Positions 1-64,000 of a stretch of DNA of 64,000 bases are shown in pieces (the first letter of the stretch is position 1; each line of letters begins with the position of its first letter). The translations under genes were made by a program, and so were the position numbers. Below the pieces are notes generated by a model. The model was not told the DNA's origin, did no database searches, and saw only the letters and a list, made by a program, of their open reading frames with translations. This DNA is from Chiloscyllium plagiosum. Its lineage: Eukaryota. Where the stretch lies: assembly GCF_004010195.1 (NCBI RefSeq), contig NC_057753.1, positions 4,143,656 through 4,207,655 of the forward strand. Reading direction: 5' to 3'.

Positions 1-584
1 ACACTGAATTCCTCTTTCTTTTGTTTGCATTTTAACTGTAGTGTTGAAATAGATTGTGTTTTGCTAAATGACGAGTGGTTTTGCAAGTTGCCTGCCTTTA
101 AAATAAGGATATTTAAGGGTCTAGGCTACCTTCGTAAAACATTTTGAGAGGGTCTGGTTAGGATAATAGAAAATTGAGTCCTGTTTTCGGGATCAAACTC
201 TCTAATTCCAGTTTGGGATTAGCAATACTGGAGTCAAAGGCAGTGAGTGGTAGGCACTAGTGTCACAAAGCTAGTCTTTTTTCCCCTAAAAAAACTGTTC
301 CTTGGCTCAAGGGTACTCTGCTCTTGATTTTTCTTTTCCGGGGGTAATAAATCCGGCCAACTCTGATCAGACTGGTTTGGTACAGAGATTAACAGGCATT
401 GAGAGGCCTTTTTGTTTATATTTTAACAGGTGAGACTTCAGGCCAAAGTGGTTATGTTTTAGAAGTGAGCAGTAGAATGAAAGGGGAGTGGTCAGCTCTC
501 TAGCTGAGCTGAGCAGTTTAATTCATTCCAGTACTGGTTGGCACACACACACATTCACACACACTCTATCTCTCTCTCTCTATT

Positions 585-626
<42 letters not shown>

Positions 627-1100
627 CATATATTCTCTCTCTCTCTTCTAACATCAAGCATGTTTTTCATTTGTACTGGTTTTTAAAGGACTTTGCTTAT
701 TGGGACTGTTGTGTATATTCGGAACAGCATCCTTAAGTCTAGTTTGGATAGAGTGAGTTCTGTAGGGTGTTCTTCGTTGTGATTCGTGTTTCATTGTATA
801 ATTTTGTGAATTTTGTTTTGTCTGCTTTAAACCTGGTAGTCAACTTCGCTAACCTAACCCGGGTAATTTCCATTGTACACTTATCGAAATAAATTGCAAT
901 CTTATGAACTGGGCTCCCTGCTTAAGAATGTTTTGATTGTTTTGGCCCAGTCATAATACTAGTGTCTTTTGTTCGGGGGTTGAATTTGGTTTGTTTAAAC
1001 AGGGAATGCCTTGTGCATTAATGGCTATTTCGGTTACCAAGAATCTTTTAGGGGTGGAAGAAGTGAACACGGCGAAATTGTTGGAATGGGAAAGTACTAC
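1..1100 (+). mobile_element. Gypsy (Gmr1-like) LTR retrotransposon remnant: LTR end, degenerate PBS, leader and gag start
   Basis: 172-220 (aattg...tcgggatcaaactctctaattccag) is homologous to the PBS/leader at 51780-51836 (minus). A second LTR-like end (ggcccagtcataa) lies at ~955. The gag-like start atggct...ggggtggaagaagtg at 1021 is homologous to 51600-51690 (minus). Confidence 0.6.
543..648. repeat. Compound microsatellite (CA)n(CT)n(TA)n(CT)n
   Basis: Directly visible. Confidence 0.95.
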
Positions 1101-1104
1101 ATGA

Positions 1105-1790
1105 CGAAGGAGATGACTTATTTAACATATTTAGGGTGGAAGCGAGCGAAGTACAGCTTCGTGAGGTAATCTGTGGGCTTGTAGCAGAGTGCGTTAATGG
1201 ATGTGTCCGTCCTTGATAGAGATTTGAGTGTCGAAGACAGACTGATTCTGAAGAGTAGTTCATAGTAAGCCTGATGGTGGGATGAAACCTGTTGATATTG
1301 CTACGTAGTTGTTTCGGTGATTCCTTGCCAAGAGTGGAAAGGATGTATCTGGTGTATAGATTGGTCCGTGTCCTGCGTAAAAAAGACGTCTTGCTCGTAG
1401 TTGTGCATGAAATTGTTGGTCGAATGGAGTGCAAATTGGTCGCCATGGCTATTCCGTGTGTCTGGATGAAGAACTGGTTGTTGAAGGTGAAGACATAGTG
1501 GTTGCGGTTGTAGTGCATGAGTTGTAGGATGGCGTCTGGAAATTGACAGTTGAGGGTGTTAAGAACCGAGGCTTTTGCAGTGATGCCATTCTCCTGGGGG
1601 ATCACGGTGCAGAGTGTTGAAACGTCCGTTGTGACATGGAATGTTCCTGGTTTGACTGGTCCGTGGATGCTGAGTTTCTGTAAAAAAATCCGTAATGTCA
1701 CGCCAGAAGGTGGGGTCCCTTGCACAATGCGTTTCAACATGTCTTCGACAGAACCATAGAGGTTGTCACACCGGGTTCCTGTCTCCGTGC
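1105..1790 (-). mobile_element. Penelope-like element reverse transcriptase fragment (degenerate)
   Basis: Motifs TTDVSTLCTVIPQENG (cf. TMDVxxLYTxIP), NHYVFTFNNQFFIQTHGIAMAT (cf. QxxGxAMG) and INRFHPTIRLTMNYSSESV are typical of PLE RT. Confidence 0.85.
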
Positions 1791-1799
1791 TGTCGGAAT

Positions 1800-2240
1800 G
1801 TATGACTCTAAGTGTTGGTTGGAGTACAGGGGGAACTCTAAATTCCAGGGATGCACTTTGTCCTTGGTAACGAAATGGCTGGATCACAGTTAGGCGTACT
1901 TCCTACTATGGTTGAAAATCCAGTAGAAATTCGGGCAACTGAGGTGTTTCAGGATGTTGCCTGATGATGTGATTACCAGGTCACAAAGGCACAGACTAAA
2001 TCAGCAGCAAAAATCAAATAACAAAGACAAAGATTACAAAGTACAATTTTCAGAGGCCATGTTTGATCAAATGGTTGAAGAAGAAGAACAAGAACATATG
2101 GAGTACAAAGTAAATATTTTTCGTTCAGAGAAATTTACTGAATTGCAGCAGAAAGATGAAAATCTGAAACAGTTGCATCAAAATGAAGAAGAACCTGAGT
2201 ATATCCCAGTATGTAACTATCTTAAAAATATGTCTTGATG
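1800..2240 (+). mobile_element. Gmr1-like Gypsy pol fragment (protease C-terminus to pre-integrase linker)
   Basis: PGMHFVLGNEMAGSQLGVLPTMVENPVE...VITRSQ...LQQKDENLKQL...IPVCNYLKN, homologous to 50555-50890 (minus). Confidence 0.75.
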
Positions 2241-2762
2241 AAGAAATATATATCGTCATGCATTCAGGTGGATGAGAAATGGTCAGACGTTTGTCAAGTT
2301 TCGTCCTCTTTGAAATTGCAAAAAGCAAATTCATTCTCATTTTCTTCACAATATTTATGAGGAAGACAAATGCTGACTTTTTCAAAGAATAGGTATTTGA
2401 AAGGAAATGCTTCTTCCTTCATTTCTGAACTTTATGCTGGCTTATTTACAGTTATCTTGTTTTAATATTTTCTTTATTTCTTTGCTGATGCAATGTATTG
2501 ACATTGAATTGGTTATATCATTTTCCTCTCTAACAAGTCTTGTTGGCATACTTTACTTTCTAATGGTATCGAAATGCTTTATTATAAATATAGTGAAATG
2601 TGAGAGTATAGCACGCAATTGTTCATTGTTAAGGAATTTCTTCCAACGTAGATTCAAATATGAAGTATTTAATGTTATGCAAAGTCCAGGAAATGTTGAT
2701 TGATTTTTAAAACAATAACCATCGGATTCCCGTTTTGTTCTTTGTATCTCTTTCTATTGTAA

Positions 2763-3052
2763 TTAATCTAGCAATGATGGTGGACGTGTCTTTAAAAAGA
2801 TGTTTTCTATCTAGATATGTCACATACTGTCTTCTTACTATGGAGGCAACGGATCTTTTGGTCCTGGTCACTGCTCTTATAGCAAGTTGAATTGCAGTGA
2901 TTTCTTTCCAGGTAAGTTTTTATACCACATCAATATGCAGTGTTCGCAATTCCTTAAATTTTGCAGCCATTGACATTTCTCTTTGTTTAACCGTCGATTT
3001 CTCTTTTGACAGATTTGGGAGCATATGCTGCCAAACACTGAAATTTTGATAT
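2763..3052 (+). pseudogene. Truncated GPR139-like pseudogene fragment (TM1-TM3 part of exon 2)
   Basis: Manual translation: NLAMMVDVSLKRCFLSRYVTYCLLTMEATDLLVLVTALIAS*IAV...ICSVRNSLNFAAIDISLCLTVDFSFDRFGSICCQTLKF*Y. Two in-frame stops, and the acceptor reads ttgtaa instead of ttgcag. Not in the ORF track. Confidence 0.8.
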
Positions 3053-4659
3053 CTTAGTGGCATGTGCATGTTATGTTGAAGGGCCTATTCCCATGTTGTA
3101 AGTCTGTATGACTCTCTAATTCTAGAAATGATTCATAGTGTTTCCCCTTATTTAAAAAAAAAACTGTGCACTAAATCTTTAGGACGTCAGGAGAAGTGTG
3201 GAAATAACCAAAAGGAACATTGTCTTAAATATGACAATATCATGAGAATTCAACAGCAGATGAAACAATGGTTCTATCATTACAAGATACAGACTGACAG
3301 GTAATTTATTTAGAATAGTATTACTCATAATACAATTGAATTGAATTGAATTGCCACAGTGATTACAAATTACAATTTATTTGTACTAATATTGCCATTA
3401 ACACAGTCAGTAAAAATTGCAAAAATGTGTACGCATTAAACGGAACACATCACAATCTCAAAGTGGAGCAGTATGTCCCACTGATTAGGATAGAAAATAT
3501 TTGTGAAATGGTTCAGCATTTTCCTTAAAACTGGAAAATTTATACAGCTGAAAAAATAACTCTGTGGTTTAAACTAGTACCATTTTCTCTGGAAGACTGA
3601 CGGCTGCACACACCAGATAGTGAATGCCAAATAGCAGACCTCCTGCATTTTATTCATTTCTGACTGATGTTCTGAGCACTTGCCAAGGAACATCGAAACT
3701 TAATTACATTCAAAAATGGCTACACATGCATATCAGTCTCCGGGGACGTAATTGCTTAGCTTAATTTAATTTTTCCTTCATTAACATTGTTGCAAGTACC
3801 AGATGATACATTTGCTGCTTGGCTAGCGTTTTTGACTGAATGGGATTGAATGTTTTTTACATCGGTCAGACAATAATCTAAAGTGATAAACCCAGAGGTT
3901 AAATGATGATTAGTTTCATTCATTTATATCATATGAAAAACAACCGATTACTGCCTGAACGCTCAGGCAGTTCGTATCATTCACCTCGTGACTGTTCTAA
4001 GAACAACAAAGGTTTTGAGGAAAATTTGGCAAGTCCTATTACTGTTCTGCCTTGAGGTTGACTATTCAAGTACTATGCGAATCGGTCAAGAACGAGTCAG
4101 TAAAATCTAAGTCATACGGATTTGTTTAAAATGCAATCAGTGTAACTCACTTCATGTCCTTTGATGTAGTTTCACTACAATGAAATTTCATATAGCAAGA
4201 TTCAGGTTCAATGTAGCACACCTATAATCAATTTGGTAAAAAGCGATTCATCATGGTAAATTCAGGGATAGCCTTTTCAGAGCTATTAACATTAAAGTTA
4301 TTGTGGACTTAAATTGATCAGCATAGTTATACCTACTTGGCATACCATTGGCTCAACGAAGCTACATGCAGATTTGACATGTGCAGTTCTGTCAACATTC
4401 CCACATGAAATTTGTTTTATTTCAAGTCACATCTCTTGCATTCAGTGTTGACAATCACAAAGTGATAGCCTCCGTCCTATGCAGGGCTAGTTCTACATAC
4501 ATTCCTGAATGGACAAAATTTGAATCAGCATGCTTGATTTCTATTTGCGAAGGCCAGATCAACACGAACGCTCCTGCAACATTCTGTGTGAGGTTCGAGG
4601 TGCTCTGATGTAAAATACAAAATGTTGAAACGTCAGAACGGCCCTCTTGCTGCCTGGCA

Positions 4660-6115
4660 GAATGTGACCATCAAAAGTTTTAGACTGGGTAATGAGGAAG
4701 GAATCATTGCCAATCTCGATGTGCAAGACCACTTGTTGATGAGCGACCATAAAATGACAGAGTTATTTTTAAATCAAGAGGGAGAGTAAGGTATTTGATC
4801 TGAAACTAGGGTGCTGAATTTTAATAAAGGAAACTATAAAGATATGCGACGTCACTTGGCCTGGATAAATAAGAGCGAGTTAGTTAAAGGCGTGGCAGTG
4901 GCAATGGCATACATTCAGAAACGCATTGGGGAACTGCAACAACTGTTTATTCCTGTCTGGCATAAAAGTAAAATGGGCAAGTCGTCAAATTAATGACTTC
5001 CAAAGGCAATTAGATTTACTATCCAATCCAAGGAAGAAGCATACAGATTGGCCAAGAAAAATAGTAGGTCCGAGGATTGGGAACTGTTCAGAAAATAGCA
5101 ACGAAGGAGCAAAAGATTGATTACGACAGGAAAGAAAAAGTAATATGATGGTTAGCCTTCAGGGAACATAAAGACGAACATTAAGAGCTTCCAGAGGTAC
5201 AAGAAGAGAAAGACTTTGTTGAAGACCTATAGGTCCCATGCAGACAGAAACAGGGAAATGTGTAATAGGAGTCAAATTAATGTTTGAGCAACTGAATACA
5301 TACTTTGGTTCTGTCTTCACAAAATAGGACAGAAATCAGATACTGTAACAGAAATTTTGGACAATGCAACGTTTAGAAAGAAGATTGAAGTTATGGAGAT
5401 CTACCTTAGGAGAGAAATGGTACTGGGAAATTTGTTGGGATTGAAAGCAGATCAATCGCAGGGCCGAAAATGTACATTCCACCATATGTATGGACATGTT
5501 TCTAGAAATAGTGGATGCATTCATGTTCATCTTCAAGGATTCTATAGACTCTGGAACAGTCCTTGCACATTAGAAAGTAGCTAATGCCACTCCAATATTC
5601 AAAAATGGAGGCAGAGAGGAACCTTAAAATGATTGACTATTAAGCCTAACAACGATAGTGGGGGATATTCTCGAATATATTATCAAGGTCTTCATAATAG
5701 AGCATTTAGAAAGCAGTAGCAAGATCAGAGTCTGCATGGATTTACAAAGGGGAAATAATACTTGACAAATCTGTTGCAATTCTATGAAGATGTAGCTAGT
5801 CAACTTGCCAAGGGAGAGGCATCGTATATTTGGAATTTCGGAAAGCATTTGAGAAAATCTGGCCGAAGAGATTATTATGCAAAATTAAAGCGCATGGGAT
5901 TGAGGCAAGTATATTGAGATGGATAGGAAACTGTTTGGCAGAGAGAGAACAAAACGTAGGTGTTAATGGGTTACTTTCAATTTGGCAAGCAGTAACTAGT
6001 AGCGTGCCAGAGGGATTAGTGCTCGGATCCCAGCTATTCACAATATATGTCAATTATTTGGAAGAGGGAGCAAAATGTAACATCGCAAAATTTGTAGATT
6101 ATAGTAAATTGCACG
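4660..6115 (+). mobile_element. CR1-type LINE ORF2 fragment (endonuclease C-terminus to RT), degenerate
   Basis: SDH-type endonuclease end near 4740; LNFNKGNYKDMR; KIKAHGI...WIGNCL...SSVPEGLVLGSQLFTIYVNYLEEG...KFVD. Confidence 0.9.
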
Positions 6116-6656
6116 GTACTACTGGAGGAACCAATGACACAAGTATCAGACACCACTAATTTAACATATCAATATTTACCAATGGATATTCAATGAATGG
6201 ATTTATTGAAGAAACATAATTCACCACTGAATTCTTCAAACATAGATAAACAAAATCATACTTACCCTTTATTTGATGGTTGATATTTGCCACAAACAGA
6301 TACAGCACTGTGTTTCTGTTTTCAGTTTCTAAGTTTGGCTGATTTATCATCGAATTCCACTTCAATATATAAATAATAAATATTATAGTCTGCATTTCAC
6401 ATTTAGCAATGTGCCAAACTGCATTCATCTTGACTGAATTTTCCACATTGACTGAATCACAATATTCCGTGGAAACCCACATGTACAAGGCAACACTCTT
6501 TGTTTGAATGTCCAAGCTGGCATAATGTGTATTTTCTTTTCGGAGAAGGTCTTTATGCAGTGGAGCAGTGCAACCTTTCAGGAGAGACAGCCAACCGAGC
6601 CCTAATCACACGCCAATTTCATTAGTTCTGACTGACAATGAAAACTTTCACTTGAT

Positions 6657-7305
6657 TGTTGTGGTGAGGCTGCTCGTTTAAAATGTTTATGCTCTCCTTA
6701 GGTTTTTTTTTCCAGAGAGGTCATAAAAGTAGCGATTTCGGAAGGTTTGGCTTGCGATAGGTTTTCGGGCCAATTTGATTATAGCTAACAGGTACTGCCT
6801 CAGGCAAAAGGCTTTTAAGTTAAAAAAAAACACTTCTATAATGTAATGGTACGTGGCAATTCTCCCAGCTGAAGTCCTCTCTGATTTGGTTTTGGTGGTC
6901 TGGTTATTCATTGAACATACTCAGATATGTTTTGAAACTGCTGGATCCAAGAAAGCCCATCCACTCTGATCCTTCCTCTCTGACATATGTCTCATAAGTC
7001 CCTGTGTTTTGTTTTAAGGTTTCTGCCAAGGGGTGTTTATGGGGACTGTTACAGGTATTCGGAACAGCATCATAAACATGGTGTAGCCTATTAGGTTTTT
7101 GAATAGTTAAAGTTATTTGTTATTCCATTCTCTTTTACTTGTGTTTCATTCAGTCATCTTTTAAATAAATGCTAAGACATTTGAAAATACATAGTTTGAC
7201 CAATTGCATCTCTCCTCGAATATCCGATTTACTCCTGCTTAAAACCACAAGAAAGGTTTAGGGTTTCTTGAAATGCTTTGACGGGGTCTAGCCTGGTCCA
7301 TAACT
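6657..7305 (+). mobile_element. Solo LTR (Gypsy-like) in the intron remnant of the pseudogene unit
   Basis: Starts tgttgtg, ends ggtccataac, and has an internal aataaa. Same position as the LTRs in the introns of copies A and B. Confidence 0.55.
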
Positions 7306-7919
7306 TTGTTAATTGTCGAACTGGGAGTTTCCAAACCTTCTTTTCAAATATTGACTCGGCTAAATCACAGGCAAACTAATTGTGCATGCTGCTCAAGCAA
7401 TTACAGAAATAGGCAATGATGATCAGCATGTCTGGCAGGACTGTGGTAAGAAAACAGAATGCATTTCGTTCCTCTGAATAAGGATGTTTTGAGCATGTTA
7501 TTTGTCGAAATGTCCAAAATGAATTATTTTAGACTAATGACTGTATCTGTAAAGCAAACTCATGGCAGAGTCAGTTTCAGCACATTTTATTACCTTTTTT
7601 TCTAAACCTAGTTTAATGATCAATTTTCACCTTAGCTTAGCTGTTGTTTGTGTTGTAGATTCTTTACTACAGTGCAGGTGGAACACATTATCTTGCCATC
7701 TGTTCTGTGAACTGAATCATTTTATGTTGTTGTACCATTCAGCTGGTTATATTTTGAAATCTTAATAACTATGTTAAACTATTTTTGTTAAAAAAAGTTG
7801 CCTGAAACATACAAAAAATTTGCAAATTCAGATAAGTTTGCAATGCAATAAAGTTCGTAAGAACCATTTGATTTTTTTCAAGGAGTCGAATGACGTGTGT
7901 ACTCTCTCTACCCATTGGC

Positions 7920-8828
7920 TAACGTGTCCGTGATCATGCTCCGCTCTCGAAGAAAATGTGGATTTTCTGGGCGCATCATTTACTATCTGATGTCGATGGC
8001 AGTGACAGATTTCTTGATCATGGTCATGACTGTAATATTAAAACGAATTCCCATTCAGTTTCCTGTCTATTACACCAATGTCCAGCTTCCGTGCTGTGTT
8101 AAATATCATTTCCATCACAGTTCGGCCTGCTTATCAGCTGTCATCACATTTCATCGATTTGTGACTATTTCCTGTCAGAAGCTGAAAAAATGGTATTGTA
8201 ACCGGAAAATAGTTCTTCGGGTGATAGGAATCGTGATTGCACTTATCTGCGCGAAAAAATATTTTCCGATTTTTTTCAATTCAAACTTAGGTACATAATT
8301 AATGACATACACGGGTCTTGCAGCATCCAATTATGATATTGTATATCACTGGTACGGATCACATACGACTGGACTGGATCTATGTTAAACCCTTTTCTCT
8401 CATTCATTCTGATTTTACTGTTCAATGTTCTGACTGTCAGACACATTCTGGTGGCCAAGAAAATTCGGAGAAGCCTGCGGACTCAGAGCAATGAAGGGAA
8501 TCAGAATGATTCAGCGACGGAGAAGTAGGAAAAAGAATCCATTATTTTACTGTTTGTCATATCGGGTAGTTTTATTCTATTCAATTTATTATGTTTTGCA
8601 ACAATGTCACATGTACAAATTGCAAGTATTGCTGATTCCTCAGGATCTAATGCTAGTTATTCCACATTTATTCTCCATCAAAGCGGATTTATGCTTCCAT
8701 TATTGAGCTCTTGAATTGACCCGTTTATTTATGCTGGGACACAGAAGGAATTCAGAGCCGAGTTAAAAAAAAAACGGCTGAACTATCCCTTCAACCGATT
8801 GGTTAGTATATTTCATAAGACAAATTAA
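7920..8828 (+). pseudogene. GPR139-like pseudogene, full-length exon 2 with frameshifts
   Basis: Colinear with exon 2 of copies A and B (KCGFSGRIIYYLMSMAVTDFLI; FHRFVTISCQKLK; ccgtttatttatgctgggacacag). It has a deletion after TM2, frameshifts, a lost acceptor AG and no recognisable exon 1. Confidence 0.88.
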
Positions 8829-9540
8829 GGAAGTCTAACATAGTATATACGTATTGTCAACTTTGAATTTTCTTCTCCATGTCACATCGGACACTTAATT
8901 TGAAATCGATTGTTAAAATGTAAACTTCAGTATTTGTCTTCTAATTTGTGTGTCTGGTAATTTCAGCCCTCCGTAATTTCAGAATTGTTTTCATCTGGAG
9001 GCGAAATGTCATCTGACTAGAAGTGAGTATATTGACAGAATAGTGTATGCCAATTTCTCAACACAGGTAGCTCGTTTTGTTCATGTTCAGTTATTGAACA
9101 GAATCAGTTGAGGGAAATTCATGCATGACTGAACTTGAATTGGGCATGCACTGGTTTAAAACCATGCAAAATGGGATACAGTGGTCAAGAGACCTCGACA
9201 ATGAACTGAAAAGTTCTAGTGAACAGGGCTCGCTCTCAATACAGCTCAAATAAAATTATTACATAATTACATCAGTGCAGCTGATCATTGTAATCATCAT
9301 GACTGTGTTATTTCGTGATAGCTCCAATTTAATCAGTTTCAATGCCACACCCTTCCTGCTTGCCCTGCTTAGCATATTATCTCGACGTTCCTCTATCCTC
9401 CTGTCAGGATGAAAAAAAAGCAGAGACTTTGCTTGATTCAATTCCATCTGTGGAGAACCCCTGCAGTCCCCGGCAATATGGGGACTGTTTTCCACGCAAT
9501 CTTACTGAGAACAGAACATGCAGTTGCTTTGCTTGAATCT

Positions 9541-9866
9541 TCATGGTTCAGTGTTTAGCGCTGATGCCTCGCAGCACCACGGTTCCGGGTTTGATAGCAG
9601 CCTCGGGTGACTGCCTGTGTGGAAATTTCACATTCTCCCTGTGTCTGTGTGGGTTTCCTCTGGGTGCTCCGGTTTTCTCCTACAGTCCAAAGATGTGCAG
9701 GTTGGGGTAAATTGGCCATGCTAAATTGCCCATAATGTTAGCTGCATTAGTCAGGGGAAAATATAGGGTAGGAGATTGGGTCTCGCTGGGTTAGTCTTCG
9801 GAGGGTCAGTGTGGACGTGTAGGGCCAAAGGGCCTGTTTCCATACTGTAGGATATCTAATTTAATC
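9541..9866 (+). mobile_element. HE1-type V-SINE
   Basis: tRNA-derived head, V-domain core (cacattctccctgtgtctgtgtgggtttcctctgggtgctccggttt...cagtccaaagatgtgcagg) and HER1-like tail gggccaaagggcctgtttcc. Confidence 0.9.
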
Positions 9867-10394
9867 TGTGAATTTTCCAATAGGTTGAAAGGGAAACAAT
9901 GATTGTGAATGTCCACCCGTTTTGTTTTATCGTTATCGCAGAGAGAGCAAACTCCTTCCACCGAACCTTTCCTCCTCAGCCACCTGCCTCATCTGAGGAA
10001 TAAATCCAGTGGACCAAACCACATACAGACAGGAAATGAATAGATCTTCCTGCACATAAAGAGACCAGTCCGTCCTGTGTACTACTATAAAAGAACAGTT
10101 GAGATTGGTCAGATGTAACATGCATGCTCATGTGTAGCACCTATATTATCACCATGACCCGCCTACCACCACCATCGTTTTATCAGTGTTTTGTGATCTC
10201 TCACTGGACATTTTTATATTGCACTCCCTCAAATGGCATCTAGACTTATTCTTGACCAGTTCCTTGAGTAACATTTCCTGCTCAGGTATGCATCCTCAAC
10301 TCGCACTGAGCTGTTCTGTGCGTTTGATTCAGTAAGAAATGAGAAGAAAGTAGTGGTTGTAGAAGGGCAGGACATCTTCGTTCCCTGAGTGGGA

Positions 10395-10885
10395 ACTTGT
10401 ACAAGACATTGGTTCAGCCACATTTAGAATACTACGTACTGTTCTGGTCACCACATTGCCAAAAAGATGTGGATACTTTAGCAACGGTGCAGATAAGGTT
10501 TACAAGGATGTCGCCTAGTATGGAAGGTGCTAGGTATGAAGAGAGGTTGAGTAAGTTAGGATTATTTTCATTAGAAAAAAGAACATGGAGGGGGTTCTTG
10601 ATTGAGTTCAACGAAATCATGAAGGGTATAGACAGGGTTGATAGAGATAAGCTTTTTCCCAGGATGAGGGATTCAATAACAAGAGGTGATGCGTTCAAGG
10701 TGAGAGGTGAAAGGTTTAAGGGGTGTGCACGCGGCAAGTACTTTACACAGTCGGTGGTATCTGCCTGGAGCGCGTTGACAGCAGAGGTAGTAAAGGCAGG
10801 CACGGTAGAGAAATTTAAGTTGCGTCTGGACAGATGCACGAGTAGTTGGGGAGCAGGGGGAAACAGATGCTTAGGAATTGGGCCT
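10395..10885 (+). mobile_element. CR1/HER1 LINE 3' fragment
   Basis: YKTLVQPHLEYYVLFWSPH...YEERLSKLGLFSLEKR...TRG...YFTQSVVSAWSAL. Confidence 0.92.
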
Positions 10886-12110
10886 AGAAAACTACCCTAA
10901 GGGACTCCTGCTAAAATGCTGACCCTCCACAACCACAACCATCTTTCTTTGTGCCAGGCATAGCTCTAATCAGCACAGTGTCCACCCACTGATGTCCATT
11001 GATTCCAGTTTTTCCAGAGCTCTTTGTTGCCATACTCAGTCAAATGCAGCCTTGATGTCAAGGGCTGCCACGATCACCTCACCTCTGAAATTCAGCTGTT
11101 TTGTCTATATCTGAAGCAAGTTTGTGAAGGGATCAGGAGCTGAGTGACCCTGGTGAAACCCAAACTGAGAGTAACTGAGATAGCAGCTGTTGAGCAACTG
11201 TTGCTTGACAGCACTGCTGATGACCACCTCAATCACTTTACTGATGATAGCTAGTTGACTAATTGTGTGGTAATTGGCTCGGTTGGACCTGCCCGGCTTT
11301 TTGTGCAGAGGGCATACCTGGGCAGTTTTCTTCATTGTCGGGTAGATATCAGTACTGCAACTATACTGGAAGAGCTTAGTTATGGAGCGGCAAATTCTGG
11401 AGCACATGTTTTCAGTAATATTGACAGAATGTTTTCAGGGCCCATTGCCTCTGCAGTAGCCATTGCCTCCAACTATTTCTTGATATCACGTGGCATGAAT
11501 CGAATTGGCTGGAGACTGGTATCTCTGATGCTTGGGACCAATGGAGGAGCCCAAGACAGATTATCCAGTCAGCACTTCTGAGTGAAGACTGTTGCGAAAG
11601 CTTCAGCCTTATCTTTTGCACCAATATGCTGGGCTCCTCCATCATGGAGAATGGGGATATTGTAACCTTTGTCCTCCAATGAGTTATTTAATTCTCCACC
11701 ACCATTCGGCAACTGGATGTGGAAGGACTGCAGCGCTTAAATTTGATCCATTGGTTGTCGGATTACATAGCCCTGTCTCTCAATTGCTGTTTCTAAGTTT
11801 GGCATGCAATTAGTGTACTTTGGGAGCTTCACTAGGTTAACACCTCACTTTTAGTTATGCCTAATGCTACGACTGGCACGCCCTCCGTCACTCTCCATTG
11901 ACCAGTGTTAATCCCCCAGCATGATGGTAAATGTTTGAGTTGGGTATATGCCAGGCCACGAGTTTACAGATTGTGCTGAAGTACATTTCTGCTGCTGCTG
12001 ATGGCCACAGCGCCTCATGGATGCCCAATCTTAAGCTGATAGATCAGTTCGAAGTCTACGCTATTTAGCATGGTGGTACTGCCATACAACACGATAGAGG
12101 TTATTCTGAA
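10886..12110 (-). mobile_element. L2/CR1-group LINE internal fragment (same family as 32215-35445)
   Basis: KTAQVCPLHKKPGRSNRANYHTISQLAIISKVIE...QFGFHQGHSAPD, with nucleotide similarity to 33170-34400. Confidence 0.88.
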
Positions 12111-12734
12111 GTGGATGTGGCCGATGTTTTACTGCATTGAGACTGATAAACCGTGCTCATGTCCATCATCTTACTGCAGATTTACTTGCCACTAGCAGAA
12201 ATCTCCTTCTGAATTAGATATTTCAGTTTGATTTTTAAAGCCAAGGTAATAAATATCCACAGATAAATTTCTGCCAACCATTTTCTATTTATCGAGTTTT
12301 GAATGTGTTGTGCTGGTCCAACAAATTTCCGTTTCACTGCATACAAGCAGCTGCGGTTTAACATCCACGGAAACCATCTTGCTTCACTACGAACTGTGAA
12401 AAAAGGGCCACAACTTTTCCAGGAACTTGTAAGAAAAATTACTAAATATGCCCGAAGTTTGAAATGGAAACTGAAATTGCTGAAGCAACTCCACAGTTCT
12501 GGAATCTTCTGTGGAGAGAGAAGCAGTTTCAATATTTCGAGACCAATGCATCTCATGTGGAAAAGTTCTGAAGGAACGTTTAAATAGATTCGAAAAAGTA
12601 ACTTTGCCTCATTTTCTAAAGGAGGTGAAAGTCAAATCACTGTCTGCAGTACCATCTATTTAGCATTACAAATGCACCGATATGTTGGTTGTTTCTGACT
12701 CCCACTCGTGATAGATTCAATACCGGTATTTTTG

Positions 12735-13065
12735 ATTATGGGAACAGGGTTTCACTGGTTTGCCAGTATTTACTGGCCATCCCTAGTTGCCCTTGAACTG
12801 TAAAACTTGCCATGCAAATTCAAAAACCAGACCAGATGAGGATAGCACATTTGATTCCCTGATAGACATTAATGTGTCTGATGGATTTTCCAATAATAGA
12901 CAATGGTGTTACATTCATCAATAGAAATTTAATTTTAGACTTTGTTTTGCTAACTGAATTCAAATTCCAGGAATACTGCCTTGGCTGTATTCGAATCCTA
13001 GTCGCCACAACGTTCTCTGAGTTTTTGAATAAATAGTTTAGTGATAATATAACCATGCCATTGCC
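12735..13065 (-). mobile_element. tRNA-derived SINE with L2-type 3' tail (SacSINE/Deu-like)
   Basis: Minus strand shows a head with box-B-like GATTCGAATAC followed by ggaatttgaattca, and a tail aagggcaactagggatggccagtaaatactggc. Confidence 0.7.
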
Positions 13066-14029
13066 TGCCCGAAACTTAAAAAAAATCTGTTTGTACCCAG
13101 GTGCCAGATATTTAGAATGTGTACTCAGACACAACATGGCACATCAGGACCGAGTGGCACCATGATGCTGTGTTGATTGCACGATTTGTTATGAGCCCTG
13201 GTATACGTTATGTAAATGGAGAACATTTCAATGGTAGGGAATCTGAGGTAGAAACAATGTTGGCTGGAAACGAGAAAAATTTAGGTTTTTACATTGGTGA
13301 CAATTTTTTTTAATATCAGGACGTGTGAACACATTAGAGGAAAACGTCGTAAAGCAACAGATTTTGAAATCGCAGTACCTGGGTTTTGGGAAAGTAATAA
13401 CACGGTAGGCCTTTGAAAGGGTGGGATAGAGGGAAGATTGAATGACAAAATAACTCATGCAGCAAGCACAAGGGAACTGGTAATCATTTACACTCACAAA
13501 AATGTTTGAAGACACACAGTTTGAATATCTGTACAATGTGAGTTTTACTCCTTGCAGACCTGTTAATTACGTCCAATATTTTTTTGAATTTGTTCGTTAG
13601 AGTTTCTCTCATACTCATTACTTTGCTTTTGGTTTTTTTCTACCTAATCACAAGTTCATATTTGTGGAATATCAATTGCATTTGCATTTTTTTCGCACCG
13701 GGTGCTGGGTTTCTCTCTGCTTTGCTGTTTCCTTTCATTTGTTTTAAGTTACTTCCTTGCATTTTGTTGAAATTCTCCGAAATGTGTTTAGCAGTTTGGT
13801 CTCTGTCTCTAACTCATTCTTTTTGAATCGAACTGAAATACCATTTCCTTTCATGAACCATTTATTAGGAGGTTATTGTATGAGTGTTAAACATGCAAAC
13901 ATAGATAAAAGATTGGTTGATTGGCAACATTTTAAACAAATGCTTTTACTTGCCTTTTTTCAGATTGGCAGTAGTTGCTGATCGTGGTCCTACAGAGGTC
14001 AGTGCTGGGCATTCAAATTTCTACAATTT

Positions 14030-15425
14030 ACAATTAAAGTTTGCATCAATTTCAGGTGAGGGAAACGAAGATATCAAGGTTACGTTGGCTGAGGAAATAA
14101 AGGTAGGCAGGAAAGCATCGTGCATAAAATGACATAACAAGAATGCAGACCGCAATAAATAGGCTAAATGAATGTGAAAAGTTCTGGATGACGGTAAATA
14201 ATGTGAGAAAATGTGAAAATTTTCATTTGTTTCGGAAGAATGGAAAACAATTAATACTTAATCAGACAAGGAAAGACAAGAATAAGATCTACGTGTTCTT
14301 TTTGACAAGTCACAAACATTTTTAGTAAGCAGAGCAGTGTGTAATCAGGAATACTCATCATATATTAGATTTCCGGAGGAATTGAACATTAATGTTTTGA
14401 TACCACGCTTCAGTGATACCTGGAATTGTTGATACAGCAACTCGAAGACAGCACACAGTTGTCCTCTGTTGTTGAACGAAAGACATAAATGATTTACAGA
14501 CATTTCAGATGAAGGTTACTGGGCCTGAAAATGTCTTCAACTGAGGAAGTATTGGACCTCACATGTTTGTTTTCAATGGACTCTGCCTACTTAGTAAATG
14601 TGTAGATGATACTAAGGTCGGTGGAGCTGTGGATAGTTCTGAAGGATGTTACATGTTACAGAGGGACATAGGTAAGCTGCAGAGCTGGACTGAGAGGTGG
14701 TAAATGGAGTTTCATACGGAGAAGTGTGAGGTGATTCGCTTTAGACGGAGCAAAAGGAATAAAAAGTACTGGTCTCATGTTAAGACTCCTCGTAGTATGG
14801 ATGTACAGAGTGACCTTCGTGTCCATGTGCATCGATCCTTGAAAGTTGCACGCACAGTTTGATTGGGTTGTTAAGAAGACATATGGTGTGTTAGCTTTTA
14901 ATAGTAGCGGGATTGAGTTTCGAAGCCACGGGGTCGTGCTGTGGCTGTACAAAACCTCTGGTGCAGCCGAGCTTGGAGTATTGTGTACAGTTCTGGCCAG
15001 CACATTATTGGAAGGATGTGGAAGCTATGGAAAGGGTTGAGAGGAGATTTACTAGGATGCTGCTTGGTATGGAGAGAAGGTCTTTGGCGGAAAGGCTGAG
15101 GGACTAGAAACTGTTGTCATTAGAGAGAAGGTTCAGAGGTGAATTAATTGAGATATAATAGACAATCAGAGGGTAAGACAGGGTGTACAGTGAGAGTCTT
15201 TCTCATCGGATGGTGATGGCATCGGACAGATGTCAGAAGTCGTTTCTTTACACATAGAGTATTAGGGGCGTGGAACACACTGCTTGCAATAGTAGTCGGC
15301 TCGACAACTTTAAGGGCTTTTAAATGATCGTTAGATAAACATATGGATGAAAATGGAATAGCCTAAGATAAAGGGGTTCCACACGTCGGTGCAACATCGC
15401 TGTAATTTTCTCTGTTCTATGTTCC
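14030..15425 (+). mobile_element. Two CR1/HER1 LINE 3' fragments (old 14030-14570; younger 14590-15425)
   Basis: DDTKVGGAVDS...PSLEYCVQFWPAHYWKDVEAMERVERRFTRML, with a ttctatgtt tail at ~15415. Confidence 0.88.
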
Positions 15426-15581
15426 GCTCCGAATGACTGAGCTGTAGAGTCTCCGGCTTCTGCTGGTTAGAGTTGTGAACGATGCTCTATTTGGATCATA
15501 GAATATCGTCCATGTAATTGATAGGTTGCCACTGAGATATAGTTTGAACTACTCAAGGACTGAAAACATTGCCATTATACC

Positions 15582-16249
15582 ATATCCCGGCAACATTGGC
15601 GATAATTTACGACTGAGACTAGAAAAAAAAGTTTAACTTAAAAAAGCTTTGGGAATGTGTATCCCGGAATGTTGTGCATCAACCATCTTTGAATACAATT
15701 GTCAACACGACACTTATATATTGATGCCTCGGGAAATGGAAAGACAAGAAGAGCAAGGCAGGGTCATCAATTTAAATCTTCATATCAAGTGTGATGCTAA
15801 TCTTAGCAGAGAATGCCATCAGGTCTTAAGGTATATTTATTATCTTATTGCGAGCTTATATTTTTTTCTTCTGCTTTCAAAGCACTTGTGCAAATCACAC
15901 CTTGTGATTCCCTCTATATCCCGGCATCATTGGCGATAATTTACGACTGAGACTAGAAAAAAACGTTTAACTTAAAGAAGCTTTGGGAATGTGTATCCCG
16001 GAATGTTGTGCATCAACCATCTTTGAATACAATTGTCAACACGACACTTATATATTGATGCCTCGGGAAATGGAAAGACAAGAAGAGCAAGGCAGGGTCA
16101 TCAATTTAAATCTTCATATCAAGTGTGATGCTAATCTTAGCAGAGAATGCCATCAGGTCTTAAGGTATATTTATTATCTTATTGCGAGCTTATATTTTTT
16201 TCTTCTGCTTTCAAAGCACTTGTGCAAATCACACCTTGTGATTCCCTCT
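15582..16249 (+). repeat. Near-perfect 334-bp tandem duplication (15582-15915, 15916-16249)
   Basis: Two adjacent copies with only a few mismatches, giving duplicated ORFs at 15649 and 15983. Duplication copy B has a single copy (~56812-57150). Confidence 0.95.
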
Positions 16250-17308
16250 CAGCCACCCTTCCTCGACCTTGAAATCGAACTGTTGACAAATGTCTTAGGC
16301 CTATGGCACCATGTAGCCCCTCAATGAATTTGTGGTCTCCACAGCTGTGAACTCTTAATTCCTCATCTTTTTCTTCATCTTTGTATCTTTATCCGCGTGT
16401 CTTGCTTGCATAGTGTATTCTTGTTGCTATCTCCCATATTTTTTTCCTTCAGTTGGACACTAACGTTAGGCTTCTTAACTTATTTTGCAATTTTCCTTTT
16501 AGATTTGAGAATGTCATCTGTTGCTTTCCCAAACCCAACTTGCGAACAATTTGAATGACTGTTTATTTTGTTTTCTGACATCATAAGTTCAATTATCAGA
16601 AGGTCTACGAAAGATGTTTTGAATCGGACAATACACAGGCCAAAGAGCCTTCCAGATTTGCACTTGAGGCTGCAGAAACGCTCATCTCCTCATCTGAATA
16701 CCATTGTAGCTCTTCCAAACTTTCTTTTCCAGCCGCTAACATCTGTGATGTTAGGCTATTTGTGTTATTGATTATGCATCCGATAGTTTATTGGTTGACT
16801 TTTCTTCACAAATGATATATGACTTGCATTGCTGTTGAGATCAGAGTTTCTGCATTGGGGGCGGGGGTGGCATCTTCTGCAATATGGCCGACCCCTTGTT
16901 TTTAACTGTGTCGTGATAATTATTCTCTTTCACAGTCTCTATCCATGTTGCTGTACCTTATCGTGCCTCTATCTCTATCTTTCTGTCTTTCTGACATTCC
17001 ACAAAAGTCCATTTACCTCCCTTTCGATCCCAGAGAGGAATGGCAAAGACAATAAGTAATGTTCAGTTTCCAAGGTCCAAAGATAACACTTTTTGTATTA
17101 ACCTTTGGAGACTTCTCAGATTCCATGAGGGAGACAAATTAAAAACAAGTAACTCGGCAACAGCTGCACTGGTCAACATTTTTAGCACCAGCTTTAATTA
17201 AATTAGTGTACTAAACAATCTAATTGCCTCTCTAGATTCAGTCGTAAGGTATAATAATGAGAATGTTTACATTGAATTGGAGAAAGTGCTCAGAACTTCT
17301 GATGAAAA

Positions 17309-20300
17309 ATGCATAGTATTGTAAGAGGTTTGGTGTTTTCCATTTACTATCCGGTCATTGCTGCTGTCGGAGTTCCAGGTAATGTATTGCTGGTACTTTG
17401 CACTTTCTTGATTCACTGTTGTTCTCCCTCAACAAACGACTTTTGCTCATCACGTTTCTTCAATTTACATCACTTCTGATGGGGTCTTTCTTTCGATTCG
17501 CCAGTATACTCTTTTCGCTAAAAATTGCATATTTTGCTCCTTTTCACATTATTATCACTTCCAACGACATAATTTCAAGATTTTATCATTACAAATTGTT
17601 TGCTTTTCTGGCGTAATTTGAAGGTACCAATGGTATGATTAGTCACATTTCAAATTGTTATTTCTTTTTTCTATCTACATAGTTTCTGCTCATGATAGTA
17701 TACAATCTTCTTCTTTATCTTTGTAAGTTAATACTGCCTTCTTTTGACGTGCATCATTCCCTCGCTTCAGTTGTGCAATTCATACAATATGCATTTAACA
17801 TCTCATGATTGCGTTTGTTATTTCTATTGTTACTGGGATAGTCTTAACATGACGTTATCAGATCTTGCTGGTGAACGACTAAAATGTTTTGATGAAATGC
17901 GTTTCTGTTTTTTTGCACTCAATGATCATTGCAGAAATAATCCACATCGTTAGCTCAAATCTCAAATTGCGATTATTGTCGAAAGTTAGAACTATTTTAC
18001 GATTGACTCTGACAGTGATATAATAATTCACAAATAACAGCTGAACGAATTTAACCATACAAAATTTCCCAAAATAATGTTAATGAATGGATTTTTGAAA
18101 CATCATGAATCACACCGAACTCATGAAATATACATCAACAAAATCATACTTGCCCTTTAATTGATGATTGTAATTTGCCACGACCTGATACAGCACGGTG
18201 TTTCTATTTTCAATTTCTAAATTTGGCTAAGTTATCTTGGATCTTTACATCAATATATAACTGATCGCTATTCCGATCAGCTTTTAACATGCAGACATGT
18301 CCCAGAATGAACCCATCTTCACGACATTGTTCGCATTAACTGAATCAGTATATTCGGTGCAAAGCCACACGTACAAGGACAAAGCTCTTGGTTTGATTGC
18401 CCAAACTGGCATATGTGGTTTTTTTCCCGACGAGATATATCAGCAGGGGGGCATTGCAGCCTTTCAGGAGAGGTAGCCAATTGGCATCGCCACATTCGAA
18501 TTTCAGTATTTTTGATTGACAATGAAAGCTTGATTGTTGTGATGCTGATGCTCGTATAACAAGGTTATGTTATCCTTGGCCGTTTTGTCAGAGATGTCAT
18601 ACATGCAGCGATTCTGAAACGTTTGGCTTCGATGTGTTTTATGTCCAATTTGATTATAGCTAACAGATACTGCCTCAGGTAAAACCTTTTCTGTTTACAT
18701 TATAAAAGAATCTTACACAATGAAATGGGAGTGCCCAGTCCTCCCAGCTCAGCATTTCTAGTTTGGTTTGGTTTTGGCAGTCTTTCTATTCATTGAAAGC
18801 AGTCAGATCGTGTTTTGAAACTGCTGGAGCCAAAGAACCATATCCATGCTGATACAGTCTTTCTGACAAGTCTCCTCTAAAAATCAGTGTTTGATTGTGC
18901 CTTTTGTGCCAAGGGGAGTTCATGGAGATTGTTGTAAGTATTTAGAACAGTATCATTAAGCTAGGATAGTCTGTTGGGTTTTCGGAGAGTGTATGTTATT
19001 CTGCATTGTGTTATCTTTTGTTTGTGTTTCATTCGGTAACCATGTCATTAAATTCTGTTTTGTTTAAAACTACGTGGTTTAACTAACTGCATCTCCCCTG
19101 GACGACCCGTGTTACACCTGCTTAAAACAAACAGAAAAGCGAGGGTCTGATGTATTTTCTTGAAATGTTTTGAGGGATTCTGGCCAATGTTTGGTCCATA
19201 ACGTTGCCATTTTGCGAACTGAGATTTATCAATGCCTCATTTCAAGCATTGGCTCAGCTAAACCAGAGGCAAACTAACTGTGCATAGTGCTCAAAATTTA
19301 ACAGAAATAGCAATTGAAAGTCGGCACGTCGAGCATATCTGTGGGAGGAAAACAGAGTTACATTTTTCAGACTGGTGTGCGTGCTGTTCCTCTAGGTTAG
19401 GGTATCTTATGCATGTTGTTTGAAGAATTGTCCATAACGAATCATTTTAGCCGAAAAATGTGTAAAAACTAACTCGTGGCAGAGTCATTTACAACACATT
19501 TTCTTACCTGTTCTTTTTGATCCAGTCCAATGATCAATATACACTTTTACTTAGCTGCTGTTTGTCTTGTAGATTCGTTACTAAAGTGCCTGGTGGAATA
19601 ACGTTTTCTTGCCCTCTGTTCCGTGACACTGAACCACTTTATGTTGTTGCAACATTCAGCTGCCTATATTCTGAAATTGTTATATGTTAAACTAAGGGTA
19701 TGTTTAAAAACATTGCCTGAAACATCGAAAATAATTTGCAAATTCGGACAAAGTTGTCATGCTGTAAAGTTCGTAAGATTCATTTCAAATGAATGATTCC
19801 TTTCAAGAAGCCGAATGACGTGTGTTCTCTTTCTATGCATTGCAGCTAATTTTGCCGTAATTGTGATACTTTCCCGAAGCAAATGCGGACTTTCTGCATG
19901 TGTAATTTACTACCTGATGGTGATGGCAGTGACAGACCTCTTGATCATGATGACGGCTGTAATATTAAACCGAATTGCTGGGATTTATTTCCCATCCAGT
20001 TTCCTGTCTATTACCCCGGTGTGCAGTTTCCGTTCTGCCTTAAATATCGCTTCCTTCGACTGTTCTGCCTGGTTAACAGTTGCCTTCACCTTTGAGCGAT
20101 TTGTGGCTATTTCCTGTCAGAAGCTGAAAATAAGATATTGTAACGAGAAAATGGCACGTTGGGTGATAGGAATCGTGATCGTACTGACCTGCATGAAAAA
20201 TGTTATCAAATATTTCCAATTCGAACCTACGTACATAATTAATGACGTACCCTGGTTCTGCAGCATAAAGTTATCGTACTATACATCACTGGCATGGATC

Positions 20301-20765
20301 ACCTACGAATGGATTCGCTGCATTTTGAACCCTTTCCTACCATTCATTCTGATTTTACTGCTCAATGTTCTGACTGTCAGACACATTCTAGCGGCCAATA
20401 GAACTCGGAGAAGACTGCGGACTCAGAGTAATGAAGGGAATCAGAATGATTCAGTGATGGAAAAGCGGAATAAGTCCATCATTTTACTGTTTACTATCTC
20501 GGGCAATTTTCTACTTCTAAATTTGTTGTATTTTGCAACAACCTCCTATGTCCGAATTGCAACAGTTCCTTATTCCTCAGGATCCAATGCTACTAATTCC
20601 ACATTTATTCTCCAACAAGGCGGATTTATGCTTCTGGTATTGAGCTCTTGCATGAACCCATTTATTTATGCTGGGACACAGAAGAAATTCAGAACCGAGT
20701 TAAAAACAGGGCTGAGATATCCTTTCAACCAATTGGTTAGCATGTTCAATAAAACACATTTTTAA
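17309..20765 (+). CDS. Intact two-exon GPR139/GPR142-like class A GPCR, copy A (exon 1 17309-17378, exon 2 19846-20765; 329 aa)
   Basis: Exon 1 reads ATG MHSIVRGLVFSIYYPVIAAVGVP + G|gtaatg donor. Acceptor ttctatgcattgcag|CT at 19846 is in matching phase 1. 7TM motifs: GVPAN (TM1), MAVTDLL (TM2), Cys3.25, SAWLTVAFTFERFVAI (TM3), ECL2 Cys (VPWFC), LNPFLPF (TM5), SSCMNPFIY (TM7). The ORF-track start at 19815 is intronic. Confidence 0.9.
18535..19203 (+). mobile_element. Solo LTR in the intron of GPCR copy A
   Basis: TGT...ggtccataac(g), ~670 bp, close to the 658-bp length of the LTR at 51837-52494. Confidence 0.6.
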
Positions 20766-21499
20766 AGTCTACCATGCTATATGTCTTTCTTCAACATTGA
20801 ATTTTCTTCTCCATGCAACTTTAGAAACTTGGCTTGAAATTGATTGATAAAATGAGAACTTAAGTATGTGCCAACTAGTTTGCAAGTTTAATTTTTGTAA
20901 ATTATTCTCAGTAATTTCCAGCTCTGTACCAAGTGTTGACTTAGACCGTGTACATTTCTGTCAGCCAGAAGAGGGTAATATCGCTTCGGAGGTCGAGAAT
21001 TAGCAAGTGGTCAATACTGGGATATATTATTATTTATAGTTCCAAGTATGTGAAGTGTTCAGAAAGAGGAAATGTGTCTATTCCTTTTCCCATTCCTTCT
21101 TTTTTACGACCAGTCCCTGGCTACAATATTGCCTAAATCGACAGAGTATCTTATGTGGACGTGCATTTACTGAAGTTTCATTCTTTCCCTGACTTTATTC
21201 AATTCACTGCAATATTTTCTTTTGTAATGAAGTGGATGAGTTCAGATACTGCCATTAGCCTAAGCGTGAGCTTCACCAGTTGCGCTATGCTCATTCTAAT
21301 GCGCGTCCATATAATTGTTCCTGTCTCTGCTCGATGTTTTGTTGCATCAGTGGTCTGCTTGTTAGCGCTTATATTGGAATTTCATGAGCATCGTTTTGGT
21401 TCCCAACTCCCCTGCACTGGGGATGCTATGTTGCACTGACTGGAGATATGACTACTCTGGTTCTTGAGCTGAAATCAGTGAAAAGCGATCACAGGTTTA

Positions 21500-22400
21500 A
21501 GATGTCCCACCAACTGCTCATCAATTGGGTGTCCATCCAAGTTGCTGATATACGAATGAGCAACTTGCTTTTTATTCTGCAAATGGTCTGTTTACCTATT
21601 CATTTGGGCATCCCTATACCAGGGCTAAATACGCATTTCACAGTTGCCTACCCTGTCTTCGTTCCTCTCAGATCATACATACAAGTGTGAGTAACGCGGT
21701 GCATGGAATTCTGCTTGCAGGTATTTTGTTTATTTTAGATTCCCAGTGTGCAGCACCAATCATCTATTATTGATCAGCAATCAGAAACAAGAGCTATGTG
21801 TTTAGTGATAACACCTCATCATTCCTTCCATGATTTTTCTTCCATATTCAACATTTGCTTGGCTCAAGTCACCAATGCCTCTTCAACGTTGTTCACAGTG
21901 GATAGAACACTGTTGGATTGAGATATCAAAGAGGAGTCTTGTTTGCCGTATTTAGCGACAGACTCGAACAATATTCTGATCTATTTTGCACCATTTGTGG
22001 GAAAGGCCAGAGACCTCTCCGAATCGGTCTTTCATGTCGGACACAGCTACCCTCTTATCTACAGCTCAGGTCCGTGGTCAATAACACTTTATCTTTCCCA
22101 TGAAGCACATAACGCGGCACATTAGTTACATGCAACTTGACATCAGTACTTGCCACACTCCATTTGATGACACGTCCAATCCTTTTGAGTACACGATCAG
22201 TAATGTACTACTTATTGATCGGCCTTAGGTTCCCCGTGATCTCAGGATTTTACCAAACATCGTTGCCGTCAGGTCTTGGGGACTCCATTAGTTTACTCTC
22301 CAATTCAATGGTCATACTCTTTCTCGAGCAGTTCCTCGACCTGCGTATCTCGAAAGACTGTTTGAATTTTGTTATTCATTGTATTCACTGCTACCGTTAT
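21500..22400 (-). mobile_element. Highly degenerate RTE-like LINE C-terminal remnant (duplicate at ~62380-63250)
   Basis: Minus-strand traces such as RNDEVLS, LLINNR, KIPASRIP and DVW*NPEIT resemble the RTE ORF C-terminus. Confidence 0.4.
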
Positions 22401-22624
22401 GAAATTCTTTACTAATGTTATATTTCTTCCTAACCTAGTCACAAGAGGTAGAAAAATATGCTATTCCTGCAAAACTCATAATATCCCTATTAAAATCAGA
22501 TTAATCTAAAGAAAGTCATATCGATACGCCTCGTTTTAGAGTTCTTTAGCTAACAAGTTGTAAGCACCTCGTGTTAGAGTTCGTTAGCCAACAAACATGT
22601 TGTGCCTGCAATTGTAATTCATTC

Positions 22625-23710
22625 TATTGGCTTGATGTCTGCAAGTGTCTGTAAGGCATTCGTCTACAGGTTTCGTACCAGAGGACTGGAGGATGGCAAA
22701 TGTTGTGCCCTTATTCAAGAGGTGGAGTAGAGATGACCCAAATAATTATAGACAGGTGAGCCTTACTTCTGTTGATGGAAAGTTTTTGGAAAGGATTACA
22801 AGAGCTAGGATTTATAACATCTAGCAAGGAGAAGTTTGATTTCAGATACGCAATATGTTTTTGTCGTGTCTCACAAACCTCATTGAGTTTTTTGAGAAGG
22901 TAACCAAGCATGCAGAAGAGGGTAGGGCAGTTGATGTGGTATATATGGACTTCAGTAAAGCCTTTAATAAGTTTCCACATGTTTGGCTGTTGAATAAAAT
23001 GCAGAGTCATGGAATTGAAGGTGATTTAGCAGTTTGGATTAGAAACTGGCTTTCTGAAAGAAGGCAGAGAGTGGTGGTTGATGGAGTCCGGTTACTCGTG
23101 GTGTGCCACAAGGATCAGTTTTGGGACCACTGCTGTTTGTCATTTTTATAAGTGACTTAAATGCAGGCATAAGTGGATGGCTTAGTAAATTTGGAGATAA
23201 CACTAAAGTCGGCGTAGTAGTGGAAAGTTTGGAAGGATGTTATAGGTTGCAAGGGGCCTTGAATAAACTGGACAATTGGGATGAAAGGTGGCAAATGGAG
23301 TTCAATGGAACTAAATGTGAGGTGATTCATTTTGGAAAGAATAACGGGAAGGCTGACTACTGCGTCAATGGAAAGATTGTTGGTCATGTGGATGTACAGA
23401 GGTATCTTGGAGTCCATGTACATCTCTCCCTGAAAGTTGCCACCCAGGTTGTTGGTGCTGTTAAGAAGGCATATGGTGTGTTAGGTTTCATTGGGAGAGG
23501 CACTGAGTTCTGGAGCTGCAATATCATGCTGCAGCTGTATAAAATCCTAGGGCGGCCGCAATTGGAATATTTTGTACAGTTCTGGTCGTGGATGACGATG
23601 TGATAGTGTAGGTGGACGAACTGAGAATAGTTCACAGGTTGTCACAACATTGAGGGCCGAAGGGCCTTTTCTGCAGTGTATTATTTTATATTCTATGTTC
23701 TATGTTCTAA
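22625..23710 (+). mobile_element. CR1/HER1 LINE RT-to-3' fragment with (TTCTATG)n tail
   Basis: SCLTNLIEFFEKVTK...VDVVYMDFSKAF...PQGSVLGPLLFVIFI, then tail gagggccgaagggcct...ttctatgttctatgttcta. Confidence 0.93.
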
Positions 23711-25361
23711 GTGTGTTTTAAACAGGAGATTCCTTTTCAGTCGCAATTTACTGTCCTCACTCTAAACATTTCTACACGGCTGCATGTGCCGTTCTCATTC
23801 GGCTGTTCGAACCATGTCTTGAGGGTACATTGCAGGGTGACTGGAATAAGATGGAGGAAAGGCATGGACCCATTGTATTTTGCCTCTGCACGAACTATCC
23901 CTGATTGAAATACCACCAGCACTAAGTACAGGACTGGAGACGTGGATGAAATGATCTATTTCAGATCTCAAACGACTTCCCAGTGGAGGTTTCAGAATCA
24001 CAAAATGTTTCAGACGGAATCACTCAGACCAACATGACTGTCCAGTTTCTCTGAGATTTTATTATTGCCAATCTTCCGCCTGACATTGAGACACATTTGA
24101 GGCAGTGAGCAAAATCTAGTTCAGAGTGCAGGCTTTCAGAACTAGCCTATGGAAAAGAATACAAATCATGTTCGAGGGAATAGCAATTGTTATTGGTACA
24201 GATGAAGGAATTGTTTCATTTCCATGGAAAGACAATGTCTGGAGGAGAAAAGAGGCTAATGTAAAAAAGAAACAAGTGGCAAAAAACAATGTCGGTAGCA
24301 GTGTTCTTAATTCACTGTTGGTCGAGTAGTGAGAATTCAATACTCCTCCTACTGCAGCCGGGGTTCAACTCCCTCTCAGGGATTGATAGTTCATTGCTCG
24401 AGTGCAAATTGTCGAAATAAGATGTATTTACTCCTTTTATTACAAATCCAAAGCAATTCTGATGGAATTGATGAGATGTACGGTTACAGAGTATGAGTAA
24501 AATATTAAACTCTTCCTCTAATTTGTGCGTCAGGACATTTCAGTCCTTCATAATTTCAGATCTTTTTAACTGGAGGGGAAAATTCATGTGATCGGAAGTG
24601 AGCATATTGACTGAATAGTGAATGTCAATTTCTCATCGCAGTTAGCCCATTTCGTTCATGTCCGGTTTTTAAACAGAATCCTTCGAGGGAAATTCTTGCA
24701 CGATAGAAGTTGAATTGGGCATGCACTGGTTTCAAATCACATAAAATGGGAAACAGTTGTCAGGAGGACTGGATACTGAATAGGAATGTTCACATGAATA
24801 TGAAGATTGTCTCCTTCACTGGTGGGTCAGAACAGGGCTGGCCCTCAACATTGCTCTCAAATGAAATTTTTGGATAATTGCATCAGTGCAGCTGATCATT
24901 GAATCCATCATGATTGTGGTTAGACATGATACCTGCAATGTTACCAGTCTCAATGTCGCACCCCTACTACTTTCTCTGCTTAACATATTTGTCTCGTATT
25001 TCCTCTACCCTGCTGTCAGAATGAAAAAAAAACAGATTCTTTGCTAGATTAAATTCCAGCCGCAGACAACCTCTGCAGACAACCTCTATTGACAGGCAAC
25101 CCTGTCAATATTGGGACTGTTGTTAATCTTCCCACGTAATCTTACTGAGAAGATTGCGTGGGAAGATTAACAACACACACAGGCAGGGAATGAATACAGA
25201 GATCCTCCTGCACAGAAAGCCTCCAGTTAGCCCTGTATGCTGCTATAAAAGAACAGTTGTGATTGGTCAGAAATAACATGCATGCTCATGTGTTTGCACC
25301 CGCATTGTCATCATCACCCGTCTACTGTCACTATCGGTATAATCAGTGCTTCGTGACCTCT

Positions 25362-25861
25362 NNNNNNNNNNNNNNNNNNNNNNNNNNNNNNNNNNNNNNN
25401 NNNNNNNNNNNNNNNNNNNNNNNNNNNNNNNNNNNNNNNNNNNNNNNNNNNNNNNNNNNNNNNNNNNNNNNNNNNNNNNNNNNNNNNNNNNNNNNNNNNN
25501 NNNNNNNNNNNNNNNNNNNNNNNNNNNNNNNNNNNNNNNNNNNNNNNNNNNNNNNNNNNNNNNNNNNNNNNNNNNNNNNNNNNNNNNNNNNNNNNNNNNN
25601 NNNNNNNNNNNNNNNNNNNNNNNNNNNNNNNNNNNNNNNNNNNNNNNNNNNNNNNNNNNNNNNNNNNNNNNNNNNNNNNNNNNNNNNNNNNNNNNNNNNN
25701 NNNNNNNNNNNNNNNNNNNNNNNNNNNNNNNNNNNNNNNNNNNNNNNNNNNNNNNNNNNNNNNNNNNNNNNNNNNNNNNNNNNNNNNNNNNNNNNNNNNN
25801 NNNNNNNNNNNNNNNNNNNNNNNNNNNNNNNNNNNNNNNNNNNNNNNNNNNNNNNNNNNNN
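25362..25861. other. Assembly gap (500 N)
   Basis: Run of exactly 500 N. Confidence 1.
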
Positions 25862-26274
25862 GTCAGAAATACCATGCATGCTCATGTGTAGCACCCGCAT
25901 TGTCATCATCACCCGTCTACTGCCACTATCGGTATAATCAGTGCTTCGTGACCTCTCACTGGACATTCTTTATTTCACTCCCTCAATAGACCCATGGGCT
26001 TGTTCTCGACCTGTTCCTCAAAAGTACCTCCTGCAGATATGCATCCTCAGCTCTCACTGAGTTTTTCTGTGCTTTTGATTTGGCAAGAAAGGATAAAAAA
26101 TAATGGTTGTGAAGGGCAGGGAACCTTCATTCCCCGAGTGGGAATGTCCTTCCTGATGGCCAGTTCAGTGGAAAATGTGAATCTTGCTAGCATTGGAAAT
26201 GACCTGACGTGAAAAACTGCGTTATGTACCATGGTCATCAAATGTGGGTGAACTTTTGCTTAGTTTTCTTTTCA

Positions 26275-26500
26275 TTTTTATTCATTCGTGGGAAATGGGC
26301 ATCGCTGGGTTCATAGTTAGACTTGAGAAGGTGCTGATGAACTCGTATCTTGAACGGCTGCAGTCCACAGGTTGACTCACAATGTCCTCAATGAGGGAAT
26401 TCCAGAATATTGAATCAGTGACAGCGAACGAAGGTTGATCGACTGCCATTGTGCTTCCAGACGGATTTTCCCCTTGTCTTTTCCACTGCCCTGGTAGATG
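26275..26500 (-). mobile_element. 3' tail fragment of the L2/CR1-group LINE
   Basis: Minus strand ggactgcagccgttcaagatacgagttcatcagcaccttctcaag matches the tail at 32215-32400. Confidence 0.65.
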
Positions 26501-27014
26501 CCCATCGGATCCTCCAGACTGACTCATATGAAGCAAGATACATCAGTAAGGATTTCATGCAAAGGGATGAACTCTTTAATGGACTCTCTGAGTTCGTTTG
26601 GTAAAATATACACACTCATATTTTTCATTTTACAGAAACGATTGTAGTTTTTTGAAGGGTAAATAAAGCGGGCATGCACTCACTCTTTTGAAATGAGAAA
26701 TGTTTACGCTGACTTGAAGTGTCAGTGAAGGGTTGATGCTGTCATATGTGTTAAATGCTGTTGTCATTGTTGCAGTTTGACAGCAGTTTTCCCATTGCCA
26801 TGCTGAACTTAATCTCACTGTTCCTTCTAGTGAATCTGTCTTATCCAGAAAGGAAGCAGTTACAGACAGAAATGCACAGAAACATTAATGTCTGTTGACC
26901 GATGTTTTTGGTCTCTGATCCAAAAAAGTGGTGAGTATGGAGAGGAGCGGAGGGAGTCATGAATTTGGTGGGTGGAACGGAGAGTTTTTCTGAACATTTT
27001 GGGTGAGCTGTAAA

Positions 27015-28610
27015 ACACAGGAACATAATGTCTCATGTATAAAAATTTGCTGCTCTGTTCTGTCACATGAAGACTTAGGACAGAAATCAATACCCTCTGT
27101 AAACGTTATTTTCGAATCAAGTGATTGCCAAATATGTTGAGGGGCGATGAGTAGCAGAGAACAGGCACAGACATTTCAGAAGTGGTGAGATTGATTGTAC
27201 CATCAAATTGAAACTAAATGAATTGTTTTCTGTTCCGAATTTTTATCCTTACCTAACAGTGATGAATGATATACACTTCTTATTTAGGATATTAGATAGC
27301 GCTTTAGCCTATTACCTGTGCGCTATCTTCTGTGGCAGGTTCCACTGCTCTGGACTGGCATTGTTCCATCACTGTGGATCTGAATCCATGACCCTATATC
27401 ATTCTGCTTCACTGCTGCCTTCCCTGATTACCTCGCTACCATAAAATGACTTCCTCTTTCGCAAGTAACCATTTCTTTAAAACAAAAAGTCAATTTATTA
27501 TTTCAACATTTTAGTGCTTTAGCATTTCTGACAGTTGTGCTCAAATGAGGTTTCCACTCCTGGTCATCCTCTGACTATGTGTTTCTTTCTTACTAGCTTC
27601 ATCTTCCAACAGGATCGTTCATAGGCAGGAAACGTTTCACTTGTAGTATTTTCAATTTCTGTCACATATCTAAGCTTATGATGTATTTCAAATTCTATAT
27701 GATTTCATTCTGGAGCATATCGATAAATGTATGTACATATAAAAATCTCTGTATGGATACCCGCTTCCTTTTGACCAGTACAAACTCGATGCTTCAAAAT
27801 AACCTTCTGTCCTGTGCTGAAGACCTGCATGAATCAATGGCCATGTGTGTCCTCCAGTGTACCTCTAACATTTTTTTTTCTTTACAATACAATATGCCCA
27901 GCATGGTTCTCTGTAGAAGCACAGCTGTTCACCCTACTCTCCTGCCCTTTTACTAACAAGATAACCATATATAGTTCAATATCCCTTCCCATTGGATGGG
28001 GAATGGTTGAACTTATTGAGCTATTGCATTCTCTATTGTGACTATATGGTATCACTTATGCCTTATGATGCACAAGGAAACCATTCATCCCATACTGCTT
28101 GCAGCAGCTCTCCAGTTACTTTCATGACTCTGTGCCATCTACCTGTATTTTGTCCGTAATTCTGCCCATTATCTATCTTCAGTTAATTCCAATGATTTCT
28201 AGAATGACTCACTTGAATCTGCTTTCATTGCACTTCCAGGCAGTCTCCTCCACACTGGAGTACTTCCGGTACCACAAACTCAGTAGTATCAAAATGCGGT
28301 TGACCAGAGCAATGCTGGCGAAATCGATGAAAAAGTTTCTGGCCCAGGGTTTCTTGGCCTTTTGGACTACTTTTAGAGTGGTGTGTTCTGTGGGAGGCAG
28401 ATGCGTTTCACCTACAGTGGGATGGGCCAATTATCTTTCCATGTTCATCTCTTCTTGCTGGTATTGTTGGTGTACGTGTAGAGAGAGAAATAAAATTTGG
28501 AAAGAAGTGGGATCCAGATTGTTCAGTCAGGGAAGAAGAATGGTCAGCTTAAGAAATAACAATAAATTAGTCAGAAATACATTGATATCACACGTCAGTT
28601 ATGGCATGGC
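27015..28610 (+). repeat. Paralogous block matching 43230-43725 + 46268-47490; continues at 36820-36915 vs 47520-47920
   Basis: Shared anchors aggaacataatgtct, cactgtggatctgaatccatg, agacctgcatg, tgatgcacaaggaa and tctcttcttgctggtattgttgg. The second copy is split by LINE and SINE insertions. Confidence 0.85.
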
Positions 28611-29289
28611 AAGGTTAAATACTATTAGTTATTCTTCTCTTTGGAATTTAATGACGAAGGCACATTAGCTGATGTCATGAACTGAAACTTGAGGGCATCA
28701 TGCCATTTTTGTCAGTGAAACATGTTTGAGCAAGGGACAGGCTTGGTAGCTCAAAGTTCTACTTTACAGGGTCTACTGATGCGACAGAGATGGAGGCAAA
28801 TCAGGAGGGTGCCGTCACAATTTTTATCAGGGAATCTCTGACAGCAACAAAGAAAATGACATCATCACATTCATCCTCACTGAAGTTGTTGCACAGGTTT
28901 ATGAAGGATCGAAGTAGAACACTGGAAACCATAAGGACAATAAGTAATCATAACAATGACTATTCATAGCTTAGACAATGCTGGTCGGATTCAAAGTGAA
29001 TTATTTGCGTTGATGTTCAGTAGCACGATGGACATGATGGACAGAAAGTCAGGATAAAAGTCTGTGTAAGAATTATAGAATTTGGGATTGGCACAGCGAA
29101 GATACCGAGTAGACTGGCAGGCTTAAAACAGGTAATTGCCCAGTACTAAAAAAAAATGCATATCTGATGTTTGACTGAATCAAGGGAAGAAAGAGAAAGG
29201 CATTGCGATAAACAAAGTTACTTCCATTGAGGCCACATTAGAGGTACTGCAGGACTGGAGGCCAGCCATAAGTCTATATATCAATGAGA

Positions 29290-29830
29290 TCCATGAGCAG
29301 AATTAGGCATCCGGTTTAAAAATTCTGCAGCACCAGTCGATAATGGCTGATATGTTTCTCAGCACCTTTTCCTGCCTTCTCCCTGCAATCCTTGATCCTG
29401 TTTATAAATCAGACCTTATCTGTCTCTTTCTGATAAAGACTCAATAACCTGACCTCAACAGCTTTCTGAGGCAAAGAATTCCACTCATTTGCCAACATCT
29501 TCCAGAAAAAAAAATCCTTCTTCTCAGTTTTGAAGGGCCATCCCGTCTCTCTGCGGTTGTGTCCTCTCGTCCTAGTCTCTGCTACTCACGAAAACGACTT
29601 CTCCATATTGACTCGAAACAATTCTCTCCGTATTCTGTTTCAAAGAATCTTCCCGTCATTCTTCTACATTCCTTAGAATACAGCCCAAGAGTCGGCAATC
29701 GCTACTCATACAACAAGCTCTTCATCACTGGGATCATCCTTGTAAATAAACCTCTCAGAAATCCCTCTATGCCAGTACACCCTCCGTGTATACGGTGCCC
29801 AAAACTGTTCACAAATGCTGTTAAATACAA
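29290..29830 (-). mobile_element. Degenerate CR1-type LINE 3' end
   Basis: Minus-strand remnants of the CR1 3' region (gctgttgaggtc...ggattgcagggagaaggcagga...catatcagccat). Confidence 0.6.
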
Positions 29831-32214
29831 TTAGGTCCGTTAACAATACCTGGTCAGTGCGAGAGAGTTGGAGTGCAGGGTCGCTTTCCATGTTGTTAAT
29901 TCTATGTCATGGCATCCAAACCTGTGGGCCGCGTATTGGTAAATGGAATTTACATAGTAAGGTCGTTTGCGCCAGCGTGGGATTGATGGATTTTAGGGCT
30001 ATATTCTGTGCTCTGGGTCTCTGTGACTTTATGACTCTAATGTTAAAGGAGATCAGCTTTGAATAAAAAAGAAAATAACAACCTTTTTATTGAATGCTTT
30101 TTGTTCCAATGTGCAGCATTAATGTCTTATGTGTTGAACTGCATATGATGAAAGACATTTCGCCAGACACGTATTTCCATCATTTTCCTCGACTCGCAAG
30201 GTTTTTGTTTCCTTTCTTTCTCTGCACCTCTCTTATATAAAAAAGAGAAGTCATACGAAGTGATTGCAGGCTGTCTTTCATTTTCTCCATTTCACTTGCG
30301 GTATAGTTTTTGCCTCTTATCCTAGAACACGTCATAGTTTGAGTCGATTAGTCCACGTGTTCATGTGCAAGTATACATGTATTGGTTTATGTTGTTGACA
30401 GGCTGAACTACTGTTGCGTCTGATATGCTTAAATTTGAACTTATCAGGAATATCGATGCCTTCAGCTATTTGAAGTAGCCAGAAGAATATTAAGTAACCC
30501 TGCCCGAAACTGCCTTTAATTAACAGTGAACAGGGAACGCAAATGGTGAAAATCATCTTCAAGGTGACCACTGCAGTTTATGATAATTTTTCTGCCTGAT
30601 TTATAACCAAGTCACTTCCAAGACACTACAGAAACAGAGCGTCCAACTTTGACTTGCTATGTTGAATGCAGCTTCATAACCAATGCAAAACATTGGGTCA
30701 AAACAAAACTGGGCTGAAAATTTGAGCCATGACTGCTGGAAATTTTAATGAAAATGTTGTAGTCGAATCAGCAATTGAAAACGTGAATGACATTTCAGAA
30801 ATTTGGGAATGAACAAATTATAGTTATGGAATTAGTTCACACTTACTTGTTTTTCATCACTATTGCAATTCACTCCACATTTGATACGTAATGCATGGCT
30901 TGGTGAAGACTGTGCAAGGAAAGAATACAGTGCCTTACAGCAAACATTTAATAGGGATATCATACGTTGTTCATACGTTGGAATGCCAATACCTTCATCA
31001 ATTTCAGTTTTTAACGAGATACCAACAACACGACAAACCGCAATACATGCAGAAAGAGAAAAAAGAAACCATTGTTCTGTCTACAATATTAATCTGGACT
31101 GAGACTCGGCCTTTTATCATTGTGTTTGAAATAAGAGATTTCTATTATTATAAATAAACGAAAGATCCATTGCACACTTAGACATCCACTTCGATAACTT
31201 TGAAGTCACAACATGCAGAGACGCAAAACTGCAAGTAATTAAATCTTCTCGTAAAAACTATTTGCCTTCTACTTCTCAGCATTTTGTCCAGTCAAATATT
31301 TTGGTAGAGCTGGAGTGTATATTTGAAACGCGGTGTGGACAAATATCTGATAGATCTTCCATATTTAATTTCATGTATCATTCTGACTCCAGCATTGCAA
31401 ACTTTCCCAGCTGAAAGACATCCCTTCAACGCTCCTAGAACGTAATAAATTTTCACAGACATGCAGTCGAAACGACCGTTTTTCTTAAAATTTCGTTTAA
31501 CAGACGCGACTTCCAGTTTGTTTTTTTTACTTAGAAGTCCAGTGTTTCTTCCAAGTACGGTCTTTAAAGTAGAAAATGCAGACCAAGCTTTCACAACAGA
31601 GAAAAAATCGCAATTTATCAGAGCCAATCTTTCCGAAATGGGTTTTGGAAGCTCCTCATTACAAGTATCTGCAACTCTTTGTCTCTGCAGGTAGGTCTCA
31701 ATCTCTTCCGAATTCTGATTTCTTTTCACTCTGTATGTGTACCTATTACTCTTTCCTGCACAAAACATTAATCCAGGTTCCGTATGCACATACCCTATGT
31801 ACACTGTGAAATTTCTTGTAGTTTATTTTCCCCTCTGTTTTCATCTTTATTTGCACACAGGAATAAACTCTCTAAATGTTACCAAAACTTAATATTGTTG
31901 ATACAATCCCAAAATGATTGTTTGGGAATGTTTTCAATAAGAAGAAAATTCCCTTCCACTCATTGCAGTAAACGACGACAAAACTTCTCTGCAAATGAAT
32001 TGCATTTTCTGTTGTCAAGTATTAACCTACCATTTAAATGTGGCATATTGCTACATTTAATGACTGATGTGGGGGCCGATACTTTACAAAAACCGAAAAA
32101 TCATTATGTCGACACTGATCTAAACGGCTTAACTAAATGCCAATATCGGGAAATTCTGAATGCAGTCACAATGATACACATTGTACTCAGTTTGAATGCA
32201 GTGACAGATTTTTA

Positions 32215-35200
32215 AGAATTCATTTGTGAGACTTGGGCTTATTTGACTGGCCAGCATTGATAGTCCATTTCTATTTGCCCATAAGAAGGTCGTGGTGAGC
32301 TGCCTTCTTGGATCGCTGCAGTCCACTTGCTCTTTGTTGACCCACAATGCTGGGGGAGAGAATTCCAGGATTTTGACCCAACGACTGTGAAGGAAAAGCA
32401 GTATATATCCAAGTGCTTTTGGTGAGCGGTTTGAAGTGTACTTTGCAGGTGACGGTGTTCCCAAGTATCTGCTGCTCTTGTCCTTCTGGATGGATGTGGT
32501 TTTAGTTTTGGAAGGTGATACCTAATGATCGTTGGTGAATTTCTTTATTGCATCTCGTACATAGTAGAAACGTCTGCTACTGAGCACCGGCGGTGGACGG
32601 ATTAAATGTTTGTAGATGTGGTGCCAATCAGTGGGTTGCTTTGTCCGGCATGACGTCAAGCTTCTTGAGTGCTGTTGGAGCTCCACCGTCCGGGCAAGAG
32701 GAGAGTATTCTTTCACACTCTTGACTTGTGGAAGACATAATTTGGGGTGTCAGGAGGTGAGTTACTTGCCGCAGTATCCCTCGTCTCTGACCTGGTCTTT
32801 GAGCCACTGCGTTTACGTGGTGAGTCCAGTTCAGTATCTGGTCAATGGTAACCATAAGGATGCTGACAGTGCAGGATTCAGTGATGTTCGTACTGTTGAA
32901 TGTCAAGGATGGTCGTGAGTGTGCCTCTTATTGGTGATGGTCATTGTAAGGCTTTTGGTTGGCGTGCGAATGTTCTTTGCCACTTATCGTCCCAAGCCTG
33001 AATATTGTCCAGATCTTGTTGCATTTAAGCGCGGACTGTTTCAGTGGCTGAGGAGAAAGAAATTGTGGTGAACACTATGCAATCATCGGCGAACAACCTT
33101 ACTTCTGAGCTTATGACAGCTAAAAGGTCATTAATGAAGCAGCTTAAGATTGTTGGTCCGAGGACACTACCTGGAGGTACTCTTACAGCAATGTCCTGAG
33201 GCTGAGATGACTGACCTTAAACAATGACAGCCATCTTCCTTTGTGCCAGGCATGACGATAACATGCGGTCTCCACGTCCCCCACCCCACCCACCCCGATT
33301 GATTCCATTGATTCCAGTTTTGCAAAAGCACCTTGATGCCATACTAAGTCAAACGCGGCCATGATGTGAAATGCTGTCACTCACCTCACCTCTGCAGTTC
33401 ATCTCTTTTTTCCATGTTTGAACCAAGGCTATAAAGAGATCAGGAGCTGAGTGACCCTGGAGAAAATCAAACTGGGCGTCTCTGGGCCGGTGTTGCTTGA
33501 TAGCACTGTTGATGATCCATTCCATTCCTTACTGATGACAGAAAGTAGACTGATTGGGCGGTATTTGGACGGATTGGATTTGTCCTGCTTTTTGTGTACA
33601 GGACGTAACTGGACAATTTTGCATATTGTCGGATAGAAGCCAGTGATGTACCTATACTGGAAGAGGTTAACAAAGGCAGTGGCAAATTCTAGAATGCATG
33701 TTTTCAGTAGTTTTGCTGGAATATTATCTGAGCGCATAGCTTTTGCAGTATCCACTGCCTCCAGCCGTTTGTTGTTAGCACGTGGAGTGAATCGAATTGG
33801 CTGGGTACTGATACTGTGATGTTGTGGACCATTGGCGGAGCCCGAGACGGAACGTCCAGTCGGCACTTCTAACTGAAGACTGTTGTGAATGCATCAGCCT
33901 TATCCTTTGCACTGATGTGCTGGGCTCCTCCATCATTGAGGAAAATGATATTTGAGGAGCCTCCTCCTCCAGTGAGTTGTTGAATTGTCGACCAACTTTC
34001 ACGACTGGATGTGGAAGGACGGCAGAGCTTATTTCGCTTCCATTGGCTGTGGGATCACTTCTCTCTGTCTGTCAATTGCTGTTTATACCGTTTGGCACGC
34101 AAGTAGTCCTGTGTGGTCGCTTCACCACGTTAACACTTCAGTTTTAGGATGCCTGATGCTGCACCTGGCATACCCTGCTGCACTCTCCATTGAACCAGGG
34201 TTGTTCCAGTGGCTTGATTGTCATGGCTGATTGAGGGAATATGCCAGACCATGTGTTTGCAGACTGTCTTGGAGTACAGTTCTGTTGTTGGTGATGGCCC
34301 AGAGTGCCTCATGCATGCCCAGTCTTGAGCTGCCAGATCGATTCGAAGTCTGTCCCATTCAGAACAATGATAGTGCCACACAAAACGATGGATTTTGTTC
34401 CCAATGTGAAGGCGGGCTTGGTCTCCACATGGTGACCAGTTTTACCTGTACTGTCATAGACGGATACTTCTGCAACAGGCAGATTTGTAAGAATGAGGTC
34501 AAATTTGCTTTTTCCTCTTATTACTTCTTTCACCAACTGCCGCAGAACCAGTCTAGCATCTATATCCCGACCTGGCCAGCTCGGTCAGTAATGCTGCTGC
34601 CGAGCCATTCTTGGTGGTGAACACTGAAACCTACTACTCAGAGTACATTTTGCACCTTTGCCACCCTCAGTACTTCCTCAAAATGTTGTTCAACATGGAC
34701 GAGTATTAATTCATCAGCTGAGGGAGCACGGTACGTGTAAACAGTAAGAGCTCTCCTTGCCCATGTTTAAACTGAAGCCATGAGGAGTTCGGAGTCGATG
34801 TCAAAGACTTCCAGGCAACTCCCTCTCGTCTGTACCCCACTGTGCCGCTATCTCTGCTGTGTCTGCCCTGCCATTGGGACAGGACATACGCAGAAATGGT
34901 CATGGTTTTGTCTGGAATGTTACTGTAAATTATGATTCCATAAGAATGACTAGGTCAGGTTGTTGCTTAAACTTGTCTGTGAGACAGCTCTCCCATTTTC
35001 GGCACTCGCCCCTTGATATTGGTGAGGAGGACATAGCATGGTCGACAGGGCAGTTTGTGTTTTTGCCATTATCTTCTTCGATTCCAAGGTAACTACTGGT
35101 TTCGGTTTCTTTCGCGCGTGTTTCTAGTGAATGACATGACTGAATGGCTTGCTAGGTCATTTCAGAGGGCAGTTGAGAGTCAACCACATGGGTGTGGCTC

Positions 35201-35445
35201 TGGAGTCACAGGTAGGCCAGAACAGGCAAAGATGGCAGATTTCATTCCCTTGTGGACATTAGTGAACGAAATGGGTTTTTCCGACAATTGATAATGGTTT
35301 CATGGTGATCAGTCGACCAGATTTATTTCATTGAATTCAAATTCCATCAACTGCCATAGCGCGATTCGAACCCAGATCCCCAGAACACGATTTTGTATTT
35401 CTGGATTAATAGTCCAGTGATAATAGGAAAAGGCCGTCACCTCCA
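32215..35445 (-). mobile_element. Near full-length degenerate L2/CR1-group LINE with tRNA-derived 5' head and a single EN-RT ORF
   Basis: Head with box B GGTTCGAATC (35363-35372). Endonuclease start LLTNIKGRVPKMGELSH...QPDLVILMES at ~35030, then RGKSKFDLILTNLP, KYRPISLLSVISK, PGSVLGPTILSCFINDL and LFADD (~33090). Tail ggactgcagcgatccaagaaggcagctcaccac. Confidence 0.88.
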
Positions 35446-35634
35446 CTGAATTCATTTGCTTTTAGTCCTTTTTTTGTTTGGAGCTTGTATAAATACTGCT
35501 GTAAATATATGCTTATATCAATTTCGTTTTCATGGGAACACCAAGGATATTCAGAAAGGTGTTTGATAAGGAAGTCACTTGGGGTCCAGGGTGTAACAGC
35601 TTGATGGACAGAGAAGTAGCTTGACAGAACGTAT

Positions 35635-35897
35635 GGCACGGTGGCTCACTGGTTAACACCACTGTCTGACCGTGCCAGGGAACCAGGTTTGATTCCGGCC
35701 TCGGGTGACTGTCTGTGAGGAGTTTTCACATTCTCCACATGTCTGTGTTAGTTTCCTCTGGGTGCTCTCGTTTCCTCCCACAATCAAAAAGATATGCAGG
35801 TTAGATGAATTGACCAGGCTAAGTTGCCCATAGTGATCAGCAATATTTAGGTTAGATGTATTAGTCAGGGGTAAATATCGGATAATAGCGAAGGGTA
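35635..35897 (+). mobile_element. HE1-type V-SINE (3'-truncated)
   Basis: ggcacggtggctcactggttaacacc head plus V core. Confidence 0.88.
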
Positions 35898-36775
35898 TTG
35901 TGTACAATAATTGGCAAAACGTGTTACAGATTTATAGGGCTTTGTTTCGGTCACATTTGGAATACTGCGTACATTTCAGGTCACACCATTACTAAACGAA
36001 TGGGGATGAAATTGAGAAGGTACAGAGAAGGTTCAACAGTTTGTTGCTTGTTATGCAGGGCGTTATCTATGATGAGACTTAATGTAGATTCGGATTATTT
36101 TCATTCAAAAGATGGGCGTTGAGGGGAGGATCAGATTGAGGTCCACAAAATCATGAGAGATATAGACAGGGTTTTTAGCAAGAAACTTGTTGCCAGATTA
36201 CGGGATTAAATTTCTAGCAGTCATGAATTCAAGGTGAGTGGAGAAAGGTTTCAGGGAGATATGCGTGGAAAGTTCTTTACGCAGATATTGTAAGAATTTC
36301 TTAGAATCTCTATAGTGTAGAAACAGATCCTTTTGCTCATCAAGTCTATCCCGACCATCCAAAGAATATCCAACCCAAACTAATTACGTATCATTCCACA
36401 TTTATCCCTGACTGATGCACCTAACCTGCACATCCCTGAATCCTCTGTTTAGTTTAGCATGGCCAGTTCAACTGACCTGCACGTTGTTGGATTTTGAGAG
36501 GAAACCAGAGCAACCAGAGGAAACCCACGAGCATCTGGAGGAAACCCGCGGGTGTTGGTTCGTGGCTGAAACACAACGACAGCGAAAGTGTTATAGGTGG
36601 ACATGATATCGTCATTGCAGATGTATCTAGACAGATACATGAATGGGCAGGGAGCAGAGGGAAACAGATCCTTGGAAAACCAACGGCAGGTTTACACAGA
36701 GGACATTGATCAGTGCAGGCTGAGAGGCTGAAGGGCCTGTTCCTGTGCTGTAATTTTCTTTGTTCTTTGTTCTTT
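35898..36775 (+). mobile_element. CR1/HER1 3' fragment interrupted by an antisense HE1 SINE (~36300-36550)
   Basis: cacatttggaatactgcgtac...ttctttacgcag, then minus-strand SINE core (gaggaaaccagagcaaccagaggaaacccacg), then the LINE tail resumes to gctgaagggcctgttcctgtgctgt. Confidence 0.82.
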
Positions 36776-38183
36776 TTTTCATATATTGATTGTTTGTAGA
36801 ATTCTACCATTGACTTATAAATGGATATTCTGAATTTCTCCGTTGTTGGGCAAAGTCTGTGATGAGCAAATGTGTGCATAAAATGATATTCAAGATATTT
36901 TAATCCAGTTAATTAAGTCATTGATTAAGTCATTAACCCTGTTGTTCCTACATCTTTCCAAAATCTTTTTACATATTTTTGACGAGATCTGAAGTTCGCT
37001 GTGGGAGGCCTGTTGTACTGCCCGAACACTGTTTGTGCACCTTTCCTATTTCTCATCTCTGCACATGGTGCAATATATAAATATTCATACAATAATAGTA
37101 GTAGCTTCAATATTTGGTATATTAGACATCGGTGAATTTTTATATATTAATGTACAGTCATATCTCGGCACAGCGACCATGTTGATGAATAGTATCCTTC
37201 AAAAACAATTCATCCTACAATAATCATGACTTTTGTGCAGTTGCTTCTATATTTTCAATAAACTTATACATGCATGTTGAAATTATAAATGCAATCAATA
37301 AATTGCCATCAGAGGATTTAACTACATTTCTATGAACGATGAATCTTAAATAGTATGGATAATCCTCATTCTAAAGTCATGAAAACCCGACAACGGGATG
37401 TGGGGAGGGGGAATTGCATAATGGCTTCAAATGTCGGTATTGGAATATAATTGTCTGAGATGCCCTGTGAAAGCCCAAGAATTGGTAAGAAGGATGTCTG
37501 GCAAAAATCATAAGTTCATGGTGGTCTGTAGTGTATTCCGTCATTTACCGTGCAGTAACAGGATTTGCCATATTTGTATCAAAAAAGAGGTGGAAAGCAC
37601 TGATGTCAGTATTGTAATTATTGGAAGGCAGAATGTATAAGTACACTGCACCTGATTGCGAGACTCAACATGTCTCGGAGTTTGCTTCCAGAGACCTCTC
37701 CCATGCTGCATTGGTAAGGAGACGTGAATAAAGATCGATTTCTACTGCTCAACATAGGAGTAAAGGCATCACTTAAAAATCCCTCTCAGCAGCGCTGTGG
37801 CATTCATTGTGTACAGTGCAGGCTTCATTCCCTTCTTGTATGCCAGTAGCCACCAAGATGCTTTCAGCACTGTGAATTTTCCTGTGCACAGGTAAACTCA
37901 AGCTGATCACCAGTGGAATGCTTGCTCCGAGAATATGCAATTTCTGTTGAAATCTGATGTCTTATTTATTGTCAATAGCAAAAGCTTTTGAGACCCAATA
38001 AATATTAATAATCTCTCTGACTTCACATTTGATTAACATCAGGGAAAAAAAGATTTTAAAATATTGCGAAGATTATATGTTATCAAACTGCAAACTGGTA
38101 TGCTAATGTGATAGAAAATGAAGTATAACGATTCGAAACATCACATATCTTGTGGCCCATGTGGCCGTTGCAGTAGTAGGAAG

Positions 38184-38540
38184 GGTAGCACAAAGACTCA
38201 GTGATCAGCACTGCTGTCTCTACCACCAGTGACTTGGTTTCGATCCCAGCCTGGGGTGACTGCCACTGTGGAGTTTGCACATTGACCCTGTACCTGCATG
38301 GCTTTGTTTTGGGCGGGGGTGTGGCATGGGATTTTCCCACAGTCCTACGATGTGCTGGTTAGGTGAATTAACCATTCTAAATTTCAATAGTCATCAGGGA
38401 TTGTAGGCTAGGTGCATTAGTCAGTGGAAATGTAGGCTTAGAGGGTAGTGGGATGATCCTGTATGGGGCACTATTCAGAGTATTGTTGTGGACTTCTTGG
38501 GCCAAACGCCCAGCCTTTTTCCACACTGTAGGGATTCCAT
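38184..38540 (+). mobile_element. HE1-type V-SINE (diverged)
   Basis: Head cagtgatcagcactgctg...ggtttcgatccc, core tgtggagtttgcacatt, tail ccacactgtagggattc. Confidence 0.82.
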
Positions 38541-38569
38541 TCAAAGAAAGTTGAGCACAATGATGAGGA

Positions 38570-39800
38570 CATGGAACAGAAATATTATTTGACCGAAGCT
38601 AGTGTTATTCAGTAAGCAGAGTGGTACACGTACGCATTAAAAAGTGAAGCCAGAGAAAATACTTTGGTCCTTAACGCCTTCTCTGCCATTCAATGTATCA
38701 TGATGGATCTGATTTTCACCTTAGCTCCACATTCGCGCATATCCCCCCCCCCCCCCCCCCCAATCTTTCACTTCAGTGGTAATTAAGAATGTATCTACCT
38801 CTATCCGTTACTTACGCTTCAAGTGAGTTGCACTTATTTTTGAACTATGAAGTCCAGTTCCAGATGCCCCCACAAGGGAAACATGATTCCCAAATGCATT
38901 GGGTCAAGCACCCTCAGTATTTGCATTTTTCAATTAGGATTCGTCTGTCTCATTGAAATTCCAGAGCATACAGCCCTAGCCTGGCTAGCCTTTCCTCGTA
39001 AGATAAATGTGGAATAAGTTGTTTCCATAACATTACCTTCCTTCCATAAATGCAGAGAACAGTACTGCACACAAAGCTTCAGATGCTGTCTTACCTGCAT
39101 CTTCTACAACTGAAGCATAACCTCACAACACTTCTATTCAATTTCCCTCACAATAGAATAGAACAGTGTCTCAACATTCCTGATTACTTGCTCTACCTGC
39201 ATGCATATGTTTTGTGAATCGAGGACTGGGACGTTCAGATCTCCCAGCATGCAAATCTCTCAGCAATTACGTAATATGGTTCTTCTTTCTTTCATTATGT
39301 CATGATGGAAAATTTCATAATTTCCTACACTGTACTCCTTTTGTCAGATGCTGGTCAACTCACTTAAATTAGATCTGATTTTTTTTTTGTAGATTCATTA
39401 TTATCTTTCTACAATTTAATAATTGGAATGCGATTTCTAACGAGTCAAGGCTGTGCAGCAGAGTTTTTGACGTCACCACGTTTTGGAAGAGTTGAACTTC
39501 CATTGCTACTTTAGAACCGATATTCTGCTTGTCCCTCACTGTGTTCTTCTAAAGCCAAATATTGACTCTATCTGATTGCCTTAATGTGTTCCAAGTTCCC
39601 TACTATAAATTATTTATCCGTATCTTCTGACATCATGACTATGATAGATGGTAATCTGACAGGCATGAATTTTTCCACCGGCTACCTTATTGCGCTTTTT
39701 TTTGATAAATGAGATGCATTCCCTGTTTCTAGTCAAACGGAACCGAACTCGAAAATAAGAATATGGGAAAATTAAAACCAATGCATCAAACTTGCGTACA
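38570..39800 (-). mobile_element. Old, heavily degraded CR1-type LINE 3' half (includes a C-run at ~38742-38761)
   Basis: Scattered minus-strand CR1 3' and RT-like phrases; no intact ORF. Confidence 0.5.
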
Positions 39801-40214
39801 GCAATGCCCTAAATGATTACAGGAAATCTACTTTCTGCTCGCTGTACCAACACCTCTAAATAAAGCCATTGCTAACAAGCCTTTGTCTTATCCATAAAAG
39901 ATGATTCCACCACACCTTTACTTTTAAGACTTCTACTATCTTATTCACATTTATGTCACGGGGACAGAGAAGTGATGCCTGGTGTTGTTGATTGATGTCT
40001 TGCGTGGGAGTTTAACCATGAAAAATCGTGAATTCTCCTCTACTGTGCAGAGGAATTAACCAGGAGAAATGCTGAGATATATGCTGCTGTTGGAGATGTT
40101 TTAAACTTATGTGGCAGGGGTTTGGGAACAAGAAGAGACGACTAATAGACAGTGAGATGGAAACTGGAGTCCGTAAGGATCACAAAGTTAGCATGACAAA
40201 GAGAAAGAGTAGGC

Positions 40215-42910
40215 AGAGCACCAATGAACGCAAAAGAACTGGCGGCCTGAAGTGCATATACTTTAATGCAAGGAGTATCGTGGGTAAGGCAGAAGAACTT
40301 AGGACTTGGATTGGTGCCTGGGAGTATGACGTTATTGCAATCACAGAGACTTTGTTGAAGGAAGAGCATGATTGGCAACTAAATGTTCCAGGTTATAGTT
40401 GCTTCAAACAGGATAAGGAGGGACATAAAAGGAGTGGGGAGGAGTTGCATTGATGGTAAGGGATGATATCATGGCTCTGTTAATGGAGGACACTACGGAG
40501 GGCTTGAGCAGTGAGGCATTATGGGTGGAGCTGAGAAATAAGAAGGGTGAAGTTACATTGGTGGGGCTGTATTACAGGCCTCCCAAGAGTGATCGTGAGG
40601 TAGAAGAACAAATAGGTAAACAGATTATGAAAGATATAAAGGCAACGTGGTAGTGGTGGTGGGAGATTTTAAAATTCCCAACATTGACTGGGATACACTT
40701 CATGTCAGAAGTCTGGATGTGACAGAATTTGTAAGGAGCACCCCGGAGAGCTTTCTATAGTAGTATGCTAATACTGCAACAAGGGAAGGGGCCATATTGG
40801 ACCTGGTTTTGAGGAATCTGCCATGTCAGGTGGTAGAATTTGCAGTCGGTGATTTCTTTGGGAATAGTGACCACAATACTGTCAGTTTTAGAATACTCGT
40901 CGACAAAGATGAGAGTGGTCCGAATGGACGAGTACTAAATTGGGCCAAGGCCAAATATGTTAAAATTATGCAGGAGCTGGGAAATGTCGATTGGACACAA
41001 CTATTTGAAGGAAAGTCCACATTTGATATGTGGGAGGCTTTTAAAGATAGATTGAAGATAGTGCAGGGAAGACATGTCCCTTTGAAAACAAGTGAAAGGA
41101 AAGACAGGATTCGTGAACCGTGGATGACAGGAGAAATCGTGTGACTAGCCAAGAGGAAAAGGGAATCGTAAATTATCTCCAAGCAGCTATGAACAGAACG
41201 GGCCCTGGAGGAATATTAGAAGCGTAGGAGAAGTCTTAAACGAGGAATCAAGCAGACTAAAAGAGGTCATGAATAGCTTTGGCGAGCAGAATTTGGGAGA
41301 ATCCCAAGGTCTTTTATTCTTATATTAGAAGCAAGAGGGTAACTAGAGAAAGGGTTGGTCCAATAAAGGATAAGGAAAGAAGGTTGTATGTCGAACCTGA
41401 GAAAATGGGTGAGATTCACAATGATTACTTTGCATCAGTGTTCACTGAGGAACAGATGTTAGGGGTAGGTTCTTCACTCAGTGAGTCGTTAGTTCATGGA
41501 ATGCCCTGCCAGTAACAGTGGTGGACTCTCCCTCTTTATGGGCATTTAAGAGGGCATTGGATAGGTATATGGAGGATAGTGGGTTAGTGTAGTTTAGGTG
41601 GGCTTGGATCGGCGCAACATCGAGGGCCCAAGGGCCTGTACTGCGCTGTATTCTTCTATGTTCTATGTTCTATGTTCTATGTTCTAGGTCATGAATAGCT
41701 TTGGCGAGCAGAATTTGGGAGAATCCCAAGGTCTTTTATTCTTATATTAGAAGCAAGAGGGTAACTAGAGAAAGGGTTGGTCCAATAAAGGATAAGGAAA
41801 GAAGGTGATGTGTTGAAATTGAGAACGTGGGTGAGATTCTCAATTATTACTTTGTATCAGTGTTCACTGAAGAACGGGAAGTGATGAATGCTGAGATTAG
41901 AGGTAGAAGTCTTTCTACTCTGGATCACGTTGAACAGAAGGAGGGAAGATGTGTTGGGTAGGCTAAAGGATATTAAGGTGGCCAAATCCCCAGGACTGGA
42001 AGCGATCTATCCCAGGTTGCTGAGGGAGGCGAGAGAGGAAATAGCTGGGGCCCTGACAGATACAGTTGCAGCATCCTTAAACACAGATGAGGTGCCGGAG
42101 GGCTTCAAATTTGCTCAGCATGCCAGCTTGTACGAGAAACGTAGTATGAATATTCCGGGTAACGACAGACCAGTGAACCTGACATCTGTGGTGGGAATGT
42201 TGCTGGAGAAGGTACTGAGGGATGAAATCTCTTTATATTTGGAAAAGAATAGGCTTCTCAGTGATAGGCAACATGGTTTTGTACGGGGTAGATCGTGTCT
42301 TACCAATCTAATAGAGTTCTTTGAGGTAGTGACGAAGTTGATAGATGATGGAAGGGCTGTAGGTGACATATACATGGACTTCAATAAGGCGTTTGACATG
42401 GTAAACCAATGGAGAAGGTGCAGTCACATGGTGTGCAGGGTGTTCCAGCTAGGTGTATAAAGAACTGGTTGAGACAGAGGGTAGTAGTTGAAGGGCGTTT
42501 CTCGAAATGGAGAAAGGTGATCAGTGGTGTTCCACAGCGATCAGTGGTGGGGCCACTGTTGTTTGTGATATACATAAATGATCTGGAAGAGGGCATTGTT
42601 GGTCTGATCAATAAGTTTGCAGATGACACGAAGACTTGTGGAGTAGCAGAAAGCAGAGGGGACTGTCAAAGAATAGAGGAGAATATAGATAGATTGGAGA
42701 GTTGAGCGGAGAAGTAGAAGACGGAGTTCAATCCAGGCAAATGTGAGGTGATGTATTTTGGGAAGTCTAATTGCAGAGCGAATTATGCAGTAAACGGAAG
42801 AGCCTTGTGAAAAGGTTGATGAGCAGAGAGATCTGTGAGGTCAGGTCCATTGCGCCACGAAGGTGGCGTCACAGGTGGACAGAGTGGTCAAGAAAGCATA
42901 TGGTACGCTT
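40215..42910 (+). mobile_element. CR1/HER1 LINE ORF2 (endonuclease + RT), degenerate, with a nested insertion
   Basis: CIYFNARSIVGKAEEL...YDVIAITET; GNSDHN; RPVNLTSVVGMLLE; QHGFVRGRSCLTNLIEFF; GVPQRSVVGPLLFVIYINDL...KFADDTK. Confidence 0.95.
41452..41685 (+). mobile_element. Young 5'-truncated HER1/CR1 3' end with (TTCTATG)n tail, nested in the older CR1
   Basis: Near-identical to 46619-46845, with tail ttctatg x4. Confidence 0.92.
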
Positions 42911-42913
42911 AGT

Positions 42914-42985
42914 TAAAAATCACACAACACCAGGTTATAGTCCATCAGGTTTAATAGGAAGCACTTACTTTTGGAGCGGTGTTTT
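42914..42985 (-). mobile_element. Short terminal fragment of a Penelope-like element
   Basis: aaaaatcacacaacaccaggttatagtcc...ggaagcact...ttttggagcg resembles shark PLE terminal repeats as I recall them; not verified. Confidence 0.45.
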
Positions 42986-43726
42986 GAGATGAATGTCTGT
43001 CATCGGTATTGGAGACATTAGGAACAAGACACAGGCGTGGTTTTCCTATCTGTGGGGATAATATTTGGAATTATTATTGGATATTTTGTTGTCATTGTTC
43101 AGCATTGAGATAACCTGTCATCAAGCTGCATTAGCCTTTCATATTTAATGTCGTATAATGGAGGCAGGACGGTGACACAGATGAAAAGAAAAGGAAGTAA
43201 ATACTGCTCTGTATATCTCCCGAACTCAAGGAACATAATGTCTTATTTGTCAATATTTCCAGCTCTGTTCAGTCACATGAAGACCTAGGAAAGAAGTCAA
43301 GACACTGAGAAGATGCTGTTTTCGAATCAAGTGACTACCAACTATGTTGAGCAGTAGTGTATAGCAGAGAGCAGGCACAGACATTTGTTGGCAAAATTAA
43401 GAAGTGATGTGAGAAAACCAGCTAATGGAAACCAAACGAATTGTTTTCTTTTCCGAACTTCTAACCTTGCCTGACAGTGATGGAAGACATAAAATTATTT
43501 TATCGGATAATAGGTGGAGCTTTTCGCAATTATCTGTGCTTTATCGTCTGTGGTCGTTTTCACAGCACGGGCCTGGTGTTTTTCCCTCACTGTGGATCTG
43601 AATCCATGCCCCTCTATAGCTCTGCTTCACTACTTCCCTCCCTGATTACGTGTCTCTGCATGGATACCTGCTTGCTTTTGACTAGCGCAAAGTCAATGGT
43701 TCAAAATATCATTTTTTTCCCTGCCA

Positions 43727-46265
43727 TAGAGTTATAGATAGGTACAGCATGGAAACAGAAACTTCAGTTTAACCTGTCCATGCTAACCAGATGTCCCAAC
43801 CCAATGTAGTCCCACCTGCCAGCACCCGGCCCATATCCCTCCAAACTCTTCCTATTCATATACCCAACCAAATGCCTCTTAAATGTTGCAATTGTACCAG
43901 CCTTCACCACTTCCCCTGGCAAATCATTCCATACACTTACCACCCTCTGCGTGAAAAAGTTGCCCAATAGGTCTCTTTCCCCTCTCACCCTAAATCTATG
44001 CCCTCTAGTTCTGAACTCCCCAACACTAGGGAAAAGACTGCGTATTTACTCTATCCATGCCCCTCATAATTTTGTAAACCTCTATAAGGTCACCCCTCAG
44101 CCTCCGTCATTCCAGGAAAACAGCCCCAGCCTGTTCAGTTTCTTCCTACAGCTCAAATCCTCCAACTCTGGCAACATCCTTGTAAATCTTTCCTGAACCC
44201 TTTCAAGTTTCACAACATCGTTCCGATAGGTTGGAGACCAGAATTGCACGCAATTTTCCAACAGTGGCCTGACCAATGTCCTGTACAGCCGCAACATGAC
44301 CTCTCAACCCCTGTACTCAATACTCTGACCAAGAAAGGAAAGCATACCAAACACCTTCTTCACTATCCTATCTACCTGCGACTCCACTTTCCAGGAGATT
44401 TGAACCTGCACTCCTAGGTCTCTTTCTTCAGCAACACTCTCTGGGACCTTACATTAAGTGTATAAGTCCTGATAAGATTTGCTTTCCCAAATTTCAGCAC
44501 CTCGCATTTATCTGAATTAAACTCCATCTGCCACTTGTCCGTCCATTGGCCAAGCTGGTCAAGATCTTGTTTTAATCTGAGGTAACCCTCTTCGCTGTCC
44601 ACTACACCTCCAATTTTGGTGTCATCAACTGTACCTCTTATGCTCGCATCCAAATCATTTATGTAAATGACAAAAAGTACAGGACCCAGCTCCGATCCTT
44701 GTGGCACTCCACTGGTCACAGGCCTCCAGTCTGAAAAACAATCCTCCACCACCACCCTCTGTCTTCTACCTATGAGCCAGTTCTGTATCCAAATGACTGG
44801 TTCTCCCTGTAATCCATGAGATCTAACATTGCTAATCAGTCTCCGATGGGGAACCTTGTCGAATGCCTTACTGAAGTCCATATAGATCACATCTACCGTT
44901 CTGCCCTCATTAATCCTCTTTGTTACTTCCTCAAAAAACTCAATTAGGTTTTTGAGCCATGTTGACTATCCCTAATCAATCCTTGCCTTTCCAAATTCAT
45001 GCACATCCTCTCCCTCAGGATTCCCTGTAATAACTTGCCCACCACTGACGGTAGTCTCACTGGTCTATAGTTCCCTGGCTTGTCCTTACTACCCTACTTA
45101 AACAGTGGCACCACGTCTGCCAACCTCCAGTCTTCTGGCACCTCACTTGTCACTATCGCTGATGCAAATATCGAGGCAAGGGGCCCAACAATCACTTCTC
45201 TAGCTTCCCACAGAGGTCTAGGGTGCACCTGATCAGGTTCTGGGGATTTATCCACCTTTACCCGTTTCAAGACATCCAGCACTTCCTCCTGTGTAATATG
45301 GACATTTTGCAAGGTGTCACCATCTATTTCCCTACTTTCTGTATCTTCCATATACTTTTCCACAGCAAATGCTGATGCAAAATGCTCATTTAGTATTTCC
45401 CTCATTTTCTGTGGCTCCACACAAAGGCCGCCATGCTGATCTTTGAGGGGCCCTTTTCTCTACCTCGTTACCCTTTTGTCCTTAATGTATTTATAAAAAC
45501 TCTTTGGATTCTCCTTAATTCTATTTGCCAAAGCTATCTCATGACCCCCTTTTGCCGTCCTTATTTCCCTCTTAAGTATACTCCTACTTCCTGTATATTC
45601 TAAGGATTCACTCGATGTATCCTGTCTATAACTGACACATACTTCCTTCATTTCTTCACCATACCCTCAATTTCTTTAGTCATCCAGCATTCCTTAAACG
45701 TACCAGCCTTTCCTTTCACTCTAATAATTTCTCTGGATTTTCGTTATCTAATTTCTGAAGGCTTCCCATTTTCCAGCAGTCCCTTTACCTGCGAACATCT
45801 GCCCCCAATCAGCTTTCGAAAGTTCTTACCTAATACCGTCAAAATTGGCTTTTCTCCAATTTAGAACTTCAAATTTTAGATCTGGTCTATCCTTTTCCAT
45901 CATTATTTGAAATCAAATAGAATTATGGTGGCTGGCCACAAAGTGCTCCCCCACTGACACCTAAGTCACCTGCCCTGCCTTATTTCCCAACAGTAGGTCA
46001 AGTCTTGCACCTTCTCTCGTAGGTACTTCCGCATACTGAATCAGAAAATTGTCCTGTACACACTTAACAAATTCCTCTCCATGTAAACCCTTAACACTAT
46101 GGCGGTCCCAGGCTATGTTTGGAAAGTTAGAATCCCCATCCTTATCCACCCTATTTTTCTTACAGATGGCTGAGATCTCCTTACAAGTTTATTTGTCAAT
46201 TTCCCTCTGACTGTTAAGGGGCCTATAATACAACCCCAGTAATGTTATCATGTCTTTCTTATTTC
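43727..46265 (-). mobile_element. 5'-truncated CR1/HER1 LINE (~2.5 kb), relatively young
   Basis: PTREGARLDLLLGN; VDKSPEPDQVHPR; YMDFSKAFDKVPH...GVPQGSELGP; LYRTLVRPLLENCVQFWSP; FFTQRVVSVWNDLP; tail ctataactctatg. Confidence 0.95.
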
Positions 46266-46580
46266 TCAGACCTGCATGGGTTAATGGCCATGTGTGTTCT
46301 CCAGCGCATCAACAGCATTTTCTCTTTTCAATTAAAATTTTCAGCAATTGCCCTACTTTGTGATTCATTTGTTGTCGGCGTTGCTCACAGTTCTGAGTCC
46401 GAAAACGTTGACAAACAATGTAAGGATGTTTGATATTAGGGTTCGTGGTCGTTTTGTAGTTGGCCCGTGACCCAATTTAAACTGAGAAACTGAATCATTA
46501 CAATACAACGTTCCCAGTGTAGTTCTTTGTGGAAGCACAGTGGTCCACCCTACTCTCCTCCCCTTTCACTAACAAGACAA

Positions 46581-46845
46581 GGGGGCATAGCTTTAAATTA
46601 AGGGGGGGTAGGTATAGGACAGATGTAAGGGGTAGGTTCTTTACTCAGCGAGTCGTGAGTTCATGGAATGCCCTGCCAGTAGCAGTGGTGGACTCTCCCT
46701 CATTATGGGCATTTAAGCGGGCATTGGATAGGCATATGGAGGATAGTGGGCTAGTGTAGGTTAGGTGGGCTTGGATCGGCGCAACATCAAGGGCCGAAGG
46801 GCCTGTACTGCGCTGTATTCTTCTATGTTATATGTTCTATGTTCT
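46581..46845 (+). mobile_element. Young 5'-truncated HER1/CR1 3' end with 7-bp TSD (aagacaa)
   Basis: RGHSFKLRGGRYRTDVRGRFFTQRVVSSWNALP. TSD at 46574-46580 and 46846-46852. The empty site actaacaagataaccatat is at ~27952. Confidence 0.93.
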
Positions 46846-47602
46846 AAGACAACCATATATAGTTCAATCTCCCAGGACCATTGGATAGACGGATGGTTGA
46901 ATTTCTTGAACTTCTGCATACTCTATTGTGACGATACAGATTCACATATGTATCATGATGCACAAGGAAGCCATTCAGCCCATACTGCTTGCACCAGCTC
47001 TGCAATTAATTTTATGGCACAGTGCCATCTGCCTGCACATTATCTATCTTCTGTTATTCCCAATACTTTTTAGAATGACTCACTCTAACTTGCTTTCATT
47101 GCACTTCCAGGCAGTGTCCTCCACAATGGAATTCTTCTGGCACCACAAATTAAGCAGTATGAAAATGATATCGTTCAGATAAATGCTTAGCTGGAGAAAT
47201 AGCTCCCAGGGTTTCAGGCCTTAGGTTGCTGGGACTTTGGACCACTTTGTGAGTGGTGCAGTCTGTAGAAGGCGAATGCGTTGCACCTACAGTGGTTTGG
47301 TCCAATGATCCTTCCATGTTAATCTCTTCTTGCTGGTATTGTTGGGATACATATAGAGAGGAAAAAAATCTTGGAAAGAAGTGGTATACAGAGTGAATGT
47401 TCTGTCAGGGACGAATAATGGTCAACATAATAAACAACAAGTGACTCAAAATACATTGATATTACAGGGCAGTTATGCATGACAAGTTTTGGACTGGTTC
47501 AGTGTTATTGCTTAAATAAAAATGGATATATTGAATTTCTCTGTTGTTGCAAAATGTCCTTGGTGATGAATTGTGTGCACTACATGATAGCTCAGGTTAT
47601 TT

Positions 47603-47900
47603 GGGCGGCACGGTGACACAGTGGTTAGCACTGCTGCACTCACAGTGCTGGAGACCCGGGTTCAGGCAGCTGTCTGTGTGGAGTTTGCACATTCTCCCTG
47701 TGACTGTGTGAGTTTCCTCCGGGTGCTCCGGTTTCCTCCCACAGTCCAAAAATGTGTAGGTTAGGTGAATTGGCTATGCTAAATTGCCTGTAGTGTTAGG
47801 TGAAGAGGGGAAAGAGTCTGGGTGGGTTGCTCTTCGGTGGGTCGGTGTGGATGTGTTGCGCCTAAGGACCTGTTTCCACACTGTCAGTAGTCTAATCTAA
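47603..47900 (+). mobile_element. HE1-type V-SINE, full length
   Basis: gggcggcacggtgacacagtggttagcactgctg head, V core, and tail cctgtttccacactg...tctaatctaa. The empty site is in the paralog at ~36897. Confidence 0.93.
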
Positions 47901-48541
47901 TTTTAATCCAGTTAGTTAATTTATAGAAAACAAAATTGTCATCTTAAATAATGTTAAATGTCTATCTTCTGGATTGGCATTCATGCCAGTGTTAGTTTAT
48001 TTTCTTCAGTTATCCTTTTGTTCCCAAATTAATCAAGAGACAAATGCGGGAGGGGGCGTGCGATGCTCACAGAATATCATCTATGGATGAGAAGATAAAG
48101 CAGATTTAATATTTCGAGTGCAGTGATCTTTCTTCTCTCCACTGTTGTTTCGAGACCTGCTGTGTTTCTTCAGCAATTGCTGTTATTGTTTCAGATATTC
48201 AGTATCGTTATTCTATAGGCTGTATAATACAAGAAGAGATTACAGTCACATTTTGGTGTCCACCTTTAATTTCAAATTGTTCAACGCTTTTTTCCCCTTT
48301 TATTTCAACAGTTGAAAATGCCATATATGTACAGATGAGAGTTTTGAACTTCTAACTCCAAAGTTGGTGCCAAAGTATTCACGGACTCTCTTGAAAATGA
48401 ATGAAATTTGATTGTGAGGAGACAACCAACTGATAGAGTCCTGAACAGTGAGTGAGGGTCTGAAATGAAACGATGATATTTTGGGGCATAAACATGATGT
48501 GGGAAGTGTCAAAAAGAAAAGAACAGAATATAACTCTTAAT

Positions 48542-49410
48542 TTATTTTGGGTTTGAGTATTTAAACAACGAAATAATCAGATTCAAACAGTACTGCATCC
48601 CATTCATTCACTCTTTTCTAACTTTGTTCTGGATACCTGCATAAATGAACGGCTTAATGCAGGAGTTCAAGAGTTGAAGCATATAACCGCTTTCCTCCAG
48701 AATAACATTGGATTCGGTGGAAGTTGAAGCAGTGAATAACTAATACTTGCAACTGGAAGATAGAGGAAGTTAGAAGAATTAACGGGATAAAACTTCCCCA
48801 GACACAGAAAAGTAAAACTACGGACTTTTTCCTCTTCTCCATTTCTGGGTCAATCTGATCCTGTGTATTCCTATGCGTCCAAAGCCGTCTGCGGGCATTA
48901 GCAGCTGCTAGAATATGCCTGACGGTTAAAACATTGAGTAACAAAATAATAATGAACGGAAGACAAGCAGATAAAATCCATATAGGTGACGAATAATAGA
49001 TTATTTTGGTGTTGCAGTACCAAAGCACAGGTTAACATGTTAAGTACACAGGGAATTTCGAGCACAGCTCAGAGCACAGACAAAGCCTACAATAATAACT
49101 GCTGTTTTCCTGGTGCAATATTTGTTTTTCAGCCCTGGGCAACAAATTGGTGTAAATTGATATATAGTAAAAGCGACAGAAACCCATATAGAAGAATCCC
49201 TGATAACATAAATTAGAGCAAAACTGAAAGCAAGTATCGGAGTGATGCAAAGGAAACTCAGTGACAAGTGCCAACCTAAAAGACGATTTATTATTACACC
49301 AGTAACCATGACCAGGAGATTTGTTACTGCCAGAGATATCATGTAGAGAGCAATACATCTGGAGAGACCATATCGTTTCCAAGACTAGATCAGAATCACT
49401 GCCAAATCTG
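48542..49410 (-). pseudogene. Divergent GPR139-like pseudogene, exon 2, inverted relative to the other copies
   Basis: Minus-strand acceptor ttttgcag at 49411-49418, then ADLAVILI*SWKRYGLSRCIALYMISLAVTNLL...DSSIWVSVAFTIYQF...CLPFIIILLLNVLTVRHILAAANARRRL...DPEMEKRKKSVVLLF...PFIYAG. Contains stops and frameshifts. Confidence 0.88.
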
Positions 49411-50519
49411 CTGCAAAATATAAATGTAGAGAGTGAATAAGCGTCAGAAGGAAATAAATGTTTAGGAAATGTTGGAAACAAAGCTGATGAAACAATTGCA
49501 GTTTTTTTCAAGTTTGGCAACGTTTGCATCCTATTGGAGGCAATCACATCATAGCACACTTTGAACTCTCAATTTTGGTCATGAATTTGGCTGAAATCTT
49601 CCCACTAAATCCAACAATGAACTTTGATATTTAAACTTCTTGTCTGAGAGAGGGAAAATAGAATGAAATATGGCCTCATTTGCTGCATAAATATCGTCTT
49701 TGACAAGAAAAGACTGCTATACTTTGAATGTTATAGTGGCGAGCAACTAACATTAAAGAACAGAAATAAACAAGCAATGTCACGAATACAGGCATTTAAT
49801 ATCAGCCATAGAGACCAAAAATGTAAACATTCTTTCTGTCACAGAAGGAATGGACTTTGTATTGAAAATCAAAGAGAACCATTACTCTTTCTGCTGTCTG
49901 TACCAACAGTACTAGGTAAACCCATAGCTACCAATTCCATGTCTTTTCCGTAAAAAAAGTTTGTTCCACACCTTTAGTCCTATAACTTCTATTTATCTTG
50001 TTAACATTTATGCCACGTGGATGAATAAATTTTTCTGGTGTTGCTAATTAAGATCTTGAGTGGCAGATTAACCATAAAAATTCTTGATTGCCTTTTGACT
50101 GTGTGTAGGAATCAAGCAGGAAGAAAGTGCTGAGATAGTTAATTATCAAGGCAGACGATATTTTCCTTAGAAAGTGCAATCAAATAGAGGGCAGTAAAGA
50201 GATGGAGAGAGAAAAATAAAAATGGACACTACTCAAGAAACCATGGCTAGACAGAAATATGCATAAGAAAAGTCATGGACAAAAACAAATGATACTTTCG
50301 AGGACAGAGATAGCTGGAGACGGGCATGGTGAAATAATTAAACCTTCACCATTATATCCCTTTGTTCCTCATTGGCGGTAAAGAACGATTATAGACATAA
50401 AGCACGTTCATAATGAAGACGTCTGCAAATACTTAAAAGCTAATAAAATTCACGTTGAACTGCAATTACTGTTCCATTATAATGGGCACGTCAGAATAGA
50501 ATTGTGGAATCTTTCACAA

Positions 50520-52494
50520 TTGTTTTGGTTTTTCATCATTCTTTTTTTATTCAGCTAATTTCTCGAAACTGAATCTATCCACTTTTTCTTACAATGGTTC
50601 TTGTTCTTGTACAAGTATTTGAGCAGGGTGGTCTCTGATGATTGAAATTCAACTTCTTCATCTACAATCTTTGATTTCTCGAACTTTTTTAAACTGTGAC
50701 TTTGTGAACTCGGAACAATACATTCAGGCAAAATCGCAGGGTATACATCTTGTAACATCACAGCTGCTTGATTTTCCACTGGCATTTCAACTACAATTGG
50801 AATCCCTGTCACCTGTGATCCATCTCTATCATTACCAAGGATAAACTGTATTTCCAGAACAGAGAATTTCTGCATTTCTCTTGCCACCACTTCACTACCT
50901 TAACCGGAGCCCTCCTTTCTCACTTTATATCATGGAACGCTGTTCTTCTCATCGTGATTTCCACATATTACTACCTTTTCTGACAATACTCCTTCTGAGT
51001 TACATATTTCTTAAACGCACAGCATCACGTGCTCCCGTATCTCTTAAAATTTTAATTCCTTTACCTGCTCCGACTGGCATATCGAGGTAAACCTTACTCT
51101 CACCAGTAAATTCTTTGAAGAAAACTGTTGCTTTCTTCACAGTTAACCCCCACCTTTTTCATCATCCTGTTGAGCTTTTCTGCTTCCATGGTGCTTTGCA
51201 TTCTCACTTATACAAAACTAACTGGTGTATCCTGGTTTCTCAAATTTGTCTTGCCAGTGTTTTTCCGAAACCACCAACACCTTGACTTCATATGGCCAAC
51301 GTGTCAAGTAATTGGAAAATCTCAGACAGTGTTAAAACCAGCACTCTTAATACCCATCGCCACGTTTGAGAAACCATTCATGAGTGACTTAATAAAGTGA
51401 ATAGTATCCCAACCTAAGACAAAGAAATGGGAAACAATATTTGTTGACCATAATGGACGTGTCCACAAGGTTTCTCTAATCCATCCCATTTTGTATATCA
51501 TGTTTCAATTGATTGTAGAAGAGTTAATCGCTCATTTTAAAAATTATTAAGTATGTCTGACAAACAGAAAGGTAACCCCAAATCCATCATTTCTGCCAAT
51601 TCCATCCGCTTTGCTTTGCTCACTTTCTGTAAAATTCCCAAAACGACTTCTTCCAAACCGAGAAAATTCGTAATGTATGAAAGAGCAATTACTGGACAAG
51701 GCGCACGTTATTTGCTCCAAACCAATTAACACCGGAAATAAAATGCACCAACACTTAACATTCCTTGCGTTTCAGTCCAATAATCCTTAACACAATCTGG
51801 AATTTGAGATTTTGATCACGACAAGAGCCGCCAATTTGCTATGGAGAAACCAAATCCCCCACAAAATATAGTAAGAAAATTATTTACACCCTAACTTTTC
51901 TTCTTATTGTAAGGGTAGGTGTAAGGCGTTGCGTTTTGAGTGCAGTTCAATTGTTCAAGCTACCAGGTTTGAAGTAAAATATACTTTATTCATTCACTAT
52001 ATTTAAAATACAGACAAAGTAAAAATAAAAAAAAAACAATTGGCTTAACTGTAATTTCATCAAAATGCTTAACATGATGTTATGTATTAAGTACTACTAA
52101 TTAACTGCTCCAATAATGGTAATGTCTCATACAAAAAAAAAACCCTTGGCAAACACAAATTTAGTTAAATATATTGGCTCACATACAATTGCAGCAGCAG
52201 GAAGAGACATCTTGCTTTTATCTATAGCAAAGAGGAATACGACCTTCCACAACCGAATTTACGATTGTAGCAAATGCTACTGAAGGCTGCAAATAAAAAA
52301 TAGTTAATGTTTCTGTGGCAGATTAAGGAAACTCACCCATGCTGCTTCTATTGTTCTAACTTTAAAAGAGAAACAAACATCACAAACCCCACTTTATTGG
52401 TTTTGGAGCAGACTGCTCAGCTGCTCTGTCTCAACTTTTCTTCATAAAACAAAGCAGAACATCAGACCTCCCTTTAAGCCATAGTATTGTCACA
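50520..52494 (-). mobile_element. Gmr1-like Gypsy remnant: 5' LTR (51837-52494), degenerate tRNA-Pro-like PBS, gag and protease-linker fragments
   Basis: LTR TGTGACA...ccatagCA. PBS tggcggctcttgtcgtgatc (cf. TGGGGGCTCGTCCGGGAT). Zinc-knuckle remnant VGHMKSRCWWFRK at ~51260-51300, then IQFILGNDRDGSQV...PECIVPSSQ. Confidence 0.75.
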
Positions 52495-53120
52495 CCATGA
52501 ATAAACTCCGTTCCATATGTGTATAATGGATCATCACAGGTTAAATTCGGTTTGCAGTAGTCAAGACCATGTTTCAAGTCAGAGATGACACGTTCGGTTC
52601 AAGGTGGTTACTTTCAATTTTTCTATGAACTAATCAGCTCAGTCATACTCAGTTTTTAAAATTTTAATTTCCTCATGTTTATTTTCTGAGTTAGCAAGAT
52701 AATATTCAGTGGTAATTTCTTTCTCAGTTGGCAGGTGGAATTATTTTTTGTTTTCTTTAAATTTGCAGTTACTGCCTGACTGGAATCATCCCTGCCAACT
52801 GGAATTTTTCAGCGAAGATGTTCAAGAGGTTTTGATTTTCGTGAGAAATTTCTTTTTTCTCTTATTTCAGACTTCAGGCTTTACAAAGGTTCATTGCAAG
52901 GCGACTTTGCTCAGATTGAGCGTACTGAGGTTCGATTCGCATTCATTCTATACAGAAGAACATGCGTGCACTTTAGTCTTTTCAGCATGTTTGCTTATCA
53001 TATTAAATCTTTCCATTCATTCCACTCGGAGCCGATGTGCTGAGGTGTGCTCTGAACGCAGTAGTTGAAATCTCGTTTTTTCTTACGTTCTGTCCCGAAT
53101 ATCCCCTGCCCCTCTGTCTG

Positions 53121-53169
53121 ATCAGCAACCAATTCTCCTTCCTCATCAGCAACCAATTCTCCTTCCTCA
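53121..53169. repeat. 21-bp tandem duplication (atcagcaaccaattctccttcctc-containing unit, x2)
   Basis: Directly visible; gives MRKENWLL twice on the minus strand. Confidence 0.85.
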
Positions 53170-53924
53170 TGTTAGGTTTTTTTCCTAACATCCGAATTCA
53201 GTGGAGGGCACACTGTATCACAGACATTTTAGCACTTCTTTAGTTTTGAACACATACATTGTTTTAAAAAGAGACGGTTTGTTTTGTGGATACTTGAGTT
53301 GGTCTTGATGCTGCCGATGTCTTAATGCTTTGACGCTGACAACCCGTGCTCTTATCCGTCATCTTATTACAGATTGACTGGCCACGAGCAGAAATTTCCT
53401 TCTGAATTAGATATTTCAGCTGGATTTATAAAGCTTAGATAACAAATATCCTGGGATAAATTTCTGTCAAACATTTTCTATTTATTGAGTTTTGAATATG
53501 TTGTGCTGGAAAACCAAATTGCCGTTTCACTGCGTCCAAGCAACTGCGGTTTAACATCCACGGAAGTCATCACTGCGAACTGTGAAAAAAAGGGCGACAA
53601 CTTGTCCAGGAATTTTTTTAAAAAAATATTAAGTATGCCAGAAGTTTGAACTGTGAATTGAAATTGCTGGAGCAACTCAACAATTCTGGAATCTTCTGCG
53701 AAGAGAGAAGCAGTTTTAATATTTCGAGACCAATGCATCTCATTTGGAAAGGTTCTGAAAGAACGTTTAAATAGATTCGAAAAAATAACTTTGCCTCATT
53801 TTCTAAAGGTGGTGAAAGTCTACTCACTGTCTGCAGTACCATCTATTTTGCATTACAGATGCAACAATATGTTGGCTGTTTCTGACTCCCACTCGTGATA
53901 GATTCAATACCGGTCTTTTTATTT

Positions 53925-54252
53925 ATTGGAACTGGGTCTCACTGGCTGGCCAGTATTTATTGGCCATCCCTAGTTGCCCTCGAACTGTAAAACTTGCCAT
54001 GAAAATTCAAAATCCAGACCAAATGAAGATAGCAAATTTCATTCCCTGATGAACATTAATGAGTCTGATGGCTTTTCCAATAATAGACATTAGTGTTACA
54101 TTCATCAATAGAAATTTAATTCGACACTTGCTTTGCTGACTGAATTCAAATTCTAGGAATACTGCCTTGGCTGTATTCGAATCCTAGTTGCCACAACGTT
54201 CTCTGAGTTGTTGAATAAATAGTTTAGTGATAACGCAACCGTGTCATTGCCT
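53925..54252 (-). mobile_element. Duplicate of the SINE at 12735-13065
   Basis: Colinear within the segmental duplication. Confidence 0.7.
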
Positions 54253-55239
54253 GCCCGAAACTTAAAAAAAATCTGTTTGTACCCAGGTGCCAGATATTTA
54301 GAATGTGTACTCAGACACAACATGACACATCAGGACCGAGTGACACCATGATGCTATGTTGATTGCACGATTTGTTATGAGCCCTGGGATACATTATTTA
54401 AATGGAGAACTTTTCAATGGCTGGGAATCTGAGGTAGAAACAATGTTGGCTGGAAACGAGAAAAAAATAGGTTTTTACATTAGATGCAATTTTCTTTATA
54501 TCAGATCTGTGAAAACATCAGAGGAAAACGTCGGAAAGCAACAGATTTTGAAATCGCAGCTCCTGGGTTTGGGGAAAGTAAAAAAATGGTAGGCCTTTGG
54601 TAGGGTGGGATAGAGGGAAGTTTGATTGACAAAATATGTCATGTAGCAAGCACAAGGGAACTGGTAATCAGTTACACTCGCAAAAATGTATGAAGACACA
54701 CAAGGTGAATATCTGTACAATGTGAGTTTTACTCCTTACACATCTATTAATTATGTCCAACATATTTTTGAATTTTTTCGTTCTAGTTTCTCTCATCCTC
54801 ATTACTTTGCTTTGGGATTTTTTTCTCCCTAATCACGACTTCATGTTTGTGAAATACCAATCGTATTTGCATTTTTATGCACCGGGTGCTGGGTTTCTCT
54901 CCGCTTTGCTGTTTCCTTTCATTTATTTAAAGTTACTTTCTTGCATTTTGTTCAAAATTTTCCGAAATATGTTTAGCAGTTTGTCGACCTACCACATGAA
55001 TATTCTCTCTCTCCAACTCATTCTTTTTTATTCGAAACTAAAATATCATTTTATTTCTCAGAACCATTTATTAGGAGGTTATTGTATGAGTGTTAAACAT
55101 GCAAACATAGATAAAAAAATTGGTTGATTGGGAACATTTTAACCAAATGCATATACTTGCCTTTTTTCAGATTGGCAGCATTTGATGCATGTCCGACAGA
55201 GGTCAGTGCTGGGCATTCAAGCTTCTACAATTTACAATT

Positions 55240-56640
55240 AAAATTTGCATCAATGTCAGATGAGGGAAACGAAGATATCAAGGTTACATTTGCTGAGGAA
55301 ATAAAGGTAGGTAGGAATGTATTGTGCATAAAATGACATAAAAAGAATGCAGGCCGAAATTAATAGGCTGAATGAATGTGTAAAGTTGGGGCAGACGATG
55401 GATAATGTGAGAACATTTTCAGTTGATTGGGAAGAATAGAAAACAATTCTTACTTTATCAGACAGTGACTCAGTAAGACAAGAATAACATCTACGTGTTC
55501 CCTTTGACAAGTCACAAACATTTTTAGTAAGCAGATACAGTGAGTAATCAGGAACATTCATAATATATTAGATTTCCGGAGGACTTGAACATTAATGTTT
55601 TGATACCACGCTTCAGTGATATCTGGAATTGTTGATACAGCATCTCGAAGACAGCACACAGTTGTCCTCTGTTGCTGAAAGAAAAACATAAATGATTTAC
55701 AGACATTTCAGACGAAGGTTACTGGGCCTGAAAATGTCTTCAGTTGAGGAATTATTGGCCTGCACATGCTTGTTTTCAATGGACTCTGCCTACTTAGTAA
55801 ATGTGTAGATGGCACTAAGGTCGGTGGAGCTGTGGATAGTTCTGAAGGATGTTATGTGTTACAGGGGGACATAGATAAGCTGCAGAGCTGGGCTGAGAGG
55901 TGGTAAATGGAGTTTCATACGGAAATATGTGAGGTGATTCGCTTTGGAAGAAGCAAAAGGAATAAAGAGTACTGGTCGCATGTTAAGATTCTTCATAGTA
56001 TAGACGCACAGAGAGATCTCCGTGTCCATGTGCATCGATTCTTGAAAGTTGCACGCACAGTTTGATTTGGCTGTTAAGAATGCATATGGTATGTTTGCTT
56101 TTAATCGTAGCAGGATTGAATTTCGAAGCCAAGAGGCCGTGCTGCAGCAGTACAAATTTGTGGTGCAGCTGCGCTAAAAGTATTGCGTACAGTTCTGGCC
56201 ACCACATTATAGGAAGAATGTGGAAGCTATAGAGAGGGTTCAGAGGAGATTTACTAGGATGCTGCTTGGTATGGAGGGAAGGCCTTTTGAGGAAAGGCTG
56301 AGGGACGAGAAACTGTTGTCATTAGAGAGAAGAAGGTTCAGAGGTGAATTAATTGAGATATAATAGATAATCAGAAGGTTAGACAGGGTGTACAGTGAGA
56401 TTCATTCTCTTCAGATGGTGATGATTTGCACGAGATGATATAGCTTTAAATTGCGGGGTGATATCGGACAGATGTCAGAGGTCCTTTCTTTACACAGAGT
56501 AATAGGGGCGTGGTACGGTCTGCTTGCAATAGTAGTCGGCTCAACAACTTTAAGGGCATTTAAATGATCATTGGATAAACATATGGATGAAAATGGAACA
56601 GTGTAAGATAAAGGGGTTCCACAGGTTGGTGCCACATCTC
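55240..56640 (+). mobile_element. CR1/HER1 fragments, duplicate of 14030-15425
   Basis: Colinear within the segmental duplication. Confidence 0.88.
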
Positions 56641-58235
56641 TAATGATCCATGTTGCACTACGAACGACTGTGCTATAGAGTCTCCGGTTACTGCTGGTTA
56701 GAGTTGTGAACGATGCTTATTTGGATCATAGAATATCGTACATGTAATTGATAGATTGTCACTGAGATATAGATTGAACTACTCAAGGACTGAAAACATT
56801 GCCATTATACCGTATCCCGGCATCATTGGCGATAGTTTACGATTGGGACTAGAAAAAAAATGTTTAGCTTAAATGGTTGTGAAGACTGGGAATGTCTATC
56901 CCGGAATATTGTGCATCAACAATCTTTGAATACAATTGTTAATACGATAGTCATATTTTGATGCCTCGGGAAACGAGATGACAAGGAGAGCAAGGTAGGA
57001 TTGTCAATTTAATTCCTAATATCAAGTATGGTGCTAATCTTAGCACAAAGTGCCATCAGGCCCTAAGGTCTATTTATTATCTTGTTGTGAGCTTATATTT
57101 TTTCTTCTGCTTTCAATGTACTTATTCAAATCACACCTCGTGATTCCCTCTTAGATCATTCTTCCCCAACCTTGAAATCGAACTGTTGACAAAGGTCTTT
57201 GGACTATGGCACAATGGAGTAACCTAATGAATTTGTGGTCTCCACAGCTGTGAACTCTTAATTCCTCAGCTTTTTCTTCATTTTGTTCTTTATCCACGTG
57301 TCCTTGCTTGTATAGTATATTCTTGTTGCTATCTCCCATATTTTCCCTTCAGCTGGAAAGTAGCATTAGGCTCCTTAACTTATTTTGTAATTTTCCTTTA
57401 GGAATTGATACTGTCATCTGTTGCTTTCCCAAACCCAACATGCCAATAATTTGAACCGACTGTTTAATTTGTTTTCTGAGATCAAATGTTCAATTATCAC
57501 AAGGTCTGCGAAACATGTTTTGAATTCGACAATACACAGGCCAAAGAGCCTTCCAGATTTGCACTTGAGGCTGCAGAAACGCTCATCTCCTCATCTGAAT
57601 ACCATTGTAGCTCTTCCAAACGTTCCCTATCAGCCTCTAGAATCTGTGATGCTAGGCTATTTGTGGTATTGATTATACATCCGATGGTTGATTGCTTGAC
57701 CTTTCTTCACAAATGATATATGACTTGCATTGCTGTTGAGATCAGAATGATCTGCAGTGGGGGGCGGGGTGAAGCATCTTCTACAACATGGCTGCCCCTT
57801 TGTTTTTGACCGAGTGGAGATAATTATTCTCTTTCTCAGTCGCTATCCATTTTGCTGTACCTTAACGTGTCTCTATCTGTATATTTTTGTCTTTCTGACA
57901 TTCAACAAAAATCCATTCACCTCCCTTTCGACCACCGAGAGGAATAGCAGAGACAATAAGTTGCGCTCAGTTTCCAAGGTCCAGAGATGACACTTTTTGT
58001 ATTTCACTTTCGAGAGTGCTCAGTTTCCATGACGGCAATAAAATAAAAACAACTAACCTCGTCAAACATGAAGATAACCCAGCCACAGCTGCACTGGTCA
58101 ATATTTTTAGCACCAGCTTTAATTATATCAGTGTACTAAACAATCTAATTGCCTCCCTAGAGTCAGTCGTAAGGTACAATAATGAGAATTCTTACGTTGA
58201 ATTGGGGAAAGCGCTCAGAACCTCTGATGAAAGAA

Positions 58236-61200
58236 ATGCATAGTATTGTAACCGGTTTGGTGTTTTCCATTTACTACCCGGTCATTGCTACTATCGGCAT
58301 TCCAGGTAATTTATTGCTGGTACATTGCACGTTCTTGAATCATTGCTTTTCTCCATCAAAAAACACTTTTGAGACTCACGCTTCTTCAATTTACATCACT
58401 TTTGATGGGTTTTTTCTTTCGATTCGCCAGTATAATATTTTCGCTAAAAATTGCATATTTTGCTCCTTTTCACATTATTATCACTTCCAACGATATAATT
58501 TCAAGATTTTATCATTTCAAATTGTTTGCTTTTCTGGCGTAATTTGAAGGCACCAATGGTATGATTAGTCACATTTCAAATTGTTATTTCTTTATTCTAT
58601 CTACATAGTTTCTGCTCATGATAGTACACAATCTTCTTCTTTATCTTTGTAAGTTAATACTGCCTTCTTTTGACTTGCGGCATTCCCTCGCTTCAGTTGT
58701 GCAATTCATGTAATATGCATTTAACATCTCATGATTGCTTTTGTTATTTCCATTGTTACTGGGATAGTCTTAACATGATATCATCAGATCTTGCTAGTGA
58801 ACGACTAAAATGTTTTGATGAAATGCGTTTCTGTTTTTTTGCACTCAATGATCATTGCAGAAATAATCCACACCGTTAGCTCAAATCTCAAATTGCGATT
58901 ATTGTCGAAAGTTAGAACTATTTTACGATTGACTCTGACAGTGATAGAATAATTCACAAATAACAGCTGAACGAATTTAACCATACAAAATTTCCCAATA
59001 TAATGTTAATGAATGGATTTTTGAAGCATCATGATTCACACCGAACTCATGAAACATACATCAACAAAATCACACTTACCCTTTAATTGAAGATTGTAAT
59101 TTGCCACGACCTGATACAGCACGGAATTCTATTTCCAATTCCTGTGTTTGGCTAAGTTATCTTGGATATCCACATCAATATATAACTGGTCGTTATTCTG
59201 ATCAGCTTTTGACATCCAGATATGTCCCAAACTGAACCCATCTTCACGACATTGTCCACATTAACCGAATCAGTATATTCGGTGGAAAGCCACACGTACA
59301 AGGACAAAACCCTTGGTTTGATTATCCAAACTGGCATAGGTGTATTTTTTTCGACAAGGTATATCAGCAATGGGGCATTGCAGCCTTTCAAGAGAGATGG
59401 CCAAGTGAGGTATCGTCATATTCGAATTTCAGTATTTTTGATTGGTAATGAAACCTGTTGCGATGCTGATGCTCGTTTAAAAAGGTCACGTTATCCTTGG
59501 CCGTTTTTTCAGAGACGTCATAAATGCAGCGATTCTGAAATATTTGGCTTTCGATGTGTTTTAAGTCCAATTTGATTATCGCTAACAGATACTGCCTCAG
59601 GCAAAACCTTTTCTGTTTACATAATAAAGAACCTTATACAGTGAAATGGGAGTGCCCAGTCCTCCCAGCTCAGCATTTCTAGTTTGGTTTGGTTTTGGCA
59701 GTCTTTCTATTCACGGAAAGCAATCAAATCGTGTTTTGAAACTGCTGGAACCAAAGAACCATATCCATGCTAATACAGTCTCTCTGACAAGTCTCCTCTA
59801 AAAATCAGTGTTTGGCTTTACCTTTTGTGCTAAGAGGAATTAATGGAGATTGTTGCAAATATTTAGAACAGTATCATTAAGCTGGGATAGCCTGTTGGGT
59901 TTTCGGAGAGGGTACGTTATTCTGTATTGTGTTATCTTTTGTTTGTGTTTCATTCGGTAACCATGTCAATAAATTCTGTTTTGTTTAAAACTACGTGGTT
60001 TAACTAACTGCATTTCCCCTGGACGATCCGTGTTACACCTGCTTAAAACAACCAGAAAAGCGATGGTCTGATGTATTTTCTTGAAATGTTTAGAGGGATT
60101 TTGGCCAATGTTTGGTCCATAACATTGCCATTTTGCGAACTAAGATTTATCAATGCCTCATTTCAAGCGCTGGCTCAGCTAAACCACAGGCAAACTAACT
60201 GTGCATAGTGCTCAAAAACTAACAGGAATAGCAAATGAAAGTCGGCACGTCGAGTAGATCTGTGGGAGGGAAATAGGTGTGCGTGCTGTTCCTCTAGGTT
60301 AGGATGTCTTGATCATGTTGTCAGTAGAATTGTCCATAATGAATAGTTGTAGACGAAAAATGCATAGGAACTAACTCGTGGCAGAGTAATTTATACACAT
60401 TTTCTTACCTGTTCTTTTTGATCCAGTCCAATGATCAAAACACGCCTTTGCTTCGCTGCTGTTTGCCTTGTAGATTCGTTATTAAAGTGCCTGGTGGAAT
60501 AAAGATTTCTTGCCCTCTGTTCAGTGACACTGAATTATTTTATGGTGTTGCAACATTCAGCTGTCAATATCCTGAAAATGTTCTGAATTTGTTAAACTAA
60601 AAACACTTCCTGAAACATAGAAAATAATTTGAAAACTCAGACAAAGTTGTCATTTTGTAAAGTTCATAAGAGTCATTTCAAATGATTGATTTCTTTCAAG
60701 AAACCGAATGACGTGTGTTCTCTTTCTATGCATTGCAGCTAATTTTGCCGTAATTGTGATACTTTCCCGAAGAAAATGCGGACTTTCTGCATGTGTAATT
60801 TACTACCTGATGGCGATGGCAGTGACAGACCTCTTGATCATGGTGACGGCCGTATTATTAAACCGAATTGCTGGGATTTATTTCCCATCAAGTTTCCTGT
60901 CTATTACCCCAGTGTGCAGCTTCCGTTATGCCTTAAATATCGCTTCCTTCGACTGCTCTGCCTGGTTAACAGTTGCCTTCACTTTTGAGCGATTTGTGGC
61001 TATTTCCTGTCAGAAGTTGAAAATAAGGTATTGTAACGAGAAAATGGCAGGTTGGGTAATAGGAATCGTGATCGTGCTGACCTGCATGATAAATCTTATC
61101 AAATATTTTCAATTCGAACCTACGTACATAATTTCTGACATACCCTGGTTCTGCAGCATAAAGTTATCGTACTATACATCACTGGCATGGATCACCTACG

Positions 61201-61658
61201 ACTGGATTCGCTGCATTTTAAACCCTTTCCTACCATTCATTCTGATTTTACTGCTCAATGTTCTGACTATCAGACACATTCTAGCGGCCAATAGAATTCG
61301 GAGAAGATTGCGGACTCAGAGTAATGAAGGGAATCAGAATGATTCAGTGATGGAGAAGCGGAATAAGTCCATCATTTTACTGTTTGCTATCTCGGGCAAT
61401 TTTCTACTTCTAAATTTGTTGTATTTTGCAACAACCTCCTATGTCCGAATTGCAACAGTTCCTTATTCCTCAGGATCCAATGCTACTAATTCCACATTTA
61501 TTCTCCAACAAGGCGGATTTATGCTTCTGGTATTGAGCTCTTGCATGAACCCATTTATTTATGCTGGGACACAGAAGAAATTCAGAGCTGAGTTAAAAAC
61601 AGGGCTGAAATATCCTTTCAACCAATTGGTTAGTATGTTTAATAAAACACATTTTTAA
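58236..61658 (+). CDS. Intact two-exon GPR139/GPR142-like class A GPCR, copy B (exon 1 58236-58305, optional in-frame ATG at 58227; exon 2 60739-61658; 329 aa)
   Basis: Exon 1 reads MHSIVTGLVFSIYYPVIATIGIP + G|gtaatt. Acceptor cattgcag|CT at 60739. Same 7TM motifs as copy A, with 20 amino-acid differences counted by eye. Confidence 0.9.
59456..60124 (+). mobile_element. Solo LTR in the intron of GPCR copy B
   Basis: TGT...ggtccataaCA termini, with AATAAA at ~59968. Confidence 0.6.
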
Positions 61659-63444
61659 AGTCTACCATGCTATATGTCTTTCTTCAACATAGAATTTTCT
61701 TCTCCATGCACCTTTAGACACTTGGCTTGAAATTGATTGGTATGTGAACTTACCTAAATGGCAGTTAAAATGCAAGTTTAATTTTTGTGAATTATTCTCA
61801 ATAATTTCCAGCTCTGTAGCAAGTGTTGACTTAGACGGTGCACATTTCTGTCAGCCAGGAGAGGGTAATATCGCTTCGGAGGTCGAGAATTAGCAAGTGG
61901 TCAATACTGGGACATATTATTATTTATAGTTCCAAGTATGTGAACGTGTTCAGAAAGAAGAAATGTGTCTATTCCTTTTCTCATACCTGTTTTACGATCC
62001 GTGCCTGGCTACAATATTGCCTAAATCGACAGATTTATGTGGACGTGCATTTACTGAAGTTTCATTCTTTCTCTGATTTTATTCAATTCACTGCAATATT
62101 TTCTTTTGTAACGAAGGGGATGACTTCAAATATTGCCATTAGACTAAGAGTGAGCTTCACCAGTTGTGCTATGCTCGTTCTAATGCACGTCCATATAATT
62201 GTTCCTGTCTCTGCTCGATGTTTTGGTGCATCAGTGGTCTGCTTGTTAGCGCTTATATTGGAATTTCACGAGCATCGTTTTGGTCCCAACTCCCTTGCAC
62301 TGGAGATGCTATATTGCACTGACTGGAGATATGACTACTCTGCTTCTTGAGCTGAAATCAGTGAAAAACGATCACAGGTTTAAGATGTCCCACCAACTGC
62401 TCATCAATTGGGTGTCCATCCAAGTACTAATATACAAATGTGCAAAATGCTTTTTATTCTGCAACCTATCTGTTTACCGATTCATTTGAGCATGTGTATT
62501 CCAGGGCTAAATACCCATTTCACAGTTGCCTACCCTGTCTTCATTCCTCTCAGATCATACCAACAAGCGTGAGTAACGCCGTGCATGGAATTCTGCTTGC
62601 AGGTATTTTGTTTATTTTGTATTCCCAGTGTGCAGCACCAATCACCCCATTATTGATCAGCAATCAGAAACAAGAGCTATGTGTTTAGTAATAGCACCTC
62701 ATCATTCCTTCCATGATTTTTCTTCCATATTCAACATTTGCTGGGCTCAAGTCACCAATGCGTCATCGACGTTGTTCACAGTGGATAGAACACTGTTGGA
62801 TTGAGATATCAAAGAGGAGTCTTGTTTGCCCTATTTAGGGCAGACTCAAACATTATTATGATCTCTTTTCCACCAAATGTGGGAGAGTCCAGAGACCTCT
62901 CCGAATCTTTCTTTCATGTAGAACACAGTTGCCCTCTTATCCACAGCTGAGGTCCGTGGTCAATGCCACTTTATCTTTCCCATGCACATTTGTTACATGC
63001 AACTTTACGTCAGTGCTTCCCACACTCCCTTTGATGACACGTCTAATCCTTTTGAGTACACGATCAGTAATGTACTACTTATTGATCGGCCTTAGGTTCC
63101 CCGTGATCTCAAGATTTTACCATACATCGTTGCCGTCAGGTCTTGGGGACTCCATTAATTTACTCTCCAATTCAATGGTTCTACTCTTTCTCGAGCAGTT
63201 CCTCGGCCTGCGTATCTCGAAAGAGTGCTTGAATTTTATTATTCATTGCTCCCGCTATGAAATTCTTTACTAATATTATATTTCTTCCTAATCTAATCAC
63301 AAGAGGTAGAAAAGTATGCTACTCCTGAAAAACTCATAATGTCCCTGTTAAAATCAGATTAATCTAAAGAAAGTCATATCGATACACCTTGGTTAGAGTT
63401 CTTTAGCCAGCAAGTTGTGAACCCGCAATTATAATTCCTTCTCA

Positions 63445-64000
63445 TGGCCAGATGTCTGCAAGTATCTGCAAGTCATTGGTCGACAGGCTTCGTACCAGCG
63501 GACTGGACGATTGCAAATGTTGTGCCCTTGTTCAAGGAGGGGAGTAGAGATGACCCAGGTAATTATAGACAGGTGAGCCTTACTTCTATTGTAGGAAAGG
63601 TTTTGGAAAGGGTTATAAGAGATAGGATTTATAATCATCTAGCGAGCAGCAAATTGATTTCAGGTAGGAAATATGTTTTCTTCGTGTCTCACAAACCTCA
63701 TTGAGTTTTTTGAAAAGGTGACCAAGCATGTAGATGAGGGTAGGTAAGTTGACGTGATTTATATGGACTTCAGTAAAGCCTTTGATAAGGTTCCCCATGG
63801 TTGGCTGTTGGATAAAGAGCAGAGGCATGGGATTGAAGGTGATTTAGCAGTTTGAATTAGAAACTGGCTTTCTGAAAAAAGGCAGTGAGTGATGGAAAAT
63901 ATTCAGCCTGGAATCTGGTTACTAGTGGTGTGCCACAAGTATCAATTTTGGGACCACTGCTGTTTGTCATTTTTATAAATGACTCAAACGCAGGCATAGG
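63445..64000 (+). mobile_element. CR1/HER1 RT fragment, duplicate of 22625-23172
   Basis: VPADWTIANVVPLFKEGSRDDPGNYRQVSLTSIVGKVLE. Confidence 0.92.

Follow-up and report, generated by a model that had tools for sequence, protein, structure and literature searches.

A birth-and-death cluster of GPR139-branch receptors in a shark genome, from a large and possibly chemosensory family of cartilaginous fishes

Five receptor copies of unequal age

The window, i.e., the whole 64-kb stretch of DNA analysed, contains five paralogues of a class A G protein-coupled receptor (GPCR): two intact two-exon genes of 329 aa, A and B, and three pseudogenes, one of them on the minus strand (Table 1). tblastn and six-frame HMM scans recover exactly five homologues of exon 2 in the window, which agrees with the two intact copies and three pseudogenes, in both orientations, reported by the first-pass annotation. 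The architecture that it had described for the intact copies, namely a 70-nt exon, a phase-1 intron, one large exon and a very short N-terminus, is likewise that of A and B. Their spliced ORFs have no internal stop, and the splicing is predicted from the sequence and from homologues; no spliced read of A was seen in shallow RNA runs of unstated tissue. RNA run X7 gave only repeat or paralogue pieces, and no RNA data set was listed for exon 2 of A, an outcome that carries no information on expression. The 'MH' N-terminus of A and B is found in 84 of the 120 closest proteins, and exon 1 of gene B is preceded by in-frame ATGs at 58227 and 58182. Within the window, no exon 1 was found for psi1, psi2 or psi3, Rfam gave no match, and no satellite array lies upstream of A or B, gene A having only a 334-bp two-copy duplication.

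Table 1. Positions of the receptor copies and associated features in the window
Feature	Position	Strand	Description
psi1	2759..3052	+	TM1-TM3 alone, the 5' third of exon 2; 2 stops; old, truncated; HMM E 8e-27
LINE RT fragment	5821-6117		just upstream of psi2
psi2	7918..8828	+	full-length exon 2; 14- and 1-nt deletions, 2-nt insertion, 3 stops
Segmental duplicate with gene A	12114..23171	+	~11 kb, 86-90% identity to 53307-63998
Gene A exon 1	17309..17378	+	70 nt, from the start codon through the GT donor; encodes the N-terminus plus the first half of TM1
Gene A intron	17379..19845	+	phase 1, 2467 nt, AG acceptor; high-copy repeats at ~18540-19355
Gene A exon 2	19846..20765	+	remainder of the 7TM receptor including stop
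psi3	48560..49417	-	inverted; other subclade; five deletions, 2 stops
Segmental duplicate with gene B	53307..63998	+	reaches the window end
Gene B exon 1	58236..58305	+	70 nt, GT donor
Gene B intron	58306..60738	+	phase 1, 2433 nt, AG acceptor
Gene B exon 2	60739..61658	+	

Both proteins match Pfam 7tm_1 (A, E 1.6e-17 and 64.3 bits; B, E 3.4e-18 and 66.5 bits; cut-off 30.5) and carry the class A marks N1.50, D2.50, the C3.25-ECL2 cysteine pair, D/E-R3.50, P5.50 and NPxxY. Two activation positions are changed in both, W6.48 to N and P6.50 to L, and these changes are unusual, N6.48 occurring in 4 of 120 relatives and P6.50 being absent. A predicted model of the receptor is helical and its Foldseek matches are all class A GPCRs, but its mean pLDDT is 55.8 and GPR139 comes at rank 15; owing to this low confidence and ranking, the AlphaFold model was left out of the family placement.

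The copies differ clearly in age, as the first-pass annotation had held: nucleotide identity is 96% between A and B, 80% between psi2 and A, and ~60% for psi1 and psi3. In the tree, psi2 is the sister of A and B, while psi3 falls in another subclade; homology between psi2 and the intron of gene A starts at 6155. At least nine decayed LINE fragments bearing reverse transcriptase lie in the window. The family expands and decays by segmental duplication, in a process of birth and death. A and B have diverged as much at synonymous sites (dS 0.092) as in their introns (0.091), whereas dN is 0.029, and the resulting dN/dS of 0.31 (Fisher p=5e-4) shows that the two genes are under purifying selection. 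Their 20 differences affect 3 of 31 pocket positions, which is no excess. The reading of A and B as haplotype duplicates was ruled out, because introns and synonymous sites are 9% apart.

Size, range and ancestry of the family

Of 2249 candidate protein clusters, 1498 match at E<=1e-5, and RefSeq labels the family 'probable GPR139'; the proteins are 90% cluster representatives and may include repaired gene models. Among the best 120 of the 1498, 119 are named shark proteins, from 12 species, and 71 come from Heterodontus; 99 clusters at 50% identity have E<=1e-30. The more divergent members reach further, since 25 of the 26 names looked up, among the 46 sequences used, are chondrichthyan (one is unnamed) and span sharks, four ray or skate genera and Callorhinchus. 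Deep subfamilies are common to sharks, rays and a chimaera. In the DNA run X1, the summed contig depth rises from ~20 in the flanking sequence to 12,000-13,400 in the middle of exon 2; it is not a copy number, but it indicates homologues in the hundreds, if not more. A and B thus belong to a very large chondrichthyan set, whose members, at the least many hundreds, are spread over sharks, rays and chimaeras. The first-pass annotation had suggested a shark family expanded within its lineage by birth and death; for cartilaginous fishes, the 1498 clusters at E<=1e-5, the tree and the pseudogenes bear this out, and neither a mere handful of copies nor simple GPR139 orthology, either of which would have spoken against it, applies. 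The exon-1 donor pattern was found in no stretch of metagenome contigs, and a further scan gave 19 loci, none of them from sharks, with 22-26% identity over long stretches or at most 59% over ~30-45 residues. No description of the family was found in the literature searched, a scope that takes in few subscription journals, nor any mention in 11 of the 12 supplementary files of PMC12361510 or 12 of the 24 of PMC8455134.

The tree, a quick search with SH-aLRT supports and no bootstrap, separates the 69 family rows from all others by a single branch (SH-aLRT 92), adjoining single-copy amphibian and sturgeon genes (SH-aLRT 88); true GPR139 and GPR142 are not among its sequences. The closest bony-vertebrate relatives in this tree are two single-copy orphan genes, one from amphibians and sturgeon (P0241 clade) and one ranging from sharks to reptiles (P0227 clade), of which sharks retain their own orthologue. 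These orphans share ICL1, TM3, ICL3 and TM7 motifs with the family and are 27-28% identical to A, but in the match lists each species has roughly one such gene. They also have an invariant basic residue at 6.51 (R in 75/75, K in 24/24), which is R in only 5 of 120 close shark paralogues. Bony-vertebrate 'GPR139-like' orphans probably correspond, by description rather than by identifier, to the GPR210 set of Rinne et al. 2019 (PMC6504862), whose main text does not contain the word 'shark'.

Could A and B simply be GPR139 or GPR142 orthologues, or recent duplicates of them, that bind L-Trp and L-Phe? The RefSeq names suggest so, and a broad profile built from the family and its sister clades puts GPR139 first (132.3 vs 102 bits). 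However, the profile of the family itself scores GPR139 no better than the TRH receptor (51.4 vs 51.8 bits), a single-query search returns no PDB chain at E<=0.001 even though GPR139 is in the PDB, and in that search a coelacanth orphan protein reaches 112 bits, other vertebrate orphans also being far closer than GPR139. In A and B, the positions of the GPR139 agonist-contact residues F109, H187, W241, R244 and N271 (PMC5430874; PMC8807744), mapped by helix anchors and profile alignments, are occupied by I, R, N, Y and F. Simple orthology is therefore very improbable, and A and B are, on profile scores and contact residues, not GPR139 orthologues, as the first-pass annotation had anticipated. 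Its further suggestion of aromatic amino-acid ligands inherited from GPR139 is left unsupported, since all five contact residues differ. When the sister clades are included, no characterised receptor is nearer than GPR139, and profile comparison assigns the family to the GPR139/GPR142 branch. The shark subfamily resembles GPR139 (PDB 7vug, 9m42) in its TM1 and TM5 motifs and has N5.58 and a short N-terminus in common with it, yet it is only a remote match (51 bits), and it keeps C3.25 and the ECL2 cysteine where aligned GPR139 lacks C3.25. GPR139 is conserved and brain-expressed, whereas the shark family comprises many hundreds of variable paralogues.

Nematode srw genes form an expanded chemoreceptor family. 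PF10324 (Srw) matches occur on sister-clade proteins and on the Atlas look-alike clusters, which are FMRFamide-receptor-like, while on A and B Pfam returns 7tm_1 and no srw match. The srw, FMRFamide-receptor-like and sex-peptide-receptor-like expansions belong to the same broad branch as the shark family but, at ~25-29% identity, are independent of it.

Variable pockets over a conserved cytoplasmic face

Sequence entropy was compared between 31 pocket positions, which we take from generic numbering, and other helix positions, in sets whose sequences are not independent. The pocket/non-pocket ratio is 1.78 in the 120 close and 1.77 in the 46 divergent members of the family, against 0.77 in 75 GPR210-like proteins and 0.27 in 24 amphibian-clade orthologues; overall identity in these four sets is comparable, at 71, 46, 60 and 75%. 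Within single species, the ratio is 2.06 for 71 Heterodontus paralogues (p=8e-7) and 1.49 for 16 from Rhincodon. All four sets have R3.50 and N5.58 without exception, and in the shark family D2.50, N7.49, Y7.53 and the TM3-ECL2 cysteine pair hardly vary. A conserved cytoplasmic face is set against a hypervariable predicted pocket. The predicted pockets are 1.5-2.1 times as variable as other helix positions among shark paralogues, but as conserved as these or more so in the single-copy relatives, a contrast that points to a diversified ligand-sensing repertoire.

A candidate chemosensory repertoire and its rivals

The reading that we prefer, and to which we give an even chance, is that A and B belong to a chemosensory repertoire for water-soluble cues, predicted to act in sensory cells such as olfactory neurons. 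The ancestral gene would have been a single-copy orphan on the GPR139 branch, as it still is in amphibians and sturgeon. Its conserved pocket, with the basic residue at 6.51, would have been lost, and the radiation would predate the split of chimaeras and elasmobranchs; each paralogue would then bind a different polar ligand, all would signal through a shared G protein, and expression would most likely lie in sensory cells, e.g., olfactory neurons. Tandem clusters, many pseudogenes, compact coding and a variable pocket are also traits of the OR, TAAR, V1R/ORA, V2R/OlfC and T2R families, and class A chemoreceptor families share the short N-terminus. The ancestry is separate, as 7tm_1 is the only Pfam match on A and B and their nearest kin are GPR139-branch orphans.

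According to PMC10116579, the catshark has 34 V2R genes and, in each of the OR, TAAR and ORA families, 4-9 genes, numbers well below those of the family described here. Its olfactory neurons form a near-continuous monolayer, of which seven receptor probes label ~12.6 cells/mm in sum; many olfactory neurons may therefore lack an assigned receptor. On the opposing side, the same paper ascribes Go/TRPC2-positive neurons to V2Rs, at most 16 of the 34 having been probed. It is conceivable, though we hold it only tentatively, that the main olfactory family of cartilaginous fishes is an independent GPR139-branch recruit of hundreds to over a thousand genes. Jointly with this proposal, and just as tentatively, the recruits would be expressed sparsely in microvillous neurons left unexplained by V2Rs, and the shark repertoire would rank among the largest in fishes instead of among the smallest. 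Against the chemosensory reading stands a catshark 'brain & olfactory epithelium' library, for which PMC11979771 lists no GPCR among the top 50 genes; this is weak counterevidence, because any one gene of a repertoire yields few transcripts and the list has no V2R either. Three of the five local copies are dead, and A and B themselves show no excess of pocket differences and have N6.48 and no P6.50.

Hypervariable pockets and a birth-and-death history are likewise typical of GPCR families with immune or barrier roles, such as FPR, MRGPR and chemokine receptors, and the clusters and pseudogenes would be equally expected of a repertoire in leukocytes or in the epithelium of skin, gill or gut that senses microbial or damage-derived peptides or metabolites in the manner of formyl-peptide or Mas-related receptors. 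The charged pocket and the retained TM3-ECL2 disulfide recall peptide receptors, and the single-cell run X5, whose tissue is not given, holds 10 reads with 10 different starts from a divergent paralogue. Many hundreds of copies nevertheless exceed the mammalian FPR or MRGPR families, and the family's closest relatives sense nutrients or neural signals. According to PMC8455134, MAS1 and related receptors are missing from cartilaginous fishes, which may leave a niche of that type open; on balance, we regard an immune role as rather unlikely, if the strongest of the competing explanations.

It has also to be considered that LINE-rich segments passively duplicate the gene, leaving most copies silent or redundant and a few with a conserved job. 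The LINE fragments, the pseudogenes, duplication units of 11 kb or longer and the lack, in those shallow RNA runs, of any read that covers the first exon of A or its splice junction fit such drift. However, drift would not concentrate variation on pocket positions while the cytoplasmic face is conserved, and both the dN/dS between A and B and the deep subfamilies common to sharks, rays and a chimaera argue against it, so that we find it unlikely. About as improbable are receptors that act in brain, gonad or gut on ligands from within the body, such as neuropeptides and peptides of reproduction or the gut, diversified from the GPR139/sex-peptide/MIP receptor branch. Among solved structures, GPR139 gives the best match to the broad profile; it is expressed in the brain and has MIP and sex-peptide receptors as relatives (PMC12208981), and the Atlas look-alikes are FMRFamide-receptor-like; but fixed-ligand receptors keep their pockets, as the single-copy sister genes do, whereas the pocket strings of the Heterodontus paralogues differ in 71 of 71, in part through the 90% clustering.

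PMC10116579 describes a very small chemoreceptor repertoire in sharks despite large olfactory organs, and PMC8455134 a relative paucity of GPCRs. Many hundreds of class A receptors with diversified predicted pockets, gathered under one automatic name, contradict the claim of paucity whatever the tissue in which they act, and the paradox of shark smell becomes testable with existing multi-organ RNA-seq. If the family is immune, it would constitute an unrecognised innate sensor repertoire; if it is olfactory, vertebrates would have evolved a family of odorant receptors independently once more.

The cluster and its duplication history

The cluster is real: tblastn with the two long ORFs as queries and HMM scans of all six frames recovered exactly five large-exon homologues in the window, and the anatomy described in the first-pass annotation (two intact genes and three pseudogenes in both orientations, with a phase-1 intron) was correct wherever it could be checked. 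The intact class A GPCR genes A and B each combine a GT-AG phase-1 intron of ~2.4 kb with an open 329-codon frame. Exon 1 was undetectable within the window for all three pseudogenes, psi1, psi2 and psi3 (0/3).

Features of the window (window positions)
Feature	Position	Remarks
Gene A exon 1	17309-17378	
Gene A exon 2	19846-20765	
Gene B exon 1	58236-58305	
Gene B exon 2	60739-61658	
psi1	2759-3052	TM1-TM3 fragment, two stops
psi2	7918-8828	frameshifts and three stops
psi3	49417-48560	inverted; five deletions, two stops
Duplicated segment with A	12114-23171	
Duplicated segment with B	53307-63998	
Homeodomain-type site regions	17195-17260 (A), 58120-58185 (B)	window mean 1.1 per 400 bp
Upstream ATGs	17257-17311 (A), 58182-58238 (B)	
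Tandem duplication	15582-16249	334 bp
Assembly gap	25362-25861	500 N
Open stretch	1051-1902 (-)	284 codons
Decayed LINE reverse-transcriptase fragments	5821-6117, 14551-15339, 22663-23600, 32968-33261, 35930-36284, 41888-42913, 43800-45291, 55793-56600, 63468-63998	

A and B are carried by an 11-kb segmental duplication whose two copies share 86-90% identity. psi2 derives from an older duplication of this unit (75% identity across the intron, with more matches downstream) and is sister to A/B in a tree (support 100), while psi3 is placed in a different subclade. Synonymous divergence between A and B (dS 0.092) equals intron divergence (0.091), and dN is far lower (0.029; dN/dS 0.31, Fisher p=5e-4). 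A and B are therefore true paralogues that have been under purifying selection ever since their duplication; divergence at synonymous sites and introns rules out haplotypes. Both keep the core class A residues, with the exceptions W6.48 to N and P6.50 to L. The A and B proteins themselves were absent from the protein search results, in which the best match was 69% identical.

The assembly gap has near-duplicate sequence on both flanks and may conceal further copies. The tandem duplication (99% identity), found upstream of A only, is either recent or an assembly artefact. Several of the decayed LINE fragments border the duplication units. The open stretch has neither a Pfam match nor another copy within the window and resembles a degraded fragment of a retroelement.

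Size, range and relatives of the family

The exon-2 protein query matched 1498 of 2249 candidate clusters at E<=1e-5, and the best 120 of these 1498 comprised 119 named shark proteins from 12 species, as expected of the lineage-expanded family proposed earlier, and one unnamed; Heterodontus supplied 71 of them. An exhaustive search of 50% representatives gave 99 clusters at E<=1e-30. Among 46 divergent members used, 25 of the 26 with looked-up names come from chondrichthyans (among them Leucoraja, Rhinoraja, Hypanus, Narcine and the chimaera Callorhinchus), the other being unnamed. The Callorhinchus protein is nested within the family in the tree, which indicates that the radiation started before the chimaera-elasmobranch split. 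In the DNA sequencing run X1, summed contig depth, which is not copy number, goes from ~20 on the flanks to 12,000-13,400 over mid exon 2, with a maximum of about 44,000 at a single conserved motif; such depth is compatible with homologous segments, counting pseudogenes, that number from hundreds to a few thousand.

The family is apparently undescribed, though its members are listed in public annotation, and no description was found in the literature searched. In the main text of Mayeur et al. 2024, 'GPR' and '139' are absent, and none of the 50 top-ranking genes for brain and olfactory epithelium is a GPCR (PMC11979771). The whale shark genome paper describes GPCRs as relatively scarce in cartilaginous fishes (PMC8455134), and the main text of the bamboo shark genome paper leaves GPCRs unmentioned (PMC7677710). 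Another genome study reports that families of >100 copies were removed before expansion analysis (PMC12361510), a plausible route by which such a family went unnoticed.

A single protein query against the PDB returned no chain at E<=0.001. The close-family profile scored 51.4 bits for GPR139 versus 51.8 for the TRH receptor, while a wider profile including the sister clades put GPR139 clearly on top (132 versus 102 bits); the family thus sits on the GPR139 branch, yet distant from GPR139, which has itself been tied to MIP and sex-peptide receptors (PMC12208981). The agonist-relevant residues of GPR139, namely F109, H187, W241 and N271 (PMC5430874) and R244 (PMC8807744), correspond to I91, R181, N249, F284 and Y252 in A, with the same letters in B, so that all five are replaced. 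On these profile scores and residues A and B were rejected as GPR139, and the earlier view that they are not true orthologues stands.

Two genes, each present about once per species, are closer relatives than GPR139: one spans sharks, fishes, amphibians and reptiles, the other is found in amphibians and sturgeon. A tree of 94 rows with invertebrate proteins as its root (quick search, without bootstrap and without true GPR139 and GPR142) separates the 69 rows of the family from the rest at a single branch (SH-aLRT 92); the amphibian/sturgeon gene adjoins them (88) and the sharks-to-reptiles gene lies outside. The former is the best candidate for the ancestral state of the family. Rinne et al. 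2019 gave the name GPR210 to three sets from fishes and coelacanth that lie close to GPR139/142 (PMC6504862); these probably include both sister genes, matched by description, not identifier. The amphibian/sturgeon orphan (P0241, P0272, P0395-P0414) is mislabelled GPR139 and has an almost invariant pocket. The second orphan (P0227, P0277-P0394) is also mislabelled, and two of its models carry TMEM183A isoform names, which suggests a location beside or inside that gene.

Pocket variability and candidate functions

Entropy was compared between pocket and other helix positions, the pocket being 31 class A positions in generic numbering, mapped by helix anchors. The pocket/other ratio is 1.78 in 120 close relatives (p=2e-5; p=0.022 against extracellular-half non-pocket positions alone) and 1.77 in 46 divergent members, these being non-independent sequences, cluster representatives and possibly repaired gene models. 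Within one species it reaches 2.06 (71 Heterodontus paralogues) and 1.49 (16 Rhincodon), as against 0.77 (75 sequences, p=0.15) and 0.27 (24 sequences, p=6e-6) in the single-copy relatives, whose mean identity is comparable to that of the shark sets. Between A and B, 3/20 differences fall in the pocket, without excess. The sister genes keep a basic 6.51 (75/75 and 24/24, the latter being K6.51 of the amphibian gene), as R244 in GPR139, and F3.33 and N7.39 (24/24) and W6.48 (23/24) are retained in the amphibian gene as well; R6.51 occurs in just 5/120 close shark paralogues. Among the loops ICL1 and ICL2 are the most conserved, and variability is greatest in the N-terminus and ECL3. The close-subfamily pocket is rich in charge (R3.28 96/120, D3.37 102/120, K4.56 98/120, D5.39 108/120, E7.36 92/120), which suggests polar, water-soluble ligands. 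The low-confidence structure model adds a helical class A fold and nothing more.

In the simplest reading of these sequences, an ancestral orphan receptor with a fixed ligand would be the starting point; shark copies freed from that constraint would have diversified in ligand recognition while retaining one signalling output. The family, which belongs to no known chemoreceptor family, would most likely act as a diversified sensing repertoire. That this repertoire is chemosensory has about even prospects, and its deployment in olfactory neurons specifically is a more tentative proposal. Catshark has 4-9 genes per OR, TAAR or ORA family and 34 V2R genes, and its neurons form an almost continuous monolayer with probe densities totalling about 12.6 cells/mm, according to Syed et al. 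2023 (PMC10116579); many catshark neurons may lack an assigned receptor, and the authors there assign the neuron population to V2Rs.

A diversified repertoire serving immune or barrier sensing instead is unlikely. The family is large, old and selectively maintained, and genomic drift is an improbable account of it; internal peptide signalling has, if anything, slightly poorer prospects. With all five agonist-relevant residues replaced, a plain GPR139/GPR142 orthologue is very improbable.

Transcription and upstream regions

A lookup of exon 2 of A listed no RNA data set, which carries no weight as to expression. In X5, a single-cell run of unstated tissue and strand convention of which ~2% was sampled, 119 reads matched, 117 of them partially and mostly to intronic repeats; 0 of the 119 covered exon 1 or the splice junction of A. 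Ten reads with 10 starts match 20475-20509 and run on into sequence whose in-frame translation shows the ICL3 and TM6 motifs expected of a distant paralogue, which is at most a hint, given possible DNA carry-over, that some family member is transcribed.

Both A and B have four homeodomain-type TAAT(T/G)(A/G) sites in the 120 bp that precede exon 1, and two O/E-like sites occur in the A upstream region only. The arrangement is reminiscent of odorant-receptor promoters; the comparison is post hoc, and the two genes do not count as independent cases. Upstream of its start, B carries two ATGs in frame, which could lengthen the N-terminus by 3 or by 18 residues. The equivalent ATGs of A are thrown out of frame by a 2-nt deletion, creating an upstream ORF which overlaps with the main start and could, if those bases are transcribed, reduce translation of A.
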